This document shows, one piece after another, positions 1 to 64,000 of a DNA stretch of 64,000 nucleotides. Origin of the DNA: a virus (Duplodnaviria > Heunggongvirae > Uroviricota > Caudoviricetes); the IMG/VR virus record IMGVR_UViG_3300037512_000782, positions 124,732 to 188,731 of that record. One strand, given 5' to 3'. Below the pieces are notes generated by a model. The model worked only from the letters and a program-made list of their open reading frames with translations, was not told the DNA's origin and searched no databases. The position numbers and the translations under genes were made by a program. How positions within the stretch are numbered: position 1 is the first letter of the stretch; the number at the start of each line of letters is the position of its first letter.

Positions 1-134
1 AGGCGGGATTTTATGTTATCCAAGTTTGTCAATTTTTTGATGAAGGCGCAGTATGCCGTGTACGTCGGCATTATCGTCGTCATCGTCCGTAGAATCGTCA
101 TGAAAATCCGCACCGATATGGATAGGACTCACTA

Positions 135-1925
135 ATGCTCGATAAAATCGTAAACAACAACTTTGGCCTCGTATCCGTAGAGGAATTACGAAGGCTCGCT
201 GCCGGAAACAACAATGGAGTATACGGCAAGAAGATTCGACCGAAGAAGGACGACAAGGACTCCATCGACACCTTCAAGGAACTCACCAATACGATTGACG
301 AAATCATCGATGCCATTCCGAACATCACGATTCCGTCCACTATCGTCGGCAAGAGTCGCTACGAGGGCTTCAAGGAAATCGTCAAGCTCTACAAGAAGCA
401 GAACATGTCTAAGGTGTTCCTTCTGTCTTGTACGATGGTGAACTTGATCGCTCGCCATAGCGGTGCCAAGGAAGTGTCCAAGGTCGCTGGCTTCATGCAG
501 AACTGCCTAGCCTTGTATTCTATCGGCGACAACCTCTGCTCGCACATTTCCTTCAACTGGGACTTCGTTGACACGATGTACATTATCGTGAACAACGACC
601 TCGAAGGCGGCGCTCCGTTGAGCATGCAGCAGTATCGCGACCTCAACGCGAAGTACAACAAGCAGAACTACGACTCGTTGTCGCTTACGAACTCCAGCAC
701 GTACGTCCTCGTCAACATGGCCGTCGAGCACAAGGATTCCAAGTGGTTCTCTGCCGAAGACCAGAAGGAACATGTGATCAAGATGCTCCGTACGAACATC
801 AAGGGTGTCGTACGCCACTTCTCGCGTGATGAAGACGGTGGCGAGAGCTATGATCTGAACTACGAGTTCACCGACAACGCCATTATGAACGGCAAGCCGG
901 GTAACGCCATTATCGAAGTGCAGTTCGACAACGTGCTTCTTTACTTGATGCAAAGCGTGACTCCGGTGAACTCCGAAGACGGTGGTGCGGTAAACGCATA
1001 CGAACCAGCTCAAGAAATTCGCTACTTCTGGGTTCCGATGGACGGCGTGGAACTGTCTCGCACTGATGTCGCCGTGCTGAACGCGAATATCAGCAGCTTC
1101 ATGAACATGCTGTTCGTGAACAACATCGACACTGAAAAGTTCATGTTCACTTTCGACGAGAACGGCAACTTGTCCGAACTCGTCCGTCCGAAGGCCATTC
1201 CGGAAAACTTCGTTTCGGCGAAGATTCCGGAAATCATCAACGCCGTCAAGGTTTTGCACGACAAGAAGCTGTCTCGCAGCTATGCGCTTGTCGGTAACGC
1301 TGGTACTGGTAAGACCATCGGCGCACAGCAGATATCCAACGCATTCTTGGATGTCTGCACGTTCAAGATTACGAAGAACGTAATCGAGAACGAGGAAGTG
1401 CTCAAGAGCATGATGCGCTACGTAAGGGCAATCAAGCGCTGCATCATCATTCTCGATGACATGGATCGCAGCGACTTGTCCGAAAAGAATAATTCCGTAT
1501 GCGCTTATCTGAAGTTCTTCGATGACCTAAACCAAGCCGCGAAGAATGACCAGGTGTCCTACGTGTTCATTGCGACCATCAACGATCCGTCCAAGATCAA
1601 CAAGGTCATCATGTGCCGTAGCGGTCGTATTGACCAGATGCTTGAAATTGGCTTCCCCGATGTCGAAGCGCTCAAGTACTTGTTCGAGTACAACGACAAG
1701 TCGCTCAACCCGGACAACTTGACCGACTTCCGCGATCCGTCGTTCGACGAAGCGTTCAAGTATGCCGTAGAATCGCAGATTACCGCAGCGGATATCTACA
1801 ATATCTTCTCGGATATGGCGGTCTACACGGACACTGGGGCCAAGTTTACGCCGGAAAACGTACATGAGGCTATCGAACACATCAAGGATCGAAACGCCAT
1901 GTCGAACAGGAACTATCTTGATTAA
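135..1925 (+). CDS. AAA+ ATPase
   Basis: Walker A GNAGTGKT, Walker B IIILDDMD, ATIN sensor 1, RSGRID arginine finger in the C-terminal half. Confidence 0.85.
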   Translation: MLDKIVNNNFGLVSVEELRRLAAGNNNGVYGKKIRPKKDDKDSIDTFKELTNTIDEIIDAIPNITIPSTIVGKSRYEGFKEIVKLYKKQNMSKVFLLSCTMVNLIARHSGAKEVSKVAGFMQNCLALYSIGDNLCSHISFNWDFVDTMYIIVNNDLEGGAPLSMQQYRDLNAKYNKQNYDSLSLTNSSTYVLVNMAVEHKDSKWFSAEDQKEHVIKMLRTNIKGVVRHFSRDEDGGESYDLNYEFTDNAIMNGKPGNAIIEVQFDNVLLYLMQSVTPVNSEDGGAVNAYEPAQEIRYFWVPMDGVELSRTDVAVLNANISSFMNMLFVNNIDTEKFMFTFDENGNLSELVRPKAIPENFVSAKIPEIINAVKVLHDKKLSRSYALVGNAGTGKTIGAQQISNAFLDVCTFKITKNVIENEEVLKSMMRYVRAIKRCIIILDDMDRSDLSEKNNSVCAYLKFFDDLNQAAKNDQVSYVFIATINDPSKINKVIMCRSGRIDQMLEIGFPDVEALKYLFEYNDKSLNPDNLTDFRDPSFDEAFKYAVESQITAADIYNIFSDMAVYTDTGAKFTPENVHEAIEHIKDRNAMSNRNYLD

Positions 1926-1931
1926 ATAGCA

Positions 1932-2951
1932 TTACCACTGACCCAGCAAATTGCCACAAGGATAGTTTGCTGGGTCGTTTGTAATGTCTTCGACACACTT
2001 GTCGACTTCTGGAGGACGGAACAAAACGTCCTTTTTTAGTTCGTCGATAGTGCTGGAGACATCCAGCGAATAGCCAGACGCTGGCTTCGATGCGTTCGGA
2101 TCGTCCGGATCCGTGGAACTGCCGAGTGTATTGCGGCCAAGTAGCTGGTCGATGAAATGCTCTTGGTTCGGATCGTTGATGACGTCCTCGCTGACTTTCT
2201 TTCCGTCGTCGATAGCGACCTCCAAGAATAGTTTCCAAAAATACTTTCTCCACTTGTACTCGTATTCCGGAACTTCGTCCGTGATGGACGTGATTGAATA
2301 AAGCTTGTTGTCGTACTCGACCTTCAGCAAGTCGCCAGCCTTTGGGAAGATCTGGGCTGCCGTATAGCCGTAGTAGTTGAATTTCTCGTATCCACGCTGC
2401 CACCAGACTGGGTTATGGTCTTTTTCGTCCGTGCTGCAGAGCGGCTTTACGCCATGTTCACGCAAAGAACGATAGTTCCATTCGAGGAACAGCCCCATGT
2501 GCAAAATAACTTCGGTCTTTGCCGTGTACTGGATGCCGAATCGTGCGTACAGCTCGTTCTGCGGAGTAAATGTAATCGTGGCGCGGACATCGAACATGCG
2601 GTCGATATTTCTGCTGTTATCCTCGTGGAACAGCGGGTCTGCCTTGGTATCGTAAGTAGTCGTATAATACTTGAACTGAGTGCCTTGACGCTTGATCTGA
2701 GCAGCTGACATGATGTTGTAGCGCTCGTGGTCGCGGAATGCGTTCTCGTTGCGGTAATAGTGACCCATGCCGAGCCGAGTGTTGTGCTGGAAATCCGGAT
2801 GGTTGATCTGGGACTTTTCAGACCGTTCGACGAAACCTCCGAGACGGTCGTCCCAGAGTGGCTTGGATACTGAAGCCAGTACGCTAAAATTCGGTACGAC
2901 CATGTTGGCCGCACGTACGTTTCCAGAAAGATGTAGCTTCAAGCTTGGCAT
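1932..2951 (-). CDS. Putative neck/head-completion protein (T4 gp14-like)
   Basis: 339 aa; DPLFHED...YARFGIQY...EVILHM pattern recalls gp14; late-promoter motif upstream; structural context. Confidence 0.5.
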   Translation of the reverse strand: MPSLKLHLSGNVRAANMVVPNFSVLASVSKPLWDDRLGGFVERSEKSQINHPDFQHNTRLGMGHYYRNENAFRDHERYNIMSAAQIKRQGTQFKYYTTTYDTKADPLFHEDNSRNIDRMFDVRATITFTPQNELYARFGIQYTAKTEVILHMGLFLEWNYRSLREHGVKPLCSTDEKDHNPVWWQRGYEKFNYYGYTAAQIFPKAGDLLKVEYDNKLYSITSITDEVPEYEYKWRKYFWKLFLEVAIDDGKKVSEDVINDPNQEHFIDQLLGRNTLGSSTDPDDPNASKPASGYSLDVSSTIDELKKDVLFRPPEVDKCVEDITNDPANYPCGNLLGQW

Positions 2952-2968
2952 TCGATACCTCGTCCAGC

Positions 2969-2977
2969 AGTTTATCA
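2969..2977 (-). promoter_or_regulatory. Putative late promoter TGATAAACT
   Basis: Upstream of the gp14-like gene. Confidence 0.6.
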
Positions 2978-2997
2978 GTTGACCTTGCGCCCAGAAC

Positions 2998-3006
2998 TGA
3001 TAAACT
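2998..3006 (+). promoter_or_regulatory. Putative late promoter TGATAAACT
   Basis: Upstream of the gp6-like gene. Confidence 0.6.
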
Positions 3007-3033
3007 GCATACGACTATTTGGAATCGGTATTT

Positions 3034-5634
3034 ATGTCGAATGCACTAGATCAACGCAAATATGCGAAAATATCGTTCGAGGCAGTTCGTGAACACCTCG
3101 TTTCGATCATGAAGGCGAAGGGCGGCAATCTCGCCGATGCCTCTGAAAGTTCCTACGGTCGATTGATGACCGACTTGTTCTCCGGTACGGCAGACTTGAT
3201 GGGCTACTATGCGGAATCTGGCTTCATGAACGCCTTCATGGAACCTTCGTCTACTTCTACGCCTTCCATATACGCGAACGCTCGTATGCTTGGTTATAGC
3301 ATACGCCGTCCGGTTCCGGCAAAGGCTGGCATCGGTATCGCTGCCACCAAGACTGGTAAGTACAACAGCATCCGCGTCCGTATTCCGAAGGGAACCGAGT
3401 TCACCATCGGCGGCCTTACCTTGACCGCAATGGACGACATGGAGTTCTACTACAACAGAAATACCGATCCGTCCAACACTGGCTTGATGACGCTCGTCTC
3501 TGGAAAGGCCGTCGTGGCCGAAGGTCAGTTCAAGACCGAAACGCTGGTCTCTACTGGCAAGCAAAACCAGATTCACGTAGTTAACGACACGACTTTCTCC
3601 GATTACTTTGGTGACAATGACCCCAACTTCGACGATGACGGTAACGTGGCTCACCGTGCGGCTGCATTCACGACGGTTACTTCCGACGCTACCCTTATGG
3701 ACAACGTAGATCCAAGCGTCGTCGTTAATGACAAGCTCTACTGGCGCGTCTCTCGCCGTGGCCTTATCGACCCGGCCAAGGAGAACGTACTTAACGACAT
3801 CGAGAAGTTCGTCGCTGGACAAGACAACTATACCGACAACTACACCGTCGAAATCACTACGGCTAACGACGGCAACGTACAGCTGAAGTTCGGCGACGGC
3901 TTGAACTCCGCGATTCCGTACGGCCTTATCAACGTGACCTATTTCTCCACGCTCGGCGAAGGCGGAAACCTTCTCGACGTGGCTGGTACGGTTCTGGCAA
4001 CCAGCGACTCCAAGATCGTGATTACTCAGGGCGACGGAACCGAAAGCGATATCACCCTCGAAGACTTGAACATCGCGTTGACCACCGATATCCGCAGCGG
4101 TCTCGACATCCAGTCTATCGAATCCATCAAGGCCGACGCTCCGTATATTTTCAACTCTTTGGACAAGCTAGTTAACCGCATGAGCTATAAGATTTTCCTT
4201 CGCCGCTATGCTGACGTGAAGTACGCCACCGCGTTTGGTGAGGACATCTTGAATACGAAGCTGCAGAACGGCAGCATCGACGTTAAGTTCATGAACCAGA
4301 TTCGTTTCAGTGTGCTCAAGAGCTTGTACCGCAAGAAGGACAAGAACTACTATCCGACGACTTCCAACGAGTACTTCCTTGACGGCTGCAAGATTAACGG
4401 TTTGATGTACACTTGGCTGTATGACTATGGCGAATTGTCCAAGCAAGGTCTTGACTCTGGCCACTGGGCTATGGCGGAACGAGTGAACAAGGCAATCGAC
4501 TCCGTATTCGACGGTGTCGTTTGCTACAAGAACTCCGAAGGCTACGTGGATGTCAGTGAGAAGGTAAAGCAAGCCATCCGGAAGGCAGTCATGCCGTCCG
4601 ACATTCCGATGGACTACCAAGTGTATTCCGCGAAGCTGTCTCCGCTTGACTTTGTCGAGACTGGTTCCGAGCTGTACAACGTAATGACATCGCTTAACCA
4701 GCGCGGCATGGTTACTCTTGGCGGCGGATACCACAACTACGTGTATCCGAGCGTCCATGAAATGCAGTGCCATCTCGATATTACCTTGTACCGTGGCAAT
4801 AACTTCACCGACGTCAAGGAACGAGTTCAGAACATAATTTACAAGTACTTGAGCGACAATACCGAGTTTGCTTCTCCTATCTACCGTTCTCGTATCGAGG
4901 CGCTTGTCCATAACTTGACCGAAGTCGAGGGCGTCGACGTGACGTTCGCTCCGGTCGTTAACCAGTACAATGCGCTTGATGTCGCCCAGCTTCCGTGGCT
5001 TGGCAGCGTGACGAGCGAATTTATCGCACCGGGTTCTGTGACCATCGATCCGTTCGACTTTACTTTGCAGTACACCCTCGTCGAGTCCAATGTCAAGACG
5101 ACCACGACTCGTACGTTTACGATGCCGAACCAGTCTACTATCCAGAACTTAATTGCCGACTACTGCTCGACGATGATTTCTAACCATCTTGAGACAGTTA
5201 CCGACCTCGAAATCGACCGTTTTGTTGCCTATATCTGGTCACAGGTTATGCAGCAGATCTATACGCCGATTGCCGACCAGATCGATACCGCAACCGCACA
5301 AGGCGATATCGAGACAGTGCGCAGCCTCCGTGCGCTTATCGACGCCATCAAGGGCTGGGAACTTGGCCCAGACTCGCTGACGTTCAAGGATACAGACACG
5401 ATTACGTCCATGTCCGAGGTGAACGGAAATACTTTGTACGACTACTTGAAGTACGGCTTGAACTACATCAAGCTCATCCGTAACGTGCTTGCCTACTACG
5501 TCACCAAGAGCTTGATCGACGAGAATGGCAACATCACCAACTATACGAACGACAATGAAATTGTCCAGGTTGTCGTCCCGGTTGACGAAATCGACCTTAC
5601 CGTTTCTCTGGACTCTGTCTTGCTCACTGAATAG
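3034..5634 (+). CDS. Baseplate wedge subunit (T4 gp6 / baseplate J-like)
   Basis: N-terminal SFEAVREHL...LMTDLF...YANARMLGYSIRRPVPAKA and internal VQLKFGDGLNSAIP are typical of gp6; ATG at 3034 chosen over TTG at 3019. Confidence 0.8.
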   Translation: MSNALDQRKYAKISFEAVREHLVSIMKAKGGNLADASESSYGRLMTDLFSGTADLMGYYAESGFMNAFMEPSSTSTPSIYANARMLGYSIRRPVPAKAGIGIAATKTGKYNSIRVRIPKGTEFTIGGLTLTAMDDMEFYYNRNTDPSNTGLMTLVSGKAVVAEGQFKTETLVSTGKQNQIHVVNDTTFSDYFGDNDPNFDDDGNVAHRAAAFTTVTSDATLMDNVDPSVVVNDKLYWRVSRRGLIDPAKENVLNDIEKFVAGQDNYTDNYTVEITTANDGNVQLKFGDGLNSAIPYGLINVTYFSTLGEGGNLLDVAGTVLATSDSKIVITQGDGTESDITLEDLNIALTTDIRSGLDIQSIESIKADAPYIFNSLDKLVNRMSYKIFLRRYADVKYATAFGEDILNTKLQNGSIDVKFMNQIRFSVLKSLYRKKDKNYYPTTSNEYFLDGCKINGLMYTWLYDYGELSKQGLDSGHWAMAERVNKAIDSVFDGVVCYKNSEGYVDVSEKVKQAIRKAVMPSDIPMDYQVYSAKLSPLDFVETGSELYNVMTSLNQRGMVTLGGGYHNYVYPSVHEMQCHLDITLYRGNNFTDVKERVQNIIYKYLSDNTEFASPIYRSRIEALVHNLTEVEGVDVTFAPVVNQYNALDVAQLPWLGSVTSEFIAPGSVTIDPFDFTLQYTLVESNVKTTTTRTFTMPNQSTIQNLIADYCSTMISNHLETVTDLEIDRFVAYIWSQVMQQIYTPIADQIDTATAQGDIETVRSLRALIDAIKGWELGPDSLTFKDTDTITSMSEVNGNTLYDYLKYGLNYIKLIRNVLAYYVTKSLIDENGNITNYTNDNEIVQVVVPVDEIDLTVSLDSVLLTE

Positions 5635-5645
5635 GATGGACTAGA

Positions 5646-8600
5646 ATGAATCCGATAGTCTATAACAAGAATGGTCAATACCGCTTCACCGATTTCATCG
5701 GCTACTTGCCGGAGTTCCTTCGTTCGGAACCGGACGTCGTCACTTATCTGCAAGTGATGTCCGACTACATCAACAACGCATACCGCAACGTCGATGTCAC
5801 GGAGGAGTTCGAACTGGTCAAGGTATGTACGAGTACTGACCGTACTGTCGTGCAGACTTGGATGGAACGCCTTTGCGATATGTTCAAGCTGGCATGTGAC
5901 CGTGGAGAATCGGTCATGTACTTGTCAGCGCCTCGCAACAACGTAAAGAGCAATGTCACTATCGGCAGTTCCAATGCCGAGTATCAGAAGACTATCGAGG
6001 TTGACCTTGACGAAATCGTTGACACTTTGGCTGCGGCAAGCTCTCGAATCGGCGGAAAGGATGCGCTGGACGACGGCGATGTGGTGTACGTGAAGTACCG
6101 CAAGCGCAAGCTCGGCGAACTCGTCGCCTACTACTACGTGAAGGACGCGAACATCCTCAAGAAGGATTCGATGGCCGCGTCCCAAGACCCGTTTACTGGT
6201 TCTTACAACGATCCGACGACCGCTATCCAGTTCAAGGTTGACAACGTCGGCCATGTGGTTTGCCGTTACGGCGGAAACCATGGCGACTTGGTCTACTATG
6301 AAGTCTACTTCCCAGTCCACATCACCAACGTAGAGCGTGTGTCCGCCTCTGGTATCGCTACCTATGACGTGAATGCTGACGGCAAGGATGACAGCATCTA
6401 TGTCGACTACTACAATTTGACTGGCGCTACGAAGGCCGATGAAGGAACTTACAATACCTACATCAAGTTTGGTGACCAGAAGGGCTTTGGTTGGACTGGC
6501 GAATATCCTACTGGCATGTTCTATTTCCGTGACAGCAGCTCCGCCAACTTGACTAATCTGGCCAATTCTGGCTCGATGGATCTGAGCGATACGCTGAACG
6601 ACCCGTCCGTAGACCGCTACCACATTACCAAGGTCGAAAAGATCGCTGGCATGTACCGCGTGTATCTCGATGCGTTCCCAGGCATCTATGCGAATGCGAT
6701 ATTCTATGTAATGCTCGGTTCGCAGAACCTTGGCGTGTACCGTATGAACGGAAACATCACATCTGGTGACCGTTTCGATGAAGGAAGATTGTATATTGAC
6801 TTGGTCAATATATCGAATTACGATTACCAGATCGAGGATAGCGACAAGTACAAGGACAAGCTAACGCTTCTGTCGATTCCTCTTGCCGCAAGCAAGTACA
6901 TTCTCGACTTCGACAACAAGATGCCGATGGTCACGTGGAATGAGGAAGTTTCCGACTTGTTTGAACATGTGATGGGACTGAATCCGAATACGAAGCTGAC
7001 TCGTGCAGTAGTGTATGATAACGATATACTGTATACTGGAAAGGCAGCGCGTGTTGCCCCAAGTACAATACAGATCGACACCGATCTGTGGAAACCTGTG
7101 ACACTTGGTTCGCTAGTATGGTCTCGTGATTTTACTGGTTTGGATGGCAAGACGCCGAGCGTTGGAACGATTGAATCGTATGTCCGAGCTAATAACGGAA
7201 AGTACCGCTTGGTGATTTCTGGTGTACAACTACAGCTGTCTACACTGCAAAAAGATATTACCTTGTATAACTGCGATGCTGGTATGCTTCTTGATGTCGA
7301 TTCGATGACGGATACCGACAGTGAGTTTGTCTATTTTAATGCGGTTACGAACGGCAACATACGTCCGTTTAAGATTGGCGAGTACTTCACGGCGATGGTC
7401 AAAGTTAACGGAAGCGACACGGCAAAGGAAGTGCTGTTCCAGATCCAACAAATCGAAGGGTTCCATGGTGGATACCGTCGTATTGCTGCGCTAAAGCCGA
7501 TGGGCGTCGAAGTGACGTTGGATGAACCGACGCCGATTAAGCGCGTGTATGTCGATACCGAAAATGCAGCGTCCGTCTACAAGTTCAACTATATCAAGAT
7601 GCGCGAAGGCTCTAGCGGAGTTATTCTCGGCGCGGTGAAGCAGAAGAGCTACACTGGTGACATCTTTACTCCAGAATACATGCTGGCGCAGACCAATGGC
7701 TCTGCAGACTATAGTCTGTTGAAGATGGTAACTGATGTTAAGCCGTGGAATCCCCAGCAGACCTACAATAGCGGAGAATATGTCTATAAGCCAGACGATG
7801 GCAAGGTCTACTACGTAAACCGTGAAGTGACCGTTAACGAACTTGGTGAAATTTCTGACGAGAACCGAATTACCGTCGATAACACGGCGCATTACTCCGT
7901 GGGCTTCAAGGAAATCACGAATTCCTACATGCCGTATTGCGGCCCGGTCAGTCCGCTGGATTACGAAGAAAAGGTGAACTACCAAGGCAACATGAAGACT
8001 TTGCGCTTGCCGCTGTACGTGAAGAAGGTCAACGATGTCCGTCTGAAGTATGGTTGGCAGCAAAGGCAGTATGTGTACTACAATGACGACATTGGCGTCG
8101 CTCCGATGGATCGTGCTGGCTTTGTCGAATTCTATTCTGACAGTTCACTTGTTGGAAATACTCGCAGTCCGGTGAATGTCAACTTGAGGAAGACTTCTCG
8201 TACGCATGTCCTTCCGAGCAATACGATGTTGTCTGGATGCGGAAGTCCTCTCATCGACATCGATATCGACTCTGTACCGATGGCACAGCGCAACGAGGAT
8301 GGTAAGTGGGTAGTGACTATCCAGTCTAGCGGTCATAACTTGGCTGACGGTGCGCTAATCAACGCAACTGTTTCTGTCGATGACGAAGACAAGAAGGCTG
8401 TATTCGATGCAGAGGATGCACCGATTACTGTCGTGTCTCCGGACGTGTTCCAGTATACGACCGACGAGTTTACTGGTGCTGGCTATGTCATGTCGTTGGG
8501 TACTGTCGAGGACATTACTGTCCAGTACGCTCGTACTTATATCGACTGTGACGGTTATCCGCAAGAAGGCGATATCGCCGTAGTTGGCCCGACTATCATG

Positions 8601-10565
8601 CCGATTAGCGAGGTATCTAACATTGATTTGCGTGATGACGTTTATCCGTATGTTAATGAGTCCGAGATTGCCGTTGGCGGCTCGTTGTATCTTGTTGAAC
8701 AAGGCCAGTGGAAGGCGGTAAGCGCTACAGACATCCTTACTCCGCATGCGATTTACAGCCGCCATAACATGTTCGACGTGAGCGTGACCAATCCGACATT
8801 CGCTCGCAGCGAAGGACATGTAATCAAGTCAATCAAGAAGGGCGATACTGATAGTTATGTCGAAGTGCTGACATCGAAGCGCATACCAGAACTCGATGTG
8901 GAAAATGCGAATGACATCTATGCTGACAAGGGACGAGTGTACATTGAGTATGTAAACCAAGGCGCAATCTGCGGATGGCATACTATCAGACACGTGAATA
9001 ACGGCGGTTCCTTTAGTATCTACGTCGATCCGTCGGCAGCCATCGATGGACTTATCGCGCCTATCACCAATAGGCAGATGACGGTCTATGTTGGCCGTTG
9101 GTACAAGTACACGCTTGATGGCTATGACTGGGACAAGAAGAGCAATCTCGTGTCCTACGTGACATCGAATACCATCATGGAGTACATCGACCCAGATCCA
9201 GAAAATCACGCGCCGCGCCGATACAAGATGAAGTACAAGCACGGATTCAATGTTGGCGACCATGTACTGATCGATACTGATGGAACTAACATCTACAATT
9301 ATGAAAAGTTGAGTCAGATCATGACGGCTGTGGTTACTACGGTCATAGACGACTATACGTTCGAGCTTGACCGTTCCGACATTACCAATGGCAGCGTGTT
9401 CAAGGGTTATGTAATCGAAGAACGAAATCTTCCGCGTCTGCGTGGCGAATACAGCTACAAGCTTGGTGACAAGACCATCCGTTTCACGAATGGCGACGTC
9501 GTGATAACCAAGGATCAAGTATGCTTTGACGAACGCCGCGCATGGAAGGTGTCCGAAAATACCGCATGGGTTCCGATGGCTGCGAAGCGTACTTTCAAGA
9601 TTGACCAGATGTCGGTTGACTTGAAGCGCAATCCGGCGTTTGATGCTGGGGAAGACTTGGATGAAGAAGCCGAGTACAAGTATATCACATACACCGATGC
9701 TGACGTGGCGGCTGATGTTGACGCCTACACTGTCGGGTACGCTTGCGCACGAAACTACCACTTCGAGCATCCGCACGTCGACAACCTCGACACTACGCAG
9801 AAGGTCGAACTTGAGTATTCTTCTAAGTACGATTACGCTACGGTCGCTCCGCGTGACGACATGGATCCGTCGTTCAAGGGAGTTCCGGACATGGGCTATC
9901 CGCTGGCCGAACGAATCGAGCGTCTTGCCTATCTCCGTGACCCAGAAGTCATCGACCTCGACCTTATCGGCTATCTGGCCAGGTTCATGGGCTATGACAT
10001 TACGGCGCTTGCTGACGACATCAATGCCAGCAACATCTACCGCAACAGCATGGAACGTGAAGCCGCTATCCGTGCGGCAATCGCGCACTTGCCGCAATAC
10101 TATGCGCTCAGCGGTACGAAGCCGGGTATCAACATGCTCATGGCTACGTTCGGCTTGGTAGGCGACTTGATTACTATGTGGACTAACACCGATGATCCGT
10201 ATGGAAGGCTGATTCGCCAAGATGAAGTCCATGAACAGATGGATATTGACTTGGCTAACGGCAAGACTACGTCCTCGTGGGTTCCGACGCCGCACGTCGT
10301 CCTTGACATCATCGAGAACGAGAACTTCAACAGCGTCCTGATGGGTAACGAGGAACTGACTCGCATGAAGGAGCAGATTCGTCGATGCAAGCCGATTCAA
10401 GTCGTGTTCGACGGAATCCGCATCGTGTTCAACGGTACGATCGATATTCCGCTGAAGCTGGTATCCTCTGGCGGTTCTGTCGAAGATTCTACTTGTATCC
10501 TCGGTCTGGAGCCAGACACGGAGCTGGCTGTAGACCCTTGTATGGAAGAAGATTGCGACTTCTAG
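5646..10565 (+). CDS. Large baseplate wedge protein (T4 gp7 / P2 gpI-like)
   Basis: N-terminal YLPEFLRSE and C-terminal LRDPEVIDLDLIGYLARFMGY...LPQYYALSGTKPGINML; directly follows the gp6-like gene. Confidence 0.65.
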   Translation: MNPIVYNKNGQYRFTDFIGYLPEFLRSEPDVVTYLQVMSDYINNAYRNVDVTEEFELVKVCTSTDRTVVQTWMERLCDMFKLACDRGESVMYLSAPRNNVKSNVTIGSSNAEYQKTIEVDLDEIVDTLAAASSRIGGKDALDDGDVVYVKYRKRKLGELVAYYYVKDANILKKDSMAASQDPFTGSYNDPTTAIQFKVDNVGHVVCRYGGNHGDLVYYEVYFPVHITNVERVSASGIATYDVNADGKDDSIYVDYYNLTGATKADEGTYNTYIKFGDQKGFGWTGEYPTGMFYFRDSSSANLTNLANSGSMDLSDTLNDPSVDRYHITKVEKIAGMYRVYLDAFPGIYANAIFYVMLGSQNLGVYRMNGNITSGDRFDEGRLYIDLVNISNYDYQIEDSDKYKDKLTLLSIPLAASKYILDFDNKMPMVTWNEEVSDLFEHVMGLNPNTKLTRAVVYDNDILYTGKAARVAPSTIQIDTDLWKPVTLGSLVWSRDFTGLDGKTPSVGTIESYVRANNGKYRLVISGVQLQLSTLQKDITLYNCDAGMLLDVDSMTDTDSEFVYFNAVTNGNIRPFKIGEYFTAMVKVNGSDTAKEVLFQIQQIEGFHGGYRRIAALKPMGVEVTLDEPTPIKRVYVDTENAASVYKFNYIKMREGSSGVILGAVKQKSYTGDIFTPEYMLAQTNGSADYSLLKMVTDVKPWNPQQTYNSGEYVYKPDDGKVYYVNREVTVNELGEISDENRITVDNTAHYSVGFKEITNSYMPYCGPVSPLDYEEKVNYQGNMKTLRLPLYVKKVNDVRLKYGWQQRQYVYYNDDIGVAPMDRAGFVEFYSDSSLVGNTRSPVNVNLRKTSRTHVLPSNTMLSGCGSPLIDIDIDSVPMAQRNEDGKWVVTIQSSGHNLADGALINATVSVDDEDKKAVFDAEDAPITVVSPDVFQYTTDEFTGAGYVMSLGTVEDITVQYARTYIDCDGYPQEGDIAVVGPTIMPISEVSNIDLRDDVYPYVNESEIAVGGSLYLVEQGQWKAVSATDILTPHAIYSRHNMFDVSVTNPTFARSEGHVIKSIKKGDTDSYVEVLTSKRIPELDVENANDIYADKGRVYIEYVNQGAICGWHTIRHVNNGGSFSIYVDPSAAIDGLIAPITNRQMTVYVGRWYKYTLDGYDWDKKSNLVSYVTSNTIMEYIDPDPENHAPRRYKMKYKHGFNVGDHVLIDTDGTNIYNYEKLSQIMTAVVTTVIDDYTFELDRSDITNGSVFKGYVIEERNLPRLRGEYSYKLGDKTIRFTNGDVVITKDQVCFDERRAWKVSENTAWVPMAAKRTFKIDQMSVDLKRNPAFDAGEDLDEEAEYKYITYTDADVAADVDAYTVGYACARNYHFEHPHVDNLDTTQKVELEYSSKYDYATVAPRDDMDPSFKGVPDMGYPLAERIERLAYLRDPEVIDLDLIGYLARFMGYDITALADDINASNIYRNSMEREAAIRAAIAHLPQYYALSGTKPGINMLMATFGLVGDLITMWTNTDDPYGRLIRQDEVHEQMDIDLANGKTTSSWVPTPHVVLDIIENENFNSVLMGNEELTRMKEQIRRCKPIQVVFDGIRIVFNGTIDIPLKLVSSGGSVEDSTCILGLEPDTELAVDPCMEEDCDF

Positions 10566-10587
10566 CCGTGCGTTCCGATTCGGAAAC

Positions 10588-10596
10588 TAATAAACT
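10588..10596 (+). promoter_or_regulatory. Putative late promoter variant TAATAAACT
   Basis: Upstream of the fibre gene. Confidence 0.5.
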
Positions 10597-10623
10597 AGTT
10601 TCTGCATAACATTGGAACGCTCG

Positions 10624-13600
10624 ATGAAGACTGTAATTACCAACAATGGCTTGAACATTATGAACCAGACCCGCGCTGACGGGACGGTTCAGTACTGGAT
10701 TGGTTACTTTGGTCTGGCGTATGTGCCCGACGAGAACCGTGTATCCGAAAGCAATGACGCGCCGCTGGATCCTCTCAGCGCCGACATGACCGAGCTTACG
10801 AAGACTGGCGACGTGATTTACAACTTGTTCCAAGGGGCTATGACTCCGGTTGGACTTGACACCGATATCGGTGAGTCTGCCGCATACAATCTGTTCAACG
10901 AGTGCATGTACACCGGAAGCGTCATCAGCAAGTTCCGTTATGTTCTTGACCCAGAGACTGGCGCAAACAAGCTGATCGTTCTCGAATCGGTCAACGAGGA
11001 TGGCCGCCCGGTCGAAGGCGATGACATCCCTTACGGTCTCCAGAAGTATTCTGAGTATTTTGGCGTCGGAGCAAAGGATGAGGAAAATTCCGTTGTGGAG
11101 CAATCCGAACTTCCGATCCCGGCTCCTCTGTATTATCGTGGCGAACCAGTCGCTTGGGACGCTGGCGTCACCTTTAATGACACCGTGTCTTCCGATACTC
11201 GTATCATCAGCAAGTCTCCGAACTGGGATTCTGGCGACAAGTACAGCTGGAACGCAAGCAAGGACTTTACTTACGGCTCTCCAGAAGACAGCTACCATTA
11301 TCTGACATCGTTTGAACAAGCGCAGAGCGTTTCCAACTTCAACCGTTTTCATGCTGGCGCAAACGTGTCTGGTTATGCCGTTGACTATGAACCAGCATGC
11401 CGTAACTTGGCCTTCGCTACCAAGCTGTTCCCGATTTCTCATTACGACGTTATCAGCACGACCGACGACGAGCACGTAGCTAACGTGAAGTACACTGTCG
11501 AAGTCGACCTTGACGAAGTGTTCTCCAAGATCACTCGCCAGTCTACCGCTTATTTTGAAGATGGCCAGAAGCTTGACCCAGTCACTGACAAGGACAAGCT
11601 GGCCAAGTACAAGCTTGGTTTTAAATTTAACCGTATCGGTCTCTATGCCGTTCCGGTAACTCTGCATGCCTACAATTCTAATACCGCTGACAACCAGAGC
11701 AAGAATAAGTACAACATCCAGATGCAGATTGCTGGCAACAGCAAGCCTCGTCTCTTCGCAGTTCGCGACTTGTCTGCTCCGATCGTCTTGAGCGAAGACG
11801 GTATGCACAAGTGCGTATTCAACTTCCAGCTTAACGTTTCCGATACTGGTATCGTAGACGAATCTGGCATTTACTACAATTTGTACGAAAGCGATGCAAT
11901 TACTTGGTACAAGAACCAGCTGATTGCCAACGCTAGCGCAGCTGAAGCTGTGACGACCCTTGGTGTCGAGATTAACTACTTGCGTCAGCAGATTGCCGAC
12001 ATGTCTGGCGAAAATACCGCATGCGGTGTCGGTGACGATGGCGACCGTTATGCCCTCGAAGGACATACGCATAACTATATGAAGAACATCGTGGACTCCA
12101 CGAAGCTCGGTAATGGTGCTGTGCGTGGTATCGACACGATTGCAGAGTCGACTCCGTTGAAGATTTATCAAGTCAATGGGCGTGGCATATACAAGGATGA
12201 ACATGGTGTTCCGCATTTCACCGATGATGATTCCGTAGTTCCGTTGATGATTGACGCTAGCACGTCTATTGTCGGTGATGAATCGATGAATCTTGGTAAG
12301 GACAGTGCTACACTGGGCGCACGTTCGATTAACATGTCGAACTATGGTATTCTGGGCAAGGATACTTACAGCACCCTTTTAATGGGTGGTCGTGGTAAGA
12401 CTACTTGGAGTGATGTTGATGATAGCCACTTGGCGGTCAAGGATGGCCACAATAGCATAATCAATGTCGATCGCGGCGAATTTTCACGCATAGTCGGTAG
12501 TATTTGGGTAGGCGGCGATTCTCCTGTATATGTCGCTGGCGGTGCTCAACATACGCTTGGCATAGGTCACATTGACTTAGCCGATTTTGATGCCGATACG
12601 CTTGGTATTGAACAGAAACTTGGCAATTCGCTATATGGCAATGTCAATAGTTCCGCCTTGATTGGCCGTAATAAGGTGTATTCCACCGCATACCAGTTGA
12701 TTATTGCTGGTGAAGGGGAGTCTGGAAGCATGCAGACGATTGGTCGCTATGACGTATTGTCTGATATGAACGCAGCATACATGACGGCAGAGAACGCATC
12801 GTCTTCGACTCTTGATCAAGACATATTCTCGTCAGTACGCGCACAGACGAATTCTATCGTGAGTGTCGGTGCTAAGAATAAATTTATGCGCAATCTCCAC
12901 CACATGGTCGTCGCTGGCGATGAAAACAACGTATTGTCCGGTTCTATGAATGGCATCTTAATAGGTAGCCGCATCAATAAGGCGGAAACTTACTTTAAGC
13001 CAAAGATCGTGATGTCTGTAGATGAATTTAGTGAACGATACGGCACGACAGAGCCTTATGCAGACGATGACCCAGTCCGTCAATGCACTGGCAATGGCGA
13101 CATCGTTCTTGTCGGTAGCGGTGAACTCAAGTTGCCGGATGGTGAAGGTAATGTTCTGACTCGTAATGTGAAGGGCGTAACTCTGTATCTGAATTATATC
13201 AACGAGAAATGGTCTAAGCCGATGACGGTCGGTACTGCCAGCGAAGGTGACTTGGTGTATCTTGGTAAGACGCCGGAATATTACGCTGACTTGTACACTA
13301 CTGGCGGACATACTAAGAACATGTTGATGCTTGGCGACGATACCAATACTGGTTACGGAAGCCATAGCAGTATCGTAATGGGTGATTATTCTGGTACTCG
13401 CAAGATTACGTTGAAGAATTCGTTCGTTAACTTCATGGGCGATACTACAGCATACGAACATAATGCGACCGAAGGCCCGTGCATGAACTTCGAAAACGTG
13501 TGGTGGATTGGCGCTGCCAATACGAATGGTAATAATAACGGTGATAGTTCCATCGCGTCTAGTACTACTGGCCACGTAGTTGGTGCTCTAGCCGAATCGT

Positions 13601-15630
13601 TCGCAGATTCTGTTGGCTATACGGAATATGCTCGCAATAAGATGACGTATCGAGATGCGTTTGTCTTTAGGGGCGACCATCCGTATGCGTACGCCCATGG
13701 CTACTGGTATGATGCGTTGGATTCTTGGCGTAATTTTGACCGTTGTGACAACACGGAAGACTTTACCTTTGCAACGGATGCCTTCTATCAACCAGTACAT
13801 GCTCCGATGATCTATACTGGTGGTTTGGCGCTTGGTGGCTACGGTACGAACGACTGTAATTTTATGCTGTTGAAGGTCGGTACATCTGAATCTGGCCAGT
13901 TTGATACGCCGATTACTGGAAACGGTGCTTATACTGGTGCAAGTATGATGCGAGCTACAAACAGCATTGGTGATTACGCCGCGATTTTACGTAGTACGAA
14001 TCCGCACGGCCCTTGGGAAAGTGCGACAAAGTCGTACATCTATTCACCGCGTCAGGTGGTTGAAACACTCGAAACGATTCCGGCATCTTATACGCTGACA
14101 ATACCTAGCGATCATGTATTTGATAGTGATTCGCTGGTCATGAGCATGTCTCTCGATAGTACCAAGATGAGTAACCAGGTGGCAACTCTTGATACTACCA
14201 CGAATAAGGTTACGGTGACACCGACTAATATGTCACTTGCATATCCTGGTATCATAGAATTTTATCCAATAGTTGATGACTTCGGTGATGTAGAGTTTGC
14301 CGCTGGCGAAACTACATTGACCTATCAGGTGCCTAGTAAGACGGTTGATACTGGCAATCCTAATTTGCGTATGTGGGATAACAAGTTGACAACGGATTTA
14401 GCCCATACTGCGATGGTTGCTACCGTGGATGGCGTTGACTATCCGTTCACAATAGATAACGTAAATACGACGGACGATACAATCACTGGCCATATCGACA
14501 CTCCGTTCACGAAGTCGGTGACAGTACGTGTTTGGTTCCCTCGTCTATATCGTGCATTTTACGACACGGATGACTACTCCGCTCCAGTACAAATCCAGAT
14601 GCCGACTCAATATGCACCGTACACATTGCGAGGAAATGCCTACTTCGAACCGCAGTATAAAGAAACCATGACGATTACTAGCGTAAGCGGTAATTCGGTG
14701 ACTGGTACTGTTGCTAGTGCGATTGCATATAAAGGCACGATTAAGGTCGAATATAATGGCTATTCAGAGAATGGAAAGAACTTGTACAATGTCCATAACA
14801 CTTACGACATCGACGGCAAGTCATATACGGTTGATCACTTCATGGTGGATTCTCCGTATTCCGGTATGGTGCTTATGGTGCAAGACAAGCAAGAACTGGA
14901 CGGTACGCTTCATGTTGGCCTTGGTCGCGTAAGTGGTCAATCGGTGTATGGTAACAAGAAGTACGTTAGTATCAAGAGCAGTTACGTTGCGACGGCTAAT
15001 GGATACACGTTGACTGTATCGGGTGCTGAGAATGGTACATTGACTATTCCTTGTCTGTATGACAAAGATACGCAGAATCTTAACGAAGATATTGCCGTGC
15101 CAGCGGTTACTTTGGGCGGCTTTAAGCTTGAATCTACTATTCACTTCACTCAACAAGGCAATTCCGGAACGAAGCCAGAAGCTGGTAATACTAACCCGAT
15201 TGTATGTACTCTGAAGTCGACACACTTCTATGTGAATTTGGACTATGGCTATATGGTAAGTATGTACAGCGAAACGTCGGGTACATCTAACGTAAACTTC
15301 GACAAAGCCAACAACTACATTTGTGGTATGGGTGGCGGATCGTTGTGCCCGACGTACTTATACCTTGCCGATAGTACTATCCAAGACATGTATAGTAAGC
15401 TGGCGCATATTAAAGTTAAAAATGACCATTACGACATGTATTATTTCGAGACGACCCTTGTATCGTTGGCCCAGAGCCATTTGTACAAGATACTTCCGAT
15501 CGAATGGCGTAATAAATCTGGTGGTCTGATTACATACGGTGGGTATGGTTCATCTGGTACGGTCTATCCGTTCATGTACGAAGATTTGTACGGTGACGAG
15601 CTTGCCAGAATGGGCATCGTGCTTTCGTAA
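10624..15630 (+). CDS. Tail fibre / baseplate-attached receptor-binding protein
   Basis: N-terminal MKTVITNNGL resembles tail-collar fibre N-termini; very long and Gly/Asn/Thr-rich; follows the wedge genes. Confidence 0.55.
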   Translation: MKTVITNNGLNIMNQTRADGTVQYWIGYFGLAYVPDENRVSESNDAPLDPLSADMTELTKTGDVIYNLFQGAMTPVGLDTDIGESAAYNLFNECMYTGSVISKFRYVLDPETGANKLIVLESVNEDGRPVEGDDIPYGLQKYSEYFGVGAKDEENSVVEQSELPIPAPLYYRGEPVAWDAGVTFNDTVSSDTRIISKSPNWDSGDKYSWNASKDFTYGSPEDSYHYLTSFEQAQSVSNFNRFHAGANVSGYAVDYEPACRNLAFATKLFPISHYDVISTTDDEHVANVKYTVEVDLDEVFSKITRQSTAYFEDGQKLDPVTDKDKLAKYKLGFKFNRIGLYAVPVTLHAYNSNTADNQSKNKYNIQMQIAGNSKPRLFAVRDLSAPIVLSEDGMHKCVFNFQLNVSDTGIVDESGIYYNLYESDAITWYKNQLIANASAAEAVTTLGVEINYLRQQIADMSGENTACGVGDDGDRYALEGHTHNYMKNIVDSTKLGNGAVRGIDTIAESTPLKIYQVNGRGIYKDEHGVPHFTDDDSVVPLMIDASTSIVGDESMNLGKDSATLGARSINMSNYGILGKDTYSTLLMGGRGKTTWSDVDDSHLAVKDGHNSIINVDRGEFSRIVGSIWVGGDSPVYVAGGAQHTLGIGHIDLADFDADTLGIEQKLGNSLYGNVNSSALIGRNKVYSTAYQLIIAGEGESGSMQTIGRYDVLSDMNAAYMTAENASSSTLDQDIFSSVRAQTNSIVSVGAKNKFMRNLHHMVVAGDENNVLSGSMNGILIGSRINKAETYFKPKIVMSVDEFSERYGTTEPYADDDPVRQCTGNGDIVLVGSGELKLPDGEGNVLTRNVKGVTLYLNYINEKWSKPMTVGTASEGDLVYLGKTPEYYADLYTTGGHTKNMLMLGDDTNTGYGSHSSIVMGDYSGTRKITLKNSFVNFMGDTTAYEHNATEGPCMNFENVWWIGAANTNGNNNGDSSIASSTTGHVVGALAESFADSVGYTEYARNKMTYRDAFVFRGDHPYAYAHGYWYDALDSWRNFDRCDNTEDFTFATDAFYQPVHAPMIYTGGLALGGYGTNDCNFMLLKVGTSESGQFDTPITGNGAYTGASMMRATNSIGDYAAILRSTNPHGPWESATKSYIYSPRQVVETLETIPASYTLTIPSDHVFDSDSLVMSMSLDSTKMSNQVATLDTTTNKVTVTPTNMSLAYPGIIEFYPIVDDFGDVEFAAGETTLTYQVPSKTVDTGNPNLRMWDNKLTTDLAHTAMVATVDGVDYPFTIDNVNTTDDTITGHIDTPFTKSVTVRVWFPRLYRAFYDTDDYSAPVQIQMPTQYAPYTLRGNAYFEPQYKETMTITSVSGNSVTGTVASAIAYKGTIKVEYNGYSENGKNLYNVHNTYDIDGKSYTVDHFMVDSPYSGMVLMVQDKQELDGTLHVGLGRVSGQSVYGNKKYVSIKSSYVATANGYTLTVSGAENGTLTIPCLYDKDTQNLNEDIAVPAVTLGGFKLESTIHFTQQGNSGTKPEAGNTNPIVCTLKSTHFYVNLDYGYMVSMYSETSGTSNVNFDKANNYICGMGGGSLCPTYLYLADSTIQDMYSKLAHIKVKNDHYDMYYFETTLVSLAQSHLYKILPIEWRNKSGGLITYGGYGSSGTVYPFMYEDLYGDELARMGIVLS

Positions 15631-15676
15631 GAATGAAGTAATTTAACATTTGAAAATCAATAAAAGGAATCAAACG

Positions 15677-16204
15677 ATGAAAATTTCACGTCGTAAGGTT
15701 ATCGATCTCGGCTTTGTCCTTATTCAAGCCGAAAAACTGTTCAAGGCTCCGATGGTGGGCAAGTTCTGCTATGCCGTCATGAAGAACCGCGAAATGGCCA
15801 AGGAAGAGTACAAGCTCTCTATGGAGGCTAACCCGTATCCGCCGCAGTGGGAAGAATACGAGAACAAGCGTATTGCCATCCTCAACGAAGTCGGCGAATC
15901 CGTGGTGGCAGGCTTCAGCAAGCTTCCTCATCAAGAGCGCGACCGTATCTTGAACTCTCCGGATCCGAACGTCATGCCAGTCGACAAGCGCGAGCTCTTA
16001 ATATCTCGCGTCAACGAACTCCGTGAACAGAACAAGGAACTCTTGGACGAAGTGACTGCCATTGACCAGCGCCGTGAGGAATTCCTTGACGAGGAAGACG
16101 ACTTTGTCATCAAGACCGTCAAGCTCTCCGAAGTCCCAGAAATTATCAACGGAAACGGCATCCAGATCATGGCCGCCCTTGACCCGATGATCGTCGAGGA
16201 CTAA
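15677..16204 (+). CDS. Hypothetical charged helical protein (possible fibre chaperone)
   Basis: AAGGA SD before ATG 15677; phage-like codon usage; directly after the fibre gene. Confidence 0.55.
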   Translation: MKISRRKVIDLGFVLIQAEKLFKAPMVGKFCYAVMKNREMAKEEYKLSMEANPYPPQWEEYENKRIAILNEVGESVVAGFSKLPHQERDRILNSPDPNVMPVDKRELLISRVNELREQNKELLDEVTAIDQRREEFLDEEDDFVIKTVKLSEVPEIINGNGIQIMAALDPMIVED

Positions 16205-17334
16205 TGGCTACACTCAGCGGTTGTCTGGTTGTCCGTAATGGAAAGAAAAGCGTCGTGAGGTGTCTCGACGCTTTACTTCCGCTTGTGAACGAGTATGTAA
16301 TTATCGATACTGGTTCCAAGGACGGTACGCTGGAGCTTATCAAGGGTTGGGCATCAAGACATCCGAACTCTCGCATCGTTCTTGTCAACGTTGGGCGCAA
16401 GTTCCACGATGACGACGGCATATTCGACTTCGGTGCGGCGAAGAACTACGCAATATCGAGGGCGACATGTGATTACGTCATGTGGATCGACGTCAACGAC
16501 GAGATACTGAAGCCTCGCGAGGTTCGCTTGGCCTTTGACAAGATAACCCGCAAGATGCCGCATGCTTGCATCACGATGCTTACCGAAGTCGATCCTTCGT
16601 TCGCGTTCCCTCGCGTCCGTATCGCTCCGAGGACTACGGCCAAGTTCATTGGCTCTATCCATGAGTATATGGTCAACGAGGATCCGCAGAATACCATCGT
16701 GACGACTCGCTTCCGCATCCGCAATGTCAAGACTTGCCGTGACATCGCTCGAAACGTCAAGAGCCTCATGAAGGAATGGCGCAAGGAGCACACGCAGCGT
16801 ATTGCCTTCTACCTCGGCAACTCCGCTCGCGACATGAACGACTTCTTCACCGCGCTGGACTGGTACATCATCACCGTGGACGAGTTCCCTACCTTTACGA
16901 ACGAGGAAAGGGCGAAGGCCATGGAGGCGATTTGCGACATAGCGCTACGAGAGAACTTGCTCGATCTCCTTGACGAGCGCTCGATGATGTTCATTAACGA
17001 GCTCCCAGACCGTCCGGAAGGTTATTACTACCGTGCTAAATACCAGTACGCTAGGAAGAACTATCCGAAGGTGGTCAAGGCGCTTGAACAGGTGATGAAG
17101 CTGAATACGCGAGTCCGTCCGACCCACATGTGGATAAATGCCGAAATCTACGACCGTCACCAGCAGCTGGAAATGTTGAAGGAAGCCCAGTTGAAGGCCG
17201 AGTACAGCAACATGTCACCGATAGCCCCTTGCATAGAGGATGCGTCGGTCGTGATGCCTAACGGTCAGTACGTGGGCCGCATGAACAGTGCGTTCGGCGA
17301 CTTCGGTATTCCGGCATATCAATATACCAACTAG
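16204..17334 (+). CDS. Glycosyltransferase family 2 with TPR-like C-terminus
   Basis: YVIIDTGSKDGT, FDFGAAKNYAISRATCDYVMWID, IHEY motifs; helical repeat C-terminus. Confidence 0.8.
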   Translation: MATLSGCLVVRNGKKSVVRCLDALLPLVNEYVIIDTGSKDGTLELIKGWASRHPNSRIVLVNVGRKFHDDDGIFDFGAAKNYAISRATCDYVMWIDVNDEILKPREVRLAFDKITRKMPHACITMLTEVDPSFAFPRVRIAPRTTAKFIGSIHEYMVNEDPQNTIVTTRFRIRNVKTCRDIARNVKSLMKEWRKEHTQRIAFYLGNSARDMNDFFTALDWYIITVDEFPTFTNEERAKAMEAICDIALRENLLDLLDERSMMFINELPDRPEGYYYRAKYQYARKNYPKVVKALEQVMKLNTRVRPTHMWINAEIYDRHQQLEMLKEAQLKAEYSNMSPIAPCIEDASVVMPNGQYVGRMNSAFGDFGIPAYQYTN

Positions 17335-17342
17335 GCGTATAT

Positions 17343-17672
17343 ATGGCTACTACAAGGGAATTTCTCAACGCCATCATGTTTTCTGGCATGCTGAACTGTC
17401 TCTCAGCAGCTCGTGCTGACAGCTACTTGCGCCAAGCGGCGCGGAATGTGCCGAAGTACGTGTACAAGTTCGTCAAGGTTGTCGGCACTCCACCGACTGC
17501 GGCGCACACGCGCATCGTCGCTACCGAACGGTACGAGCTTGATAAGGTAGGCAAGTACACCGTCCTCCACTGTATCGAAAGCCAGATGAGGGCGACCGCC
17601 AATCTACCTAAATGCAAGGCGGAGCCGATGCTGAAGTATGCGATTGACGAGTACGAGAAAGAGCACAAATAA
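17343..17672 (+). CDS. Hypothetical protein
   Basis: In-operon ORF followed by a terminator. Confidence 0.55.
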   Translation: MATTREFLNAIMFSGMLNCLSAARADSYLRQAARNVPKYVYKFVKVVGTPPTAAHTRIVATERYELDKVGKYTVLHCIESQMRATANLPKCKAEPMLKYAIDEYEKEHK

Positions 17673-17675
17673 TTG

Positions 17676-17700
17676 AAATCCGGCGAACAGCCGGATTTTT
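17676..17700 (+). terminator. Rho-independent terminator
   Basis: AAATCCGGC-GAACA-GCCGGATTT hairpin plus T-run. Confidence 0.75.
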
Positions 17701-17714
17701 CAGTCCCTAAGAAC

Positions 17715-17723
17715 TGATAAACT
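17715..17723 (+). promoter_or_regulatory. Putative late promoter TGATAAACT
   Basis: Directly after a terminator, before the adhesin-like gene. Confidence 0.6.
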
Positions 17724-17747
17724 AGAAGCAAACTGTTTTGGACGCTT

Positions 17748-20700
17748 ATGAATAACCTACACGAATTGACAAAGCAGCTCGACGTGTTGACGTGGAACTC
17801 CAGAAGTGTATTGAATGCGCTGATCCGTTCGGCCATGTCCGCTGGTTCCAGCAAGGGATTTACGGTCACACGCGCTGGCGATCGGCTGGTTCTCGACAAG
17901 GACGATATCTACCGTATCTACCATTTCTACGAAGCGTGGGAAGCCGCCGGGTTCCCTAACGACCCGACTACATTTAACGAACTGCTTGCTGAAGAAAATG
18001 CGTGTTATGGTGACGGCGAACCCGTCACGGAAGCGCTTGTTAAGCATGCCAAGACGGTATGGATGGACTCTACGAATAAGGGCAGCTCTAACGAGGACTG
18101 GCTGGCTCGCATCTACAACGTGGAGAATCCGAAATGGTTTACTAACACTGCGCCTATTCCGCTGAACATCCGTACTCCGATCTATGACGAGAACTTGTCT
18201 ACCAAGACATACGACTCCTACGAGACGTACTTGTTCCCAAGCGGATACTACTCCATCGACACGCTCGGTTATATCGGCGACGGAACGACGCACACGGCTG
18301 GCGGCAAGAACTGGACGTTCGACGTTACGGACGTGTTCCGCGTATCGTCCGACCGCGCTCTGTTCGGCATCCAAGACAATGACAAGATTGCCGTTCGTGA
18401 AAGCTTGTACAATCCGTACAAGTTGAAGTATGCGTTCGAAGGCGGTACGAATTGCTTTGCGTATGACAGGGATACATTCTCCTACGGCTACAACAACCAG
18501 ACCAACGGCGAACGTAGCGCAATCCTTGGCGGCGGAAACAACATTACTTGTGTGCCTGGTTCTGCGATTATTGGCGGAACTAGTAATGCTATCGCTGGCA
18601 ATTATTCCGTAATTGCTGGCGGTGTCGGAAACGATATCGGTAGTACGAGCAACGGCTTTACTGCAAACACCTACAACAATTTAGGTGGCTATAGCTATCG
18701 CTTCTCTCGTAAGATTACTGGAAGTTCGACGGAAACAATGTGTAGTCCGACATATACGCCGGAAGGTTCCAACTGTATTTATACGTTGGCTACGATTGGC
18801 AGTGCTGGCTCTCCGCAGAGCACTGTGCTTGGCCTTAACCAGATTTATATCACGGATGAAACCGTAGAACAGTCTGGTATGGCTACTGACGTAATCAGCT
18901 ATGGCTATGACACTCCGATGACTGGTGTATTCGACTTCAAGGTTAACGACAACGTATACATATATGCAGTGACTGTTGAGAATTCCGAGAATAAGGCTTG
19001 CAAGGTCGTAAGCGCACATGTCACTAATATCGAAAAGCATACTGATAAGGGCATCGTGGCATTTAGCGACTCGGCGAACGCGATCGGTTATGTTATTACG
19101 CTTGACAAGGACTTTACTGTAAATACGTTTACTGATTTGGGTAACAATACCATCCGATACGGATATATCTGTAGGTCAGCTGCCAACGATTATCCGTTGG
19201 TGATCTCGAATGGAATGTACCTACGTAGCTTCTCGTTGGATTCTTCCAACTGCGCTGCACTTGGTTACAACAACATTGCCGCTGGCCGTGCCCAAGTCGT
19301 TGTCGGTGCTTCCAACAGGGAACTTCTCCGTCCGAACTTCATCGTGGGTTCTGGCTCTTCTTACATCGGTGCCGAAGACTACCACCGCAACAACTCGTTT
19401 GTGTCTGGGCCTCATTACACCTACACTCGCGCTACTCACTATATCGTTAGCGGTGTATCGACCTATACGACGGCGTACATCCATGGCGATGACAGTTGGT
19501 CTGAGAATCGTATGTACGATGAAGATTACAATCTCGACAACGTAGAGAAGTACGCAGGTTTCTATGCTTACTGCCAGACCGCGACCAGCGAGGATGAAGG
19601 ATGTGCAGTATTGCGTGTGTATGACCAGAAGAGTACTCTCGCAATCGGCTGGAACGGTCTCGTATTGTATCAGCCGCTCTTGAAAGCCGCTGACAATCAG
19701 TCGCGCACTGTATGGAACGAATTGTACTGCCAAGAAGGTTCGATCGGTATTCATAGCGGTCATAACCTTGACCTTAAATCTGAACAGACCGAAGACAATA
19801 ACTGGATCGACTTCTACAACAACTATGTGCGCTACAGCTCTACGCCGGGTGAAGACCATACGGTTACCGTGTGGGCAAAGGACAAGGCTGGCGTTCACGG
19901 CAAGCACTTGATGCTCCATGCCAGCGAACACTCTGGCTACATCGACATCCAGTCACTGGCGTTGCGTATCCGTTCGAATACTCGTGAAGCATCGACTGCA
20001 CAGCCGACAGATCATAACATCGATCCGTTTACGCAGATGGGTAAGCGCGTTGACCTTATAAAGGATACTGGCCACGTTTATACGGACAAGGTGGGTTCTG
20101 GTCTTTCTATGTCCGATATCGATCTTGGCGACACTATGACCAATGCGTTCTATGGTGCGTTCCATGTGTTCTCCTCTAGCAAGCTGCTGTCTTACGACAG
20201 CTCGACAAGCAAGGGAACTTACGACGTCGCCCAGCTGTTGCTTCCGGGTGATCTTACGCCGAGCTGCACACGCGCTATTCGCGGCACCAAGTATCTGCCA
20301 CACCCGATTGTCATTGCAAACAAGGTTATTGCTACTGACCGTGGAGAAGGCAACAATTCTCGTGAAGCTAACAGTGCATACTTGTACGAAGAGCTTGCAT
20401 ATCGTTCCGATATCAAGGCGGTGACTTCGCAGATTATCGACAACGATGCTTCTCCGGCGTATGGCATCTATGTAGTAAAGAGCCGTCTTGATCCGAATCC
20501 GACAGTGACTGTACCGAGTTCATCTGTCTATGCACATGTGTCCGATTCGTTCTTGACTTCGCTTGAAGCTAATTCGAATAAATATCATACTACGGCCTCC
20601 CCAGTTGCGCCGAATAGTACAACCTCGTATTCCGGTAAGCTGATTAGACCGACGTCTTTTGGCGGTGTAGTCGATAGACAAACTGTCGTTGGCGATATCG

Positions 20701-21491
20701 TCGGAACACCAGAAATATTCTTGGACGGCGTCGCGCTTAATCCTGGGTTTAATATGGTGCGAGTTTCTGATGCTAACAAAACGGTTGGTATATCATATCT
20801 TGCCTTTGCACCACGAACACTTGCATCTGACTCCATCAGTACGATTTATGCGACTAACTTGAGCGCATCGACACCAATACGCTCCTTGTACACATCTAAG
20901 TTCAGCTCTGGTAGTACGACATTGCCAGTGAATGATTTGTGTGATGTGTGGGCAGTATCTGTCGATGGCAATACCGCTACTTGGAAGAAGTTGCTGAAAA
21001 ACTTCTTAGTTACGTACTCTGCTGGCCAGTTGACCGTTGAATTTACGATTTCTGGTTCTGCATTAACATCTGGAAAATTCATGCCATTAAAGTCTGGTGG
21101 CGCTGGAAATGGCGCTGTAGTCGATGACAGTGTAGATCCAGTTGCATTCAGAGGGTCTTCTAGTCAATCACAAGTGTTGACGATTCCGCTCGATGCCACT
21201 ATCGCGCATTCTCTGAACACCTTGATCAATCCAACAACGCAATCGTTTGCACAATTACATGGACGCGCATATTATACTGGTAATCAAAATGTATATGTTA
21301 CTGGTCATTTTGCACAGCAGATACAGGCGTTGCGTTATGATAGAACCCTCGTGGGAAATCTCAATGAGACTCTATATGGCCCATATCTGACAATCAATAT
21401 GGCTGGATGGACGCCGGGTTCTGGCACTTGGGATATTTCTGGTTCTGAATTCTATGTCTGCTTGGAAGGAGCTGTACAATATGCCAACTAA
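17748..21491 (+). CDS. Tail fibre/adhesin-like virion protein
   Basis: SAILGGGNN / SAIIGGTSN / SVIAGGVGN beta-roll repeats (YadA-head-like); late-promoter motif upstream. Confidence 0.55.
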   Translation: MNNLHELTKQLDVLTWNSRSVLNALIRSAMSAGSSKGFTVTRAGDRLVLDKDDIYRIYHFYEAWEAAGFPNDPTTFNELLAEENACYGDGEPVTEALVKHAKTVWMDSTNKGSSNEDWLARIYNVENPKWFTNTAPIPLNIRTPIYDENLSTKTYDSYETYLFPSGYYSIDTLGYIGDGTTHTAGGKNWTFDVTDVFRVSSDRALFGIQDNDKIAVRESLYNPYKLKYAFEGGTNCFAYDRDTFSYGYNNQTNGERSAILGGGNNITCVPGSAIIGGTSNAIAGNYSVIAGGVGNDIGSTSNGFTANTYNNLGGYSYRFSRKITGSSTETMCSPTYTPEGSNCIYTLATIGSAGSPQSTVLGLNQIYITDETVEQSGMATDVISYGYDTPMTGVFDFKVNDNVYIYAVTVENSENKACKVVSAHVTNIEKHTDKGIVAFSDSANAIGYVITLDKDFTVNTFTDLGNNTIRYGYICRSAANDYPLVISNGMYLRSFSLDSSNCAALGYNNIAAGRAQVVVGASNRELLRPNFIVGSGSSYIGAEDYHRNNSFVSGPHYTYTRATHYIVSGVSTYTTAYIHGDDSWSENRMYDEDYNLDNVEKYAGFYAYCQTATSEDEGCAVLRVYDQKSTLAIGWNGLVLYQPLLKAADNQSRTVWNELYCQEGSIGIHSGHNLDLKSEQTEDNNWIDFYNNYVRYSSTPGEDHTVTVWAKDKAGVHGKHLMLHASEHSGYIDIQSLALRIRSNTREASTAQPTDHNIDPFTQMGKRVDLIKDTGHVYTDKVGSGLSMSDIDLGDTMTNAFYGAFHVFSSSKLLSYDSSTSKGTYDVAQLLLPGDLTPSCTRAIRGTKYLPHPIVIANKVIATDRGEGNNSREANSAYLYEELAYRSDIKAVTSQIIDNDASPAYGIYVVKSRLDPNPTVTVPSSSVYAHVSDSFLTSLEANSNKYHTTASPVAPNSTTSYSGKLIRPTSFGGVVDRQTVVGDIVGTPEIFLDGVALNPGFNMVRVSDANKTVGISYLAFAPRTLASDSISTIYATNLSASTPIRSLYTSKFSSGSTTLPVNDLCDVWAVSVDGNTATWKKLLKNFLVTYSAGQLTVEFTISGSALTSGKFMPLKSGGAGNGAVVDDSVDPVAFRGSSSQSQVLTIPLDATIAHSLNTLINPTTQSFAQLHGRAYYTGNQNVYVTGHFAQQIQALRYDRTLVGNLNETLYGPYLTINMAGWTPGSGTWDISGSEFYVCLEGAVQYAN

Positions 21492-23430
21492 TAGAGTTAA
21501 CTTGCTTGACGTCAATCCGCTTGAACGCATTACTGGTGATGTGGCTATATCCCAGTTCAACTACGAGAGCATCATGAATGGTCTCGTACAGTGGGATCAG
21601 AGCCATAACGACAACATCACCATTAGGCTGGCAACTCGTACGGATCCTTACTTCGTCGATTACACCATACCGACAAAGTATTTCTACGACAAGAACTACG
21701 GCACTATCAATTCTGCCGTTCTTCTTGAGCCGAAGGCGTACGCATACAAGAACCGCGTGAAGCTTCCGGTGTCTATTGAAGACCCGGTGACGCTGCGCAT
21801 CAACGCGGTCGATGTCGGCGATACGAAGTGGCGCTTGTATGAAGAAGCTATCGTGTATGATGAATTCGATTACGAAGAGTACAAAGAACACGAAGTACTT
21901 GTAGAGAACGCATGGCTCGTTAAGTCTGCGAATAGTTTCAAACACTCATACGACAAGGCTGGTTTGTATTTCCGTATATACGACATGACCAGCCAGATGT
22001 TTGTTATGTATGAAACGCTTGAAGCGGTTGAAACGGATGAACCGATTGCTAGTGGCGATGCTATAGGTGCCGACACCGATGGCTATATCTATCGAGATAA
22101 TACTCCGATTGCCAAGCGTGTGTGCGTCCATACGATGCGTCAAATGCCGGATTCGAATGCGTTCAAGTTCTATTTCAAATATATGGCAAGTGATACAGCA
22201 CACGGTACGATATATTCGAAAGAGCCGAACCGACAAGCCAATCCCTCGACGGGATTTGACAATCCTTTGAGTGGTTATGCGATGTACTGCTACGCGCACA
22301 ATATCGACGAGACTTATCACGAAGGCGAAATGGTATATTGCCTTGGCGATTTCTATGTCAGTCTGAGCGATACTCCAAGCGTACCGCCAGCAATCATTTC
22401 CGTACCGGATCAGAGTATCGACGATTATGTTGGCTATCATTTGTACCAAGTATACGCGACCGAATGGGCTCGTACCCTTTTGCTTCCGTTTGACAACAAT
22501 TCGATTACTGGTTCTGGTGTCATCCGCATGACGGCCAACACCGACATTTCTGCGTTCGTACTTCGTAACATTGGCAAGAACGAATCTAGCGAAAAGACCA
22601 GTATCTCAGTGATGGGAACGATTGCAATTATTGGAACCGAGACTGACCAGACGACTGGCGTCAACATCGTTTCGACCAGTAATTACGCAAACTGGCCGGA
22701 GTTCACTGCGACCAAGTGGAACGAGGGAGCTTCTTACCAGACAAACGCTAGCTTGTCCGCATTCGACAAGCAAGACTATTCTGCCGTTATGGTGTTCAAG
22801 CACTACGGCGATGACGACAATTACCGCTACAAGAACATCATCAACTACGATGGCCCAGACGTCGACCAAGGTCTTTGCATCTTGCTGCCAGTCACCATCA
22901 GCGATGAGAACAACGTCACCCACGATCCGGCTGACGGCTGCATGCTGGACTTCATGTTCAACATCTGGCCTAACCACAAGTATGACGGTCGCCCAGTGAA
23001 CGACTTGATAATCAACAAGTCGCAGATCTACGTGTACAGCGTTCCGGACTATAGCGAATACAAGCTCAAGGGCTTCAACGTCAATACGGTCGAACCGATC
23101 GCCAAGTTCAGCATGGCTCGATTGGTGAACTTCCACGTGTTCAACGAGAACATCGGTGTGCCGGACAGACCGACTGTATACAAGGCTCGGTTCATCTACT
23201 CGAAGAAGGAAAAGCGCTGGAAGACATACGACTACTACCAGCTGCCAGATCACATCTTCTTGTCGCCGCACGGCTTCGTCGATCCTAGCGACCCGAAGGC
23301 GTACAGCGTACAGACCGCTGGGTTCCCGCTGTTCCAGAATCCGTTCAGCGATTTCGACTTGTCTGCGGTTCATGTCGACTCGACATACCGAAATCAGATA
23401 CAGAATCCGGACATAAGTACCGAAGAATAA
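21481..23430 (+). CDS. Putative virion structural protein
   Basis: 650 aa ORF overlapping the preceding fibre gene; no catalytic motif recognised. Confidence 0.5.
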   Translation: MPTNRVNLLDVNPLERITGDVAISQFNYESIMNGLVQWDQSHNDNITIRLATRTDPYFVDYTIPTKYFYDKNYGTINSAVLLEPKAYAYKNRVKLPVSIEDPVTLRINAVDVGDTKWRLYEEAIVYDEFDYEEYKEHEVLVENAWLVKSANSFKHSYDKAGLYFRIYDMTSQMFVMYETLEAVETDEPIASGDAIGADTDGYIYRDNTPIAKRVCVHTMRQMPDSNAFKFYFKYMASDTAHGTIYSKEPNRQANPSTGFDNPLSGYAMYCYAHNIDETYHEGEMVYCLGDFYVSLSDTPSVPPAIISVPDQSIDDYVGYHLYQVYATEWARTLLLPFDNNSITGSGVIRMTANTDISAFVLRNIGKNESSEKTSISVMGTIAIIGTETDQTTGVNIVSTSNYANWPEFTATKWNEGASYQTNASLSAFDKQDYSAVMVFKHYGDDDNYRYKNIINYDGPDVDQGLCILLPVTISDENNVTHDPADGCMLDFMFNIWPNHKYDGRPVNDLIINKSQIYVYSVPDYSEYKLKGFNVNTVEPIAKFSMARLVNFHVFNENIGVPDRPTVYKARFIYSKKEKRWKTYDYYQLPDHIFLSPHGFVDPSDPKAYSVQTAGFPLFQNPFSDFDLSAVHVDSTYRNQIQNPDISTEE

Positions 23431-23437
23431 TCCTCAG

Positions 23438-23460
23438 AACGGCGCGAAAGCGCCGTTTTC
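23438..23460 (+). terminator. Rho-independent terminator
   Basis: AACGGCGC-GAAA-GCGCCGTT plus T-run. Confidence 0.8.
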
Positions 23461-23471
23461 GTCTATTGAAC

Positions 23472-23480
23472 TGATAAACT
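23472..23480 (+). promoter_or_regulatory. Putative late promoter TGATAAACT
   Basis: Directly after a terminator, before the 1518-aa gene. Confidence 0.6.
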
Positions 23481-23506
23481 GCGTATAGACTTTTGAACTA
23501 TGCGAC

Positions 23507-26500
23507 ATGGACGAACGAGAATTGCCGACAAACAAGATACATGACTATGTGACATGGCCGACGACTACACAGATTTTTGAAGATGGCCGTGGTGGTCTGG
23601 CGTTCCCGGATCAGAATAACAGCAACTGCCGTATCGAAGATGGACATCTGGTGTCTGACGAAGGCAAGCCAGTTTCTGTGACCGTGAAGTCGGATGTATC
23701 GTACAACATACAAGATGACGAGCATGATGTACCGTACGAAACTCCGGTATCTGCAAGTCAGATAGCGTTTACGCCGTCGTACTCGGTCGATATTGTTCCA
23801 GACCAGATCAACTTCCGTGTTGCAAAGTTTACCCACGAGGAAGGCGTCGGCGAACTTACGCTGACCGACGAAATCCCTCAAGACTTTATTCGTGAATCTG
23901 GTGTGCTCAAGGCAAACACGCCGGATACTTTGGAATGTACTACTCTAGTAGCGGCAAGCATTTCGCTAGAACGTACTTACACGGTCGACAAGGTTCTTCC
24001 GTATCATACGGTAGATAATAAAGATATCAAGATCGGTTCGACCTACTTGCCGTTCGACTGGGACAACAACGTAACGTTCGACTACTATGCTGACTTGTAT
24101 ATTGGCAACGGCGACGAAGTGTACGTATATCTGTCCCATCAAGACGATGCGTCGACCAATGGCGTCTACTGCTATACCAAGGGCAACGTCCGCAAGGTGG
24201 CATTTGCGCCTATTGACGACACGGCTGATGCTAACGCGCTTGCCGCATTGACCGATCCTACGGTTAACGATAACGTCGAATGCGATAACCATTATCGTAA
24301 GGCTTACTCTCATCGCGAAGTGTATGACGCTACCCATCAGAAGGTTGGCGAGGTGACTGGTTTTGGCGTAAAGTCTATGGCAATGACTGACTGCGACGGC
24401 GGTCTGGTCGACTGGTTCACGTCCAACGGCGAAGTGAATATCGGTAACGGACATAGCAACGTGTTCGTGACTGGATTCGGTCTGGGCGGAATGTACAATG
24501 CCGCGTCAGCCAACGTCACGAAGCAAGAGAAGGTGCCAAGAGACGACTATAACGAAAACGACCGCAAGACGCTTCATCCGTGGCTTGAATGGGCATACGG
24601 AACCCGTTATGATGCGCAGACTTCTACCAACGTAGCAGCGCTTCCGCGTGACTGGCCGTTTACCTACATGACATCCGATAGGCCGATTTTCAACCGCCTT
24701 ACTGACACGAGCAACATCACGTTCGTAAAGAGCTGTGAAGAAGGCGTCGGTAATCTTGAACGCGACGTGGAAACCGAGGAAATCGACCCGACAACACACG
24801 CGCCGATTACCGAGCATGTGTTTAACAACCGTCACCACATCGTACTTTATCCAGACTACAGAAAGATTACGAACAAGCAGGGCTATCAGAATGGCTCCGT
24901 TGTTGTAAAGCCGTTGTTCCTACATCTTCCGGCCACGTTGGATACGAAGGACGGCGAGACGATCGACATCACGATGTCGATCCAGAACGTCGACCCAGAA
25001 GCGTTCGGTGACGGACAGTCCCCAGAGGCCGCATTGAGTGGCTATTACGCCGCGATGGCGCAGCCGCGTGTCTATGTCATGGGCGGTGTTCAGTATTTCA
25101 GCAACAAGAAGCTGCTGATCGATAACATTGACAAGATTACGGTCGAAGAAGGCGAAGAACCTAAATATACGTTCACGTCGTCCAATACGGCGTACAAGAA
25201 CGATGGCAAGACACCGCTTGACCCAGACACTCATGTCCGTGCGAATATCGTCGCGATGAATGGAAACTCCACTGGTGAACGCCGTACGTTCCCTATGTAT
25301 GGCGTTGTCATATCGAATGACGAAACTGGTTGCGAGATTGAATTTACTGGAGAGTTCCCTTATACAGAATTTGTACCGTATGATCGCAATAGTTCTATGG
25401 GTCGCCGCAAGACGTTCCATATCTGCGGCATGGCCTATCTCGTAAGTGGCGACAATCCGTCGGAGACTCCGATGGGATTGGTGAGCCGTGAGTTCGAATT
25501 GCACCGCAACGAAGGCGACGCAGCCGGAGATGCTGGCGCTGGTTCCGATGGCGACTTGGACGCATACAACAAGTTCTATGCGATTGATTCCGACAACGAG
25601 CACATGGTCAACATGCCGAAGGTGGACAAGCGCTACGTGCTTGCTACGGTCTACCAGACGGCGACCAGTACTTTCCCTTGGGCATTGTCCAACCGTAGGA
25701 AACTTGCGACGATATCGCAGAGCTGGACTGACGAATTCGACCGTGACCGCAACGGACACAAGTCGTTGCTGCATCTTATCTATGATGAGAACCGCAGTCT
25801 ATACGACACCGTGTATCCGTCATTATTAGCCGCTGATGAAAAGCATCGTAGGAAGGCTACCTATGCGACCCGATACTTGATGTCAATGATGAGCACGGCA
25901 TCTTGGGTATCGATTGCATCGTTCATGCGTATCTCGTTAGCGGAACACTTTGATGATTCTCCGATGACAATCGACTATGGAAACCCGGTGCGCGTTGCCA
26001 ATCTTCTTGTCGACATGTTGGCCGATGACTTCAAGACGCTGCGTATGCTTGCTTATAAAGGCAACAAGAAACCGCGTACGAAGATCAGTAGCATATCTAT
26101 CAATGCTGGCACTACATGGCCGGAGCCGAATGACGTGCTGTCGGCTGATATCACGAATCCGATCTCGTCTGAATGGAATGATGTCCCCCAATGGGGCAAG
26201 GACATGGTCAATTCCGCGTGGTGCAGCAAGCTTCGCAACTTGCCGGAATATATCACCAAGCCGGAAATTACTATTGTACCATGTATCTTCTCGGACACTG
26301 ACGAAAACCACTGGTTCTCTTATATCAGTGACGAAAACTATCCGTACCAGTGTGACGATTTGGAACACTCTAGCGCCGCGACGGAAACGTTGCCGTACAC
26401 GCCAGATTCTAAATGTCATAGGTATTCCAGCAACTCTGTTGTTAACTTGCTGAAGGGATTGGTGTACAGCAACTCGGAAGCCCAGCGGAGCATGATGATC

Positions 26501-28063
26501 GATGTTCGTCGTTATGCGGAAACCGTAAGCGCTATACGTATAAATGAAGAAGATTACATGACGTTGTCGAATATCGGTGGTACTTCGACGTACGAATACG
26601 ACACGATGGATGACTATGATCCGTCGCAGACGATACAGGTTCGCACGGAAGCTCCGAGCCATACCGATACGGAATGGATGAACCCGTTCACGAACATCCA
26701 GTCGATTGATACGGTGCCGTATCCAGAAATCACGATGGGCGAGTTGGCGAGCTTACCAGAAAATCAGCGCGTATTTGCGTCTGCTGATGTGGCCCAGATG
26801 TATCGATATGAATACGACGATGCGGACGATGACGTTACATCGGTATCTTCTGTCATGCCGACTGAAACTGCTTTGGCAAAGTGCTTGGAAAGTTATGTCA
26901 CCGCTTATGCCGCGAAGCTTGATTTGCATCAGTATCAAGGCTCTCGTGTATTGCTGAAGGACGGAAAGTTCCAAGAATCTAACGACCCAATCTATGTACG
27001 TACGATTTCTCGCGTCAAGAAGCGCATGGACACTAGTCGAGTCGAGAGTGACATCATCGCGCATTATGTGAACGACTGCTTCGGCAATACGACTGCGGAT
27101 TCTCGTGATCCGAACGTCGACCACGCCGATGTGAATGCCGTGTCTATCGGCATGTCTGCGCCACCGTACGTGACTCCGTCGAACTACAAGAATCAGACCT
27201 ATACTAGGGTGTACATGCAGTTCACCTTCTCTCAGAAGGCTGGCCGCTGGTACACTACGGAATACCGCCAGTATCCGACGAACTACTTGAGTCCGCTTTA
27301 TGGAGCGGATGCCTTGGGCGCAACACTGCCATCATTGTGGACAGCGGCTGGAACGATCACCGTAAAGTACGACACGATTTCGCACAATTTTATCCATAAC
27401 GAAGTCGAAAGGAATATCTGGAGAAACCCGCTGTGCGACGATGCATTCGGTTCGTACCGCAGCAACATGTATCTTCCGTACAGCTTCGTTCCTCCGATGG
27501 ACATTACGCTTGGATGCGTTCCGTACCTCACTACTGGCTGTGTATATGACTATGACCACACGGGTAAAATTCGCCCAGAGTATCAAACCGCTGACGACAG
27601 CGCAGACCTTCGTCCGTTGAGCCGTCTCGAACGTCCGTACTTGCCGATAGAGCAAGGCGGTATCGGTCTGTATCCGCCAGCGAATGTGAACGGCGGTTAC
27701 TCTGCGGCAACCGATGCTGGCATACACGCGAATTTCTGGTCTGTGCGAAAGTTCATCCGTCCAGCCGTCAGTGTGCTGGCTGGAACCGATGTCCCTGGCC
27801 ATGACGAGTATCCAGAATCCGGAACACCAGTGCCATCGAGAAAGGGCGGTGTCATTTCTGACGCTACTCTGTACCGCATGTTCGACTTCCCGACTGCTGG
27901 CGTGATCGATTATAAGCTTCCGAGTACGACCAATCCGGATGACGATATGGCAAAGACTTACTTGCTGTACCATGAAGGCAACGACGATGGAATTATCCGT
28001 GCTAATGCAGACGCTCTAGGCTATGGCGTTAGCGAAAGTGAACAAGATATTGATAGGAACTAG
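23507..28063 (+). CDS. Large putative virion structural protein
   Basis: 1518 aa; late-promoter motif upstream; C-terminal VYMQFTFSQKAGRWYTTEYRQ resembles YKARFIYSKKEKRWKTYDYYQ in the preceding protein. Confidence 0.5.
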   Translation: MDERELPTNKIHDYVTWPTTTQIFEDGRGGLAFPDQNNSNCRIEDGHLVSDEGKPVSVTVKSDVSYNIQDDEHDVPYETPVSASQIAFTPSYSVDIVPDQINFRVAKFTHEEGVGELTLTDEIPQDFIRESGVLKANTPDTLECTTLVAASISLERTYTVDKVLPYHTVDNKDIKIGSTYLPFDWDNNVTFDYYADLYIGNGDEVYVYLSHQDDASTNGVYCYTKGNVRKVAFAPIDDTADANALAALTDPTVNDNVECDNHYRKAYSHREVYDATHQKVGEVTGFGVKSMAMTDCDGGLVDWFTSNGEVNIGNGHSNVFVTGFGLGGMYNAASANVTKQEKVPRDDYNENDRKTLHPWLEWAYGTRYDAQTSTNVAALPRDWPFTYMTSDRPIFNRLTDTSNITFVKSCEEGVGNLERDVETEEIDPTTHAPITEHVFNNRHHIVLYPDYRKITNKQGYQNGSVVVKPLFLHLPATLDTKDGETIDITMSIQNVDPEAFGDGQSPEAALSGYYAAMAQPRVYVMGGVQYFSNKKLLIDNIDKITVEEGEEPKYTFTSSNTAYKNDGKTPLDPDTHVRANIVAMNGNSTGERRTFPMYGVVISNDETGCEIEFTGEFPYTEFVPYDRNSSMGRRKTFHICGMAYLVSGDNPSETPMGLVSREFELHRNEGDAAGDAGAGSDGDLDAYNKFYAIDSDNEHMVNMPKVDKRYVLATVYQTATSTFPWALSNRRKLATISQSWTDEFDRDRNGHKSLLHLIYDENRSLYDTVYPSLLAADEKHRRKATYATRYLMSMMSTASWVSIASFMRISLAEHFDDSPMTIDYGNPVRVANLLVDMLADDFKTLRMLAYKGNKKPRTKISSISINAGTTWPEPNDVLSADITNPISSEWNDVPQWGKDMVNSAWCSKLRNLPEYITKPEITIVPCIFSDTDENHWFSYISDENYPYQCDDLEHSSAATETLPYTPDSKCHRYSSNSVVNLLKGLVYSNSEAQRSMMIDVRRYAETVSAIRINEEDYMTLSNIGGTSTYEYDTMDDYDPSQTIQVRTEAPSHTDTEWMNPFTNIQSIDTVPYPEITMGELASLPENQRVFASADVAQMYRYEYDDADDDVTSVSSVMPTETALAKCLESYVTAYAAKLDLHQYQGSRVLLKDGKFQESNDPIYVRTISRVKKRMDTSRVESDIIAHYVNDCFGNTTADSRDPNVDHADVNAVSIGMSAPPYVTPSNYKNQTYTRVYMQFTFSQKAGRWYTTEYRQYPTNYLSPLYGADALGATLPSLWTAAGTITVKYDTISHNFIHNEVERNIWRNPLCDDAFGSYRSNMYLPYSFVPPMDITLGCVPYLTTGCVYDYDHTGKIRPEYQTADDSADLRPLSRLERPYLPIEQGGIGLYPPANVNGGYSAATDAGIHANFWSVRKFIRPAVSVLAGTDVPGHDEYPESGTPVPSRKGGVISDATLYRMFDFPTAGVIDYKLPSTTNPDDDMAKTYLLYHEGNDDGIIRANADALGYGVSESEQDIDRN

Positions 28064-28071
28064 GAGTTGAT

Positions 28072-29079
28072 ATGGCTCAACCAAACTTGATACCAAAAAG
28101 AATTTCGGCGATGCCTCCGATGACGGACATCACTGCGGAAATGGAAAACAAGGAGGATGCCGCCAAGTGGGCTATGGCGGTTGATTCGCTTTGCCGAAGC
28201 AACGTAGAAGACTGTCCCCCGGATAGTGGTTTATTTTCTGGCGAGGAAGATAAAGGTACTTTATATGTACCTATGAGTCGTTTGGCGCTCCGTGATACAA
28301 ACGGACTGATACCAGCATCTATGCTTCCGATGCATATTGATGATATGATTTTCGGTACACTGACGGTGACAAGCAGTAAGGCGTCGTTTGCGGAAACTCC
28401 TCCAACTGGAGGTACACCGCATGTATATGTATCTCCGCACGATCAGCGTAGCACAGGAGAATTGCCGCCTCCAGAGAACATTATTTACTGTGATACCTCG
28501 ACGGATATCCAATATCGGTTTACTGGCGAAACATCGTCGAGTACAGACATAAATCACTTTGGTTTTACTGAGGTGCCGGGTTCACGTGCGGTAAATCCAG
28601 GATATGGTATTGAAATTACGAAAGCCGCCGACGCTAATCTGACCGTAAATGCAAAGAAGGCGGACTTCTTTACTTCGTACGGTGCATCGACTGCCGAAAC
28701 TGTCAACTCTACGGCAAGTAATATTCCGTTGAATTCTGTGTCGACTGAGAGCTCTACCATCGAAGCGACGATCGCCTCGAATCGTTTGACGAAACTTACA
28801 AATTTGATTGGCGGCGCTCGCTATGCGATGAACTTGCAGCTTGAATGCACACCAGTTGCATTAAGCGCGAACGTCATCGACGTGTCGGTGACTTGCGGTA
28901 CTGTACCAGTAATGAAGCAGCAGATGGATATGTCTGGGCCGACAGGTAAGGCGACAGTGTTGAACTATTTCTGTGAGTTCAAGCATGGCGACAACAGCAC
29001 TGAACTTACTGTCACTATTGCCGCTGAAGAAGCGATAACGGTGAAGACGACAAGGTTCACTGTATTCGAGCTACTGTAG
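28072..29079 (+). CDS. Putative tail-fibre-associated protein
   Basis: LRDTNGLIPASMLPMHIDD resembles the LD.NGKVP.SQLP..VDD motif of phage fibre proteins. Confidence 0.45.
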   Translation: MAQPNLIPKRISAMPPMTDITAEMENKEDAAKWAMAVDSLCRSNVEDCPPDSGLFSGEEDKGTLYVPMSRLALRDTNGLIPASMLPMHIDDMIFGTLTVTSSKASFAETPPTGGTPHVYVSPHDQRSTGELPPPENIIYCDTSTDIQYRFTGETSSSTDINHFGFTEVPGSRAVNPGYGIEITKAADANLTVNAKKADFFTSYGASTAETVNSTASNIPLNSVSTESSTIEATIASNRLTKLTNLIGGARYAMNLQLECTPVALSANVIDVSVTCGTVPVMKQQMDMSGPTGKATVLNYFCEFKHGDNSTELTVTIAAEEAITVKTTRFTVFELL

Positions 29080-29307
29080 CAGAAACTTCACAGCAGCTGC
29101 CAAGAATATGCCGAGTATGCAAATGCTCGGCATTCCTATTACTAGGCTCCAGAACACTCGGCGTATATTCCATTTCTTGTCTTCGTTGTTGTAGAGGCCG
29201 ACATGCCCCATGGCGATATGGAACTCTACGATGGCGAACATGTAGATCAGCTCCAGTATGTTCACATACGGAGTTCCGGTGGAATTTGAATCGATCTCTC
29301 TAATCAT
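29071..29307 (-). CDS. Small membrane protein
   Basis: Two hydrophobic segments; co-oriented and overlapping with the neighbouring minus-strand genes. Confidence 0.5.
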   Translation of the reverse strand: MIREIDSNSTGTPYVNILELIYMFAIVEFHIAMGHVGLYNNEDKKWNIRRVFWSLVIGMPSICILGIFLAAAVKFLLQ

Positions 29308-29969
29308 GTACTAGAAATTACTTCTTCTGTGGGTTCTTCGGAACCTTCTCCGTTCTCTCCCACGACTTCTCCGTCCTCGTCGACTTCGACCTTGTCGATC
29401 CAGAGGATGACCTTTTCTTCGCCGTTCTCCGGAATCTTCATCGAGGAGACTGGCTTGAATCCGATCTCGCCAAGTATCTGCGAAGTTGTCTGGTCGCTCT
29501 CGGTCGTTGCCGCAAACAGCGGAGTGCCCAGCTTGTTGAGCTGTGCGACAAGTTCTTGCTCGACCGGGCTGTGAAGGTATTCGTCGGCGATGGCGATGAA
29601 TTCGAGCTGTACACGACCGTCAAGGTTCTGTGCGCTCTGGAGAGAATACTGGTCAAGCGGAATGTAGCCCAAGTAGGATTCCGAAGTCGGGTCGATGATG
29701 GAGGCGACTGCGACCGGAATGTTCTCGTCGGTGATGTAGACGATTGTCACCGCGTTCATCAGACGGTCAACCGTGTCTGGCGCGGCGGTTTCGGTGCTGT
29801 TGTCGCGAGGCTCGATGTCGAGCTTTCCGTCAACGAGGTCGGCGAGCTGGAACAAGACTTCCTCGGTGATGTCGCTTGGGTTCTTTGCGAACGCCTCGAA
29901 CTGGTCTGGGTTGAGACCGTCGGCAAAATCCTTCTTGAATGTGTCAAGATCGTCTTCGATGAAGTTCAT
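29304..29969 (-). CDS. Acidic hypothetical protein, possible degenerate GNAT fold
   Basis: VQLEFIAIADEYLH...ILGEIGFKPV follows GNAT strand/helix spacing but lacks the R/QxxGxG motif. Confidence 0.4.
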   Translation of the reverse strand: MNFIEDDLDTFKKDFADGLNPDQFEAFAKNPSDITEEVLFQLADLVDGKLDIEPRDNSTETAAPDTVDRLMNAVTIVYITDENIPVAVASIIDPTSESYLGYIPLDQYSLQSAQNLDGRVQLEFIAIADEYLHSPVEQELVAQLNKLGTPLFAATTESDQTTSQILGEIGFKPVSSMKIPENGEEKVILWIDKVEVDEDGEVVGENGEGSEEPTEEVISST

Positions 29970-30844
29970 TAGTTCAGCTCCTTTAGGAATTCTTCGCCCT
30001 CGACCTTGAGCGCGTTGTGGAAGTTCTGGCGGAGTCCACGAGCGAACGCAGTCGCTGCGTCTGCCTGAGCCATTTCTTGCGTATGGCGTTCCGGATCGAG
30101 CGTGTTGTTGTTCACCTTGATGGTTCCGTCCTTGAGCATCTGGTAGATGTCCTTGGCCTCTTGTGTAGCCGGGGCGTTCGCGATGGATATGCCTTCGCTG
30201 GCATCGGACTTCTCGCTGATCGCCTTGGTCTGCTCGGTAATCTTGTTCGTAATTACTTGGACGAGGTTCGGGATGATCTCGTTGCCGTCGTTGGTTTCTG
30301 TAGGGTTGATGCCGTATTCTTGAGCCACGTAGTCGATGGTGGCTTCGTGCGGCGTAAGGTCTACGCTAGGCGTACCAGCGCATCCTACTAGGCTTGGGGC
30401 TACGGCCAGCGCGGCGGTAGCGGCAGCCTTTCCAGCCTTGTGCATCATGTCGCCTACGAGACCTTCCATGAGGGCTTCGTCGTTGAGGGCTTCCGTGCCG
30501 ACCTTCAGCGCGTCGTTCAGACTGGTTTCTACGCCGACCTTGCCGACTACTCGGTACATGTCGTCGGTTCCAGTAGGGCTAGCCTCGATGACGACCGTCT
30601 GACGGTCAGCGAGCGTGAGCTTGACCTTGCCGTTCTCGCAGTCGAACACGTAGCAAGTGTCAGAAACTTGTGTTCCGTTGAACTCGGTTCCGCCGTCGTT
30701 GACGAATTTGGCAGCGCCTTCTTTGGCGAGATCCGGGTCGTTCTTGAGCTCGCATGCGAGGTACAAGCGCTTCAGCGCCTCGATCTTGGAAGCGTTATCC
30801 ATTGACTTCGCCGAGTCAAGCAGTCTGAAAAAATCGTAATTCAT
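29969..30844 (-). CDS. Hypothetical late protein (possible head-internal protein)
   Basis: Late-promoter motif upstream; internal hydrophobic AATAALAVAPSLVGC segment. Confidence 0.55.
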   Translation of the reverse strand: MNYDFFRLLDSAKSMDNASKIEALKRLYLACELKNDPDLAKEGAAKFVNDGGTEFNGTQVSDTCYVFDCENGKVKLTLADRQTVVIEASPTGTDDMYRVVGKVGVETSLNDALKVGTEALNDEALMEGLVGDMMHKAGKAAATAALAVAPSLVGCAGTPSVDLTPHEATIDYVAQEYGINPTETNDGNEIIPNLVQVITNKITEQTKAISEKSDASEGISIANAPATQEAKDIYQMLKDGTIKVNNNTLDPERHTQEMAQADAATAFARGLRQNFHNALKVEGEEFLKELN

Positions 30845-30869
30845 GGCAAAATCCTATCCTTATGTACGC

Positions 30870-30878
30870 AGTTTATCA
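30870..30878 (-). promoter_or_regulatory. Putative late promoter TGATAAACT
   Basis: Upstream of the minus-strand operon 30844-29071. Confidence 0.6.
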
Positions 30879-30883
30879 ACAAG

Positions 30884-30912
30884 TTGCCAAGAAAACTGAT
30901 AAATACTATATT
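30884..30912 (+). promoter_or_regulatory. Sigma70-like promoter
   Basis: TTGCCA-17 nt-TATATT. Confidence 0.7.
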
Positions 30913-30934
30913 AACGACTAAAACGATTTACATT

Positions 30935-31207
30935 ATGGCTAAAAGACAAACATTAGCGGATTTCAGTGACGAAATCGTGTCCGTCCCGGATTTTGCTCCG
31001 GGGCCTTACGGAATGGATTTGGTAATCCGTGGGGACATGGACGACCGTGAATGGCGTCGCTGGAACGCACTTACACAAACAAGCGAAATGAAGAAGATGA
31101 TGGGGGCCCACCGCCGCGAGAACGGCTACAAGGGATTGAGGGCCGCCGTTTTGAAGTATTTACGCGAAAACAACATCAAACTAAAGGATGACATCGAAGA
31201 TGCTTAA
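30935..31207 (+). CDS. Hypothetical protein
   Basis: ATG downstream of the sigma70-like promoter at 30884-30912. Confidence 0.55.
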   Translation: MAKRQTLADFSDEIVSVPDFAPGPYGMDLVIRGDMDDREWRRWNALTQTSEMKKMMGAHRRENGYKGLRAAVLKYLRENNIKLKDDIEDA

Positions 31208-32033
31208 CATCAAATCCGCATTTCAGCTGGTCAGCGACAGCGACCTTGCATATCTGTTCCGTCTCTGCGTAGACTCCAAGTTCGTCGAGACGAACACGCT
31301 TTACCGTTCGGCTGCGTCGAAGACCGACTTCGTCCCAGACATGGACTCCACCGTCATCAACGCATACGCAAGCCATCCGAGTGAACGCTACCGCATTCAA
31401 GTGCTCGGCGGCCTTGTGAACTGGCTTAGCCACTTCGCCTTCATCAAGACACTTTTCGACAACGGAATGCCGCTCGAAAAGGTTCTCAAGCTGGCTGAAT
31501 GGACTCGCTACCACTACTTGACCGTTGAAAAGGAAGACGGCTGGTCTCTCGAAATCACTCGCCAGATGGTGTTCGCCGTCAAGATGGACTTCGCCAAGTA
31601 CAAGATCGATTCAACCGCATTTGCTGAATGCTGGCGTTCCAATACGCTCGACATGGTGCATGCGGTGATCGCACACGAGCTCGGCCACATCTGCCTCGGC
31701 CACTGCGATATGGAAGGCTACGACGACACTCTCATGTCGTCCAACCGCAACATCGAGCGTCAGGCAGACCTCTTCTCGTTCTCCGTTCTCCAGTGCGGTT
31801 CTGGCGTAGCTGCCAAGGCCGTAGGCGCTGCGATGATCCAAGTGAGCTTCGTATGCTTTGGCATGGAATACGAAGGCGACGAAACGCATCCGAGCAGCCA
31901 TGAACGCATCGAGAACGCTATCCAGAGCTTCAAGGGCATTATCTCCGCCAAGGACGTGAACATGATCCGCAAGATGGTCGCCGCCATGGCCAAGGTGAAG
32001 GCCCCGAAGAAGCCGAAGACCAAGAAGAGGTAG
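31200..32033 (+). CDS. Zn metallopeptidase, M48-like
   Basis: VIAHELGHI (HExxH), downstream ERQADLF and THPSSHERI motifs. Confidence 0.75.
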   Translation: MLNIKSAFQLVSDSDLAYLFRLCVDSKFVETNTLYRSAASKTDFVPDMDSTVINAYASHPSERYRIQVLGGLVNWLSHFAFIKTLFDNGMPLEKVLKLAEWTRYHYLTVEKEDGWSLEITRQMVFAVKMDFAKYKIDSTAFAECWRSNTLDMVHAVIAHELGHICLGHCDMEGYDDTLMSSNRNIERQADLFSFSVLQCGSGVAAKAVGAAMIQVSFVCFGMEYEGDETHPSSHERIENAIQSFKGIISAKDVNMIRKMVAAMAKVKAPKKPKTKKR

Positions 32034-32035
32034 TC

Positions 32036-32509
32036 ATGAAGATTATCGTATCAGTAGGAGTCCAGTTCATGATGAAGGATCGTGAAATGGACATGCCGCA
32101 AATGCTTCCGAGGACGACCCATAGCTACGCAATGGATGTCAGCGTGTCGCCGGAGCTGCAGCCGTACATAGAGGAATACTCGAAGTCGGTCAACGACTCC
32201 ACATACGACCCTCAGTACGAAATCAGCAAGGTGCTTCTCGACATCATCACGCCTCGCGTGAAGAAGGCGTATCCTGAGCACTGGCGCAAGGAGAAGAACG
32301 ACGTAGGCGAGACCATCCAGTTCAAGCCATCGAAGGAGACTATACTTGAAACCGCTATCCGAATGGAAGTCGACGACAAGATCGACGAGCTTCTTGACGA
32401 GCGTAAGGACGAAGTGCTGAAGTCCCTCGAACTCAAGATGCCGGAGGATACGGACGAGGTCTATCTGGCCAATACGTTCGTGACCAACCTCGGCTGGAAA
32501 CTCGCGTAA
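32036..32509 (+). CDS. Hypothetical protein
   Basis: In-operon ORF with GAGG SD. Confidence 0.6.
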   Translation: MKIIVSVGVQFMMKDREMDMPQMLPRTTHSYAMDVSVSPELQPYIEEYSKSVNDSTYDPQYEISKVLLDIITPRVKKAYPEHWRKEKNDVGETIQFKPSKETILETAIRMEVDDKIDELLDERKDEVLKSLELKMPEDTDEVYLANTFVTNLGWKLA

Positions 32510-32523
32510 GGTTTTCCGTTAAT

Positions 32524-32560
32524 GAAAGAAAGGCGACCGCAAGGCCGCCTTTCTCTTTTT
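32524..32560. terminator. Bidirectional terminator between convergent genes
   Basis: GAAAGGCG...CGCCTTTC hairpin with A-run and T-run flanks. Confidence 0.7.
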
Positions 32561-32576
32561 ATTTCGTTGACTCGAA

Positions 32577-33212
32577 TTAGACGATACCGAGGTTGTACAC
32601 GGTATTGACCTTCTGTCCGTGCATGTACTTCACCTTCTCGCCCTTCTTGGGATGGATGAAGGCGTTGATGACGGCTGCGCGGATGTGAAGGTGCTTGTGC
32701 TTTCCGTTCTCGGTCTGCGGGTCGACGATTTCACGACCGTAGCAGTCGATGTACGTGGAGAGCACCCTGCCGTTGCGACCGATCACGCGACCGAAGTTGC
32801 TGATCTTGTAGGTCGGATGAGCCTTGACGGCCTTCCACTCTTCGCCGATTTCCTTTCGTAACACCTTGTCGATGAGGGATTCCGGCTTTGCGAGAACCTT
32901 CGACATGCGGCGAAGCTTCTTCGCGTAGTCGGGGCACCCAGGGACGGCATTGTAGTCTTCGGCGAGAAGTTCGATGCCAGTAATGATCTTGTTGGTAAGT
33001 TGAACGAGTTCCATGTTGTCTTTCCTTGTTATGGGTTTAGTTTTCAGTTCGTCCATTCGGTGATGAATTTCTGCTTCGATGTCCAGTCCATGATACTGAC
33101 ATTGTTCTGCTAGTGTATCTACGCCGCTTAGTAGAGCTGGTTCCAGATATGCGCTATCGCTCTTGGCTAATATGGCATGGATAAAATCTTTGATTTTGTC
33201 AACAAGTTCCAT
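32577..33212 (-). CDS. NUMOD4-domain protein with degenerate HNH
   Basis: EEWKAVKAHPTYKISNFGRV is NUMOD4; HNH residues eroded (HIRAAV...VKYMHGQKVNTVYNL). Confidence 0.65.
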   Translation of the reverse strand: MELVDKIKDFIHAILAKSDSAYLEPALLSGVDTLAEQCQYHGLDIEAEIHHRMDELKTKPITRKDNMELVQLTNKIITGIELLAEDYNAVPGCPDYAKKLRRMSKVLAKPESLIDKVLRKEIGEEWKAVKAHPTYKISNFGRVIGRNGRVLSTYIDCYGREIVDPQTENGKHKHLHIRAAVINAFIHPKKGEKVKYMHGQKVNTVYNLGIV

Positions 33213-33280
33213 AAATTTGACATTGTAACGTATTTGATGTAATTTTAGCAATAAACAATTTGAATTGCAAACTGGCCATT

Positions 33281-34123
33281 ATGCACGAATTTTTCAAGAA
33301 AATCGACGTTTTTAGCAATATATCATTTGACGAAGAGTGGCACAGCTATAAGTTGAATGGCAAGAGAACGGTGTCTGTTACAAAAGTGACCGGGGCCGTA
33401 AAGGAACCGTTCGACGCGGTCAAGAAGTCCAAGGAATGTGTCGAGCGAATGCGGCGCGAGGCCGAGGAGGCTGGGCAGCCCATTCCGACAATCACGCCAG
33501 AGGAACTGCAAGACCAATGGGCTCGCACGAACTTAATAGCTCGCGCAAAGGGCTCCGCCGTACACAAGTACATCGAAATGACCATCGCGAACAAGGTGCA
33601 GCGTTATCCGAAGGATATCGTCGATGCGGAGTTCGCAAAGGATCTCGAAAAGAATCCGAAGATGACTTTCGATACCGACCCGGTGCTTCCTTTGTACAAG
33701 AAGATCACGCCGATGGTAGACCAGTTCCTCGCCGACATCCGTGGCAAGATGTATCCGGTTCGTTCCGAACTCGTCATCGGAAGCCCACGCTACAACGTGT
33801 GCGGAATGATCGACCAGATCTTCTACAACAACAAGTCCCAAGCATTTGAAATATGGGACTGGAAGACCAATACGAAATTCGACACTACGTCAAAGTTCCA
33901 TCTTGAGGATCCGTGCAGTCATCTGGAGGCATGCAAGCTAGTCGAGTATTCTCTGCAGCTCCACTGCTACAAGCGTATCTTCGAGGAAGAGACCGGGATC
34001 GAAATCAAGAACTGCTATCTCTGCTGGTTCAGTGAGGCGCAGCCGACGTACAAGGTAATGAAGTGCGTGGACGTGTCCAAGGAAGCGCAGACACTTTTGG
34101 AAAGGGCCGTGGAAAATGCCTAA
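33281..34123 (+). CDS. PD-(D/E)XK exonuclease (Cas4/RecB-like phage nuclease)
   Basis: FDEEWHSY, VSVTKV, KGSAVHKYIE, SELVI, CGMIDQI, IWDWKT, YSLQLHCY motifs. Confidence 0.8.
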   Translation: MHEFFKKIDVFSNISFDEEWHSYKLNGKRTVSVTKVTGAVKEPFDAVKKSKECVERMRREAEEAGQPIPTITPEELQDQWARTNLIARAKGSAVHKYIEMTIANKVQRYPKDIVDAEFAKDLEKNPKMTFDTDPVLPLYKKITPMVDQFLADIRGKMYPVRSELVIGSPRYNVCGMIDQIFYNNKSQAFEIWDWKTNTKFDTTSKFHLEDPCSHLEACKLVEYSLQLHCYKRIFEEETGIEIKNCYLCWFSEAQPTYKVMKCVDVSKEAQTLLERAVENA

Positions 34124-34415
34124 CGAGATCGAAGCTATCATCAAGTCGTTCACTCCGGAACAACAGAAGCTGTATGACAGCATGATGGCCGACGAGAAGA
34201 AACTTCTCGCCGACTGGATCGGCAGCCGCAACATGTACAACGAGGCGATGAAGGTCATCAACGACAAGGAGATCGGGCCTCGCGTAAGGTTGTACTTGAA
34301 GGGCATTTCGTCCTACTGGTCTGGCCGAAAGAAACTCATGGAGACCTTGCTGATTTCCATGGGCAAGGAAGAACTATTGAACAAGTGGATCGCGGATGTC
34401 CAGAAGTCGAAGTGA
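34116..34415 (+). CDS. Hypothetical protein
   Basis: Overlapping in-operon ORF. Confidence 0.55.
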   Translation: MPNEIEAIIKSFTPEQQKLYDSMMADEKKLLADWIGSRNMYNEAMKVINDKEIGPRVRLYLKGISSYWSGRKKLMETLLISMGKEELLNKWIADVQKSK

Positions 34416-34836
34416 ACCGCCGAAACTGTTTGATGCGACTGTATTCATTATCGGAAAGAAGCTTCCTTCTGGAAACATCTATCCGCAGTCGCTTGCGGAC
34501 AAGATAATTCTCGATGTTGCTACTGGCGAGAAGAAGTACACCATCGAGGAAGTGGCCCCGGCTGACCGTGACCGTAACGGAATCAAACCTTACGAGTCGT
34601 GGAAGCAGAGAGCCATGGCGGTGTGCGTCGATGCGCACATGGACGGATGCAAGCTCGTCATGACGTTCCAGATTTACAAGACGAAGTATGGCAAGAACCT
34701 CGATCTCATGCTGCAGAACAATCCTCCGGGAAGCATCGAGTTCTACCCAGTCGGAACTGGAGTCACTGACAAGGACGGAGTCGTGACGCAGTACAATCTC
34801 GCCTATGTCACGATGGATATAAAACCTAGAGGTTAA
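34396..34836 (+). CDS. Prohead-protease (T4 gp21-like) fold protein, apparently inactive
   Basis: SGNIYP...EEVAP...KLVMTFQIYKTKYGKNL...EFYPVGTG aligns by eye with NGRIYP...ELDHP...LMGKAEILDTPMGKIL...GVSSRGMG, but His and Ser are missing. Confidence 0.45.
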   Translation: MSRSRSEPPKLFDATVFIIGKKLPSGNIYPQSLADKIILDVATGEKKYTIEEVAPADRDRNGIKPYESWKQRAMAVCVDAHMDGCKLVMTFQIYKTKYGKNLDLMLQNNPPGSIEFYPVGTGVTDKDGVVTQYNLAYVTMDIKPRG

Positions 34837-34838
34837 CG

Positions 34839-35810
34839 ATGATTCGCGCTATTGTTGCACTTAATGCTGACGGATATGTTATACGGAAGAGCCTTATCGA
34901 TCTTCCGGCAGACCTTATGGAATGTGAGGACATGCAGTGGCTCCTCAGTGATTCTCTTATCATGGCGACGATGGACGTTGTCAAGAAATACTTGCCGGAG
35001 CATATCGCCATGGTGAGCCGCAAGAGCCTTCTCGCTGAACATCCGAAGGCGCTCGCGTCGATGGCAGCAAACATCGAGAACCAAGGCGTAGGCAATATTT
35101 CCGTGCTCGCAAACGAGGCAATCCTCGACGAGATGGACGCCATCGGAATGTCCTATGAACTGGCAGTTATCTATCCAGAAGGAACTCAAGTGCCGACGTC
35201 GCTGATTACTGGAAAGAAGCTGTTTGACTCTCGGCACTTCGACCGATATGACATGGATCGATACCAGCAGTCCGTCACTGAAGCAACCGATACGCAGATT
35301 GCCGACTACATCAACGGCATGGAGACGTATTTCAACATGGTCGACAACATGGACAAGCGAGACCAAGATGCCGTGGACAAGATTGTCAAGGGCGTCAAGA
35401 TGCTTAACCGTGCGCTGCAGAAGGAATCTACCGACAGCAATTTTATGGGCGGGTCTGATGACTCTATCAGCGGTGTCGACGAAATCGACACGGATGACGA
35501 GTTTGAACGTGTGTGGGACGCCATGAAGATGATGGGCGAACAGATGAGCGAGACTACCGACCTTGTCCTTGCCACGCAAGACACTCTGGGCGAAGTAATG
35601 CAGTTTGTCAAGCACAATCCGGTTCCTCGAAGCCTTGTCGATCGCATCAACATGATTAACGGCGAAGTCGACGGCCTTCGGCATCAGTTCGGCGAACACA
35701 TCGCGGAATCGATCGCGGAGAAGAAACCTCGTCGCGATCCGCTTATTTGGGTCATTCTGGGCATTTCGATACTAGCGTTGGTCGGAACACTGATAAACTT
35801 GTGTCTATAG
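34839..35810 (+). CDS. Hypothetical protein with C-terminal transmembrane helix
   Basis: C-terminal LIWVILGISILALVGTLINLCL. Confidence 0.6.
   Translation: MIRAIVALNADGYVIRKSLIDLPADLMECEDMQWLLSDSLIMATMDVVKKYLPEHIAMVSRKSLLAEHPKALASMAANIENQGVGNISVLANEAILDEMDAIGMSYELAVIYPEGTQVPTSLITGKKLFDSRHFDRYDMDRYQQSVTEATDTQIADYINGMETYFNMVDNMDKRDQDAVDKIVKGVKMLNRALQKESTDSNFMGGSDDSISGVDEIDTDDEFERVWDAMKMMGEQMSETTDLVLATQDTLGEVMQFVKHNPVPRSLVDRINMINGEVDGLRHQFGEHIAESIAEKKPRRDPLIWVILGISILALVGTLINLCL
35791..35799 (+). promoter_or_regulatory. Putative late promoter TGATAAACT
   Basis: Upstream of ATG 35828. Confidence 0.55.
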
Positions 35811-35827
35811 ACTCAAGTGGTAGTGAC

Positions 35828-36175
35828 ATGACCGAAAACCAAATGAATTTCTGCAAGGGCGTGGCAAAGCTTTGCGAAGCTGCCGAGTCGCCGGAACTAT
35901 TCAAACCCATCATCAAGCTCTGGGCCCTCTACGAGGATGCGCAGACCGCGCAGACTGACGAGAACGGTCAGCTGGTTCCCGGTAACGTTGGCAACATGTC
36001 CTCTGGCGAAGCCGAGAAGGTTGCCGCCGAAGTCACCAAGTACGCACAAGCGAAGAAGACCGAAGAACAGGCCGCCGAAGAAGCCAAGAACGCCGAAGAC
36101 ACTGTCGCAGTCGAAGTGAACAACGCGACTACCGACGACGAAAACAAAGCAGCCGCTGGCGAAGTCAATGGATAA
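35828..36175 (+). CDS. Hypothetical late protein (possible head-internal protein)
   Basis: Late motif at 35791; Ala/Glu-rich. Confidence 0.55.
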   Translation: MTENQMNFCKGVAKLCEAAESPELFKPIIKLWALYEDAQTAQTDENGQLVPGNVGNMSSGEAEKVAAEVTKYAQAKKTEEQAAEEAKNAEDTVAVEVNNATTDDENKAAAGEVNG

Positions 36176-36722
36176 GTTCGAGACATTCCTTGAGGCAGTC
36201 AAGGACGCCGATCCGGCGTTTGAGCAAGTAGGGCATCTGTATTCCCAGTTGCGCCACGGAGACTTGTACAAGCCTCTTGTAATGCCGAGTTCAGTACGTT
36301 CAGTCACCGTCGATCCGAGAAGCGGACTTTCGAACAAGATAGTCACGCCGGGCATTGACGGTATGGGCGCACCGACAAGCCAGCCCACGAGCAACTGTAC
36401 GTCGAGCAACGGCAGCACGAAGAGCAACACGCTCACCGAGCCTATGCCGAAGACGGACGAGAAGGCGTTGAAGCCGCAGCAGATCAAGACCGAGCCCAGT
36501 CAGCAGATTAAGGACTTGATGAAGAACTCTCCGGCCAATCTCGTCAATCCTATCGAACTCACGAAGACCTATTCCGAACAAGTTCCAGTATGTGGTTACA
36601 GCGTAAAGACTGGATCCACTGGTCTGACCGGAAGCTACCAGCCGGGATGCGACGCTGGATATAGCGCTGGAGGCGGTGGCGGAGGCGGCGGTGCCGCAGC
36701 GTCCGGAGGCGGAAACGGATAA
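36168..36722 (+). CDS. Hypothetical protein with Gly-rich tail
   Basis: Overlaps the previous stop; ends AGGGGGGGAAASGGGNG. Confidence 0.55.
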   Translation: MDKFETFLEAVKDADPAFEQVGHLYSQLRHGDLYKPLVMPSSVRSVTVDPRSGLSNKIVTPGIDGMGAPTSQPTSNCTSSNGSTKSNTLTEPMPKTDEKALKPQQIKTEPSQQIKDLMKNSPANLVNPIELTKTYSEQVPVCGYSVKTGSTGLTGSYQPGCDAGYSAGGGGGGGGAAASGGGNG

Positions 36723-36771
36723 TTTTAAACAAATGCCTAGACAACTAGGCATTTTTTATTATATTTGGCCC

Positions 36772-36972
36772 ATGATTAAAAGAAAATTCAAAGTAAATCG
36801 TAAAGAACCAGCAAAGCGCATCGATCAGATGAATAAGGCCGAACTCACAAAACTCCGCGACTACGCGACTTTCATGTCGAACGCCGCTGGGTATGCGGAC
36901 GACGGCGGCCAGCAAAATTGGTGGATATCCGTCGAGAACGAATGCGACTCGCTTATCAAGAGCCTTCCGTAA
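36772..36972 (+). CDS. Small hypothetical protein
   Basis: ATG after an AT-rich promoter-like region; followed by a terminator at about 36960-36985. Confidence 0.5.
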   Translation: MIKRKFKVNRKEPAKRIDQMNKAELTKLRDYATFMSNAAGYADDGGQQNWWISVENECDSLIKSLP

Positions 36973-36992
36973 GGAAGGCTTTTTTGATGTCT

Positions 36993-37001
36993 TGATAAAC
37001 T
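36993..37001 (+). promoter_or_regulatory. Putative late promoter TGATAAACT
   Basis: After a terminator, upstream of ATG 37030. Confidence 0.6.
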
Positions 37002-37029
37002 ACCATTAAACTACCAAAACGGTTTTATC

Positions 37030-38076
37030 ATGACTAATTTTGAATATCTTGTCAAGGACGTCGGAATGTCCAAGGCCCAGCTAGAAGGCATCATGAAGCT
37101 TGCCGACGTGTGCGGATTCAAGCCGATGTTCGAAGCTGACGAAGTGATGGATTTTGACGATTTCGATATTGGCGAATTTGAAGACCACATTGACGCCGCA
37201 CACGCACAAGCGGAAGAAGACAAACGCCAGCGCTACGATTCTGTAAAAGGCAAGAGCATTGCCCAGATTCTCAGGGAAAATCCAGTCGAAGATGATACCG
37301 GAAGCGCTGGTGATGATGATTTAGGCACTACCGAAGAAGCGAAGAAGAAGCTGCGTAGGATCAACACGAAGAAGCACGAAGATACTGGCGATGACATGAT
37401 TGCTCCAGTTGACTTTGCCGTCAATAACGACAACAACTTCGGCATTGCATACGGTAACGAAGATTATGATGACATGGACTCTCTGCAGACTCGTGAATGG
37501 ACGATGGATGATGTGAATACGTTCGACACGATGAAGAACCAAGAAGAGGTTGACCAAGCCAACCGCGAAATGACCGATCCTACGTCAGTTATGAACGAAG
37601 AACAGAAGCTGGTAGTTCGCATTATCAAGAAGCTCGGTGGCGTTGCGAAGGAAGTTCCGGGTAATCTGAAGGAGCTGATGGTGGACGTTGCTGAAGCCAC
37701 TAGGAATGCTGAAGAAACCACTGATGCCGATGATTCAAACATTACGTATGGTAATGAAGTTGGCGACCAGAATGAGGTTGGTGATACAGACGAAGTAATC
37801 GACCAAGTCGAAGAACTTTGCAAGCGTGTACGCGCATCCGTCGCTTCTATGCCGGAATCTCAGGCGACATCGACGATTAACTCGATCAAGACGATGATTG
37901 CCGAGCTCACAAAGAAATATGTAAGCAATCCGTTCAATCGTACCCTCGAAAACTTCTTGTCGGATATTTCTTTGACTACTGCATCGCCGTCGAGCTATCG
38001 AGGAGGCGTCGCCGCTAGCAAGGATCGCATCAAGCAGATGGCAAATGCGGCATTGAAGCGTGTCAAGGGACTATAA
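37030..38076 (+). CDS. Acidic hypothetical late protein (possible head-internal/scaffold)
   Basis: Late motif at 36993; very Asp/Glu-rich. Confidence 0.6.
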   Translation: MTNFEYLVKDVGMSKAQLEGIMKLADVCGFKPMFEADEVMDFDDFDIGEFEDHIDAAHAQAEEDKRQRYDSVKGKSIAQILRENPVEDDTGSAGDDDLGTTEEAKKKLRRINTKKHEDTGDDMIAPVDFAVNNDNNFGIAYGNEDYDDMDSLQTREWTMDDVNTFDTMKNQEEVDQANREMTDPTSVMNEEQKLVVRIIKKLGGVAKEVPGNLKELMVDVAEATRNAEETTDADDSNITYGNEVGDQNEVGDTDEVIDQVEELCKRVRASVASMPESQATSTINSIKTMIAELTKKYVSNPFNRTLENFLSDISLTTASPSSYRGGVAASKDRIKQMANAALKRVKGL

Positions 38077-38139
38077 ACGAAGAAAAATAGGGTTTTTTGT
38101 AAATTTTTGTTAATATTTGATAAAAATCGCAAAAAACCC

Positions 38140-38168
38140 TTGACGATCGAAAAAATAATTGCTAAACT
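38140..38168 (+). promoter_or_regulatory. Sigma70-like promoter of the tRNA array leader
   Basis: TTGACG-17 nt-TAAACT with an AT-rich UP element. Confidence 0.7.
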
Positions 38169-38191
38169 TGAATGCAAAGAGGTTAAAAACC

Positions 38192-38311
38192 ATGCAAATG
38201 ATGCTACATAACATTAAACTCGTTGAACGCAATAGTCAGTTGGCACCCAAGGCCGACCGCCTCTTTGCAGCATATACGGGTTGCGGTTATGGGCAAAAGT
38301 TGCACCGATGA
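38192..38311 (+). CDS. Putative leader peptide (39 aa) of the tRNA array attenuator
   Basis: AGAGG SD; MQMMLHNIKLVERNSQLAPKADRLFAAYTGCGYGQKLHR*; lies between promoter and terminator. Confidence 0.55.
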   Translation: MQMMLHNIKLVERNSQLAPKADRLFAAYTGCGYGQKLHR

Positions 38312-38340
38312 TTTCCTTTGAAGGTTGATGTTTGATGGGA

Positions 38341-38372
38341 ACCCGGTTGCAACAAAAGCAACTGGGTTTTTT
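38341..38372 (+). terminator. Attenuator-type intrinsic terminator upstream of the first tRNA
   Basis: ACCCGGTTGC-AACAAAA-GCAACTGGGT plus TTTTT. Confidence 0.8.
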
Positions 38373-38390
38373 CATTCACCAATAACATTT

Positions 38391-38464
38391 GGGTCTGTGG
38401 CAGAATGGGATTGCACCTCCCTTGCAAGGAGTGTTCTTACGGGTTCGAATCCCGTCAGTATCCA
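38391..38464 (+). tRNA. tRNA-Ala(UGC)
   Basis: Loop CT-TGC-AA; G3:U70; 1-nt bulge in acceptor stem. Confidence 0.85.
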
Positions 38465-38520
38465 GTAAACATAAGTCCGAGAGACTTATGAGCAGTTTGA
38501 CAGTTCGGATGATTTTGTAT

Positions 38521-38593
38521 GGGGCATTAGCGCAATGGTAGAGCGCTTCCATGGCATGGAAGAGGTTTATCGGTTCGAGTCCGATATGCTCCA
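38521..38593 (+). tRNA. tRNA-Ala(GGC)
   Basis: CTTCC-AT-GGC-AT-GGAAG; G3:U70. Confidence 0.9.
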
Positions 38594-38601
38594 GTAATTA
38601 A

Positions 38602-38673
38602 GGGTCATTAGTTCAATGGTAGAATTCTGGCTCCGCACGTCAGCGATATCGGTTCGAGTCCGATATTGATCCA
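38602..38673 (+). tRNA. tRNA-Ala(CGC)
   Basis: CTGGC-TC-CGC-AC-GTCAG; G3:U70; C33; acceptor bulge. Confidence 0.8.
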
Positions 38674-38706
38674 TTATAAAATGGATAGTCTGCACTATCG
38701 AACCCA

Positions 38707-38715
38707 TGATAAACT
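38707..38715 (+). promoter_or_regulatory. Putative late promoter TGATAAACT
   Basis: Upstream of the HNH gene. Confidence 0.55.
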
Positions 38716-38744
38716 TTGAAATAGCGTAACAATATGTGGTATGT

Positions 38745-39533
38745 ATGTTTGTTAGTGAAAAACGAATCGCGGCGAATCGACGTAATATAGAATTAGGTCG
38801 AGCAAAATCGCACGAAACTTGGCATCGAATTAAGGAACGTAACCAATCATTAGTCGAATGTACGGCGGTATGTGAACATTGTCATAAAGAATTTCACAAA
38901 ATGATTAAGCAAATCGACCTCGATAAAAATCGTTTGCCAAGATTTTGTTCACGAAGCTGTGCGAATTCGAGGGTTAGAACAACGGAGTTGAAACAACATT
39001 TACACGAGACAATGAAGAATCAAAAATATGTGGATGGCGAAAAGTCTCCCATAATACGTTATTGCAAGGGTTGTGGCTGTATTATGCCGCTGGCTGTAAA
39101 AACGCATCGACGATATTGTTCTGACGAATGCCGAATATCGTTTAAAATTCGTGAGAAGAATACTAACGCGAAATGTACTAAGCGGAAATATAAAGAAGCT
39201 TGCCGATTCATGTTTGATGTGTATGATTATCCAAATGAATTTGATTTATTACTCATTCAACAGTATGGTTGGTATAGTGCTACTAATTATGACGACAATC
39301 CGAATGGGGTATCACGCGATCACATGTATAGCGTAAGTGCTGGTTACAAGAACAATATACCAGCAACAATTATTGCGCATCCAGCAAATTGTCGGTTGCT
39401 GTTGCAATCTGATAACTTCAAAAAGTTGGATGATTGCTCAATTACGCTAGATGAATTGTACGATCGAATACGAACATGGGAACTGAAATATGGTAAATAC
39501 CAGCCTAGTACATGGAATGTGAATAAACACTAA
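38745..39533 (+). CDS. Putative HNH-type homing endonuclease with Zn-finger repeats
   Basis: CEHC, FCSRSC, CKGC, YCSDEC; SRDHMYSV...HPANCRLL...DNFKK; AT-rich relative to flanks; inserted in the tRNA array. Confidence 0.7.
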   Translation: MFVSEKRIAANRRNIELGRAKSHETWHRIKERNQSLVECTAVCEHCHKEFHKMIKQIDLDKNRLPRFCSRSCANSRVRTTELKQHLHETMKNQKYVDGEKSPIIRYCKGCGCIMPLAVKTHRRYCSDECRISFKIREKNTNAKCTKRKYKEACRFMFDVYDYPNEFDLLLIQQYGWYSATNYDDNPNGVSRDHMYSVSAGYKNNIPATIIAHPANCRLLLQSDNFKKLDDCSITLDELYDRIRTWELKYGKYQPSTWNVNKH

Positions 39534-39543
39534 ATAATTATAT

Positions 39544-39620
39544 GGTCACTTAGCTCAGCTGGATTTTAGAGCGCCGTGCTACGAACGCGGAGGTCGGGAG
39601 TTCGATCCTCTCAGTGACTA
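39544..39620 (+). tRNA. tRNA-Arg(ACG)
   Basis: CCGTG-CT-ACG-AA-CGCGG. Confidence 0.9.
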
Positions 39621-39629
39621 CTAAAATAT

Positions 39630-39702
39630 GGTCCCGTCGACCAGCGGTTTAAGTCATCGCACTTTCTATGCGATTACCCCGGTTCGAATCCGGGCGGGAC
39701 TA
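39630..39702 (+). tRNA. tRNA-Glu(UUC)
   Basis: TCGCA-CT-TTC-TA-TGCGA; atypical U37. Confidence 0.85.
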
Positions 39703-39711
39703 CTAATTTAT

Positions 39712-39785
39712 CCTCATCTGGCGCAATTGGTTAGCGCTTCGCTCTGATACGGCGGAGGTTCTTGGTTCGAGTCCAAGGGTGAGGA
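39712..39785 (+). tRNA. tRNA-Ile(GAU)
   Basis: TCGCT-CT-GAT-AC-GGCGG. Confidence 0.85.
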
Positions 39786-39792
39786 CTAACTT

Positions 39793-39878
39793 TGATTGAT
39801 CGTGGGTCTCAATGTTCCCGACGGCGATGGAGCAGTCCATGTGGAAGGTTAATCTCCTTCGTGATTCTTGATCAGTCA
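39793..39878 (+). ncRNA. Unassigned four-way-junction RNA
   Basis: Terminal stem TGATTGATC/GATCAGTCA enclosing three hairpins; lies between two tRNAs. Confidence 0.4.
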
Positions 39879-39882
39879 TTAT

Positions 39883-39955
39883 GCCGCTGTAGCTCAGTAG
39901 GTAGAGCGGAAGCCTGAAGAGCTTCGCGTCGGAGGTTCGATTCCTCCCGGCGGCA
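39883..39955 (+). tRNA. tRNA-Phe(GAA)
   Basis: GAAGC-CT-GAA-GA-GCTTC. Confidence 0.95.
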
Positions 39956-39968
39956 CTAATAAATTTAT

Positions 39969-40171
39969 GGGTACTCTGCTGCAGAAATGCCGAGTAGGAG
40001 AAAGTCGACAGAAAGCTCTGGGATAGTGATCTAACCAGTCACGACATTCCTTGAACAAGTATAGAGACCTAACGAAAGCTTAAATGGAGATGCAGATGTG
40101 AGCTGGTAACTCACATGGTCTGGATGTCTAAATCCGACGACCTAGCTCTGGTTCGAATCCAGGAGGGCCCA
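39969..40171 (+). ncRNA. 203-nt RNA with tRNA-like acceptor stem and T-arm
   Basis: GGGTACT/AGGGCCC-A-CTA acceptor, TCTGG-TTCGAAT-CCAGG T-arm, large structured insert. Confidence 0.6.
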
Positions 40172-40175
40172 CTAT

Positions 40176-40248
40176 ACCTCACTGGCTCAATTGGTAGAGC
40201 AAGGCACTCTTAATGCTTGGGTTGAAGGTTCAAGTCCTTCGTGGGGTA
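40176..40248 (+). tRNA. tRNA-Lys(CUU)
   Basis: AGGCA-CT-CTT-AA-TGCTT. Confidence 0.9.
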
Positions 40249-40342
40249 CTAAACGCACTAATCCGTCTGCGATAGAAATGACGGAGAGACCTTCGGCAGT
40301 TAACACGGGAAAGTCCCTTCGGGGTCAAGCTGCCATCTTTAT

Positions 40343-40415
40343 TGCGGTATAGCTCAGTTGGTAGAGCAGCGGAATCATAATCCGTGTGTCGAAGGTTCAA
40401 GTCCTTCTACCGCAA
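40343..40415 (+). tRNA. tRNA-Met(CAU), probably elongator
   Basis: GCGGA-AT-CAT-AA-TCCGT. Confidence 0.85.
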
Positions 40416-40422
40416 CTATTAT

Positions 40423-40496
40423 GGGGCCATCGTCTAGTTGGCTAGGACACCAGCTTGTCACGCTGGAAATCACGGGTTCGAACCCCGTTGGTCCCG
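40423..40496 (+). tRNA. tRNA-Asp(GUC)
   Basis: CCAGC-TT-GTC-AC-GCTGG; G73. Confidence 0.95.
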
Positions 40497-40499
40497 TAT

Positions 40500-40575
40500 A
40501 CTCGATTCGCCTAGCTGGTCGATGGCATCTGCCTTACAAGCAGACACAACCTTGGTTCGAATCCAAGATCGAGTA
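40500..40575 (+). tRNA. tRNA-Val(UAC)
   Basis: TCTGC-CT-TAC-AA-GCAGA. Confidence 0.9.
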
Positions 40576-40579
40576 CTAT

Positions 40580-40651
40580 AGGGATTTAGGACAGTGGCTA
40601 GTCTAGCGCTCTCCAAAAGCGTCTACGGGAGTTCGAATCTCTCAGTCCCTG
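40580..40651 (+). tRNA. tRNA-Trp(CCA)
   Basis: GCGCT-CT-CCA-AA-AGCGT; G73. Confidence 0.9.
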
Positions 40652-40667
40652 CTAACAAATTATTTAT

Positions 40668-40751
40668 GGGTGATCTCCGATGATGGTGAATCGGGGCTGG
40701 CTGTAACCCAGCTGCCTTACGGCTCAGGGCGTTCGAATCGCTCATCACCCA
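40668..40751 (+). tRNA. tRNA-Tyr(GUA)
   Basis: GCTGG-CT-GTA-AC-CCAGC; long variable arm. Confidence 0.9.
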
Positions 40752-40759
40752 CTACTTAT

Positions 40760-40831
40760 TCTATCCTAGCTCAATGGTAGAGCGTTCGGCTGTTAACCGA
40801 ATGGTTCCTGGTTCGAGTCCAGGGGATAGAG
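40760..40831 (+). tRNA. tRNA-Asn(GUU)
   Basis: TTCGG-CT-GTT-AA-CCGAA; G73. Confidence 0.95.
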
Positions 40832-40841
40832 CTAATCATTT

Positions 40842-40914
40842 CAGCGTGTAGCTCAGCTGGTAGAGCGCACCGTTCGGGGCGGTGAGGTCGGTGGATCGTT
40901 CCCACTTACGCTGA
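40842..40914 (+). tRNA. tRNA-Pro(CGG)
   Basis: CACCG-TT-CGG-GG-CGGTG; atypical T-loop. Confidence 0.85.
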
Positions 40915-40919
40915 CTATT

Positions 40920-40992
40920 GCCTATGTAGCTCAGTTGGTAGAGCAACGGTTTAGTAATCCGTAGGTCGGCAGTTCGACCCTGTCCGTAGGCG
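40920..40992 (+). tRNA. tRNA-Thr(AGU)
   Basis: ACGGT-TT-AGT-AA-TCCGT; G1-C72, C2-G71. Confidence 0.8.
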
Positions 40993-40999
40993 CTACTAT

Positions 41000-41072
41000 T
41001 CCGACATAGCTCAGTTGGTAGAGCAGATCATTCGTAATGATCAGGTCGCTCGTTCGAGTCGAGCTGTCGGAG
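41000..41072 (+). tRNA. tRNA-Thr(CGU)
   Basis: GATCA-TT-CGT-AA-TGATC. Confidence 0.9.
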
Positions 41073-41076
41073 CTAT

Positions 41077-41159
41077 GGAAGTGTATCCTAACTGGTAAGG
41101 AACTACCTTGGAAAGGTAGCGTGGGAAACTGCTTGAAGGTTCGAGCCCTTCCACTTCCG
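41077..41159 (+). tRNA. tRNA-Ser(GGA)
   Basis: CTACC-TT-GGA-AA-GGTAG; long variable arm; G73. Confidence 0.9.
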
Positions 41160-41163
41160 CTAT

Positions 41164-41253
41164 GGAAGCGTAGACCTAACTGGTAAGGCCGCTGATTCGA
41201 AATCAGTCGTGTGGAGGATACTTCGCGTGTGGGTTCGAGTCCTACCGCTTCCG
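41164..41253 (+). tRNA. tRNA-Ser(CGA)
   Basis: GCTGA-TT-CGA-AA-TCAGT; long variable arm. Confidence 0.9.
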
Positions 41254-41270
41254 CTAATAAAGTTTGTATG

Positions 41271-41354
41271 GAGAGTTGGCAGAGTCTGGCTTATTGCATC
41301 ACGGTGCTAACGTGACGGTCTTAGGATCCACTGGTTCGAATCCAGTACTCTCTT
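41271..41354 (+). tRNA. tRNA-Ser(GCU)
   Basis: TCACG-GT-GCT-AA-CGTGA; G32. Confidence 0.85.
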
Positions 41355-41362
41355 CTAATCAT

Positions 41363-41436
41363 GGTGCCCGTAGCTCAATTGGTAGAGCCCTGGTATGTGG
41401 AACCAGCTGTTGCAAGTTCAAGCCTTGTCGGACGCC
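41363..41436 (+). tRNA. tRNA-His(GUG)
   Basis: CTGGT-AT-GTG-GA-ACCAG; G-1/C73. Confidence 0.9.
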
Positions 41437-41443
41437 CTATTAT

Positions 41444-41516
41444 TGCCGATTAGCCAAGTTGGTAAGGCAGATGCCTCTGAAGCATCGTATCGTTCGTTCG
41501 AGTCGAGCATCGGCAA
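41444..41516 (+). tRNA. tRNA-Gln(CUG)
   Basis: GATGC-CT-CTG-AA-GCATC. Confidence 0.9.
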
Positions 41517-41530
41517 CTAAAATTTTATAT

Positions 41531-41604
41531 GCGCCCATGGTGTAATTGGCTAACACGACACCTTGCCATGGTGTAGACTGCCGAATCGTGCTCGGCTGGG
41601 CGCT
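41531..41604 (+). tRNA. tRNA-Gly(GCC)
   Basis: ACACC-TT-GCC-AT-GGTGT; U73; atypical T-loop. Confidence 0.85.
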
Positions 41605-41608
41605 CTAT

Positions 41609-41691
41609 CTCGATGTGGGGGAATTGGTAGACCCGCCAGCTTGAGGGGCTGGTTCGTAACAGAGTGCATGGTTCAAGTCCAGCCATCGAGA
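41609..41691 (+). tRNA. tRNA-Leu(GAG)
   Basis: CCAGC-TT-GAG-GG-GCTGG; long variable arm. Confidence 0.9.
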
Positions 41692-41704
41692 CTAATCATC
41701 AATC

Positions 41705-41790
41705 CGGCGATTGCTGGAACTGGAAAGACAATTCGGACTTAAAATCCGAAGCACGTAACGTGCGTATGGGTTCGAGTCCCATATCGCCGA
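41705..41790 (+). tRNA. tRNA-Leu(UAA)
   Basis: TCGGA-CT-TAA-AA-TCCGA; long variable arm. Confidence 0.9.
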
Positions 41791-41863
41791 TAGGAGATAA
41801 CTAACATGAAGAAACTTAAACGATTATAAAGGTCGCAACTGCCTATCAGTTGCAATTCCCTAT

Positions 41864-41936
41864 GCGGGATTGGCGCAGTTGGTAGCGCAATGGACTTTTA
41901 ATCTATGGGTCGTCAGTTCGAACCTGACATCCCGCA
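41864..41936 (+). tRNA. tRNA-Lys(UUU)
   Basis: ATGGA-CT-TTT-AA-TCTAT. Confidence 0.9.
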
Positions 41937-41940
41937 CTAT

Positions 41941-42011
41941 GCACCTATATTGTAGTGGTAACAAGGTGGTCTTCCAAACCGCAATCGCCAGTTCGAATCT
42001 GACTAGGTGCT
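41941..42011 (+). tRNA. tRNA-Gly(UCC)
   Basis: GTGGT-CT-TCC-AA-ACCGC; U73. Confidence 0.9.
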
Positions 42012-42020
42012 CTAACTTAT

Positions 42021-42104
42021 CGGCATGTGGAGTAATTGGTAGCCTCGCCAGAATCAGAATCTGGTGGTCGAAAGATCGTGAGGGTTCGATTCCCTCTTTG
42101 CCGA
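42021..42104 (+). tRNA. tRNA-Leu(CAG)
   Basis: CCAGA-AT-CAG-AA-TCTGG; long variable arm. Confidence 0.85.
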
Positions 42105-42108
42105 CTAT

Positions 42109-42182
42109 CGCCCGGTGACGGAACTGGCATACGTTTCAGATTCAAAACCTGACTTTTGCGGGTTCGACTCCCGCCTGGGCGA
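42109..42182 (+). tRNA. tRNA-Leu(CAA) with short variable loop
   Basis: TCAGA-TT-CAA-AA-CCTGA; Leu-type D-arm; only 5 nt in the variable region. Confidence 0.75.
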
Positions 42183-42208
42183 CTATCTTTTCTAACAAAG
42201 GAACTAAC

Positions 42209-42547
42209 ATGATAACCGTTTCACAGATCAACGAACTTCGCCAGCAGACACAAGTGAGCATGCTTCTCTGCAAGCAAGCTCTTGAGGCTACTGACGGTGA
42301 CATGAACCGAGCCAAGGAATGGCTCCGCAGCAAGGGTAGCGAGGTCGCCGGAGACGGCGGATCGTTCGGATACTCTCTGTTCGAGGACGCTACCGAAAAA
42401 CTACAAGGCGTTACCGAAGGTGGCAAGGGTTTCCAATGGACTGATGGCGTAGTATCTATCGACATCCGTGGTTTCGACGGATCGTCTCCGAGAACTCTGT
42501 GGGGAAGCGACAGACGCATGCTGGTCTGCAGACCAGTCAAGGCGTAA
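42209..42547 (+). CDS. EF-Ts N-terminal (UBA-like) domain protein
   Basis: ITVSQINELRQQTQVSMLLCKQALEATDGDMNRAKEWLRSKG matches the EF-Ts N-terminal consensus; the rest is unrelated; AAGGA SD. Confidence 0.8.
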   Translation: MITVSQINELRQQTQVSMLLCKQALEATDGDMNRAKEWLRSKGSEVAGDGGSFGYSLFEDATEKLQGVTEGGKGFQWTDGVVSIDIRGFDGSSPRTLWGSDRRMLVCRPVKA

Positions 42548-42552
42548 CTTCT

Positions 42553-42625
42553 GCCCACGAAGCTCAACTGGATGAGCTGCGGATTTCTAATCCGCTGGCT
42601 GCGAGTTCGACTCTCGTCGTGGGTA
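42553..42625 (+). tRNA. tRNA-Arg(UCU)
   Basis: GCGGA-TT-TCT-AA-TCCGC. Confidence 0.9.
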
Positions 42626-42629
42626 CTAC

Positions 42630-42657
42630 TTGCAATCAAAACACTATTTGCTATATT
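42630..42657 (+). promoter_or_regulatory. Sigma70-like promoter inside the array
   Basis: TTGCAA-16 nt-TATATT. Confidence 0.6.
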
Positions 42658-42668
42658 TCGTACTGTAT

Positions 42669-42739
42669 TGAGCTATGGTGTAACGGTAGCACACGGGATT
42701 TTGATTCCCATAGTCTAGGTTCAAATCCTGGTAGCTCAA
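42669..42739 (+). tRNA. tRNA-Gln(UUG)
   Basis: CGGGA-TT-TTG-AT-TCCCA. Confidence 0.9.
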
Positions 42740-42743
42740 CTAT

Positions 42744-42823
42744 CCGGTTGTGGTGGAATTGGTAGACACGTCAGACTTAGGATCTGGTGCTTATGCGTGT
42801 GGGTTCGAGTCCCTCTAGCCGGA
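42744..42823 (+). tRNA. tRNA-Leu(UAG)
   Basis: TCAGA-CT-TAG-GA-TCTGG. Confidence 0.9.
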
Positions 42824-42839
42824 CTATTAAGAGGTTTCT

Positions 42840-43277
42840 ATGAGACGTTTGTTCATTATCCGCAAGGACTTGAAGTTATCTGCTGGCAAGCTTGCCGCGA
42901 TGGTTGCGCACTGCGCCGAAGGCTACTGGACGCGCCTTATCGCTAGGAATGCCGACTTCGACGGAGACGAGCATTACACAGTCCGATTCCGTTTGGATAA
43001 AGCGGACATGGAAGAATACATCAAGGGCATCTTCAAGAAGACTATCTGCGAGGCGAAGAACCTCAACCATCTTATGAAGGTCAAGGAAGTTGCCGACGGC
43101 CTTGGTCTTGTACAAGGCGAAGATTACGACTTCATCGACGACGCATGCTTGACGGAGCTGACTCCGGAAGCTGTCGACGAGAAGGGCAATGGTTATTGCC
43201 GAGTCGGCGTGTGGTTCAAGCCGCTATCTGACGAGATCAGCCACACGCTGTCCAAGAAGTATCAACTTTATCATTAA
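42840..43277 (+). CDS. pth2: Peptidyl-tRNA hydrolase, Pth2 family
   Basis: FIIRKDLKLSAGKLAAMVAHCA, KKTICEAKN, FIDDACLTE, GVWFKPL..SKKYQLY. Confidence 0.85.
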   Translation: MRRLFIIRKDLKLSAGKLAAMVAHCAEGYWTRLIARNADFDGDEHYTVRFRLDKADMEEYIKGIFKKTICEAKNLNHLMKVKEVADGLGLVQGEDYDFIDDACLTELTPEAVDEKGNGYCRVGVWFKPLSDEISHTLSKKYQLYH

Positions 43278-43282
43278 ACTAT

Positions 43283-43356
43283 GCTGACGTGCCGAAGTGG
43301 GAACGGGTGAGTCCGCAAAACTTTACATTGAGTGTGTTCGATTCACACCGTCAGCT
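43283..43356 (+). tRNA. tRNA-Cys(GCA)
   Basis: GAGT-CC-GCA-AA-ACTT; U73; C33. Confidence 0.8.
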
Positions 43357-43366
43357 CTAACTACTT

Positions 43367-44080
43367 ATGAAATTTGGATTGATCGGAAAGAACATTGGAT
43401 ACAGCAAGTCCAAGGAACTGTTTGACCAATGGAACCTTGACTACCGAGTTTACGACGTTGACAGTGTCGAACAAGGTCTTGAGCTGGTTATTGACGACAA
43501 GCTCGACGGATTCAATGTGACAAAGCCGTTCAAGAAGGACATCATCAAGTATCTTGACGGATTGATGCCCAATGCAGAACGTATTCAGTCAGTGAACTGC
43601 GTGAAGGTGTTTGCCGATACGTTGATCGGCGAGAACTTCGATTGCGATGCATTTCGTAACTCCTTGTGTCATTACATCAGCAATCACGACGCTTGGGAAT
43701 TCGACTTCCCTCACCGAATGGCGATTCTTGGAAATGGCGGCGTGACGCCGTCGATATTGGCTGCGTTACACGAAGTTGTGGACGGCGTTTCATCCAGTCA
43801 CGAGATTACGGTATTCGCTAGGACTCCGAAGGACGGTGAAACACCTATTGCCGAGTTCGATGCGAAACGGTTCGACTTGATAGTCAATACGGTTCCGTTC
43901 GAGGCTGGCATCGACATCGACTTCAACAACAAGGGCAAGTTCATCTATTATGACTTGAACTATGCCGATCGCCGATTGGTCGAGAAGGCTGAACTTAACA
44001 AGCATTGTTCTTGGTCGCTCGACGGCATGGATATGCTGGAACGGCAAGCTGAAATGGCCAAGAACTGGTGGCTGGCATAA
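43367..44080 (+). CDS. aroE: Shikimate dehydrogenase
   Basis: FGLIGKNIGYSKS, GFNVTKPFK (catalytic Lys), SVNC, GENFD, ILGNGG, IVNTVP, YDLNY, DGMDMLERQA. Confidence 0.85.
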   Translation: MKFGLIGKNIGYSKSKELFDQWNLDYRVYDVDSVEQGLELVIDDKLDGFNVTKPFKKDIIKYLDGLMPNAERIQSVNCVKVFADTLIGENFDCDAFRNSLCHYISNHDAWEFDFPHRMAILGNGGVTPSILAALHEVVDGVSSSHEITVFARTPKDGETPIAEFDAKRFDLIVNTVPFEAGIDIDFNNKGKFIYYDLNYADRRLVEKAELNKHCSWSLDGMDMLERQAEMAKNWWLA

Positions 44081-44109
44081 AAAAAATTACAAAAATTAGC
44101 CGATATGGG

Positions 44110-44138
44110 TTGCCAATGCTGGAGTTTATTGCTATATT
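44110..44138 (+). promoter_or_regulatory. Sigma70-like promoter
   Basis: TTGCCA-17 nt-TATATT; upstream of the second tRNA-Asn and the ncRNA/Y RNA/Ro60 block. Confidence 0.7.
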
Positions 44139-44196
44139 TTCTGGCACGATGATCCGAGAGATTATCGAGAAGGTTGACATATCGGATGATTCTTAT

Positions 44197-44269
44197 TGTT
44201 CCATAGCTCAGTTGGTAGAGCCCGCGACTGTTAATCGTGTTGTCCCTGGTTCGAGTCCAGGTGGAACAG
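44197..44269 (+). tRNA. tRNA-Asn(GUU), second copy
   Basis: CGCGA-CT-GTT-AA-TCGTG; G73. Confidence 0.95.
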
Positions 44270-44630
44270 CTAAAACCCAGACAGTAATTGTTCGTAGGGA
44301 CAACGTTATTGTTACGGCACGATGAAATTCATGCTGGCCGGATCCAACTAAACGGATTCGCTGACCGAAGGTAAAGTTCCGACGGATAGCGGGTGATTTA
44401 CGGTCTGGGTAATTTTAAATTCACACTTGGAAGTAAAAGGTAAAACTTCAACCGCTGCCGACTTCGGGTCGGGTTCCGGAGAGTTGCCAACATCCTAAAT
44501 TGGTAGTGTGGAGAATGGGGTTCGTTCCGTGCGACAGATTATCGAACTCCTACGAGCACAGAACGTCGCGTAAGGTTCTGTGCGAGGCGCTTTACCGTAG
44601 TACGTGACAAAACGGACAAGTTTGATTCGA

Positions 44631-44706
44631 CGCGGGTGGGTGGAACGGAATACCATTCGAGGCTCATAACCTCTGAGATACCGGAGTTCGACTCCCGGAC
44701 CCGCTA
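44631..44706 (+). tRNA. tRNA-Met(CAU), initiator-like
   Basis: C1-U72 mismatch; loop CT-CAT-AA; anticodon stem GAGG/CCTC rather than GGG/CCC. Confidence 0.75.
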
Positions 44707-44775
44707 CTATTTTTGAGTTTAACGACAACATGGACAAGTGCAAACGCTTGGTGCGACATGTTGTCGGTTGTGTTT

Positions 44776-44850
44776 CACGGACGGTGATAGAGCTGAGTTA
44801 CTTCGTATTTTTGGTATACGCCCAACACTTAGTTCGCCCATGCCTCCGTG
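44776..44850 (+). ncRNA. Minimal Y-RNA-like RNA (Y0)
   Basis: Same GGTGATAG-stem-TTACTTCG...stem-GCCCA module as the four RNAs before the Ro60 gene; closing stem CACGGA/TCCGTG. Confidence 0.65.
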
Positions 44851-44860
44851 TAAGTTTGAA

Positions 44861-45014
44861 ATGTCGCGATGGTGCAATCGAGTGGTCTAAAGCTCGACGC
44901 GGCCTACTAAACGCCGAAGTTACTACATACGGCGATGGCATGTGGGAAAGCACACTCTGCATCTTCCCTGGTAGTAAGCAGAGAGATTGCGGTTCGAGTC
45001 CCAGTCACGACATC
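44861..45014 (+). ncRNA. tRNA-derived RNA with expanded D- and anticodon loops
   Basis: Acceptor ATGTCGCGA/TCACGACAT, D-stem GTGC/GCAC, stem CTCTG/CAGAG, TTCGAGT T-loop. Confidence 0.55.
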
Positions 45015-45018
45015 AAAA

Positions 45019-45130
45019 TGCGATGAACGGTGGTTACCTTATGTAAGGTAGGGGCATCTACCTTTGGGACATGTTGCCCATCTGTGGCAACTCCCAGAAT
45101 CCCACGACTTTAGTCGTGGGAGTATGTCAA
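45019..45130 (+). mobile_element. IS200/IS605-family end (omegaRNA-like remnant), non-autonomous
   Basis: GAATCCCACGACTTTAGTCGTGGGAGTATGTCAA at 45097-45130; no tnpA/tnpB in the window. Confidence 0.7.
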
Positions 45131-45845
45131 GTAGCAACGCCTAGTAGTTGGAACTCCGTAGCGCATAGCGGACGTTAAAATAAAGAGTGCGCAGCCTTTT
45201 GTTAGGAACTAAAAATCGTGCTGAGGCGGCTGTACGACAGAGCCGGGTGAATCATGATCATCTATGCACGATACCGAGGGGATAGAGAGATTAGGGATCC
45301 GTCAACCGAGTACGTATAGGCCGGATACGCTCGAAACAGGTCAAAGCAATTTACTGTCGTACGTTTTTGTAACTCACTGAACCAGGTTTTCGAGGGAACG
45401 TTTAACCGCTGGGCACCTAGACCAGCTAGGTGAGTGCCACCGCCGATGGTGTATACGTATCACCGAAGGTTTGTCTGGTTGCTAAAGAAACGTCCCGCCC
45501 ATTATGGAGTCGCTGCCCAAGCAGCGTGGGGCGCGTAAGCGCCGTCTGGTGTGAATGACGTTAAAGACACACTATTCCCCTAGAGGGCAATCGACAATGG
45601 GTCTGGTCGTAAAAGAGCTGCCTCGTACGCCTCCTGCAGTTTCGTTAAGGGAGGCACACCTTTAAAAGCTGGCGTTTCTAGGGCGCATCGTAGCTCCCCG
45701 CATTGGTAGCGGCGACATCGGAGTAAAATCCGTGAGCTGACGTGCAAACTGTGCGTCCCATCAACGAGCGGCCTAATCGTAGGTGTAGGATAAGTTCTCG
45801 GATCTTAGGGAGATCTAAAACCGAGGCCAAGTTTTTATGAGTTTT

Positions 45846-45956
45846 GGATACCAGTGACAGTATACGGTTACTTCGGATAATGATGTGGTTCGACTCCATA
45901 GGGCGAAAGCCCATGCCGCGTGGGCGGCAGCACCCGTATGCGACAATTCTGTATCC
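45846..45956 (+). ncRNA. Y RNA (YrlA-like) Y1
   Basis: GGATAC/GTATCC closing stem; CAGTGACAG-TATACGG-TTACTTCG; T-loop TTCGACT; two further hairpins. Confidence 0.7.
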
Positions 45957-45966
45957 TAAAAAGTTT

Positions 45967-46113
45967 GACGGACAGTGATAGAATAGAGTTTCATCGTACG
46001 CATAAACGAAGAACGTTGGTTCGAATCCAGCCGTCGGTATAAGTTCAAAATTACTCCGACGTCGTCTAGTGGTCTAGGATCTTAAAAAGCTTTGTTCGGC
46101 TAATTCTTCCGTC
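45967..46113 (+). ncRNA. Y RNA (YrlA-like) Y2
   Basis: GACGGA/TCCGTC closing stem; permuted order T-arm, acceptor stem, D-arm. Confidence 0.8.
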
Positions 46114-46140
46114 TTTTTTGATTTTTGAAATGTACTTAAA

Positions 46141-46286
46141 TAATATCTAGCGGTGACAGATTAGAGTTTCATCGACTGTTAATCGAGAGGTTGTTGGTTC
46201 GAGTCCAATCGTGCTAGCTAGTCTGGCATGTAGCTCAATCGGTAGAGCGCTAAAAAAAGCTTTAGTCGCCTATTCCCTAGATATTA
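46141..46286 (+). ncRNA. Y RNA (YrlA-like) Y3
   Basis: TAATATCTAG/CTAGATATTA closing stem; Asn-like anticodon hairpin, T-arm, acceptor, D-arm in permuted order. Confidence 0.8.
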
Positions 46287-46310
46287 TTCAAGTATATTTA
46301 TGTGAAGTTT

Positions 46311-46460
46311 GAACCAGCAGTGATAGGATAGGGATACTTCGCAATAGGTGCCGTGGGTCGTCGGTTCAAATCCGGCTTCGCCGCCTAGCTTTTTATGCGG
46401 CGGATAGCTCAGTCTGGTAGAGCAACGATCAAATCTCTCTGTTCGCCCATTCTCTGGTTC
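46311..46460 (+). ncRNA. Y RNA (YrlA-like) Y4
   Basis: GAACCAG/CTGGTTC closing stem; GTCGG-TTCAAAT-CCGGC T-arm, then acceptor stem, then GCTC..GAGC D-arm. Confidence 0.8.
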
Positions 46461-46659
46461 TTTTTATTTTCTGGTTGGCCATATAGACTAGTGAACAATA
46501 TGGTGAAACCAGCACACCTAACACTGACGACAACGTGACCTTCAGGGATTTGATCACCCAATGATGTGGTCGCCAACCAGTTAATTTAGCGGGGTACGAA
46601 AGTTACCGTGAAAACGTTAGGTAAAGTGTTTAACTACAACTAAAAACAAGGAAGACAAC

Positions 46660-48081
46660 ATGTCAAAGTTAAATCCGTCCACGAAGGGCAATTCAATGGA
46701 CACTACTGTCCGTTTGGCTGGCGGGACCGGTGCTTATGCTGCGAAGTCGTCCAACATCGACACGCTTCGCCGTCTCGTACTCGCCAACTTACTCTGGGAA
46801 GACATTGCTTACGCCGATGGCGAATCAGTGTCCGAAGAAATCTCCAGCCTCATACCGAAGTGTGATGCTGTGGAAGTCGCAAAGCTTGCGGTAGAATGCC
46901 GTGAGAAGCAGAAGTTGCGTCATACGCCGTTGTTCATCGCAGCGGAAATGACGAAGTACGCAACGCATAAGGTTTACGTGAAGGATATCCTTCCGAGGAT
47001 CATCACTCGCGCCGACATGCTCTGTGACTTCCTTGCGATTTATTGGAAGGACAAGAAGCACCCGCTGGCAAATTGCGTGAAGCGTGGTCTTGCTGATGCG
47101 TTCCACAACTTCGACGAATACCAGTTCGCCAAGTATGACCGTGACGCAGTGATCAAGCTCCGCGACGTGCTCCGCATGGTGCATCCGACTCCGCGTAACG
47201 AAGACGAAGCCGCATTGTTCAAGCGCATCAAGGAACGTACCTTGAAGACGCCGGATACTTGGGAAGTCGCGATTTCCGCTGTGTCCGCAGACAAGAAGGC
47301 TGACGAATGGACTCGACTCATCCAAGAAAAGCGTCTCGGTGGTCTTGCGTTCTTGCGCAACATGGCTAACTTTGTGAACAACAAGGTGAAGCGCAGTGTT
47401 GTTGAGGAAGGTTTGAAGAACCTCAAGGGAAGCATGCTCTTGCCGCTTGACTATATCAAGGCTGCGAAGATGGCCTCTGGCTATACTCGCGAAATCGAAG
47501 ACGCGATGATCTCGTCCTACAAGCACTTGCCGAAGCTGCCGGGTAAGACCTTGTTCATCTTGGACAGGTCTGGTTCCATGGGCCGTGCGATCTCCAGCAA
47601 GAGCAATTTCACTCGTCTTGACGTTGCTTGCGCGATGGCTATGTTGGCCTCGAACGTGTGTGAAGACTTCAGCTTGGTCGTAACCGCTGGTGACGACTGG
47701 AAGAAGGTCGCTGCATCGGTCGCTGTCGACTGTCCGCCGCGTGGTTTCTCCATGACCCAAGTGGTCGACCGTTGCAATGTCGGCGGTGGTGGTATCTTCA
47801 CTCGCCAGGTGCTTGAATGGTCTCGCAACCACTTCAAGACCGACGAGTTCGACCGTATCATCGTGTTCTCGGACTCTCAGGACTGCGATCTGCCGTCTAG
47901 GCAGACTCCGAAGCCGTTCGGTAAGTACAACTACATCTGCGACGTAAGCGCAGAGAAGCACGGCATCAACTACCGTGGAGTTTGGACTGCCGAAATCTCC
48001 GGTTGGTCGGAACACTTCTTGACCTATATCGCAGCTTACGAAGGACTTGAAAACAAGTTCGAGAGCGAGTCGATGAACTAA
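46660..48081 (+). CDS. rsr: Ro60-related TROVE-domain RNA-binding protein (Rsr)
   Basis: LRRLVLANLLWED, LRHTP, FDEYQFAKY, KLRDVLRMVHP, TWEVAIS, AFLRNM and vWA MIDAS LDRSGSM...FSDSQ. Confidence 0.9.
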   Translation: MSKLNPSTKGNSMDTTVRLAGGTGAYAAKSSNIDTLRRLVLANLLWEDIAYADGESVSEEISSLIPKCDAVEVAKLAVECREKQKLRHTPLFIAAEMTKYATHKVYVKDILPRIITRADMLCDFLAIYWKDKKHPLANCVKRGLADAFHNFDEYQFAKYDRDAVIKLRDVLRMVHPTPRNEDEAALFKRIKERTLKTPDTWEVAISAVSADKKADEWTRLIQEKRLGGLAFLRNMANFVNNKVKRSVVEEGLKNLKGSMLLPLDYIKAAKMASGYTREIEDAMISSYKHLPKLPGKTLFILDRSGSMGRAISSKSNFTRLDVACAMAMLASNVCEDFSLVVTAGDDWKKVAASVAVDCPPRGFSMTQVVDRCNVGGGGIFTRQVLEWSRNHFKTDEFDRIIVFSDSQDCDLPSRQTPKPFGKYNYICDVSAEKHGINYRGVWTAEISGWSEHFLTYIAAYEGLENKFESESMN

Positions 48082-48220
48082 GGTTGTGTAGGGGGCCGTT
48101 TCGTTGTGCGTACGGCCTTAAACGAGGGAACAACGGCGGGGCCTAGTGATGCTAGCTAGTGGGATACCCAACGCCCAGATGAACACCCTACTTCTTTTAA
48201 CCATCAAACAAGGAACCATC

Positions 48221-48481
48221 ATGTCCAATAAATCAACAGATACTCTCAAGCAGACCGATAAGATGACTCAGCGGTCGATGATCTTGAAGGCTCTAAAGGC
48301 TGGCCGTACGCTTACATGGCTCGACGCCGTGAACGACTTCGGCTGTTCTAAGCTCTCCACTCGCATCGGCGAAATGGTGAAGGCTGGCATGGTCAAAGTG
48401 AAGCGTGGTTGGATGACCACCAACACTGGCAAGACCGTCCGCACTTACAAGATCGATCGTTCTCGCAAGAAGGACTCCTAG
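48221..48481 (+). CDS. Winged helix-turn-helix protein
   Basis: TQRSMILKALKAGRTLTWLDAVNDFGCSKLSTRIGEM is typical of phage wHTH proteins; AAGGA SD. Confidence 0.7.
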   Translation: MSNKSTDTLKQTDKMTQRSMILKALKAGRTLTWLDAVNDFGCSKLSTRIGEMVKAGMVKVKRGWMTTNTGKTVRTYKIDRSRKKDS

Positions 48482-48490
48482 AGGTTGCCG

Positions 48491-48895
48491 ATGCCTAAAG
48501 TCATAGCAGTAGACTTCGACTCTACAATCGCGTTCGACGCATGGCCACGGATAACCGATAAAACCACGGTGAACTCGACGGTCGTCAACTGGATAAAAAA
48601 GCGCCAGAAGATGGGCGACAAGATTATCCTCTGGACATGCCGCGAGAACTACGGTGGCGTAAAGTTTCCGGATTACGAGTATAGGAATGACGCATTGCTG
48701 TTCTGCACACGTAATCAGATATTCTTCCATAATGTCAACGCGAGTGACGGAGAAGTCGGTTTCGAGGAAGGCAAGTATGGTCGCAAGATCATGGCTGACG
48801 CCTACATCGACGACCGTTCGGCTCCGTTTGGCCGAAGCCAGTTCTGGTGGAAGGTCTATCTGTGGCTTATGGACAGAAAGCTTGCAAAGATGTAG
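48491..48895 (+). CDS. HAD-superfamily phosphatase
   Basis: IAVDFDSTI (motif I), LWTCR (II), K..ADAYIDDR (III/IV). Confidence 0.8.
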   Translation: MPKVIAVDFDSTIAFDAWPRITDKTTVNSTVVNWIKKRQKMGDKIILWTCRENYGGVKFPDYEYRNDALLFCTRNQIFFHNVNASDGEVGFEEGKYGRKIMADAYIDDRSAPFGRSQFWWKVYLWLMDRKLAKM

Positions 48896-49054
48896 TGTTT
48901 GGGTATCCAGAAAACTACGCGCTTCTACCTCAGCGTAGCCAGTATGGTCGTCCGGGAAGAAAGCTCCTCAAGATACCGGATGTAAAGACAAAATCTCTTC
49001 TGGGATGTCTATAAATGCCGTTTTTGGTTTGGGCGGCGAACCAGTGAGGGTATT

Positions 49055-49128
49055 CGGAGTGTAGCTCAGCCTGGTAGAGCATTGGATTTGGGTTCCAAGG
49101 GTCGCGTGTTCGAATCACGCTACTCCGA
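49055..49128 (+). tRNA. tRNA-Pro(UGG)
   Basis: TTGGA-TT-TGG-GT-TCCAA; C1-G72, A73. Confidence 0.95.
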
Positions 49129-49320
49129 CTAATAACTGCAGCGGTTCATCAAAGCATTGTGAGTGAACTCCACCGTTTCCATTCGTGAGAATGACCTGTC
49201 GTGTAACATAAAATGATGCTTGCGGAGTGAACACTAGAGAGCATGTGTACTGGAGCTGCTGCTACTGCAAATTCCGGAATGAGCAGAAAGGAAACTCCGC
49301 ACCAATTTTGTGAGGTGTCT

Positions 49321-49554
49321 ATGGTCGAAATCGAAGAATTGTCGCATGAAGAACTTCAGCGCATAGTTTCAGAAGCTGGCGCTGAAGCCGTCAAGAAGGC
49401 ATTCGCGGCTGGCGTACCAGTTTGCGGTTCCGAAGGCGACAAGATTTTCAAGTACTATCCAAATGGAACCAAAAAGGTCATCGGAAAGATCGAACATCCG
49501 ACGGTGCCTATAGACATCCATCAGCTTGTGGGTTCGCAGCTGCCAGTGAAATAA
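49321..49554 (+). CDS. Small hypothetical protein
   Basis: GAGG SD before ATG 49321. Confidence 0.6.
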   Translation: MVEIEELSHEELQRIVSEAGAEAVKKAFAAGVPVCGSEGDKIFKYYPNGTKKVIGKIEHPTVPIDIHQLVGSQLPVK

Positions 49555-49790
49555 CTGGGTATATACAGTACGGAACCGACACCGTATCCATGACTGCGGT
49601 TAACGTCATGGTCTGCACGAAAGCCACGCAATCGGTGGCGACTAATGCACCGTTACCGTGCTGACGGGTTATGGCACGGCATGTCGTTACGGAGCAGCGG
49701 CGTAGTGTCCAGTGGACGCTCCGGCAGTGATTGGAAAGCGCTGTGGCGAGTGAAGAATTTGCCGAACTGGAAGTGATTACCCAGAGTTAT
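49551..49790 (+). ncRNA. Unassigned structured RNA, about 240 nt
   Basis: Closing stem ATAACTGGGTA/TACCCAGAGTTAT; at least five internal hairpins. Confidence 0.5.
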
Positions 49791-50050
49791 TCCCGCCGAG
49801 AGGGCTTGCGCAAATCTCGGCGAACAAGTTTGAAAAGCGTCGATCGTAAGCGGAAGAAGATCCGTTAGACTCGGAGCAGCGTATAGGTTTCCGCAACGTG
49901 ATAGTTCTGCGACAGAATATCCGCCTGTATCGACGTAGATGACTAACCGATTTCGTTCGGGAATGTTGGATGCATGGTTGATGATGTTCGGTAAGCCATG
50001 CGACCGTAAAGCAATAACCGACTGCTATACGTCGGACGCCGATTCCTTTT

Positions 50051-50125
50051 GGACGTTGAGCTCGGCGGTACGCGAGCGGGTGACTCATAACCATCTGGCC
50101 CTGGGTTCGAATCCCAGAACGTCCA
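50051..50125 (+). tRNA. tRNA-Ile2(CAU) (lysidine type; Met not excluded)
   Basis: GGTGA-CT-CAT-AA-CCATC; GACTCATAA context as in Ile2. Confidence 0.7.
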
Positions 50126-50140
50126 GTATCAAAAGTTTAA

Positions 50141-50326
50141 ACCGAGCTGAATGCATCCCATGATGTTTGATGTGGGAGACTGCTAGGCGAGTGGGTGTGC
50201 TGGTGGCCACTGGACATACCCTTTTCCGAGAGCAAGATATAACAAGTCGACCAATGAAACTTGCCATTCGTCGTACAAGCATACTCATTAGTGTTGAGTG
50301 TGTGACGGAGCAGCGATCAGCTCGGT
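50141..50326 (+). ncRNA. Unassigned structured RNA, about 186 nt
   Basis: Perfect 10-bp closing stem ACCGAGCTGA/TCAGCTCGGT; internal hairpins. Confidence 0.45.
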
Positions 50327-50349
50327 CGTTTTTTATTATGAGGTAGAAC

Positions 50350-51234
50350 ATGTCATCGAGAAAGCAAACCCAAGAAGAGATCAAGGCTCTTGAGTCCAAG
50401 ATAAAGAAATTGAAGTCGCAGATGAAAGAGTACGACGACGCCGACCTCGACGAATTTGCTAAATCGTTGAATGGCGCATTGATGTTCTGCGAAGACGAAT
50501 ACTTCATCAATGTCCGTGTGACAAGAGACGGTGACATGGTCAAATTCAAATCCGACTGGCTTGTCATTAACCGTCCTTTCAGCTTGCCACAAGTGGCCAA
50601 GCGCAATCCGTATGGCTGCGCCAACGGAACCTACACTGATGCGAAAGAAGTCTTGGATATGGTTAAAAAGGGCGAGATGCGAGTCATCAGCGACCCGAAA
50701 GAAATCAAGGAAGTTATCGACAAGAGCATCTATGGCTATGACCTTGCAGACAATGCTATCCGCATGGCCATGTTGTGCCAAAAGCCGTCGATTGGCGGAA
50801 AGCTTACCCAAGTGACTCCGCAGAACGCGGCAGAAAAATTGCTTGGCCTCACCGGGACGCTGTACCATAAAAAAGATAAGTGGAACGATCTGTATCTGTT
50901 CTTCCGTGTACTCGACGTCGGCGACGGCAGTGTATTTATCAAGCCGTATTATCTTGAATTCAACCGCAGGGACAAGGATTCCAGCGACTTGCCGGAAGCG
51001 AGTGTCGGTGCGGTGCTCAATGTTTCTGTCAGTCCGATTGACAAGCGGATCAATGGCTTGGACAAGAAGTTGAAATCCGCCGTCAAGTGGGTCAATACAT
51101 TGATCGATGATTTTGTCCCAGAGAATTGGGATGAGCTTACCGAACGAATGACCGACATACGAAAGCACGAAATCAACGATAGGCTCTATGCGACGAACGG
51201 ACTTATCAAGCTGATTACCCAAAAGAGGAAATAA
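50350..51234 (+). CDS. Hypothetical protein
   Basis: GAGG SD; 294 aa; phage-like codon usage. Confidence 0.7.
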   Translation: MSSRKQTQEEIKALESKIKKLKSQMKEYDDADLDEFAKSLNGALMFCEDEYFINVRVTRDGDMVKFKSDWLVINRPFSLPQVAKRNPYGCANGTYTDAKEVLDMVKKGEMRVISDPKEIKEVIDKSIYGYDLADNAIRMAMLCQKPSIGGKLTQVTPQNAAEKLLGLTGTLYHKKDKWNDLYLFFRVLDVGDGSVFIKPYYLEFNRRDKDSSDLPEASVGAVLNVSVSPIDKRINGLDKKLKSAVKWVNTLIDDFVPENWDELTERMTDIRKHEINDRLYATNGLIKLITQKRK

Positions 51235-51236
51235 CC

Positions 51237-51827
51237 ATGTTTACTGTACGACCGACCGTATTCGAGACGAACTCCAGTTCGGAACATTGCTTGACCGTCG
51301 AAGACGGCATGCGCGATATCGAGGAATTTCCGATACCGGATGATACTGGCAAGGTTCACATTCCACTGATCGGAAACGCCGACGACTTGACTGAAACGAA
51401 GGACTTCGTGTCCTTGGTTCAGTACATTGTCCTTGCGTCGCTCAAGGGTAATGGATACGAGAACTTGTTCCGTATGAGTGAGGAAGACCTTAACAAGCTT
51501 CATTACTTGATTACGACGGCGTACAAGATGGCTGGTATTCTGGGTGTTGACGAGATTTCGTTCGAGCCGCCTAACAAGAACTATCTCGGCGTCGAACTGG
51601 GAAAAAATACCCTCGCTCTGTGGGGCGGCTGCTATACGGATCTGTCTACTATGGAATGGGGCATAGATGATGTGATTAGCCGACTTGCTTGGGCTGTGAG
51701 GGACAGTAACGTCGCTCTCAGACTGGCCACGCCGTACTTGGCAAATTATATGGGCGAAAGCAAGAAGATCAACTACGCTGCGGCAGCGCTCGCCATGCGC
51801 ACACACGGCCACTTTCAAGACTGTTAG
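51237..51827 (+). CDS. FETNSSS-motif hypothetical protein 1
   Basis: TVRPTVFETNSSSEH. Confidence 0.7.
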   Translation: MFTVRPTVFETNSSSEHCLTVEDGMRDIEEFPIPDDTGKVHIPLIGNADDLTETKDFVSLVQYIVLASLKGNGYENLFRMSEEDLNKLHYLITTAYKMAGILGVDEISFEPPNKNYLGVELGKNTLALWGGCYTDLSTMEWGIDDVISRLAWAVRDSNVALRLATPYLANYMGESKKINYAAAALAMRTHGHFQDC

Positions 51828-51902
51828 CGTCCGTAGCTCAATGGACTAGAGCGTCGCTCTCCGAAGGCGAAGGTTTTGCCAGTTCGACCCTGGCCGGACG
51901 CA
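51827..51902 (+). tRNA. tRNA-Arg(CCG)
   Basis: TCGCT-CT-CCG-AA-GGCGA. Confidence 0.9.
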
Positions 51903-51905
51903 TTT

Positions 51906-51978
51906 GTCCACGTCGTCAAGCTGGAATGGCCTCGCTCTCCTAAAGCGATGTTCGCTGGTTCGACTCCAGCCGTGGATA
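51906..51978 (+). tRNA. tRNA-Arg(CCU)
   Basis: TCGCT-CT-CCT-AA-AGCGA. Confidence 0.85.
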
Positions 51979-52007
51979 CTACAAACAAACCAAAAGGACA
52001 CAAACCA

Positions 52008-52619
52008 ATGATTACCGTAAGAAACCAAGTTTTTGAAACAAATTCAAGTAGCTGCCATTCGGTCACGCTGGGTACTGAACTCAGACCGATCGAAGAATTC
52101 CCGCTGCCTGACAAGGATGGCGTCATCCAGATCGAACTGCCGATTGCCAAGGAATGGTATGACGGATTCAAGACATTCAATGACTTCTTGATCCTCGCGC
52201 TCATGTATATCAACGACGGCGAAAAGCTGACTGGTTGGAACTGGTCGCCGAGCGGCGACGACCAAGTCGACTTGCTTCGCTGGATCAACATCGTCTACTC
52301 TATGCGCGGTCTTCCGCACGTCAACAGTATCAAGTTGAGCTGGACTGGCTTTGTCGAATTCAAGGAAGACGGTTCTGGAAGTAGCTTCGGCGAAAACGAC
52401 CAGACATGCTATGCGATCAGCTCGTTGCAGAGTGGTTATGGTCTTGAAGAATTCTTGCTTTCGATGGGGCAAGAAATCGGCCCAGACACCAATCTGCCTG
52501 GTCTCGAAAAGATCATGGAACCCATCAAGGAAGAAGATTACAAGGCGAACGTGGCGATGTACAACGCGGCTGTCTCGGTCGTGTACAATTCCACTAGCAA
52601 CATCTGGAGTGATAGCTAA
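52008..52619 (+). CDS. FETNSSS-motif hypothetical protein 2
   Basis: MITVRNQVFETNSSSCH; AAGGA SD. Confidence 0.7.
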   Translation: MITVRNQVFETNSSSCHSVTLGTELRPIEEFPLPDKDGVIQIELPIAKEWYDGFKTFNDFLILALMYINDGEKLTGWNWSPSGDDQVDLLRWINIVYSMRGLPHVNSIKLSWTGFVEFKEDGSGSSFGENDQTCYAISSLQSGYGLEEFLLSMGQEIGPDTNLPGLEKIMEPIKEEDYKANVAMYNAAVSVVYNSTSNIWSDS

Positions 52620-53089
52620 TGCGTACTATACGAATGAACGTATTCGAAACCAATTCGAGCTCGTGCCACGTCATGACCGTCATGAACGAGGAACAGCTCG
52701 CACAGTTCGACAAGAAGTGGAACGAACGGCGTAATGTCTATCCGTGCCGCCGTCTCCGTCGAGCCGATTCCGACAGCAACGAAGCTGGTCTGTACGAAAT
52801 CATCGACGACGACACCTTCTTTGCCGAAATGTATCCGAAGTTCGAACAAGTTGCAAAGACCATCGACAAGGATACTGCACGGAAGATTATGGACATGCTG
52901 TTCATGGAAAAGCCTCATGAAGACATCTTGAAGGAATTTCCGACGGTCAACCCGGAAGAACTTCAGATGTACGACTGGACTTACGTTTGCGGCAGCAGTG
53001 AAACCGTGAACTTCTGCGAATCGTATGTCGAAGGCCAAATTTCTGCTGGCAACGGAAAGTTTGCCGTACTCATTTCGATGGCTTGCTAA
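52619..53089 (+). CDS. FETNSSS-motif hypothetical protein 3
   Basis: MRTIRMNVFETNSSSCH. Confidence 0.7.
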   Translation: MRTIRMNVFETNSSSCHVMTVMNEEQLAQFDKKWNERRNVYPCRRLRRADSDSNEAGLYEIIDDDTFFAEMYPKFEQVAKTIDKDTARKIMDMLFMEKPHEDILKEFPTVNPEELQMYDWTYVCGSSETVNFCESYVEGQISAGNGKFAVLISMAC

Positions 53090-53111
53090 ATAAACTCATT
53101 TTTGCTATATT
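53083..53111 (+). promoter_or_regulatory. Sigma70-like promoter
   Basis: TTGCTA-17 nt-TATATT. Confidence 0.65.
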
Positions 53112-53137
53112 TAGCAAGCACTCAAATCGGAGTTACT

Positions 53138-53971
53138 ATGAAATACTTGTTACTATGTGGAGTCCATGGCGACGAACAGAATGCCGTTCTCTCCACTATC
53201 AAGACGTTCAACAGCATCAAGCAAGAGAATCATGGTTCAATCCAGATCGACTGCTTGGTTGTGAATACGCCAGCGTTACGTGCATGTCAGCGTGAAGTTC
53301 CTGAGAAGCCAAATGCTACGATGGACATGAACCGCATGTACGGAACCGAACAAGATTTCAAGCCTGATGAAGCAGTTTCGACTATCAAGCAGAAGATTAT
53401 GGAAAGCGATGTCGTCATCGATATCCACAACTCTTATGCTTGCGCCAACAGCATCTTGATTTCCAACAGCGACTACGCGGAAGACTATGTGAAGTTTGCC
53501 ACCGAAATGGACATCTGCTACATCGTCACCGAGTCCGCTACGAATACCGCCAAGAAGTTTGCGATTGAGGCTGGCAAGGTCGGCATCACCGTTGAACTCG
53601 GCGGTATGGGTTACGGCCCGGAATTCAAGACTGTCATCGACAAGGATATGCAGTTCATTCACCGACTGATCATGTCTCTCGAAGTGTACGCCCAGCGTGG
53701 CGGAAAGTTCGAGAAGAAGGCTCCGCTGGTTCAGAACTGTATCGTCCGTTCGATCTATGCCCACACTGAGGGCATCATGGACTACACGAAGGAACTCGGT
53801 GATACGTTCCGTGCCGGAGAAGTGATCGGCTGTATCTATTCTCCGTCTGGCGTCATCGTCGAGAAGGTCGTGGCTCCGTTCGACGGATGGGTTGCCGATG
53901 CTATGCCCAAGCTTTGGGCAGAACCTGGCGACGTGATCTGCGACTTGCAGCCACGCGCTGGACGCATCTGA
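53138..53971 (+). CDS. M14-family succinylglutamate desuccinylase/aspartoacylase-like hydrolase
   Basis: GVHGDE, DMNR, VIDIH, TVELGG; C-terminal biotinyl-like APFDG domain. Confidence 0.8.
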   Translation: MKYLLLCGVHGDEQNAVLSTIKTFNSIKQENHGSIQIDCLVVNTPALRACQREVPEKPNATMDMNRMYGTEQDFKPDEAVSTIKQKIMESDVVIDIHNSYACANSILISNSDYAEDYVKFATEMDICYIVTESATNTAKKFAIEAGKVGITVELGGMGYGPEFKTVIDKDMQFIHRLIMSLEVYAQRGGKFEKKAPLVQNCIVRSIYAHTEGIMDYTKELGDTFRAGEVIGCIYSPSGVIVEKVVAPFDGWVADAMPKLWAEPGDVICDLQPRAGRI

Positions 53972-53977
53972 TAAACT
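53969..53977 (+). promoter_or_regulatory. Putative late promoter TGATAAACT
   Basis: Upstream of ATG 53996. Confidence 0.55.
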
Positions 53978-53995
53978 GCATCAAGAGGATTTACA

Positions 53996-54331
53996 ATGGA
54001 ACTCGCCGCGTTTGCAATCTGGAAGTTTCGCAACATTGAAGGTTTCCTTCAAGGGATGCATTCGTCCGATGTCGACGTGACGAGGTATGTCGAACCCATC
54101 ACGAAGCTTGTAAGCTGGATCCGTTATGACATCAAGGCAGAAACTGCCGTGATCGAACGGACTACCAAGAAAAGCTCGATCTGGTCTATGAATGGCGGCG
54201 ACGCAGTCACGGAGAGAGTCGAGTGCAAGTTCAGTGAACTCGTCGGGAAGCTCAAGGAATTGGGGATGTATGTCGAACGTGCCGAGCATGATAGGCATCG
54301 CCTCGCTGGGCCTCAGAAGGAGGATGCGTGA
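53996..54331 (+). CDS. Hypothetical late protein
   Basis: GAGG SD; late motif at 53969. Confidence 0.6.
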   Translation: MELAAFAIWKFRNIEGFLQGMHSSDVDVTRYVEPITKLVSWIRYDIKAETAVIERTTKKSSIWSMNGGDAVTERVECKFSELVGKLKELGMYVERAEHDRHRLAGPQKEDA

Positions 54332-54832
54332 TGGGTAGCGAAGTTTAGCTCCTAGTGGGCAAACGGAAACAATCGTGGGGGCTCGCAACGGCGAAAGCCG
54401 ACGAGGACAAGGGATCAAGCCGATTTCCTAACCCTGAAAAGGGCTGAATGGTGCCTCTGCTCGAAAGAGCTCTGAGTATCGGATCTGTATGCTGAGATAG
54501 CGCATATTACGGCTCCTGGCGGTGAGGCCACGACACTGCGCTCGGCAGTGAAACTATACGGACAGATGGATACTGTCCAGAATGGAAGGCGAGAGCTGGA
54601 CACCGAGCAAGATATTTTGTCTGTACATGGGTTGGACTCCGTGTGTGGACTAACGGAACTGGCGACCGGGTCAATGCCAGACCGCTTGAGATGGGCTTTT
54701 CGAGGTTGAGCGTCAGGGATGGCGCATACGTATTAGCCCAGAGTGACGACGCAGCATGCGGATTACGAGCCGAAGCCGATTTTGTCCACGGCATGCGTCA
54801 TGCGAGAATCAGCGGATTAGCTACCCGCATGC
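54326..54832 (+). ncRNA. Large structured RNA, about 500 nt
   Basis: Closing stem GCGTG-AT-GGGTAGC / GCTACCC-G-CATGC; several GAAA-tetraloop hairpins; no credible ORF. Confidence 0.6.
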
Positions 54833-54843
54833 CTCGCAATTAC

Positions 54844-54916
54844 GCCGGATTAGCTCAGTTGGTAGAGCAGACGCCTTGTAAGCGTCAGGTCAAGTGTCCG
54901 AGTCACTTATCCGGCT
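54844..54916 (+). tRNA. tRNA-Thr(UGU)
   Basis: GACGC-CT-TGT-AA-GCGTC; T-loop TCCGAGT. Confidence 0.9.
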
Positions 54917-55279
54917 TATCGCGGTTAGCGCCATACCGCAAAATTGGTGCGAATCATAGCTGGCCTGGGGGCGGATCTGACTAATCTGCCGGACAAGTAG
55001 GTAGTGTGGGCTTAACAGTGCATTACTGAAAAACAAGTTCGCCTATGGGGGACTGCCGAGCTTAGTCGAGCGAGGCATATATCATGGGGAAAACGGTTGG
55101 CGAGTGACCGGAGGAGCCATTGCGGTGGCGAGTCTGGACGGACTGCGAGAGGCGAGTTCCCTTTGATGTCGGTACTGCTAGGGAGCGAGCTCGATTACAC
55201 TGGTACAGCCATTTGGTGATGTGGGCCGAGGCACGGATCCTTGTGGTAAAGAAAAGATAAATTCCTCCTCGGCATTTAT

Positions 55280-55352
55280 GGCTCCTTCGTCTAGTGGCCC
55301 AGGACCCCAGATTCTCAATCTGGTAACAGCGATTCGAATTCGCTAGGAGCTA
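55280..55352 (+). tRNA. tRNA-Glu(CUC)
   Basis: CCAGA-TT-CTC-AA-TCTGG. Confidence 0.9.
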
Positions 55353-55377
55353 TTACACAAATCGAAAAGGTTGAATC

Positions 55378-55560
55378 ATGAAAGAGAAGAGAGAGTTTGT
55401 CGAAGAGACATTGGAGCAGAAGCAAGCTCGCTGGGAGAAGCAGAGCAAGTCTGCGAAGTCGTTTGCGAAGCAGTGCGGCGTTAACTTGAAGAAGATTGCC
55501 AAGGAGCGCGACCGTATCGCTGCAGAGAAGCGTAACCGCGTTCGTACAAAGTTCTTTTAG
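55378..55560 (+). CDS. Small basic hypothetical protein
   Basis: AAGG SD; 60 aa; lies between two tRNAs. Confidence 0.55.
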   Translation: MKEKREFVEETLEQKQARWEKQSKSAKSFAKQCGVNLKKIAKERDRIAAEKRNRVRTKFF

Positions 55561-55566
55561 AACAAA

Positions 55567-55649
55567 GGAAGACTATCCTAATTGGTAAGGAATCTGACTT
55601 GAAATCAGACGCGGGAAACTGCTTGGGGGTTCGAGTCCCTCGTCTTCCG
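55567..55649 (+). tRNA. tRNA-Ser(UGA)
   Basis: TCTGA-CT-TGA-AA-TCAGA; long variable arm; G73. Confidence 0.9.
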
Positions 55650-55700
55650 TAAAGAATCATCCGATAGTCAATCACCATTTCTTAATTGTCGTAATCATAT

Positions 55701-55732
55701 AAGAAGCCACCGAGAAATCGGTGGCTTTCTTT
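55701..55732 (+). terminator. Terminator at the end of the tRNA island
   Basis: AGCCACCGA-GAAA-TCGGTGGCT plus T-rich tail. Confidence 0.75.
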
Positions 55733-55733
55733 G

Positions 55734-55762
55734 TTGACACCGGAAATGATATTTACTATATT
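55734..55762 (+). promoter_or_regulatory. Sigma70-like promoter
   Basis: TTGACA-17 nt-TATATT. Confidence 0.7.
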
Positions 55763-55849
55763 GTAATTAACATCCTCACGGATGTTTCCGTCGAAAGACC
55801 CACGTTATTATTTGTCAGGATGGCCACCGAGAGATCGGTGGTCATTCTG

Positions 55850-55878
55850 TTTACATCCAAACTGTATTTTGCTATATT
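55850..55878 (+). promoter_or_regulatory. Sigma70-like promoter
   Basis: TTTACA-17 nt-TATATT. Confidence 0.6.
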
Positions 55879-55902
55879 TGTCTCAACAACAAAGGAATAC
55901 CT

Positions 55903-57387
55903 ATGCAGCATACAGAAGGTACTTACATTCTCCCATACATCGACGGCGACAACAAATTTACTCCAGTGGTAAATATGAGGTCGTCCATCTTCCTTGCTGG
56001 CCCTTGCCCTCGTGAAAACTACGGTGAAGACTGGCGTTTCGAGGCGGCTACAATTCTCCGTCGTCTCGGCTTCAAGGGAAACATCATTTCTCCGACAAAC
56101 GATCACTACATGGAAATGCGCAAGAACTACGGTCTTGAAATGCTCAGTCAGCAGACCGAATGGGAACGCCGCATGATGCATACTTGCTCTGCGCTTGTGT
56201 TCTGGGTTCCGCGTTCCGAGAAGTGGCCAGCCTATACGACCAACGTAGAATACGGCGAATGGTACAAGAAGGAAGGCGTGTTCTTCGGTTATCCGGAAGG
56301 CGCTATCAAGAACGAATATCTTGAACTGAAGCTTCAAGAACAAAATAAGACGGCATACCATACGCTTGAGGACATTCTCAAGGCCGCCATGGAACACATC
56401 TACCGTCCAGCCGACAGCTATTTCACTGCAGACACCCACTTCGGACAAGAGCGCACTCTGCAGCTTTCTCGCCGTCCGTTCGTCGACGTCGAGGAAATGG
56501 ACTTGACGATGGTCTCCAACTGGAACAAGCGCGTCCCAGAATCTGGAATCGTGTATCACGCTGGCGACTTGATCGACCCGGCGCAAATCGACAAGTTGCC
56601 GACGGTACTCAGCAACCTTAACTTTGCCGAACTGCACTGGGTTCTCGGTAATTATGACCGCAAGATCAAGGAACAGATTCTTGACGCAATTAGTAGCGTT
56701 CGTCTGGAATACCGCCAGATATATGTGTATGACGTTGACAATCCGTGCTATGTCAACCTCAAGAAGGAAGACGGCAAGGAAGTTAAGTTCCGTGTCATTC
56801 ACGAGCCAGCCGACTTCGAATATCACGACGACACCGACGTCACGTATCTGTTCGGCCACATCCACGGTCGTTCCTTCGCTAAGCGCAACGGTTTCGACAT
56901 CGCTTGCGACTACAGCAACTATACGCCGCTTTCCAGCGAACAGGTGCTCTGGTTCAAGAATGCCATGCAGTACTGGGACAAGAACGTGTACTGCGACCGC
57001 GTGAACCGTGTTGCCGACACTGTCGAATACACGCTTGAGGCTACCGATCGTTCGTATCACTGGCCGAAGCAAGCTATCAGCAGCTTCATGCGTCTGCCGG
57101 AAGAACAGCGCCTTGTCACGTTCGGCAAGCAAGAGACGACCTATCCGACTGTGGAGATTGACTTGGCAACCGCCGTCGGCACTGTAAAGGAAATCACGCC
57201 GGACAACAAGATGGTAATCAAAATCAATAAGGATTATCCGCAAGGCCGCGTGATCGCCAAGATGCTTGAGGATAAGCTCCCAGTCAAGTATTACCTTGCT
57301 GGGGCCGCAGAAGGTTCCATGATTATCGAGCGGGATATCAAAGATCCTAGCGCGACGATCACCGAAGCTCAGCTCAAGTGCGAATAA
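55903..57387 (+). CDS. Nucleoside 2-deoxyribosyltransferase-like domain fused to a calcineurin-like metallophosphoesterase
   Basis: IFLAGP..WR..QTEWE..VFWVPR..TTNVEYG (NDT-like); ADTHFG, HAGDL, VLGNYD, LFGHIH (MPE). Confidence 0.8.
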   Translation: MQHTEGTYILPYIDGDNKFTPVVNMRSSIFLAGPCPRENYGEDWRFEAATILRRLGFKGNIISPTNDHYMEMRKNYGLEMLSQQTEWERRMMHTCSALVFWVPRSEKWPAYTTNVEYGEWYKKEGVFFGYPEGAIKNEYLELKLQEQNKTAYHTLEDILKAAMEHIYRPADSYFTADTHFGQERTLQLSRRPFVDVEEMDLTMVSNWNKRVPESGIVYHAGDLIDPAQIDKLPTVLSNLNFAELHWVLGNYDRKIKEQILDAISSVRLEYRQIYVYDVDNPCYVNLKKEDGKEVKFRVIHEPADFEYHDDTDVTYLFGHIHGRSFAKRNGFDIACDYSNYTPLSSEQVLWFKNAMQYWDKNVYCDRVNRVADTVEYTLEATDRSYHWPKQAISSFMRLPEEQRLVTFGKQETTYPTVEIDLATAVGTVKEITPDNKMVIKINKDYPQGRVIAKMLEDKLPVKYYLAGAAEGSMIIERDIKDPSATITEAQLKCE

Positions 57388-57398
57388 CCTAGTACGGC

Positions 57399-57427
57399 TT
57401 GCCACTGCAAGCCGTTTTTGCTATATT
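57399..57427 (+). promoter_or_regulatory. Sigma70-like promoter
   Basis: TTGCCA-17 nt-TATATT. Confidence 0.7.
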
Positions 57428-57434
57428 GACCGTT

Positions 57435-58004
57435 ATGAGTTATTCTATAGACGTATTTGTCGAGAAGAAGCCCAAGGGAGCCGCTACATGGCAACTAGTG
57501 GGCTCCAGTGCGCTGATGGAATGTTGTCAGCACCTTATCATCAACGATGACGACTTTGACCATAGCGATATCGACGGCGACGATTTCTATGATATGGACG
57601 AGCCAGTGTCCGACGGTCTACAGAAGTGCTTCGAGAACGGCATCGACGGATACATCGTTCGCGAATGTTCTCTTGATGAATACGAGGCGCGTTGCAAGAA
57701 GCATGTAGACGCCTTCGAGGATTCTCTGCGCGTAGGATTTAAGGCGCTCGGAATTGCTTGCGACATGAACGACTACGGCGACGTGCTTGATTTGCATAGG
57801 GAATCCAACAAGAAGTACACCGCCGACGGAAATATCCGAAAGGGATATAACCAGTTGACTTTCCCGGTCGATAAGAATTTGTTCGTTGAATTGAACTTCA
57901 AGACGGCTCGATACAAGAAGGCCCTTATGTGGCTTGGCTTGATGTACCATATCGTCGAGGAACAAGACACCGAATATCGTCTGGTGTTCGTGAGGATTTA
58001 CTAA
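57435..58004 (+). CDS. Hypothetical protein
   Basis: ATG just after the promoter; stop overlaps the next start. Confidence 0.6.
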   Translation: MSYSIDVFVEKKPKGAATWQLVGSSALMECCQHLIINDDDFDHSDIDGDDFYDMDEPVSDGLQKCFENGIDGYIVRECSLDEYEARCKKHVDAFEDSLRVGFKALGIACDMNDYGDVLDLHRESNKKYTADGNIRKGYNQLTFPVDKNLFVELNFKTARYKKALMWLGLMYHIVEEQDTEYRLVFVRIY

Positions 58005-59221
58005 TGAAAGTTTTGAGCTTGTTTGACGGCATCGCATGTGGCCGTGAAGCCCTTCGTCGCCTTGGTATCGATGTGGAGCGCTATGTCGCCTACGAGATAG
58101 AGCAGAGCGCGATTAACATCGCATTGAATAATTTCCCGGACATAGAAGAACGCGGCGACGTGTTCAAGGCCGACTTCAAGGAGTTCAAGGGATTCGATTT
58201 ACTAATCGGTGGAAGCCCTTGTACTAACTGGAGCATAGCCAAGGCTGGGCATGGCCGCGAGACTACAAATTCTGGTATAGGTTGGGAACTGTTCTCGCAG
58301 TACATCCGCGCTTGGAAGGAATCTGGTGTTCCGTACTATCTGTACGAAAACAATGCGTCCATGTCCAAGGAAATCCGCAACGCTATCTCGGAAGCGTTTG
58401 GGCACGAACCACTTGAAATCAATTCGGCGTTGGTCTCCGCGCAGACGAGAAAGCGCTTGTACTGGACGAACATCCCTGGGGCTTGTGTACCAGAAGACCA
58501 AGGGATAAAGCTGTCCAGCATCATCGAGCACGGCGTCGTAGACCGCGAGAAGTCGTTGTGCTTGGCTCGCCGCTACGCTGGCTTCCAAGGATCGCAGTCG
58601 TACCTCTGCAGACGCTATTTCGGCAAGTCCATGGGGCAAGCCGTGTTCGAGGGCAATCCGGCCAATCTGAAGGCGCTGTATCTGCAGAACGACCGTTTCA
58701 CCGATGAAGAAGGTGAGGCGACTGGCTGCATAATCCGCCCGATGACCGTGACCGAGTGCGAACGCTTGCAGACCTTGCCGGACGGTTACACCGATGGCGC
58801 TGAATGTACTCGTGTACAGCGCATCGAGGCGATCGGAAACGGCTGGACGGTCAATGTCATCGTCCATTTGATGAAGTCGCTGGAGTCGTTTAATTACGGT
58901 TTGGGCCCAGTTCCGATCGAGGCTGGATTCATCTACACGCCGTCTCGTCTGGACACGGTTGGCAGTTTGACTGAAGACGATCTCAAGGAGCTTTCCGATA
59001 CGTGCGAGGTGTGCGGAAAGCCCATCAAACACATCAAGAACGCGGTCGTGGACGTGAATGAGCGTCTGCACCCAATTTGCATTGACTGTGAACTGGATTT
59101 AAGGGCTGGCATACGCCTCCGCGACATGATGGCCGCCGCCAATGTAAACACGGTAGACGCGCTCATCAGATGGCTTGAAACAAACAGACACCTCGTAGAC
59201 AAACCGGAGTTCATGCGATGA
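58004..59221 (+). CDS. C5-cytosine DNA methyltransferase with C-terminal Zn-finger extension
   Basis: VLSLFDG, GGSPC catalytic motif, YENN, QTRKRLYW, TECERLQTLP, AIGNGW; C-terminal CEVC...CIDC. Confidence 0.9.
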   Translation: MKVLSLFDGIACGREALRRLGIDVERYVAYEIEQSAINIALNNFPDIEERGDVFKADFKEFKGFDLLIGGSPCTNWSIAKAGHGRETTNSGIGWELFSQYIRAWKESGVPYYLYENNASMSKEIRNAISEAFGHEPLEINSALVSAQTRKRLYWTNIPGACVPEDQGIKLSSIIEHGVVDREKSLCLARRYAGFQGSQSYLCRRYFGKSMGQAVFEGNPANLKALYLQNDRFTDEEGEATGCIIRPMTVTECERLQTLPDGYTDGAECTRVQRIEAIGNGWTVNVIVHLMKSLESFNYGLGPVPIEAGFIYTPSRLDTVGSLTEDDLKELSDTCEVCGKPIKHIKNAVVDVNERLHPICIDCELDLRAGIRLRDMMAAANVNTVDALIRWLETNRHLVDKPEFMR

Positions 59222-60225
59222 TCGACGAAATGCTAGACAAGGACGACGCTTACAGTCCGATACGATTCTCTCGTAACTATTTCGACGAGCCGACTAAAGT
59301 TCAGCCTTACTGGATCAGCAAGGTATTTGTGAAGAACATGTTCGGCATTGGTCGAAAGGAAGGCACTGCCGAAATCGACTTTCTCGGAAAGCCAGCGCTC
59401 ACCGCACCCAACGGATATGGAAAGACGCTTCTGTTCAAGCTGATTAACGCTGTAATGGAAGTGGCCAACGGACGGTATCCAGACACGTTGGTCAAGCTGT
59501 CGAAGACGATAGTCTCGACCGAATGGAGCTCCCACACGAACTATCATCATCTGTTCGACGAAGTTGCCGTGGAGACCGTTGGCGGACATGTCTACCGCAT
59601 TGTCACCGAGGACTATTCCACCGCGTCATACGTCTTCGAAAAAGATGGTGAACCGTATGCAATCCGTGATGGGAAGTTCGACGCGATTGTTCCGCCGCAG
59701 CGTTCAGAGACGGCTGGTTGCTATCTGTTGCCTACTGGCAGACTTGCAGCGCCCGATGCGTACATTTACGACATGCTGTGCAACTGCGGAGGAAAGGTGA
59801 ATTACACTTTCCTCAACAAGTGGTACAACTTGATGATCCAAGGTGTCGACGTCGACGATCCGACGGTGGATCCGAAACGTGTCATGAATCGCTATGTGGA
59901 TATCCCTTATGACGAGAACAAGACCTATGCGGCCAACTGCAAGGAGATCGTCGCATGGATGTCCAAGCGCCAGTTGAGCCATGGCGAGATGGAACTGATG
60001 ATGCAGCTTATGGCGATGACCAGCGGCAACAAGGTCGTGCTGATCGACGCCGCCGAAATTGGTCTTCATCCGTCCACTCAAGTAGACTACATGCGCTTGC
60101 TGTCCGCGATGTACCAGAAGGGCGTACAAGTGCTGTTCACGACCCATTCGCCGTCGATGTTCGACTTGAACTTCTCTTATTCGAACGACTTGTTCGAGAT
60201 ATTCGGCGACGACTCCGACGACTAG
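59218..60225 (+). CDS. ABC-type (AAA_15/AAA_21-like) ATPase with degenerate Walker B
   Basis: APNGYGKT, LSHGE signature, VLIDAAEIGLHP, TTHSP. Confidence 0.75.
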   Translation: MIDEMLDKDDAYSPIRFSRNYFDEPTKVQPYWISKVFVKNMFGIGRKEGTAEIDFLGKPALTAPNGYGKTLLFKLINAVMEVANGRYPDTLVKLSKTIVSTEWSSHTNYHHLFDEVAVETVGGHVYRIVTEDYSTASYVFEKDGEPYAIRDGKFDAIVPPQRSETAGCYLLPTGRLAAPDAYIYDMLCNCGGKVNYTFLNKWYNLMIQGVDVDDPTVDPKRVMNRYVDIPYDENKTYAANCKEIVAWMSKRQLSHGEMELMMQLMAMTSGNKVVLIDAAEIGLHPSTQVDYMRLLSAMYQKGVQVLFTTHSPSMFDLNFSYSNDLFEIFGDDSDD

Positions 60226-60278
60226 TTTTGGTATTACACGAGCTGACGGTGGCGCAAGGCAAAAGCTTTGCGCCATTG

Positions 60279-60287
60279 TTATAAACT
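60279..60287 (+). promoter_or_regulatory. Putative late promoter variant TTATAAACT
   Basis: Upstream of ATG 60320. Confidence 0.5.
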
Positions 60288-60319
60288 ATGAATGAATTTT
60301 TCATAGCACAGGTACCAAA

Positions 60320-61186
60320 ATGCTAGAACCAAAACAAATGTTTGTCACGGCCATGGATCGTCTGGCCGAAATCTACGCTAACGAACCCGCAAAGCTCGAA
60401 GCGATGAACCTCACCAAGGAAATTGCCCTCGAATCGTTCGGCGACGTCGGCGGTCTCTCCGGTAACATTGGTACTGAAACGGTCAGCTCGAAGCGCAGCC
60501 GTCCTCAGACTTACAGCAATGCACCGGGACTTTCCTCTATGCAGTCTCCGAAGCCGAATGCTCGTTCGCTTGCTGGCGCAATGACGCTTATCCGTAAGTG
60601 GGCTAAGAGCGATCCGGTCGGCTGCCAGAAGTGGGTCAACGACACACTCCTCAAGGACATCGAGAATACCGCCAGCACCAAGTTCGGAAACCTCAGCGAC
60701 GACTGGAAGAAGGCGTTCGATGACGAAGTCAGCGGTGCTGCCGACAAGCAGCGCGAAAAGCTTGCTGCTGACCTTGCCGCCAAGAAGGAGAAGGACGACC
60801 GCAAGGCTGGCGAGAAGTTCGCAAAGGATCAAGAAAAGGCTTTTTGGGACAAACAGAAGGCAATGCAAAAGGCTGACAAGCACCAAGCTCACGTAGACGC
60901 CCTCAACAAGATGGACGCTGAAGACGCCGAGTATGAAAAGAAACGTGCCGACATCCAGAAGAACGGCGGCGATCCGGAAATGTACGGCGACACCAAGAAG
61001 CGCGGTATGTTCAACAAGCTCGGTCGCGGATTGAAGCGCATGTGGCACTCTCTGCACGAAGCTGCCGAACAAGCAATCAAGGATGGCGACATGGCCAAGC
61101 TGGAGTCGATCAAGGCCCAGATGCTCGAAATGAAGTCGCTCTTCGAGGCTGCTGGCGTTGACTTCGACGCTGTGATTATCGGCTAA
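60320..61186 (+). CDS. Lys/Ala/Asp-rich coiled-coil late protein (possible head-internal)
   Basis: Late-like motif TTATAAACT upstream; low complexity. Confidence 0.6.
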   Translation: MLEPKQMFVTAMDRLAEIYANEPAKLEAMNLTKEIALESFGDVGGLSGNIGTETVSSKRSRPQTYSNAPGLSSMQSPKPNARSLAGAMTLIRKWAKSDPVGCQKWVNDTLLKDIENTASTKFGNLSDDWKKAFDDEVSGAADKQREKLAADLAAKKEKDDRKAGEKFAKDQEKAFWDKQKAMQKADKHQAHVDALNKMDAEDAEYEKKRADIQKNGGDPEMYGDTKKRGMFNKLGRGLKRMWHSLHEAAEQAIKDGDMAKLESIKAQMLEMKSLFEAAGVDFDAVIIG

Positions 61187-61337
61187 TTCTAGTCGAAAAC
61201 CGCAATTTGACGATTCCGAGGACGCTCGGAATCGTTTTTGTTTACTATTTTTTACACGAAAATGTAACAAAAACTATTGACAAAAATGAAAATAAGAGTT
61301 AATTTAATACCAGAACCAAACAACAAGAGGTAGATTT

Positions 61338-62006
61338 ATGTTCAAGAATATCTTCAAGCGCTGCTGGATTGCCGAAGAAGTCGTCCGTTACTTGGAATCG
61401 TTGCCGCGTTTCTTCCGCGTGTCCTATACAGTCGACGTCGGCGGACGCAGTGTCAAGTTCCCTATCCGAGACGAAGACGGAAACCTTTATGAATTTAACC
61501 GCCATGACCGCAGAGTGACTGGCATCGTGGTGAATTATCAAGACAACGACTATGGCTGCGAAACGTACTATGTCGATGACATTGTCGACGCCAAGTGCAT
61601 TCCGTACATGAAGGAAAAGTTCGACAAGCTGTTCGAACGTTTCCCGGTGTCAAAGGCGAAGATCAAGGCCAAGCACTTGTATGATATGCAGTGCAAGCTC
61701 CGCAAGGAAATCGAACGTGTCACGAAGGTTGTCGGCGCATACGACGGCAAGGACATTGTCTATAATCTGGGCGCACTTGATGACGCGCACCGTAACAGCA
61801 TCCTCGATACCGTGCGCCGTTTAGGTAGTGACTGCGTGTCGACTACATTGCTGATCACGGTATCTGGTTCTACCGACGAGGAAATCGGCGCTACTTTGAA
61901 TGAACTCGCGATGGTCGATGCTGCCGAAATGGAAAAGTTTGTCCAAGCGGCTGGCGGCGACGACGAGAACGACGGCGACATCGAGTGCATTTTCCCTGAA
62001 AATTAA
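61338..62006 (+). CDS. Hypothetical protein
   Basis: GAGG SD after a TTGACA promoter at 61277. Confidence 0.65.
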   Translation: MFKNIFKRCWIAEEVVRYLESLPRFFRVSYTVDVGGRSVKFPIRDEDGNLYEFNRHDRRVTGIVVNYQDNDYGCETYYVDDIVDAKCIPYMKEKFDKLFERFPVSKAKIKAKHLYDMQCKLRKEIERVTKVVGAYDGKDIVYNLGALDDAHRNSILDTVRRLGSDCVSTTLLITVSGSTDEEIGATLNELAMVDAAEMEKFVQAAGGDDENDGDIECIFPEN

Positions 62007-62009
62007 TAG

Positions 62010-62038
62010 TTGCCAACGTCATGGGATTTTCCTATATT
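62010..62038 (+). promoter_or_regulatory. Sigma70-like promoter
   Basis: TTGCCA-17 nt-TATATT. Confidence 0.7.
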
Positions 62039-62069
62039 TCTATTACATACGAAATACAAGGAAAAATCC

Positions 62070-62342
62070 ATGAAAACTTTGAGCAACTTGGACTACATCA
62101 ACCTCTTGGAGAAAATTCGCCAACGCGCATTTGACGCTTCGGCAACCTCGTTAATAGATTACATCGACGGTCAGATCGATGCCATCCGAATGATGGGCGA
62201 TACGCCGATCAATGGAATTCCCGGCCTGGACAATACCATTCCGCGCAACTTGGTGAACGAAGGTTCCACTGTGGCTACACTTACTCCAGCAGCTACGCCG
62301 ACACCAGCACCGACGCCTCGCTTCCGTGGCGCTGACATGTAG
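62070..62342 (+). CDS. Hypothetical protein
   Basis: AAGGA SD before ATG 62070. Confidence 0.6.
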   Translation: MKTLSNLDYINLLEKIRQRAFDASATSLIDYIDGQIDAIRMMGDTPINGIPGLDNTIPRNLVNEGSTVATLTPAATPTPAPTPRFRGADM

Positions 62343-62351
62343 GAGGTCGGT

Positions 62352-62516
62352 ATGCCGGAGAATACTGTTCTCAAGCTCGTTACACCGACGAATGTTGACT
62401 GGCAGTCGTGGCTTGACCACCTTGAGCTGCCGCATGGCGCTACGCTGAGCGATAGCGAGGCAGTAGTCGGGGCTATCAAGGCCGCCTTGAAAAAGCAAGG
62501 TCATAATATCTTATAG
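62352..62516 (+). CDS. Small hypothetical protein (54 aa, below the ORF-track cutoff)
   Basis: AGGAGG SD; MPENTVLKLVTPTNVDWQSWLDHLELP...; followed by a terminator hairpin at 62535-62566. Confidence 0.65.
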   Translation: MPENTVLKLVTPTNVDWQSWLDHLELPHGATLSDSEAVVGAIKAALKKQGHNIL

Positions 62517-62590
62517 AAATTGTTGTCTGGTTCACCGGATGCGCTTGGCGGCGCATCCGGCTTTTCGTGTTTTTTGCTAAAGGAGAAAAT

Positions 62591-63151
62591 ATGGCGTTAC
62601 ACGATGACTTTTTTGGGCTGTCGCTCTTCGACATGCGAAAGTGCATTGCGGAGAAGGCAAAATGCAAGACGCAAGATGCAATACCAGCCGCGCACCGATT
62701 ACGAAAGAAGGTCGGTGCGCTGAAGGGTAAGACAAAAGAAGACAAGCTTGATACATTACTAAAAGCTACTGGTCTTACCAAGAACGCATCGGCCTACGAC
62801 CTACTTAACGGATGTCTCGATATGTGGTGGACTGAACTGAAGTCCGCCATCGAGCCGTATGACCGCGCCGCACACGAGACGCATCCTCGTGCGCTTCCTA
62901 TCCGCCGTAAGTACAAGAAGGCCGCAGAATACTGGTCTAAGTACAAGTTCTCCAAGAGATCCGAGTTCGACGCCGTGCTGCAGAAGTACAAGTGCAAGGA
63001 CGTGGAGTTCCCATACCTCACCGTCGTCGGAACCTTGTTCGAAGTGCAGCTAGCCAACAACAGCATCAGCGAATGGCCGTTGAAGTCCAACGTGTTCGAC
63101 ATCAACGACGAGGATCCCATCGAGGAACTTGGCGACGACATGGACGCATAA
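62591..63151 (+). CDS. Hypothetical protein
   Basis: AGGAG SD before ATG 62591. Confidence 0.65.
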   Translation: MALHDDFFGLSLFDMRKCIAEKAKCKTQDAIPAAHRLRKKVGALKGKTKEDKLDTLLKATGLTKNASAYDLLNGCLDMWWTELKSAIEPYDRAAHETHPRALPIRRKYKKAAEYWSKYKFSKRSEFDAVLQKYKCKDVEFPYLTVVGTLFEVQLANNSISEWPLKSNVFDINDEDPIEELGDDMDA

Positions 63152-63169
63152 TAGAGTAATTTCTGCATC

Positions 63170-63352
63170 ATGATTATTTACATACCACCACAAGCAAGCG
63201 AAAACGTATCCGAGTTCCTTTCGGACTTCGAAAATACGCTGATCGAACTCGACGTTCCGGTGTGGAAGGTCGCGCTTGGGGGCTTCTGCATTGTAGCTCT
63301 CTTTGTGGGAACGTTCATCGGTATGTTTCACCTCATGATGTGGTTATTATGA
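63170..63352 (+). CDS. Small membrane protein
   Basis: Hydrophobic C-terminal half. Confidence 0.5.
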   Translation: MIIYIPPQASENVSEFLSDFENTLIELDVPVWKVALGGFCIVALFVGTFIGMFHLMMWLL

Positions 63353-64000
63353 AGATTTGCGGTATAGACCCTTCCATGAAATCCAGCGGACAAGTCGTCA
63401 TGACCCTTGACGACGATACGCTCGATGTTGTCGATATTCAGTTCTACGGTTATACGCACACGAAGATGTACGCTATCGACGAGGGAAATGTACATATAAC
63501 ATATCTGGGCAGTTATGAATCTTGTCTGAACCGCTGTATTCCGGATCGCCAAGAACAGACGTATGGCATTATTAAAAGCCGTCTTGACGGCGTGTCGTTC
63601 GTGGGCATGGAAGACTATGCTACGTCGAAGGCGAAGAAGGAAAGCGGAAGCATCTTGCAGATCGCCGAGTTCTGTGGCGGCATACGCTACATGATGTATA
63701 CGATGGGAATCGGCATCATCAACTTCGGCATCGGCCAGATCAAACGATTCGCCACTGGCAACGGTGACGCTGGCAAGCCAGACATGTGCTTGTCCTTCTT
63801 GCATGAGTATCCGCATCTGTATCCGTCCGACATCTTCGCCAAGCTGAAGGAGTTCGATTCTCCGCACAACGACTTGTGCGATGCTTTCTGGATGTGCGAG
63901 ATATTGCGCAGCTGCATGAAGCTGGAAAAGTTTGGGCCCCAGTCTCTTGACGAAACCAAGTACGCTTTCTTGACGACTACGGTGACGAAGGGCGCTCTGT
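63349..64000 (+). CDS. RuvC-like Holliday junction resolvase (runs off the window end)
   Basis: MKICGIDPS, VGMEDY, IAEFCG, QIKRFATGNGDAGKPDM, DLCDAFW; absent from the ORF track because no stop lies in the window. Confidence 0.8.
   Translation, partial: MKICGIDPSMKSSGQVVMTLDDDTLDVVDIQFYGYTHTKMYAIDEGNVHITYLGSYESCLNRCIPDRQEQTYGIIKSRLDGVSFVGMEDYATSKAKKESGSILQIAEFCGGIRYMMYTMGIGIINFGIGQIKRFATGNGDAGKPDMCLSFLHEYPHLYPSDIFAKLKEFDSPHNDLCDAFWMCEILRSCMKLEKFGPQSLDETKYAFLTTTVTKGAL

What the first reader, a model, noticed from the sequence alone, without database searches (positions are those of the whole stretch)
38140..38390. Leader-peptide attenuator gating the phage tRNA array: a possible translation-health sensor
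Seen: promoter (38140-38168), then SD plus a 39-codon ORF (38192-38311), then a strong terminator (38341-38372), with the first tRNA 19 nt later. GTTGCACCG (38299-38307, the last codons of the ORF) is complementary, with one bulge, to CGGTTGCAAC (38344-38353, the terminator 5' arm and loop). CGGGTT (38277-38282) also pairs with AACCCG (38340-38345). The peptide contains 19 of 20 amino acids (only Trp is missing) rather than a run of one. Known: in trp/his-type attenuation, a ribosome that completes the leader favours termination and stalling favours antitermination. Inference: the array is switched on when any host tRNA is depleted or cleaved, making it an inducible counter to tRNA-targeting defence. 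I know of no described attenuator of this type on a phage tRNA array.
Basis: partly seen in the sequence, partly recalled or inferred. Interest (0 to 1): 0.85.

Follow-up and report, generated by a model that had tools for sequence, protein, structure and literature searches.

The report
Leader-peptide attenuator before phage tRNA array
A huge rumen phage and its relatives place a tiny translated gene and a switchable transcription stop signal directly in front of their block of tRNA genes, which probably ties tRNA production to how well ribosomes are translating, a control I could not find described for tRNA genes.

Summary

Nineteen distinct versions from related rumen phages keep this cassette, once per genome and always just upstream of the array. 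Neighbouring proteins in these phages are as little as 43% identical.
- **Translation:** SD and ATG are invariant, the ORF is intact in 19/19, and all five alignment gaps inside it are multiples of 3.
- **RNA constraint:** synonymous sites are 3-5 times more conserved than in a neighbouring gene, so RNA structure is also under selection.
- **Antiterminator:** the last 3-4 codons pair with the terminator's 5' arm in both subfamilies, with compensatory changes. In the most divergent one it is a perfect 10-bp helix (shuffle p 0.002).
- **Other helices:** the terminator, an in-ORF hairpin and a start-codon/ORF-end helix also covary.

I read it as a ribosome-dependent transcription attenuator (about 0.6). 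The inference that it senses tRNA depletion or acts as counter-defence is untested. There is no regulatory codon run. The peptides use 17-20 different amino acids.

I found no published description. Unchecked notes from this scan report similar cassettes before tRNA arrays in unrelated phages.

The parts
38140..38168 (+). Sigma-70-type promoter: -35 TTGACG, 17-nt A-rich spacer, extended -10 TGc-TAAACT
   Evidence: The -10 with its TGC is identical in all 19 variants. The -35 varies among TTGACG, TTGACA, TTGCAA, TTGCAC and TTGCAT. It belongs to the genome's TTGACA-N14-TGnTATATTT promoter class but has two -10 mismatches.
38177..38182 (+). Shine-Dalgarno AAGAGG of the leader ORF
   Evidence: Invariant in all variants, while the spacer to the ATG varies in length (6-9 nt) and sequence.
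38192..38311 (+). Leader ORF, 39 codons plus TGA
   Evidence: Intact in 19/19 variants at 32-39 codons. All five alignment gaps inside it are 3 or 9 nt. pN/pS is 0.2-0.75. Codon usage is not gene-like. The peptides have 17-20 different amino acids.
38193..38197 (+). Region 1: UGCAA at the start codon, able to pair with UUGCA at 38300-38304
   Evidence: Paired in 19/19 variants. One pair covaries through two synonymous changes, CAA to CAG and UUG to CUG.
38239..38257 (+). Conserved hairpin inside the ORF (GUUGGC, 7-nt loop, GCCGAC); candidate RNA polymerase pause hairpin
   Evidence: Present with a 7-nt loop in all 19 variants. Base pairs change G-C to A-U or G.U, and U.G to U-A. The pause function is inferred.
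38264..38283 (+). Alternative strand (UUGCAGC..CGGGUU) that mimics the terminator 3' arm and can pair with the whole 5' arm
   Evidence: Best duplex in this lineage, -16 to -18.8 kcal/mol, shuffle p about 0.04. It takes over in the model when a ribosome sits at the stop codon. It is not the best duplex in every lineage.
38299..38307 (+). Region 2: the last codons of the ORF, forming the 5' strand of the antiterminator
   Evidence: 100% identical among type A lineages. It pairs with 38344-38353. The equivalent 10-nt strand in L020 ends at the base before the stop codon.
38313..38341 (+). Post-stop spacer with the inner antiterminator helix UUUCC (38313-17) with GGGAA (38337-41)
   Evidence: RNAalifold on the truncated transcript. 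The spacer is non-coding but 86% identical among the lineages compared.
38340..38372 (+). Intrinsic terminator (regions 3 and 4): 11-bp stem, 7-nt loop, T6 tract
   Evidence: In 19 variants 97.6% of cells are paired and 4 pairs change on both sides, including a paired C:G insertion.
38391..43357 (+). First block of the tRNA array (33 tRNAs, starting with three tRNA-Ala). No promoter-like site lies between the terminator and 44110.
   Evidence: In all 18 relatives with downstream sequence, a same-strand tRNA array follows.

Best explanation
This is a ribosome-dependent (leader-peptide) transcription attenuator that gates read-through from the promoter at 38140, and from any upstream transcription, into the phage's tRNA array.

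RNA polymerase transcribes a short, efficiently initiated ORF. The last 3-4 codons of that ORF (region 2, 38299-38307) are complementary to the 5' arm of the terminator (region 3, 38340-38353).

- If no ribosome covers the ORF end when region 3 emerges, regions 2 and 3 pair. With an inner helix they form an antiterminator, and polymerase runs on into tRNA-Ala and the rest of the array.
- If a closely following ribosome is on the last codons or the stop codon, region 2 is hidden. Regions 3 and 4 then form the terminator and transcription stops at 38372.

A conserved hairpin inside the ORF may pause polymerase so that the ribosome can catch up. A short helix between the start-codon region and region 2 may lock untranslated RNA in the terminating form.

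The net logic is inferred, not shown: fast translation of the leader gives few phage tRNAs, and slow or sparse translation gives many. That would be a feedback from translation capacity to tRNA supply.

What is shown: the sequence elements, their conservation, frame preservation and the compensatory changes. What is inferred: translation, the direction of the switch and the physiological signal.
For: **1. Conserved architecture.** There are 19 distinct variants, one per genome (nhmmer). All 18 with downstream sequence are followed by a same-strand tRNA array; in 13 the first called tRNA starts 16-22 nt past the T tract, and the 5 others seen have an uncalled tRNA-like sequence there. The neighbouring 323-aa protein falls to 43% identity across these genomes.

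**2. Translation.** SD and ATG are invariant while the spacer varies from 6 to 9 nt. The ORF is open in 19/19. All five alignment gaps inside the ORF are 3 or 9 nt, whereas indels outside it are of mixed length, many not multiples of 3.

**3. RNA-level constraint on the ORF.** The proportion of synonymous differences is 0.13-0.28 in the leader against 0.62-0.81 in the neighbouring gene for the same genome pairs. The ORF's last codons are 100% identical and the terminator 5' arm 97%, against 79% for the 3' arm. Codon usage is not gene-like.

**4. Antiterminator.**
- RNAalifold on RNA truncated before the 3' arm predicts 38299-38307 pairing with 38344-38353.
- The helix is paired in 97% of cells, against 7-48% when the partner columns are slid. 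Two pairs change on both sides.
- In the divergent subfamily it is a perfect 10-bp helix ending at the base before the stop codon, -18.6 kcal/mol, shuffle p 0.002.
- Between L020 and L034, one change in region 3 (U to C) is matched in both its partners, region 2 (A to G) and region 4 (A to G).

**5. Terminator, in-ORF hairpin and start/ORF-end helix.** Together they are 95% paired, with 6 pairs changed on both sides and no shuffle out of 500 reaching the observed covariation score.

**6. Ribosome-mask folding of L020.** The 5' arm is fully sequestered while the A site is at codon 25 or earlier, and released from codon 27 to the stop codon.

**7. No other promoter.** No promoter-like site lies between the terminator and 44110, so the first 33 tRNAs need read-through.

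**8. RNA libraries.** Rumen metatranscriptome contigs of four studies, laid, hold the leader. One begins about 3 nt after the -10 and runs through the terminator into the tRNAs. This is only a weak hint.
Against: - There is no experimental evidence of translation, termination or switching.
- Most paired columns never vary. The compensatory changes trace to about 2-3 evolutionary events (type A versus type B, and L034), and several strands share a palindromic UGCA core that produces complementarity easily.
- The register of the lower part of the 2:3 helix differs between subfamilies and was chosen after seeing the sequences.
- In the window's own lineage, the folding model lets a second strand (38264-38283), lying behind a terminating ribosome, take over the 5' arm. 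The simple one-ribosome switch is therefore not clean here. Predictions for L016 are noisy.
- There is no run of regulatory codons.
- Two RNA-library contigs extend upstream of the promoter. They may be DNA or read-in transcription.
- The promoter is weak by the phage's own consensus.
Confidence: 0.6

Rival explanations
1. It is an ordinary small early gene with its own promoter and a normal, somewhat leaky terminator. The peptide has a function of its own. The tRNAs are made by constitutive read-through, and translation of the ORF has no effect on termination.
For: The ORF, SD and terminator are conserved. There is no regulatory codon run. RNA-library contigs run through the terminator. In the single sequence, the alternative pairings are barely above chance.
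Against: - The peptide is only 37% identical between subfamilies while the RNA helices are kept.
- Synonymous sites are 3-5 times more conserved than in a neighbouring gene.
- Codon usage resembles out-of-frame sequence.
- The ORF end stays complementary to the terminator 5' arm in both subfamilies, with compensatory changes.
- The cassette always abuts the tRNA array.
Confidence: 0.15
2. The roughly 200-nt transcript is mainly a structured small RNA, possibly dual-function. It would act in trans or as a processing or stability element for the tRNA precursor. The ORF would be incidental or secondary.
For: Nucleotide conservation is very high, including at synonymous and non-coding positions. 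It has a conserved internal hairpin and a strong terminator hairpin. The leader is present in rumen metatranscriptome contigs of several studies. Attenuator-derived RNAs with trans functions are known, for example rnTrpL (PMC6614838, abstract seen).
Against: The reading frame is preserved through five alignment gaps and 19 variants. SD and ATG are invariant with a variable spacer. There is no Rfam match. No target was sought or found. This reading does not exclude attenuation in cis.
Confidence: 0.1
3. The terminator is overcome by a factor, not by the ribosome. Candidates are a phage or host antitermination protein, or a tRNA binding the leader in a T-box-like way. This would give timed or signal-dependent expression of the array.
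For: A conserved hairpin with a fixed 7-nt loop lies in the leader. Huge phages encode many unassigned proteins, and none of the large neighbouring ORFs has a Pfam match. Phage antitermination is a classic way of passing terminators (own knowledge: lambda N and Q).
Against: No T-box or other Rfam family matches at E up to 1. The hairpin loop sequence is not conserved (7 different loops), which argues against a specific protein or specifier site. This reading does not explain the conserved SD, ATG and frame, nor the overlap of the antiterminator strand with the ORF end.
Confidence: 0.1

Closest known systems
Classical leader-peptide attenuators of amino-acid operons (trpL, hisL, leuL, thrL, pheL; theory in PMC1183508) and of pheST (pheM leader; own knowledge)
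   Same: They share a promoter-proximal SD and short ORF, an intrinsic terminator, an antiterminator that uses the terminator's 5' arm, and a ribosome position that decides which helix forms. A possible pause hairpin and a possible 1:2 helix are also present.
   Different: There is no run of regulatory codons; the leader has 17-20 different amino acids. The antiterminator's 5' strand lies inside the last codons rather than after the stop codon. The regulated genes are tRNAs of a phage, not enzymes of a cell. There is no sequence homology.
Ribosome-mediated attenuators that respond to general translation inhibition: bmrB-bmrCD (PMC4191407), vmlR (PMC9226507), hflXr (PMC6310831), msrD (PMC10314930)
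   Same: In bmrB-bmrCD (abstract and section headings read) a leader ORF without a codon run lies in alternative stem-loops with an intrinsic terminator; induction by ribosome-targeting antibiotics requires translation of the leader, and rare codons affect the decision. That the others work alike rests on their titles and abstracts and my own knowledge. The leader here also carries several rare codons.
   Different: Those control resistance proteins in bacteria and respond to antibiotics. Here the output is a complete tRNA set in a phage, and the natural signal is unknown.
T-box riboswitches
   Same: A leader RNA with terminator/antiterminator alternatives links tRNA status to genes of the translation apparatus.
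   Different: There is no T-box, specifier loop or Rfam match. Sensing here would be through a translating ribosome, not through direct tRNA binding.
Leader/terminator cassettes before tRNA arrays noted by this scan in unrelated phages (e1-3450868, e1-1678903, e1-4047519, e1-4040834, e1-1614749, e1-3412744, e1-4045671, e1-4047717; unchecked AI notes)
   Same: Same layout and same proposed logic: a promoter, a mini-ORF, a terminator with an in-ORF partner, then a tRNA block.
   Different: In those notes, the leaders are said to spell out the few amino acids of a small downstream block. Here a single leader precedes an array that covers all 20 amino acids and samples nearly all of them. No sequence similarity to them was found.

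Membership tests
Leader-peptide (ribosome-mediated) transcription attenuator | Short ORF with a functional ribosome-binding site close to the promoter | tested here: met
   SD AAGAGG and the ATG are invariant, with a 6-9 nt variable spacer. The ORF is open in 19/19 variants and all five alignment gaps inside it are multiples of 3. Translation itself was not observed.
Leader-peptide (ribosome-mediated) transcription attenuator | Intrinsic terminator between the leader ORF and the regulated genes | tested here: met
   An 11-14 bp hairpin plus a T6 tract. It is 97.6% paired, and 4 pairs change on both sides. A tRNA starts 16-22 nt downstream in 13 of the 18 loci with downstream sequence; in the other 5 ARAGORN's first call is at about 145-265 nt.
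Leader-peptide (ribosome-mediated) transcription attenuator | Antiterminator helix mutually exclusive with the terminator | tested here: met
   38299-38307 pairs with 38344-38353. RNAalifold predicts it. It is 97% paired, against 7-48% in slid controls, and 2 pairs change on both sides. In L020 it is a 10-bp helix with shuffle p 0.002.
Leader-peptide (ribosome-mediated) transcription attenuator | The antiterminator strand lies where a translating or terminating ribosome covers it | tested here: met
   The strand occupies the last 3-4 codons in both subfamilies, although their C-terminal peptides differ. Mask folding of L020 switches between codons 25 and 27. For the window itself the model is not clean.
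Leader-peptide (ribosome-mediated) transcription attenuator | Run of regulatory codons cognate to the controlled product (amino-acid operon type) | tested here: not met
   No codon run is present; the peptides use 17-20 different amino acids. It is therefore not a trp/his-type member. It resembles the bmrB and vmlR type, which lacks runs.
Leader-peptide (ribosome-mediated) transcription attenuator | Read-through depends on translation of the leader | not testable with these tools
   This needs reporter, Term-seq or in vitro coupled assays. The RNA-library contigs cannot give termination ratios.
Leader-peptide (ribosome-mediated) transcription attenuator | Pause hairpin that synchronises polymerase and ribosome | tested here: inconclusive
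   A conserved hairpin at 38239-38257 shows compensatory changes. Pausing itself cannot be tested here.
T-box riboswitch or other curated RNA family | Match to the family covariance model | tested here: not met
   No Rfam 15 match at 38140-38390 at E up to 1.

The most novel reading that the evidence does not exclude
The leader is a general sensor of decoding capacity. It is written with nearly all 20 amino acids, and four variants have all 20 within 38-39 codons. Shortage, cleavage or inactivation of almost any tRNA would slow the leader ribosome, uncover the antiterminator strand and switch on the phage's complete tRNA set. That would make it both a homeostat of tRNA supply and an inducible answer to host tRNA degradation or anticodon nucleases. 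With the scan's notes on unrelated phages, this would be a widespread, undescribed way of regulating tRNA genes.
Probability: 0.3. Interest if true: 0.85.

Novelty: new variant of a known kind. Interest (0 to 1): 0.72.

Why it matters
Phage tRNA arrays are currently discussed as aids to codon usage, as replacements when the host's translation machinery is degraded, and as counters to tRNA-cleaving defences (for example PMC11555353). How their expression is controlled is almost unexplored.

A conserved translation-sensing switch in front of a complete tRNA set would mean the phage measures decoding capacity and adjusts tRNA supply to match. It would extend leader-peptide attenuation from protein-coding operons to tRNA genes and to viruses.

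The idea can be tested directly: the promoter, SD and terminator are of the ordinary bacterial type, so they could be tried in standard reporter and in vitro systems.

Tried and rejected
**Searches that found no relatives**
- Phage GenBank collection: megablast, blastn and tblastn of the region and of the upstream protein found no relatives, only generic tRNA matches.
- IMG/VR: scans with the upstream protein, the HNH-like protein, the exact terminator and a promoter-SD-ATG pattern all found nothing.
- JGI metagenomes with protein patterns: nothing.
- Relatives came only through the large protein index plus contig look-ups and one DNA pattern scan of metagenomes. Seven of its 18 hits were unrelated chance matches.

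**RNA families.** No Rfam match was found in the leader, so T-box and known leaders were dropped.

**Leader peptide search.** The 50-aa TTG-extended frame found only 3 clusters, so the ORF is almost never annotated.

**RNA libraries.** All runs were contigs, not reads, so no termination ratio, strand or true ends could be obtained. Two contigs also cover DNA upstream of the promoter.

**Thermodynamic ribosome-mask folding.** The full-length MFE always contains the terminator, so equilibrium folding cannot show the switch. Nascent-RNA folding is clean for L020 but not for the window or L016.

**Codon matching to phage anticodons.** By my own count (no tool run), 24 of 39 leader codons are Watson-Crick cognate to a phage anticodon, against 39 of 61 sense codons overall. 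This is uninformative because the array decodes everything.

**A second promoter inside or after the terminator.** None was found by the phage's own promoter profile. A conserved TTGACA at 38497 lacks a usable -10.

Full report
**What is there**

The window is part of a 348,092-bp viral record, 91% complete by CheckV. All 42 of its tRNA genes lie at window 38391-55649 on the + strand.

- TTGACG, a 17-nt spacer, then TGc-TAAACT;
- AAGAGG 9 nt before an ATG;
- a 39-codon ORF ending in TGA at 38309-38311;
- an 11-14 bp hairpin followed by T6 (38340-38372);
- tRNA-Ala(tgc) 18 nt further on.

The region folds more stably than shuffles (z = -3.0). It matches no Rfam family at E up to 1.

**Context in the genome**

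The phage has about 40 sites of a clear promoter class, TTGACA-N14-TGnTATATTT. The site at 38140 belongs to this class but has two mismatches in the -10 and ranks 37th of 41.

On the + strand, the next promoter-like sites after it are at 44110, 53083, 55734 and 55850. Apart from one weak site at 49021, the next terminator-like hairpin follows the last tRNA. The first 33 tRNAs (38391-43357) therefore have no visible promoter of their own and must be reached through the terminator at 38340-38372.

Taken alone, the alternative pairings are only marginally better than chance. Shuffle p is 0.04 for the whole leader and 0.13 for the last 60 nt, and the site ranks 6th of 51 terminators in the genome.

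**Relatives**

Neither the public phage collection nor IMG/VR yielded relatives. Two neighbouring proteins did find homologues in the large metagenome protein index. Their contigs, mostly cattle-rumen assemblies, carry the same layout.

A pattern scan of JGI metagenomes for the -10, SD and ATGCA added 11 true homologues and 7 chance hits. In all there are 19 distinct leader sequences:
- 15 of "type A", with 36-39 codons ending ..KLHR;
- 4 of "type B", with 32 codons ending ..PLQL or ..PLQH.

The neighbouring 323-aa protein is 93% to 43% identical across these genomes. A profile of the leader finds exactly one copy per genome. In all 18 loci with downstream sequence, a same-strand tRNA array follows. 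In 13 of them the first called tRNA begins 16-22 nt after the T tract. In the other five, those I read show a tRNA-like sequence there that ARAGORN does not call.

**Is the ORF translated?**

- The -10 and the SD are 100% identical across lineages, and the ATG is invariant. The SD-ATG spacer varies in both length (6-9 nt) and sequence.
- The ORF is open in 19/19 variants.
- In the alignment, all five gaps inside the ORF are 3 or 9 nt. Gaps in the 5' UTR, the post-stop spacer and the terminator are of mixed length, many not multiples of 3.

This supports a frame under selection. Protein-level constraint, however, is weak. pN/pS is 0.2-0.75. The two types share only 37% of residues. Codon usage looks like out-of-frame sequence, with several rare codons. 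This profile fits a regulatory leader better than a functional small protein.

**RNA-level constraint**

For the same genome pairs, the proportion of synonymous differences is 0.13-0.28 in the leader ORF and 0.62-0.81 in the neighbouring gene.

Within type A, the most conserved pieces are the -10, the SD, codons 12-23 (92%), the last four codons plus the stop (100%) and the terminator 5' arm (97%). The 3' arm is 79% and the loop 81%. The non-coding 28-nt spacer after the stop codon is 86% identical.

**Alternative structures**

*Terminator.* It is kept in all variants, with a paired C:G insertion, G.U positions that move, and full Watson-Crick replacement. It is 97.6% paired, and 4 pairs change on both sides.

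*Hairpin inside the ORF (38239-38257).* It always has a 7-nt loop, but the loop sequence varies. Its stem shows G-C to A-U and U.G to U-A changes.

It also predicts an inner helix of 38313-17 with 38337-41.
- In type B the sequences differ, but the same two places pair. In L020 the last 10 nt of the ORF form a perfect 10-bp helix with the 5' arm, at -18.6 kcal/mol and shuffle p 0.002.
- Across the 19 variants this helix is 97% paired, against 7-48% when the partner is slid. Pairs go U-A, U.G, C-G and C-G, A-U, G-C.
- Between L020 and L034, a U-to-C change in the shared strand is matched by A-to-G in both of its partners, the ORF end and the 3' arm. This is the pattern expected when one strand has two alternative mates.

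*Start-codon helix.* UGCAA at the start codon pairs with UUGCA in the ORF end in 19/19 variants. Its one variable pair changes through two synonymous substitutions, Gln CAA to CAG and Leu UUG to CUG.

*Cautions.* Most columns never vary. The compensatory changes come from about two or three events. Several strands share a palindromic UGCA core. The register of the lower part of the 2:3 helix differs between the types and was chosen after seeing the sequences.

**How it probably works**

The geometry is that of a ribosome-mediated attenuator. A ribosome on the last codons or the stop codon hides the antiterminator strand, and the terminator forms. A late, stalled or absent ribosome leaves the strand free, so it captures the 5' arm first and polymerase reads on.

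Folding nascent L020 RNA with a 30-nt ribosome mask shows this switch cleanly. The 5' arm is 12/12 paired while the A site is at codon 25 or earlier, and 5/12 paired from codon 27 onward.

In the window's own lineage the model is less clean. Termination there may need a second ribosome or some other fold. Equilibrium folding always shows the terminator, so the decision would be kinetic, as in known attenuators.

The direction of the switch and the signal it senses are inference.

**What is sensed?**

There is no codon run. The peptides contain 17-20 different amino acids in 32-39 residues, where 14.5-15.6 are expected. Four variants contain all 20. Per-variant p ranges from 0.003 to 0.19, and the variants are related to one another. 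This gives modest support for a leader that samples the whole decoding repertoire, which matches an array that covers all 20 amino acids. Links to host tRNA depletion or to anticodon nucleases remain untested.

**Expression**

By their run records, thirteen RNA libraries from bovine and sheep gut metagenomes hold part of the stretch. Contigs from four studies were laid on it:
- One 389-nt contig, of the L012-like variant, starts about 3 nt after the -10 and runs through the terminator into the tRNAs.
- Two others extend upstream of the promoter, so DNA carry-over or read-in from the upstream gene cannot be excluded.

This amounts to a weak hint of a transcription start and of read-through, and nothing more.

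**Comparison with what is known**

The closest known mechanisms are these:
- the classical amino-acid attenuators (PMC1183508);
- closer in logic, the attenuators that respond to general translation inhibition without codon runs, such as bmrB-bmrCD, where translation of the leader is required and rare codons matter (PMC4191407);
- vmlR, hflXr and msrD.

Full-text searches found no description of such a device in front of phage tRNA genes. Work on phage tRNAs as counter-defence mentions only a strong promoter (PMC11555353).

Notes from this scan describe the same kind of cassette in unrelated phages. They are unchecked and were used only as a lead for the amino-acid diversity test.

**Verdict**

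A conserved, probably translated leader with terminator and antiterminator alternatives gates the tRNA array. A ribosome-dependent attenuator is the best explanation, at about 0.6. The reading of it as a sensor of translation health is plausible but unproven. It is a new variant of a known kind of regulator.

Noticed in passing
window 46172-46428 and 46660-48081: Two YrlA-like Y RNA matches, below the Rfam gathering score, lie just upstream of a TROVE/Ro60-like ORF with a VWA domain. This resembles a bacterial Rsr-Y RNA module sitting inside the phage tRNA region.
   Followed up: no
window 38736-39533: An HNH-like homing-endonuclease ORF (phrog_23051, phrog_15471) lies between tRNA-Ala(cgc) and tRNA-Arg(acg). 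In several relatives these two tRNAs are 3-6 nt apart, so this is an insertion. Relatives carry other endonuclease ORFs (DUF559, NUMOD3) at other points of the array.
   Followed up: partly
window 38391-38673; L020 13488-13560; L022 7079-7153: The array opens with three tRNA-Ala isoacceptors that score low against the tRNA model. In five relatives, the sequence right after the terminator is tRNA-like, with a CTGGCAG loop, but ARAGORN does not call it. An earlier scan note (e1-1875129) reports bulged acceptor stems in such phage tRNA-Ala genes.
   Followed up: no
window 38470-38502: A small conserved hairpin, followed by a perfect TTGACA without a usable -10, lies between the first and second tRNA and is conserved in distant relatives. 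It could be a processing site or a weak internal promoter.
   Followed up: no
window 37030-38076: The acidic 348-aa protein just upstream of the leader diverges much faster (69-94% aa identity) than the flanking DNA (94-97% nt) in the closest relatives. It has no Pfam or PHROG match.
   Followed up: partly
window 38090-38139: An inverted repeat, GGGTTTTTTG and CAAAAAACCC, flanks a 30-nt AT-rich stretch directly upstream of the -35. It is identical in close relatives and only partly kept in distant ones.
   Followed up: no
whole genome (G000): About 40 sites fit a sharp promoter consensus, TTGACA-N14-TGnTATATTT. They are concentrated at genome positions 180-346 kb and often sit directly after terminators.
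   Followed up: partly
window 42840-44080: Peptidyl-tRNA hydrolase Pth2 and an ORF with a shikimate-dehydrogenase N-terminal domain are embedded in the tRNA region. Relatives also have a protein with an EF-Ts N-terminal domain there.
   Followed up: no

What the first reader, a model, noticed from the sequence alone, without database searches (positions are those of the whole stretch)
38140..57387. Integrated tRNA-replacement / translation-rescue island
Seen: about 19 kb, all on the + strand, combining 42 tRNAs, five Y-like RNAs with Ro60, Pth2, an EF-Ts N-domain protein, a HAD phosphatase, a metallophosphoesterase fusion, AroE and many unassigned structured RNAs. Known: bacterial Rsr/Y RNA loci are linked to RNA damage and often to RtcB; Pth recycles peptidyl-tRNA; T4 Pnkp/Rnl1 repair PrrC-cut tRNA. 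Inference: one module that senses, replaces, recycles and heals damaged tRNA during infection. No RNA ligase or CCA-adding enzyme is visible in this window.
Basis: partly seen in the sequence, partly recalled or inferred. Interest (0 to 1): 0.8.

Follow-up and report, generated by a model that had tools for sequence, protein, structure and literature searches.

The report
Jumbo-phage tRNA region with add-ons
This is the tRNA gene region of a 348-kb phage: a full spare set of 42 tRNAs plus a few translation and RNA-care genes (Pth2, an EF-Ts fragment, Ro60 with five Y-like RNAs) mixed with unrelated cargo, a rich example of a toolkit already described for giant phages, not one new integrated machine.

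Summary
All 42 tRNAs of the 348-kb phage genome lie at window 38391-55649 on the + strand. Among them are Pth2, an EF-Ts N-domain protein, an AroE-family enzyme, Ro60 (TROVE+vWA) preceded by five RNAs sharing one 22-nt module, a small HAD-like protein and a deoxyribosyltransferase-like/metallophosphoesterase fusion.

The reading as one sense-replace-recycle-heal module is only partly supported.
- The closest relative (major capsid protein, MCP, 87% identical) keeps the tRNA order, EF-Ts_N and Pth2. It lacks Ro60, AroE, HAD, HTH and AstE-like genes, and has NadE, radical SAM, rhomboid, a methylase and RtcB there instead.
- Ro60 was absent from the flanks of 80 phage Pth2 loci. In four other Ro60-bearing genomes it lies 41-110 kb from Pth2.
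- Three island genes belong to an unrelated 13-member FETNSSSxH family.
- The genome does encode RtcB and a CCA-adding enzyme, 145 kb and 37 kb from the array. I found no TilS or Rnl2; the Rnl1 search was uninformative.
- No tRNA gene encodes CCA.

The toolkit idea is already published (Iyer et al. 2021, PMC7824862), and this scan noted similar islands in at least five other genomes. Verdict: new member of a known kind. Function is inferred; no expression data could be obtained.

The parts
38116..38390 (+). Leader upstream of the first tRNA (promoter-like site, short ORF, hairpin)
   Evidence: About 80% identical to the matching place in relative G003. Fold z-scores of -5.5 and -5.3.
38391..38673 (+). 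Three tRNA-Ala genes (UGC, GGC, CGC)
   Evidence: ARAGORN. G003 has the same three at the head of its array.
38736..39533 (+). Zn-finger/HNH-like ORF inserted between tRNA genes
   Evidence: phrog_23051 at 1.7e-34, with a weak HNH phrog and a weak zf-FCS hit. G003 has tRNA-Ala(CGC) and tRNA-Arg(ACG) 5 nt apart at this place, so this ORF is an insertion.
39544..42183 (+). Core array of 26 tRNA genes
   Evidence: ARAGORN and Rfam. Gene order is largely kept in G003.
40058..40178 (+). tRNA-shaped element missed by tRNA finders, with CUA in the anticodon-like loop
   Evidence: T-loop motif. Conserved in G003 with a compensatory change in the anticodon-like stem.
42209..42547 (+). EF-Ts N-terminal (UBA-like) domain protein, 112 aa, with a C-terminal half of unknown fold
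   Evidence: 66% identical homologue at the same place in G003 and 55% in G012.
42553..42824 (+). tRNA-Arg(UCU), tRNA-Gln(UUG), tRNA-Leu(UAG)
42840..43277 (+). Peptidyl-tRNA hydrolase Pth2
   Evidence: PF01981 38.7 bits. G16, K17, H24, D101 and T105 are invariant across six phage homologues. 78% identical in G003.
43283..43357 (+). tRNA-Cys
43367..44080 (+). AroE-family (shikimate/quinate dehydrogenase-like) enzyme
   Evidence: Present in G001, G002 and G012, absent from G003. It neighbours Pth2 in 8 IMG/VR loci.
44197..44707 (+). tRNA-Asn and an initiator-like tRNA-Met (C1/U72 mismatch), with a structured spacer between them
   Evidence: The spacer at 44271-44420 has fold z -3.9.
44775..45024 (+). 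Y0: long, atypical Y-like RNA (5' module at 44784, T-loop at 44991); overlaps a doubtful ORF at 44730-45026
   Evidence: The ORF has no family hit.
45661..45778 (+). Conserved non-coding element of unknown function
   Evidence: 84% identical over 118 nt to G003 48518-48634.
45846..45962 (+). Y1: Y-like RNA (module, T-arm, two GC hairpins)
   Evidence: (fold z -3.5).
45963..46102 (+). Y2: Y-like RNA (module, T-arm, hairpin, D-like arm)
46146..46275 (+). Y3: Y-like RNA
   Evidence: Full-length Rfam YrlA match at 36.5 bits, below the gathering score of 69. Module shared with the other elements.
46308..46452 (+). Y4: Y-like RNA
   Evidence: Rfam YrlA core match at 37.7 bits, below the gathering score. 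Module shared with the other elements.
46660..48081 (+). Ro60 (TROVE + vWA)
   Evidence: 60% identical to the crAss001 TROVE protein.
48146..48481 (+). Winged-helix HTH_39 protein
   Evidence: PF14090 33.7 bits. No homologue found in the syntenic 60 kb of G003.
48485..48895 (+). Small HAD-like protein (DFDST motif)
   Evidence: Homologues only in G013 and G014, far from their Ro60 and Pth2.
49055..50126 (+). tRNA-Pro(UGG), a 103-aa ORF of unknown function, tRNA-Met(CAU)
50350..51234 (+). 294-aa ORF of unknown function
   Evidence: No significant family hit.
51237..53089 (+). Three FETNSSSxH-family paralogues (51237-51827, 52008-52619, 52619-53089), interrupted by tRNA-Arg(CCG) and tRNA-Arg(CCU) at 51827-51979
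   Evidence: There are 13 copies in the genome, 10 of them at 319-328 kb. Homologues flank RtcB in G003.
53102..53971 (+). AstE/AspA-like zinc deacylase
   Evidence: PF24827 66.8 bits. No homologue in 11 other jumbo-phage genomes.
53996..54331 (+). 111-aa ORF of unknown function, conserved in G003
   Evidence: 54% identical to its G003 homologue.
54844..55649 (+). tRNA-Thr(UGU), tRNA-Glu(CUC), a 60-aa ORF, tRNA-Ser(UGA)
55703..55728 (+). Strong terminator-like hairpin closing the tRNA region
   Evidence: 11-bp stem followed by a T run.
55903..57387 (+). Nucleoside deoxyribosyltransferase-like + metallophosphoesterase fusion. It is its own cassette, lying between terminator-like hairpins at 55703-55728 and 57394-57415.
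   Evidence: 54% identical homologue in G003, about 10 kb beyond its last tRNA.

Best explanation
This is the tRNA gene region of a T4-type jumbo phage. Its host is probably a member of the Bacteroidota.

The conserved core is a co-oriented array of tRNA genes that lack an encoded CCA end. The array covers all 20 amino acids with 39 different anticodons. I infer that it can read every sense codon, provided U34 wobbles four ways for Val and Pro and one CAU tRNA is lysidine-modified by the host. The transcripts would be cut out by host RNase P and 3' nucleases. They must then receive CCA from the phage's own CCA-adding enzyme, encoded 37 kb downstream, or from the host's.

The most likely role is to make phage translation independent of a host tRNA pool that is mismatched, shut off, or cleaved by anticodon nucleases.

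Two small helpers travel with the array in the nearest relatives. Pth2 would release tRNA from stalled peptidyl-tRNA. The EF-Ts N-domain protein is presumably an EF-Tu-binding module. RtcB, the ligase that re-seals cut tRNA, belongs to this neighbourhood in three relatives but has moved 145 kb away here.

Ro60 and its five Y-like RNAs are a lineage-specific gain from the crAss-like/Bacteroidota gene pool. They probably form RNPs that handle misfolded or damaged RNA.

The other genes are independent cargo: the AroE-like, HAD-like, AstE-like, HTH and HNH-like genes, three FETNSSSxH genes and the NDT-metallophosphoesterase cassette. They sit here because the tRNA region is a plastic zone that tolerates insertions, not because they form one machine.

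Shown: the gene content, the synteny and its limits, and the absence of encoded CCA. Inferred: every function.
For: - All 42 tRNAs lie in one + strand region. The phage is T4-type by its Gp23 capsid protein.
- G003 (MCP 87% identical) has largely the same tRNA order and homologues of EF-Ts_N (66%), Pth2 (78%), the FETNSSSxH genes, g53996 and NDT-MPE.
- G003 has no Ro60, no AroE-like gene, no HAD-like gene and no AstE-like gene. It carries radical SAM, rhomboid, NadE, M15 peptidase, a C5 methylase and RtcB among its tRNAs.
- The HNH-like ORF at 38736-39533 splits two tRNAs that are adjacent in G003.
- RtcB lies within or 0.9 kb from the tRNA region in G001, G002 and G003, but at G000 16911-17945.
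- Of 80 phage Pth2 loci, 41 have at least one tRNA and 26 have at least five within the flanks. None has Ro60, 5 have RtcB, 8 have AroE-like and 2 have EF-Ts_N.
- Across 12 Pth2-bearing genomes: RtcB in 9, CCA-adding enzyme in 8 (all 8 also have RtcB), Ro60 in 5, AroE-like in 4, EF-Ts_N in 3, HAD-like in 3, AstE-like in 1.
- No tRNA gene encodes CCA, and the CCA-adding enzyme is present.
- Ro60 is 60% identical to the crAss001 protein, and a similar RNA module with a T-arm lies beside that gene.
- Terminator-like hairpins separate the NDT-MPE gene from the tRNA region.
- The same repertoire is described for jumbo phages in PMC7824862, section 3.4.9.
Against: - Some linkage is not random. The order EF-Ts_N, Pth2, AroE recurs in G012. 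Pth2 sits next to RtcB in two lineages. YrlA-like RNAs lie in the tRNA arrays of G002 and G003. A looser functional neighbourhood therefore does exist.
- Only one near-complete close relative (G003) was available. Many of the 80 loci are copies of a few lineages, so the counts are not independent.
- Four island ORFs and most of the 5.5 kb of non-coding DNA remain unassigned and could be RNA-related.
- No expression or processing data could be obtained.
- The host is not identified.
Confidence: 0.7

Rival explanations
1. One reading: the whole 19 kb is one integrated, co-selected anti-defence module. Ro60/Y RNAs sense damaged tRNA, the array replaces it, Pth2 recycles it, and the HAD and metallophosphoesterase proteins heal the ends for a ligase encoded elsewhere.
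For: - Everything is co-oriented, and translation or RNA-linked genes are interleaved with tRNAs at spacings of 6-25 nt.
- RtcB and a CCA-adding enzyme exist in the genome.
- RtcB lies in the tRNA region of three relatives.
- Half of the phage Pth2 loci are near tRNAs.
- The published jumbo-phage model links these families.
Against: - The components vary independently between relatives.
- Ro60 is never near Pth2 in any other genome examined.
- RtcB is 145 kb away here, and its neighbours are genes of unknown function plus a sigma factor.
- No Rnl2-type ligase that would need healed ends was found. The Rnl1 search also found nothing, but its control was silent.
- Three genes belong to an unrelated family.
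- The NDT-MPE gene is a separate, terminator-bounded cassette.
- The surrounding genome is also mostly + strand, so co-orientation is not specific to the island.
Confidence: 0.12
2. Pure supply model: the array exists only to match phage codon usage and raise translation capacity late in infection. It has no link to host tRNA attack, and Pth2, EF-Ts_N and Ro60 are general translation and RNA housekeeping helpers.
For: - The set is complete, 39 anticodons for all 20 amino acids, and not a few nuclease-targeted species.
- Its order is conserved in G003.
- Codon compensation is the classical explanation for phage tRNAs (background as stated in PMC10264068).
Against: - RtcB, a ligase for cleaved RNA, is kept in 9 of 12 related genomes and often lies inside the tRNA region.
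- Recent experiments show that phage tRNAs rescue infection from tRNA-cleaving defences (PMC10264068, PMC11464382 and PMC11555353, listed).
- The host, and so its codon usage, is unknown, so this model was not tested here.
Confidence: 0.15

Closest known systems
RNA-repair and tRNA repertoire of jumbo phages (Iyer, Anantharaman, Krishnan, Burroughs, Aravind 2021, Viruses 13:63, PMC7824862, section 3.4.9)
   Same: Many tRNAs, an RtcB ligase, a CCA-adding enzyme, PTH2 for ribosome rescue, a ROT/TROVE protein with a tRNA-like RNA partner, and HAD and calcineurin-like phosphoesterases are all listed there as a counter-measure to host RNases.
   Different: - The paper describes a genome-wide repertoire, not one island.
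- Here RtcB and the CCA-adding enzyme lie outside the tRNA region.
- No Rnl2 ligase or polynucleotide kinase partner was found.
- The EF-Ts N-domain protein is not mentioned in the paper (0 occurrences), and I know of no mention there of an AroE-like gene.
Bacterial rsr-yrlBA-rtcBA type loci and YrlA RNAs (Chen et al. 2014, PMC4201824; Rfam RF02553)
   Same: A Ro60 gene is directly preceded by several co-oriented RNAs that have a T-arm, a closing hairpin and a D-arm in the permuted YrlA order. Phage examples are known, and CcrColossus shows three such hits upstream of its Ro60.
   Different: - Scores are about half of Rfam's gathering score.
- The 5' motif is GUGAYAG..., not GNCGAAN0-1G.
- There are five copies.
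- RtcB is not adjacent.
- The locus is embedded in a tRNA array.
T4 Pnkp/Rnl1 repair of PrrC-cut tRNA-Lys
   Same: The concept of a phage countering an anticodon nuclease.
   Different: No Rnl2 was found, and the Rnl1 search was uninformative because its control was silent. The ligase present is RtcB, which by established biochemistry joins 3'-phosphate or 2',3'-cyclic phosphate ends to 5'-OH without separate end healing.
Phage tRNAs that evade or neutralise tRNA-targeting defences (van den Berg et al. 2023, PMC10264068; Burman et al. 2024, PMC11464382; Azam et al. 2024, PMC11555353)
   Same: A phage-encoded tRNA supply as a replacement for cleaved host tRNAs.
   Different: Those are tested cases with one or a few tRNAs in coliphages. 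Here a full set is present and nothing has been tested.
tRNA regions and hyperplastic zones of T4-type phages
   Same: tRNA genes clustered in one variable region, interspersed with small ORFs and homing-endonuclease-like genes. Cargo differs between close relatives.
   Different: The scale is much larger (42 tRNAs, 19 kb). I did not test for PeSL-type signals in this region.

Membership tests
Jumbo-phage tRNA/RNA-repair repertoire (Iyer et al. 2021) | Large self-encoded tRNA set | tested here: met
   42 tRNAs covering 20 amino acids.
Jumbo-phage tRNA/RNA-repair repertoire (Iyer et al. 2021) | RNA ligase (RtcB, Rnl1 or Rnl2) in the genome | tested here: met
   RtcB at G000 16911-17945, 150 + 47 bits. 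No Rnl2. No Rnl1 hit, but the control was silent.
Jumbo-phage tRNA/RNA-repair repertoire (Iyer et al. 2021) | CCA-adding enzyme, PTH2, and TROVE protein with a tRNA-like RNA | tested here: met
   PolyA_pol 113.9 bits, PTH2 38.7 bits, TROVE 42.8 bits plus five Y-like RNAs.
Jumbo-phage tRNA/RNA-repair repertoire (Iyer et al. 2021) | End-healing kinase/phosphatase acting on RNA ends | tested here: inconclusive
   A HAD-like protein and a metallophosphoesterase exist, but there is no kinase partner and no sequence match to a known RNA-end phosphatase. Their activity is not testable with these tools.
One co-inherited gene module (operon-like island) | Components kept together across related genomes | tested here: not met
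   Only the tRNA order, EF-Ts_N and Pth2 are kept in G003. Ro60 is in 0 of 80 Pth2 flanks. See the presence counts over 12 genomes.
YrlA (Rfam RF02553) | Score at or above the gathering threshold of 69 bits | tested here: not met
   36.5 and 37.7 bits. The model also gives hits of this size in Ro60-less genomes and at tRNA-tRNA junctions.
YrlA (Rfam RF02553) | T-arm, closed hairpin and D-arm inside a long closing stem, encoded next to Ro60 on the same strand | tested here: met
   The alignments to the model show the T, AS and D elements for Y3 and Y4. All five elements lie within 1.9 kb upstream of Ro60.
rsr-yrlBA-rtcBA operon type | RtcB/RtcA adjacent to Ro60 | tested here: not met
   RtcB is about 154 kb from Ro60. 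RtcA was not searched for.
Pth2 (PF01981) | Family score over the cut-off and conserved core residues | tested here: met
   38.7 bits against a cut-off of 23. Invariant G16, K17, H24, D101 and T105 in six homologues. The NCBIfam equivalog cut-offs are not reached.
Elongation factor Ts | N-terminal UBA-like domain plus the core/dimerisation domains | tested here: not met
   Only residues 2-48 match EF-Ts. Pfam EF-Ts_N scores 29.4, below the 33.2 cut-off. The remaining 64 residues match nothing. It is a domain relative, not an EF-Ts.
Shikimate dehydrogenase AroE | Equivalog score; catalytic Lys/Asp and NADP Gly loop | tested here: inconclusive
   Shikimate_dh_N 47.8 bits (cut-off 27), but TIGR00507 scores 77 against 200. 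In the alignment to PDB 3don the PFK Lys, the NxD motif and ILGNGG are kept. The substrate is unknown.
T4 Pnkp/Rnl1 tRNA repair | Rnl1-type ligase and Pnkp | tested here: inconclusive
   No PF09511 match, but the control genomes were silent too. Pnkp was not searched for directly.

The most novel reading that the evidence does not exclude
Y-like, tRNA-mimicking RNAs are a standing component of the tRNA arrays in this group of rumen jumbo phages, even where the phage has no Ro60 (G002, G003). If so, they would act through the host's own Ro60/Rsr or as decoys for tRNA-directed nucleases. G000 would then have captured a crAss-type Ro60 and expanded the RNAs to five diversified 'heads', making the particle independent of the host and co-expressed with its tRNAs. 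A second strand: the recurring EF-Ts_N, Pth2 and AroE neighbourhood reflects a real functional link. For example, shikimate-pathway products might feed U34 wobble modification of the single tRNA-Val and tRNA-Pro(UGG) species.
Probability: 0.12. Interest if true: 0.7.

Novelty: new member of a known kind. Interest (0 to 1): 0.35.

Why it matters
It adds a well-resolved example, from a T4-type rumen jumbo phage, to the published picture that giant phages bring their own tRNA supply and RNA-care enzymes. It also gives a comparative warning: gene proximity in a phage tRNA region is weak evidence for a shared mechanism, because close relatives swap most of the cargo.

The concrete leads worth a bench test are:
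- the complete CCA-less tRNA set paired with a phage CCA-adding enzyme;
- the five-member Y-RNA family shared with crAss001;
- Y-like RNAs in phages that lack Ro60;
- the conserved EF-Ts N-domain protein.

Tried and rejected
- Megablast of the 19 kb against 50,697 phage records matched only tRNA fragments.
- ARAGORN with introns allowed added only implausible calls with introns of 51-1048 nt.
- The sigma-70 promoter scan was barely above shuffles and is probably the wrong consensus for the likely host.
- Alternative genetic code: no sign of it. Standard-code ORFs already cover 89% of the genome.
- TilS: none found. Rnl2: none found. Rnl1: none found, with a silent control.
- RtcB and CCA-adding enzyme neighbourhoods in G000 hold no recognisable RNA-repair partners. 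They hold a sigma factor, HD, LemA and Band 7 proteins, and unknowns.
- The complex prediction of the EF-Ts_N protein with Bacteroides EF-Tu returned no verdict (score 0.12, mark 0.32). It is not evidence either way.
So unknown ORFs got no language-model look-up, and no expression data could be laid on the region.
- I considered the Rfam YrlA hits alone sufficient at first. I dropped that view after the same model gave similar scores in Ro60-less genomes and at tRNA junctions. The Y-RNA call now rests on the shared module, the architecture and the position.
- Structure prediction of the HAD-like and metallophosphoesterase proteins was not run. It would not have changed the comparative verdict.

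Full report
**What the sequence is.** The window is bases 124732-188731 of a single 348,092-bp virus contig. The contig encodes a T4-type Gp23 major capsid protein. It has about 50% G+C and no close relative among 50,697 deposited phage genomes. Earlier notes of this scan call it a cattle-rumen phage. I did not verify the source. A Bacteroidota host is suggested by two results: Ro60 is 60% identical to the crAss001 protein, and the HAD-like protein matches a Bacteroides protein of known structure.

**Observation.** ARAGORN finds 42 tRNA genes, all on the + strand between 38391 and 55649. A scan of the whole genome finds the same 42 and no others.

They comprise 39 different anticodons for all 20 amino acids. 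I infer that they could read every sense codon under two conditions. U34 must wobble four ways for the single tRNA-Val(UAC) and for tRNA-Pro(UGG), and one of the three CAU tRNAs must be lysidine-modified. The phage has no TilS.

None of the 42 genes encodes a 3' CCA. In 38 of them the gene is followed directly by TA.

- Pth2 and Ro60 are above Pfam cut-offs.
- The EF-Ts N-domain protein is slightly below Pfam's cut-off but is supported by NCBIfam and by solved EF-Ts chains.
- The AroE-family protein keeps the catalytic Lys and Asp.
- The HAD-like protein is recognisable by its DFDST motif and by PDB 2obb.
- The 494-aa fusion joins a deoxyribosyltransferase-like domain to a metallophosphoesterase.

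**The Y-like RNAs.** Rfam's YrlA model gives only two hits, at half the gathering score. The same model gives similar scores in genomes without Ro60 and at junctions between tandem tRNAs. That evidence alone is therefore weak.

Three other observations support the call.
- A 22-nt module (GTGAYAG, five bases, RGWTWCWTCG) occurs five times in the genome. All five lie on the + strand within 1.9 kb upstream of Ro60, and each is followed by a T-arm. The pattern was derived from these same five copies, so the count is descriptive.
- Y3 and Y4 show the T-arm, closed hairpin and D-arm order of YrlA.
- A similar module plus T-arm lies beside the TROVE gene of crAss001, an unrelated phage whose Ro60 is the closest homologue.

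Tandem YrlA-like hits also precede Ro60 in Caulobacter phage CcrColossus. Y0 overlaps the 98-aa ORF at 44730-45026, which has no family hit and is probably not a gene.

**Rest of the genome.** RtcB is present at 16911-17945 on the - strand, and a CCA-adding enzyme is present at about 216.9 kb. That is 145 kb before and 37 kb after the array. Neither has recognisable RNA-repair neighbours. No Rnl2 was found. The Rnl1 search also found nothing, but its control was silent.

By established biochemistry RtcB joins 3'-phosphate or 2',3'-cyclic phosphate ends directly to 5'-OH. A separate end-healing phosphatase is therefore not required. Iyer et al. note that such enzymes track the ATP-dependent ligases. 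So I see no positive evidence that the HAD-like and metallophosphoesterase proteins heal tRNA.

**Comparison with relatives.** The closest near-complete genome is G003 (355 kb, capsid 87% identical). It is syntenic across the region. Its tRNA order is largely the same, beginning Ala-Ala-Ala-Arg-Glu-Ile-Phe-Lys-Met-Asp-Val. It has homologues of EF-Ts_N (66%), Pth2 (78%), the three FETNSSSxH genes, g53996 and the fusion protein.

The differences are as follows.
- G003 lacks Ro60, the AroE-like gene, the HAD-like gene and the AstE-like gene.
- Among its tRNAs it carries instead a radical SAM enzyme, a rhomboid protease, glutamine-dependent NAD synthase, an M15 peptidase, a C5 methylase and RtcB.
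- The HNH-like ORF at 38736-39533 separates two tRNAs that are 5 nt apart in G003.

More distant T4-type jumbo phages, G001 and G002, also keep RtcB inside or 0.9 kb from their tRNA regions.

**Wider survey.** An alignment of six phage Pth2 proteins retrieved 80 loci from IMG/VR.
- 41 have at least one tRNA within the fetched flanks, and 26 have five or more.
- 8 have the AroE-like gene next to Pth2.
- 5 have RtcB (two lineages).
- 2 have EF-Ts_N.
- None has Ro60.

Whole-genome searches cover G000 plus 11 other Pth2-bearing genomes that are at least 93% complete. The counts are RtcB in 9, CCA-adding enzyme in 8 (all 8 also have RtcB), Ro60 in 5, AroE-like in 4, EF-Ts_N in 3, HAD-like in 3 and AstE-like in 1. 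Where Ro60 occurs elsewhere (G004, G013, G014, G015) it is 41-110 kb from Pth2. In G004 it has no tRNA or YrlA hit within 10 kb. Many loci are copies of a few lineages, so these counts describe the data and are not statistics.

**Unrelated cargo.** The ORFs at 51237-51827, 52008-52619 and 52619-53089 begin with M.T.R..VFETNSSS.H. This is the signature of a 13-member family, ten of whose members lie at 319-328 kb of this genome. The fusion gene at 55903-57387 lies between strong terminator-like hairpins at 55703-55728 and 57394-57415 and is preceded by an 11/12 promoter-like site. It is followed by a C5 DNA methylase, which points to nucleotide or DNA metabolism at least as much as to RNA.

**Non-coding DNA.** 5.5 kb of the region is neither tRNA nor an ORF of 60 aa or more. 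Fold z-scores are modestly lower than in coding controls: 16% against 7% of windows fall below -2. Several of the strongest windows are the leader and the terminators.

Segments conserved in G003 are:
- the leader (38116-38372);
- the spacer between tRNA-Phe and tRNA-Lys, which holds a tRNA-shaped element with CUA in its anticodon-like loop;
- a 118-nt element at 45661-45778.

'Many unassigned structured RNAs' is therefore only partly borne out.

**Interpretation.** The best-supported reading is a conserved tRNA array with a small, partly conserved set of translation helpers (EF-Ts_N, Pth2, and RtcB in relatives), sitting in a plastic zone that collects lineage-specific cargo. Ro60 with its Y-like RNAs is one such acquisition in this phage. 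All functions are inferred from family membership.

The idea that these families together protect phage translation from host RNases is already set out for jumbo phages by Iyer et al. 2021. Y RNAs next to phage Ro60 genes were reported by Chen et al. 2014. Phage tRNAs as an escape from tRNA-cleaving defences have been demonstrated in coliphages (papers listed). This scan has also noted similar islands in at least five other genomes, with the same conclusion.

**What remains open.** YrlA-like RNAs with proper closing stems lie in the tRNA arrays of G003 and G002, which have no Ro60. The order EF-Ts_N, Pth2, AroE recurs in G012. These hints of a looser functional neighbourhood keep the novel reading alive at low probability.

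The complex prediction for EF-Ts_N with EF-Tu gave no verdict.

Noticed in passing
window 40058-40178 (+); G003 counterpart L036:3550-3790 (-): A tRNA-shaped element between tRNA-Phe and tRNA-Lys that ARAGORN and Rfam miss. It has a D-like arm, an anticodon-like arm whose 7-nt loop has CUA in the anticodon position, and a canonical T-arm. It is conserved in the relative, with an A-U to U-A swap in the stem. The genome shows no sign of TAG recoding.
   Followed up: partly
all 42 tRNA genes, window 38391-55649: No gene encodes the 3' CCA, and 38 of 42 are followed immediately by TA (mostly ...C|TA). This may be a 3'-processing signal. It makes the phage CCA-adding enzyme (G000 about 216.9 kb) a maturation factor and not only a repair enzyme.
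   Followed up: partly
G003 61033-61170 (L035:14033-14170, -) and G002 310816-310929 (L041:4816-4929, -): YrlA-like RNAs (T-arm, hairpin, D-arm; the G003 one has a perfect 9-bp closing stem) sit inside the tRNA arrays of phages in which I found no Ro60 gene. Bacteroides thetaiotaomicron matched in the TROVE control search, so a host Ro60 could be the partner.
   Followed up: partly
window 51237-53089: Three paralogues of the FETNSSSxH family lie in the tRNA region, split by two tRNA-Arg genes. The ORF listed from 51876 most likely starts at 52008. In G003 their homologues flank RtcB.
   Followed up: partly
window 42840-44080; L048, L053, L054, L056, L059, L061, L086, L013: Pth2 and the AroE-family gene are neighbours in at least eight other phage contigs, and the order EF-Ts_N, Pth2, AroE recurs in G012. 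I have no explanation. A link through chorismate- or prephenate-dependent U34 modification is pure speculation.
   Followed up: partly
L005 6084-6475 (crAss001, downstream of its TROVE gene): The unannotated 900-nt gap after the crAss001 Ro60 gene holds a tRNA-like RNA with a 144-nt span (Rfam tRNA 46.6 bits) and two elements with the same 5' module and T-arm as the G000 Y RNAs. No paper in the held library mentions crAss phages together with Y RNAs.
   Followed up: partly
window 45661-45778: A 118-nt non-coding element 84% identical to G003 48518-48634, where it lies between the g53996 homologue and tRNA-Thr. Function unknown, no Rfam match.
   Followed up: no
window 45028-45187 and 44271-44420: Two strongly structured non-coding segments (fold z about -4.8 and -3.9) with no family match.
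   Followed up: no
G010 15386-15838: In a 436-kb phage the PolyA_pol (CCA-adding type) domain lies inside a 2495-aa open frame, so it may be a giant fusion protein.
   Followed up: no

What the first reader, a model, noticed from the sequence alone, without database searches (positions are those of the whole stretch)
45846..48081. Phage-encoded Ro60 with a tandem array of four diversified Y RNAs (five with Y0)
Seen: four consecutive 110-150 nt elements directly upstream of a full TROVE-vWA gene. Each has its own closing stem and the shared module RGTGAYAG-stem-(T/A)(T/A)(A/T)C(T/A)TCG...stem-CG(A/G/C)(C/T)..ATT. The domain inside differs in each: Y1 is degenerate (T-loop plus two GC hairpins), Y2 has a Glu/Gln/Asp-type D-arm, Y3 an Asn-type domain and Y4 a Met/Pro-type one. 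Known: bacterial Rsr binds Y RNAs; YrlA RNAs mimic tRNA through a permuted T-acceptor-D domain and tether effectors such as PNPase; a few phages carry Ro/YrlA. Inference: a modular RNP in which one protein presents interchangeable tRNA mimics, for example as decoys or baits for different tRNA-targeting nucleases or as adaptors for repair and decay enzymes. This multiplicity and size gradient inside a phage tRNA island looks undescribed to me.
Basis: partly seen in the sequence, partly recalled or inferred. Interest (0 to 1): 0.9.

Follow-up and report, generated by a model that had tools for sequence, protein, structure and literature searches.

The report
Phage Ro60 gene with five Y RNAs
A 348-kb cattle-gut phage encodes a Ro60-type RNA-binding ring protein preceded by five small RNAs that share one conserved "handle", three of them carrying back-to-front tRNA look-alikes; this is a real but divergent form of the known Ro60/Y-RNA particle, and I found such arrays beside Ro60 genes in many other phages.

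Summary
Four stem-closed RNAs lie directly upstream of a 473-aa Ro60/Rsr gene (46660-48081): Y1 45846-45956, Y2 45967-46113, Y3 46145-46282 and Y4 46312-46459. A fifth, minimal one (Y0, 44776-44850) lies 1 kb further up.

All five share a handle: closing stem, bulged C, 2 bp, RGUGAYAG internal loop, 8-bp stem, then UUACUU-CG. In the 348-kb genome only these five score fully on a descriptor (0.3 expected). Compensatory changes in relatives support every helix.

Y2-Y4 carry permuted tRNA-like domains (T arm, closed acceptor stem, D arm). They are divergent YrlA-type Y RNAs: Rfam YrlA scores 36-38 bits, below its 69-bit threshold.

The array is not unique:
- Close relatives have 4-6 copies.
- Most of 80 mostly ~100-kb, crAss001-like phage Ro60 loci have 2-4.
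- Caulobacter phage CcrColossus has 7-8 and Xanthomonas phage Tenjo about 5, including the same Asn-like type as Y3.

Phage Ro60 with Y RNAs is already published (Chen 2014; Thermus phage phiLo 2025). This scan has also reported such arrays before on other DNA. The decoy or bait function remains untested. Verdict: a new variant of a known kind, of moderate interest.

The parts
44776..44850 (+). Y0: minimal 75-nt Y-like RNA, consisting of the handle plus a small hairpin and no tRNA-like domain
   Evidence: R1 scores 66 bits, E about 1e-12. The MFE fold equals the predicted architecture, z -3.5. Orthologues are in L005, L009, L016, L100 and L101. It overlaps ORF 44730-45026, which has no Pfam hit.
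45846..45956 (+). Y1: handle plus a T-arm-like hairpin (GGUUCGACUCC) and two GC hairpins
   Evidence: R1 scores 39.1 bits. The fold has z -2.95. Across 5 orthologues 94% of cells are paired against 30-56% when partners are slid, and the T stem and both hairpins covary.
45967..46113 (+). Y2: handle + hairpin + T arm + closed 6-bp acceptor-like stem + 3-bp D arm of Glu/Asp type
   Evidence: Full descriptor score. The consensus fold with 4 relatives has compensatory changes in 15 of 41 pairs. Its D half is nearest to tRNA-Glu(ctc)/Asp. R1 and Rfam do not detect it.
46145..46282 (+). Y3: handle + anticodon-arm-like hairpin (loop CUGUUAA, as in tRNA-Asn) + T arm + closed 7-bp acceptor stem + D arm
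   Evidence: Rfam YrlA scores 36.5 bits, E 7.7e-6, below GA 69. R1 scores 30.8 bits. In an 8-phage alignment that includes CcrColossus and Xanthomonas phage Tenjo, 27 of 38 pairs change compensatorily, while 3 of the 4 base pairs of the UCGA/UCGA hairpin stem never vary.
46312..46459 (+). Y4: handle + short hairpin + T arm + closed 7-8-bp acceptor stem (loop starts C-CUA) + D arm; the most YrlA-like copy
   Evidence: Rfam YrlA scores 37.7 bits, E 3.6e-6; orthologues reach 45.5 bits. R1 scores 39.7 bits. In the 8-orthologue fold 13 of 33 pairs change compensatorily.
46660..48081 (+). Ro60/Rsr orthologue (TROVE HEAT-repeat ring + vWA domain, DRSGS MIDAS motif), 473 aa
   Evidence: Pfam TROVE E 5.4e-11; VWA_2 19.6 bits, below its cut-off. 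AlphaFold2 pLDDT 78.6. Foldseek matches phiLo Ro60 9kop/9l5y, Xenopus Ro 1yvp, Deinococcus Rsr 2nvo and human Ro60 9nen, E 1e-17 to 3e-10, TM 0.6-0.7. It is 60% identical to crAss001 gp96.

Best explanation
The five elements are trans-acting Y RNAs of the phage's own Ro60 protein.

Each RNA closes on itself through its 5' and 3' ends. This forms a conserved handle: a stem of 6 or more bp, one bulged C, two more pairs (RG/CY), an asymmetric internal loop carrying UGAYA, and an 8-bp stem. The handle occupies the position of the Ro60-binding stem of YrlA and animal Y RNAs. It looks like a diverged form of their GNCGAA(N)G motif.

Inferred: Ro60 binds this handle on its outer face.

The inner domain differs between copies. 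Y0 has none, Y1 has a T arm with two hairpins, and Y2-Y4 have three different permuted tRNA look-alikes. Inferred: this domain decides what each particle touches. Candidates are host PNPase, as in the RYPER complexes of Deinococcus, Salmonella and phage phiLo, or tRNA-handling enzymes such as RNase P, the CCA-adding enzyme, modification enzymes or RtcB.

The set therefore gives one protein several specificities for RNA quality control, decay or repair during infection. The setting is a phage that brings its own 42 tRNAs, Pth2, RtcB ligase and CCA-adding enzyme.

Shown here: the RNA architecture, its conservation, its linkage to Ro60, and the protein's fold. Not shown here: binding, processing, partners and phenotype.
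For: RNA structure and conservation:
- Five full-score handles lie within 1.7 kb on the Ro60 strand, against 0.3 expected per genome.
- On 13 minimal elements the handle helices are 83.5% paired, against 44-54% when slid, and 14 of 16 pairs have compensatory changes.
- Helices of Y1-Y4 covary among orthologues.
- Rfam YrlA gives E 4e-6 and 8e-6 on Y4 and Y3.
- The tRNA tertiary-contact letters (U8, GG in the D loop, UUCGA in the T loop) are readable in Y2-Y4.

Linkage to Ro60:
- Model R1 gives 114 hits in 80 phage Ro60 loci, all on the Ro60 strand.
- The descriptor gives 169 hits on the + strand against 3 on the - strand, and 112 of 119 lie just downstream of the gene.
- The position is upstream in this phage clade, CcrColossus, Tenjo and Kikimora, and downstream in crAss-like phages. 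That argues for trans-acting RNAs rather than a leader.

Protein and published precedent:
- The protein is a full Ro60 fold.
- phiLo Ro60 binds two upstream Y-like RNAs and host PNPase (PMC12135203).
- M. smegmatis YrlA and YrlB are Rsr-bound and made from one precursor upstream of rsr (PMC4201824).

Genome context:
- The genome also encodes RtcB (150 bits) and a CCA-adding-type enzyme (114 bits).

Weak hint of expression:
- Contigs from four cattle-gut metatranscriptome runs (three studies) cover the array and the gene.
Against: - There is no direct evidence of transcription ends, Ro60 binding or processing. The RNA-library data are contigs, and DNA carry-over cannot be excluded.
- No element reaches the Rfam YrlA gathering score. 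The Rfam model aligns only the tRNA-like part, not the handle.
- The published GNCGAA(N)G motif is not present in any handle, so homology of the handle to the known Ro60 site rests on position and partial motif likeness.
- The phage has no PNPase of its own.
- RtcB lies about 150 kb away, not in an operon with Ro60.
- R1 misses Y2.
Confidence: 0.8

Rival explanations
1. One reading: the Ro60-bound tRNA mimics are decoys or baits. Each copies a different tRNA class and titrates or senses a specific host tRNA-targeting defence nuclease, protecting real tRNAs.
For: - The paralogue types are distinct and each is kept across relatives.
- The Y3 type keeps 3 of the 4 base pairs of its anticodon-arm-like hairpin stem invariant, and keeps the tRNA-Asn loop CUGUUAA in 6 of 8 phages from three unrelated groups. 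All its other stems covary. This indicates sequence-specific recognition of that loop.
- The locus sits in a 42-tRNA island, which the literature (PMC7824862) reads as a counter to tRNA cleavage.
Against: - Nothing here shows cleavage, protection or a matching host nuclease.
- Two Y3 orthologues have other triplets in the loop (GAU, UGU), so the 'anticodon' is not fixed.
- Y0 and Y1 have no anticodon-like part.
- The one experimental phage system (phiLo) points to PNPase rather than to nucleases that cut tRNA.
Confidence: 0.12
2. The tRNA-like copies (Y3, Y4) are permuted tRNA genes. RNase P and 3' processing open the acceptor hairpin, CCA is added, and the two-piece RNA works as, or is religated by RtcB into, a functional tRNA.
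For: - Y3 de-permutes into a full cloverleaf with a 7-bp acceptor stem, discriminator G and a GUU loop.
- Y4's acceptor loop begins C-CUA, the trailer that follows 32 of the phage's 42 tRNAs.
- M. smegmatis YrlA is cut by RNase P and receives CCA in vivo.
- The phage encodes RtcB and a CCA-adding-type enzyme.
Against: - The phage already has two tRNA-Asn(GUU) genes.
- The handle is conserved and covaries like a functional part, not like a spacer to be discarded.
- The CUA trailer is not kept in Y3 orthologues.
- Y0, Y1 and Y2 cannot give a tRNA.
- The tRNA model scores only 21 bits on Y3.
Confidence: 0.05
3. The elements are cis-acting leader structures or tRNA-array debris, such as pseudogenes or junction remnants, with no function of their own.
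For: - They lie in the 5' region of the Ro60 gene inside a tRNA array.
- Y3 and Y4 look like junctions of tandem tRNAs.
- Chen 2014 warns that dimeric tRNAs can mimic YrlA.
Against: - The same handle family lies downstream of Ro60 in crAss-like phages.
- Y0 sits 1.8 kb from the gene.
- Helices show compensatory changes, and paralogue types persist down to 37% Ro60 identity.
- The flanking halves of the supposed tRNAs are replaced by the handle.
Confidence: 0.03

Closest known systems
YrlA/YrlB Y RNAs with Rsr (Salmonella, M. smegmatis; Rfam RF02553; Chen et al. 2014 PMC4201824; Wang et al. 2018, 10.1101/312249)
   Same: - The RNAs are encoded within 4 kb of the Ro60 orthologue and on its strand, with more than one per locus.
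- The 5' and 3' ends form a stem / internal loop / stem module.
- The effector module is a permuted tRNA mimic in the order T arm, closed acceptor stem, D arm.
- Minimal copies (Y0) resemble YrlB.
- A 7-bp acceptor stem, as in M. smegmatis YrlA, which RNase P cuts.
   Different: - Scores are 36-38 bits against the 69-bit Rfam threshold.
- The handle carries RGUGAYAG instead of GNCGAA(N)G.
- An extra hairpin between handle and T arm is anticodon-arm-like in Y3, whereas in solved YrlA the anticodon-like stem runs straight into the Rsr-binding stem.
- There are five copies of at least four architectures.
Thermus phage phiLo Ro60 with Yrl1 and Yrl2 (PMC12135203; PDB 9KOP, 9L5Y)
   Same: - A phage-encoded Ro60 with Y-like RNA genes directly upstream.
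- It is the best sequence match among solved structures (phmmer E 1.2e-16) and the best fold match (Foldseek E 1e-17).
- Binding of the RNAs and of host PNPase was shown by experiment.
   Different: - phiLo has two RNAs, identified by a CGAA motif, not described there as tRNA mimics.
- This phage has five RNAs with a different loop motif and three tRNA-like domains.
- The proteins are only 21-23% identical over the Foldseek alignments.
Caulobacter phage CcrColossus Ro60 locus (listed among YrlA-bearing phages by Chen 2014, as cited in PMC12135203)
   Same: - The same handle family: R1 hits of 26-36 bits.
- An upstream tandem array.
- The same Asn-like type as Y3, 79% identical over 110 nt.
   Different: - Seven to eight elements by my reading, with handle motif GGUGGCGUAG.
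- The host is an alphaproteobacterium.
- Ro60 is only 37% identical.
- The record annotates none of them as Y RNAs and calls part of one a tRNA-Gln.
Salmonella rsr-yrlBA-rtcBA RNA repair operon (PMC7790460)
   Same: The same genome holds Ro60, Y RNAs and an RtcB ligase, in a tRNA-damage context.
   Different: Here RtcB is about 150 kb from Ro60 and not co-operonic. No RtcA or RtcR was sought. Regulation is unknown.
Vertebrate Y RNA sets (two to four distinct Y RNAs per species, one Ro60; as summarised in PMC4201824)
   Same: One Ro60 serves several Y RNAs that share a bulged-helix binding stem and differ in the loop module.
   Different: The animal loop modules are not tRNA mimics, and there is no detectable sequence relation.

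Membership tests
Ro60 / Rsr protein (TROVE + vWA) | TROVE domain above Pfam's curated cut-off | tested here: met
   PF05731 scores 42.8 bits against a cut-off of 23, E 5.4e-11. The genome scan agrees.
Ro60 / Rsr protein (TROVE + vWA) | Full-length HEAT-repeat ring followed by a vWA domain with a MIDAS motif | tested here: met
   The AlphaFold2 model has pLDDT 78.6. Foldseek matches Ro60 structures over 480-560 aligned columns at TM 0.6-0.7, E down to 1e-17. DRSGS at residues 302-306 is invariant in relatives. Pfam VWA_2 alone is below its cut-off (19.6 against 27).
Ro60 / Rsr protein (TROVE + vWA) | Binds Y RNA on the outer surface and RNA 3' ends in the central hole | not testable with these tools
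   This needs EMSA, RIP or a structure.
YrlA (Rfam RF02553) | Reaches the family's gathering score (69 bits) | tested here: not met
   Y3 scores 36.5 bits and Y4 37.7 bits; Y0-Y2 have no hit at E up to 10. The best orthologue scores 45.5 bits.
YrlA (Rfam RF02553) | Encoded within 4 kb of, and on the same strand as, a Ro60 orthologue (criterion of Chen 2014) | tested here: met
   All five elements lie 0.2-1.9 kb upstream on the + strand.
YrlA (Rfam RF02553) | Permuted tRNA-like module in the order T arm, closed acceptor-like stem, D arm, keeping the tRNA tertiary-contact letters | tested here: met
   Met for Y2, Y3 and Y4, with covariation. Absent in Y0 and partial in Y1, which has a T arm only.
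YrlA (Rfam RF02553) | GNCGAA(N0-1)G motif near the 5' end, in the Rsr-binding stem | tested here: not met
   The handles read RGUGAYAG. The only exact GNCGAANG lies in an internal GNRA hairpin of Y1. CcrColossus handles read GGCGUAG, one letter away.
YrlA (Rfam RF02553) | Anticodon-like stem continuous with the Ro60-binding stem, with no anticodon loop | tested here: inconclusive
   Y4 has a 3-bp closing stem as in the Rfam model. Y2 and Y3 have a separate hairpin after the 8-bp stem. It can be read either as a variable arm or, in Y3, as a complete anticodon arm.
Y RNA in general | The 5' and 3' ends pair into a long stem with a bulged helix, enclosing a large variable loop module | tested here: met
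   The handle has an invariantly placed single bulged nucleotide and covarying RG/CY pairs.
Y RNA in general | Stable, Ro60-bound small RNA in cells | not testable with these tools
   The only data are metatranscriptome contigs covering the locus.
Ordinary tRNA gene | Detected by ARAGORN or by the Rfam tRNA model above 29 bits | tested here: not met
   ARAGORN makes no call at 44708-49054. The tRNA model scores 21.3 and 21.6 bits on chimeric readings.

The most novel reading that the evidence does not exclude
Phage Ro60 genes travel with a conserved kit of distinct Y RNA types: minimal, T-arm-only, Glu/Asp-like, Met/Pro-like, and an Asn-anticodon-arm type. In the Asn type 3 of the 4 hairpin-stem pairs are invariant and the loop is kept in 6 of 8 copies, from cattle-gut jumbo phages to Caulobacter and Xanthomonas phages. 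In this reading each type is a specific tRNA surrogate. It either steers the Ro60 particle to one class of tRNA-recognising factor or shields one class of tRNA from it, for example enzymes or nucleases that read the GUN anticodon loop. The array would then be a programmable anti-defence or tRNA-repair platform.
Probability: 0.15. Interest if true: 0.85.

Novelty: new variant of a known kind. Interest (0 to 1): 0.55.

Why it matters
Ro60/Y-RNA particles are known from animals, about 5% of bacteria and a few phages, but their function is still poorly defined.

This locus and its relatives show three things:
- Phage Ro60 genes usually come with arrays of 2-8 Y RNAs.
- These RNAs share a handle that Rfam does not capture.
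- The same few tRNA-like types recur in phages of unrelated hosts.

That gives testable handles for what the tRNA-like modules are for. Two culturable carriers are crAss001 on Bacteroides intestinalis and CcrColossus on Caulobacter. It also links Ro60 to the tRNA, RtcB and CCA-enzyme repertoire that large phages are thought to use against attacks on translation.

On the practical side, these RNAs are unannotated or mis-called as tRNAs in public phage records, and they overlap spurious ORFs.

Tried and rejected
RNA family and model searches:
- Rfam at gathering thresholds finds only tRNAs in the window. At E up to 10 nothing beyond two weak YrlA and two chimeric tRNA hits appears in 44700-46700.
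- R1 with filters off found only Y0 and Y1 in 38000-57000. The long-insert copies were lost, probably a length limit of the unfiltered scan. Y2 was never found by R1.
- R1 found nothing beside the Ro60 genes of Ralstonia phage RsoM2USA, Rhizobium phage TM21B or Halovirus HGTV-1. Sensitivity is limited, so this is no proof of absence.

Other sequence scans:
- The sigma-70 promoter and terminator scan of 44600-48300 gave fewer sites than shuffles. Transcript ends therefore remain unknown.
- The 46460-46600 stretch between Y4 and the gene does not fold better than shuffles, z -0.5.
- No ATP-dependent RNA ligase (PF09414) and no PNPase/RNase PH domain was found in the genome.

Expression data:
- Laying RNA-library contigs shows cover only, with no ends, strand or level.
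- The 93-nt 'skip' at 45037/45131 in RNA contigs is not splicing. DNA contigs of close relatives lack the same 93 nt.

Literature:
- The supplement of Chen 2014, the 2018 and 2020 Wolin reviews and Burroughs & Aravind 2016 are not held. I therefore could not check how many copies per phage were already tabulated.

Host:
- Host assignment from MAG bins is contradictory: near-identical contigs are binned as Fibrobacter and as Prevotella. I rejected it as evidence of host.
Full report
WHAT IS THERE

The window is bases 124732-188731 of a 348-kb IMG/VR virus record that CheckV rates 91% complete. All 42 tRNA genes of the genome lie in one island, at 38391-55649 on the + strand.

Inside this island the ORF 46660-48081 encodes a 473-aa protein. 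Evidence that it is a genuine Ro60/Rsr orthologue:
- It hits Pfam TROVE at 42.8 bits against a cut-off of 23, and weakly VWA_2.
- Its AlphaFold2 model (pLDDT 78.6) matches Ro60 structures over the full length at TM 0.6-0.7. The matches are Thermus phage phiLo (9kop, 9l5y), Xenopus (1yvp), Deinococcus (2nvo) and human (9nen).
- A DRSGS MIDAS motif is invariant among relatives.

THE RNAS

Reading the sequence and a pairing descriptor give five elements on the + strand:
- Y0 44776-44850
- Y1 45846-45956
- Y2 45967-46113
- Y3 46145-46282
- Y4 46312-46459

All five share the same handle:
- a closing stem of 6 or more bp;
- one bulged C;
- two further pairs that covary (AG/CU in Y1, Y2 and Y4; GG/CC in Y0 and Y3);
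- an internal loop reading UGAYA on the 5' side and G-V-C-(N)-A-U-K on the 3' side;
- an 8-bp second stem;
- a single-stranded UUACUU-like joiner leading into the variable domain.

The descriptor uses only the first motif with one mismatch allowed, plus pairing. It gives five full-score hits in the whole genome on both strands, exactly these five. Thirty shuffled genomes gave a mean of 0.3.

I built covariance model R1 from 13 minimal elements only: window Y0 and 12 from other phages. On that alignment the handle is 83.5% paired against 44-54% when partners are slid, and 14 of 16 pairs have compensatory changes. R1 recovers Y1, Y3 and Y4 at their exact ends and nothing else in the 64-kb window. 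It misses Y2.

THE VARIABLE DOMAINS

- Y0 has only a small hairpin.
- Y1 has a T-arm-like hairpin and two GC hairpins, all kept with compensatory changes in four orthologues.
- Y2, Y3 and Y4 each have a hairpin, a T arm, a closed acceptor-like stem of 6-8 bp and a D arm, in that order. This is the permuted tRNA layout of YrlA. U8, the D-loop GG and the T-loop UUCGA are all present.

Consensus folds with orthologues show compensatory changes in 15 of 41 pairs for Y2, 22 of 44 for Y3 and 13 of 33 for Y4.

Rfam's YrlA model hits Y3 at 36.5 bits and Y4 at 37.7 bits, far below its 69-bit threshold. It aligns only the tRNA-like part, not the handle.

- Y2's D half resembles tRNA-Glu/Asp.
- Y3's 3' half resembles tRNA-Asn.
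- Y4's D half resembles tRNA-Met, then Thr and Pro.

RELATIVES

Proteins 76-98% identical to this Ro60 occur on cattle-gut and other gut contigs. Their upstream regions hold 4-6 elements of the same orthologous types. Some have extra types that this phage lacks: a second minimal copy, and a copy with a T arm plus one hairpin between Y3 and Y4. Several also have a tmRNA between the array and the gene. This genome has none.

I fetched 80 IMG/VR loci with Ro60 42-63% identical, mostly on contigs of about 100 kb. One of them is crAss001 itself (102,679 bp).
- R1 gives 114 hits, all on the Ro60 strand.
- The descriptor gives 169 hits on the + strand against 3 on the - strand.
- 112 of 119 hits lie just downstream of the gene.
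- Per locus, 36 loci have three hits, 14 have two and 6 have four.

crAss001 has three stem-closed copies. It also has two unannotated RNAs with the opposite topology: a normal tRNA-like body with open acceptor ends, in which the handle, closed by a loop, replaces the anticodon arm.

Beyond this clade:
- Caulobacter phage CcrColossus (Ro60 37% identical) has seven to eight tandem elements upstream of its gene, with handle motif GGUGGCGUAG.
- Xanthomonas phage Tenjo has about five.
- Brevundimonas phage Kikimora has three to four, and Microcystis phage Mvi-JY20 at least one.

THE Y3 TYPE

The Y3 type recurs in CcrColossus and Tenjo. In an eight-phage alignment 27 of 38 pairs change compensatorily. 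In the hairpin stem UCGA/UCGA, 3 of the 4 pairs never vary; the fourth is broken in two phages. Its loop is the tRNA-Asn loop CUGUUAA in six of eight; the other two read CUGAUAA and CUUGUAA. That hairpin is therefore under sequence constraint, not only shape constraint.

HOW IT MOST LIKELY WORKS

By position and architecture the handle corresponds to the Ro60-binding stem of Y RNAs. It resembles the published GNCGAA(N)G motif in five of eight letters, with a pyrimidine kept at a sixth; CcrColossus is one letter away. This correspondence is an inference, not a statistical match.

Published facts that bear on it:
- Rsr binds YrlA and YrlB, which are encoded next to it.
- M. smegmatis YrlA, with a 7-bp acceptor stem, is cut by RNase P and receives CCA.
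- phiLo Ro60 binds two upstream Y-like RNAs and, with them, host PNPase, whose activity it lowers.
- Jumbo-phage TROVE proteins have been placed among RNA-repair functions.

This genome also encodes RtcB and a CCA-adding-type enzyme, but no PNPase. In addition, 32 of its 42 tRNAs are followed by CUA, a trailer that also opens Y4's acceptor loop.

I therefore read the array as a set of Ro60 adaptors. One binding handle is combined with different effector modules, acting in RNA quality control, decay or repair during infection. The decoy hypothesis, the permuted-tRNA hypothesis and the cis-element or debris hypothesis are listed as rivals with their tests.

EXPRESSION

Contigs from four cattle-gut metatranscriptome runs in three studies cover the array and the gene. 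This is only a weak hint, because contigs show no ends and DNA may be present in those libraries.

NOVELTY

Already published:
- Ro60 with several Y RNAs.
- tRNA-mimicking YrlA.
- Phage Ro60/Y RNA pairs, including CcrColossus.
- The biochemistry of one phage system (phiLo).

Not found in the papers I could search:
- arrays of five or more;
- the variant handle, which Rfam misses;
- the recurrence of the same paralogue types across unrelated phages;
- the un-permuted forms in crAss001.

Several key sources could not be read.

This scan has reported the same kind of array several times on other DNA. The window is therefore one good example of a class, not a singleton.

Noticed in passing
window 45038-45130: A 93-bp segment with a strong hairpin is an insertion specific to this genome. 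DNA contigs of 94-98% relatives (L016, L100, L101) and RNA-library contigs join 45037 directly to 45131. It may be a miniature mobile element.
   Followed up: partly
window 44851-45845: About 1 kb has no credible ORF and no Rfam match at E up to 10. Parts are conserved in relatives: 45502-45844 is 93% identical in L005, 45666-45823 is 85% in L011, and 45372-45504 is 77% in L009. One or more unknown structured RNAs may lie between Y0 and Y1.
   Followed up: partly
L011:3615-3972, L014:3519-3879, L018:2537-2894, L019:3359-3722: More distant relatives carry a tmRNA (103-115 bits) between the Y RNA array and the Ro60 gene. ARAGORN finds no tmRNA anywhere in the window's 348-kb genome.
   Followed up: partly
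L001:4693-4836 and about L001:4950-5090 (crAss001, downstream of gp96): Two unannotated tRNA-like RNAs have open acceptor ends and a loop-closed handle in place of the anticodon arm. This is the circular permutation of the window's layout. The first scores 46.6 bits on the tRNA model with a roughly 70-nt insert.
   Followed up: partly
L116:1673-1740 (CcrColossus record): The annotated tRNA-Gln lies inside a 165-nt Y-like element (L116:1669-1833) and is probably a mis-call. In the window the tRNA model likewise gives a weak 21-bit reading of the 5' part of Y3 (46148-46217).
   Followed up: no
window 44730-45026: This 98-aa ORF has no family match and overlaps Y0. It is probably not a gene.
   Followed up: no
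G000:C1:16911-17945 (-) and G000:C1:216949-217332 (+), outside the window: The phage encodes an RtcB RNA ligase (150 bits) and a CCA-adding/poly(A)-polymerase-family enzyme (114 bits). None of the 42 tRNA genes shown ends in CCA, and 32 are followed by CTA.
   Followed up: partly
L100 and L101: Near-identical phage contigs (Ro60 98% identical) are binned into a Fibrobacter MAG and a Prevotella MAG. At least one bin is contaminated, so the host cannot be read from them.
   Followed up: no
window 46115-46145, 46283-46311 and matching spacers in L005, L011, L018: An AAGTATA(A/T)-like word recurs 10-25 nt before several elements. It may be a phage promoter or processing signal. The sigma-70 scan did not pick it up.
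   Followed up: no
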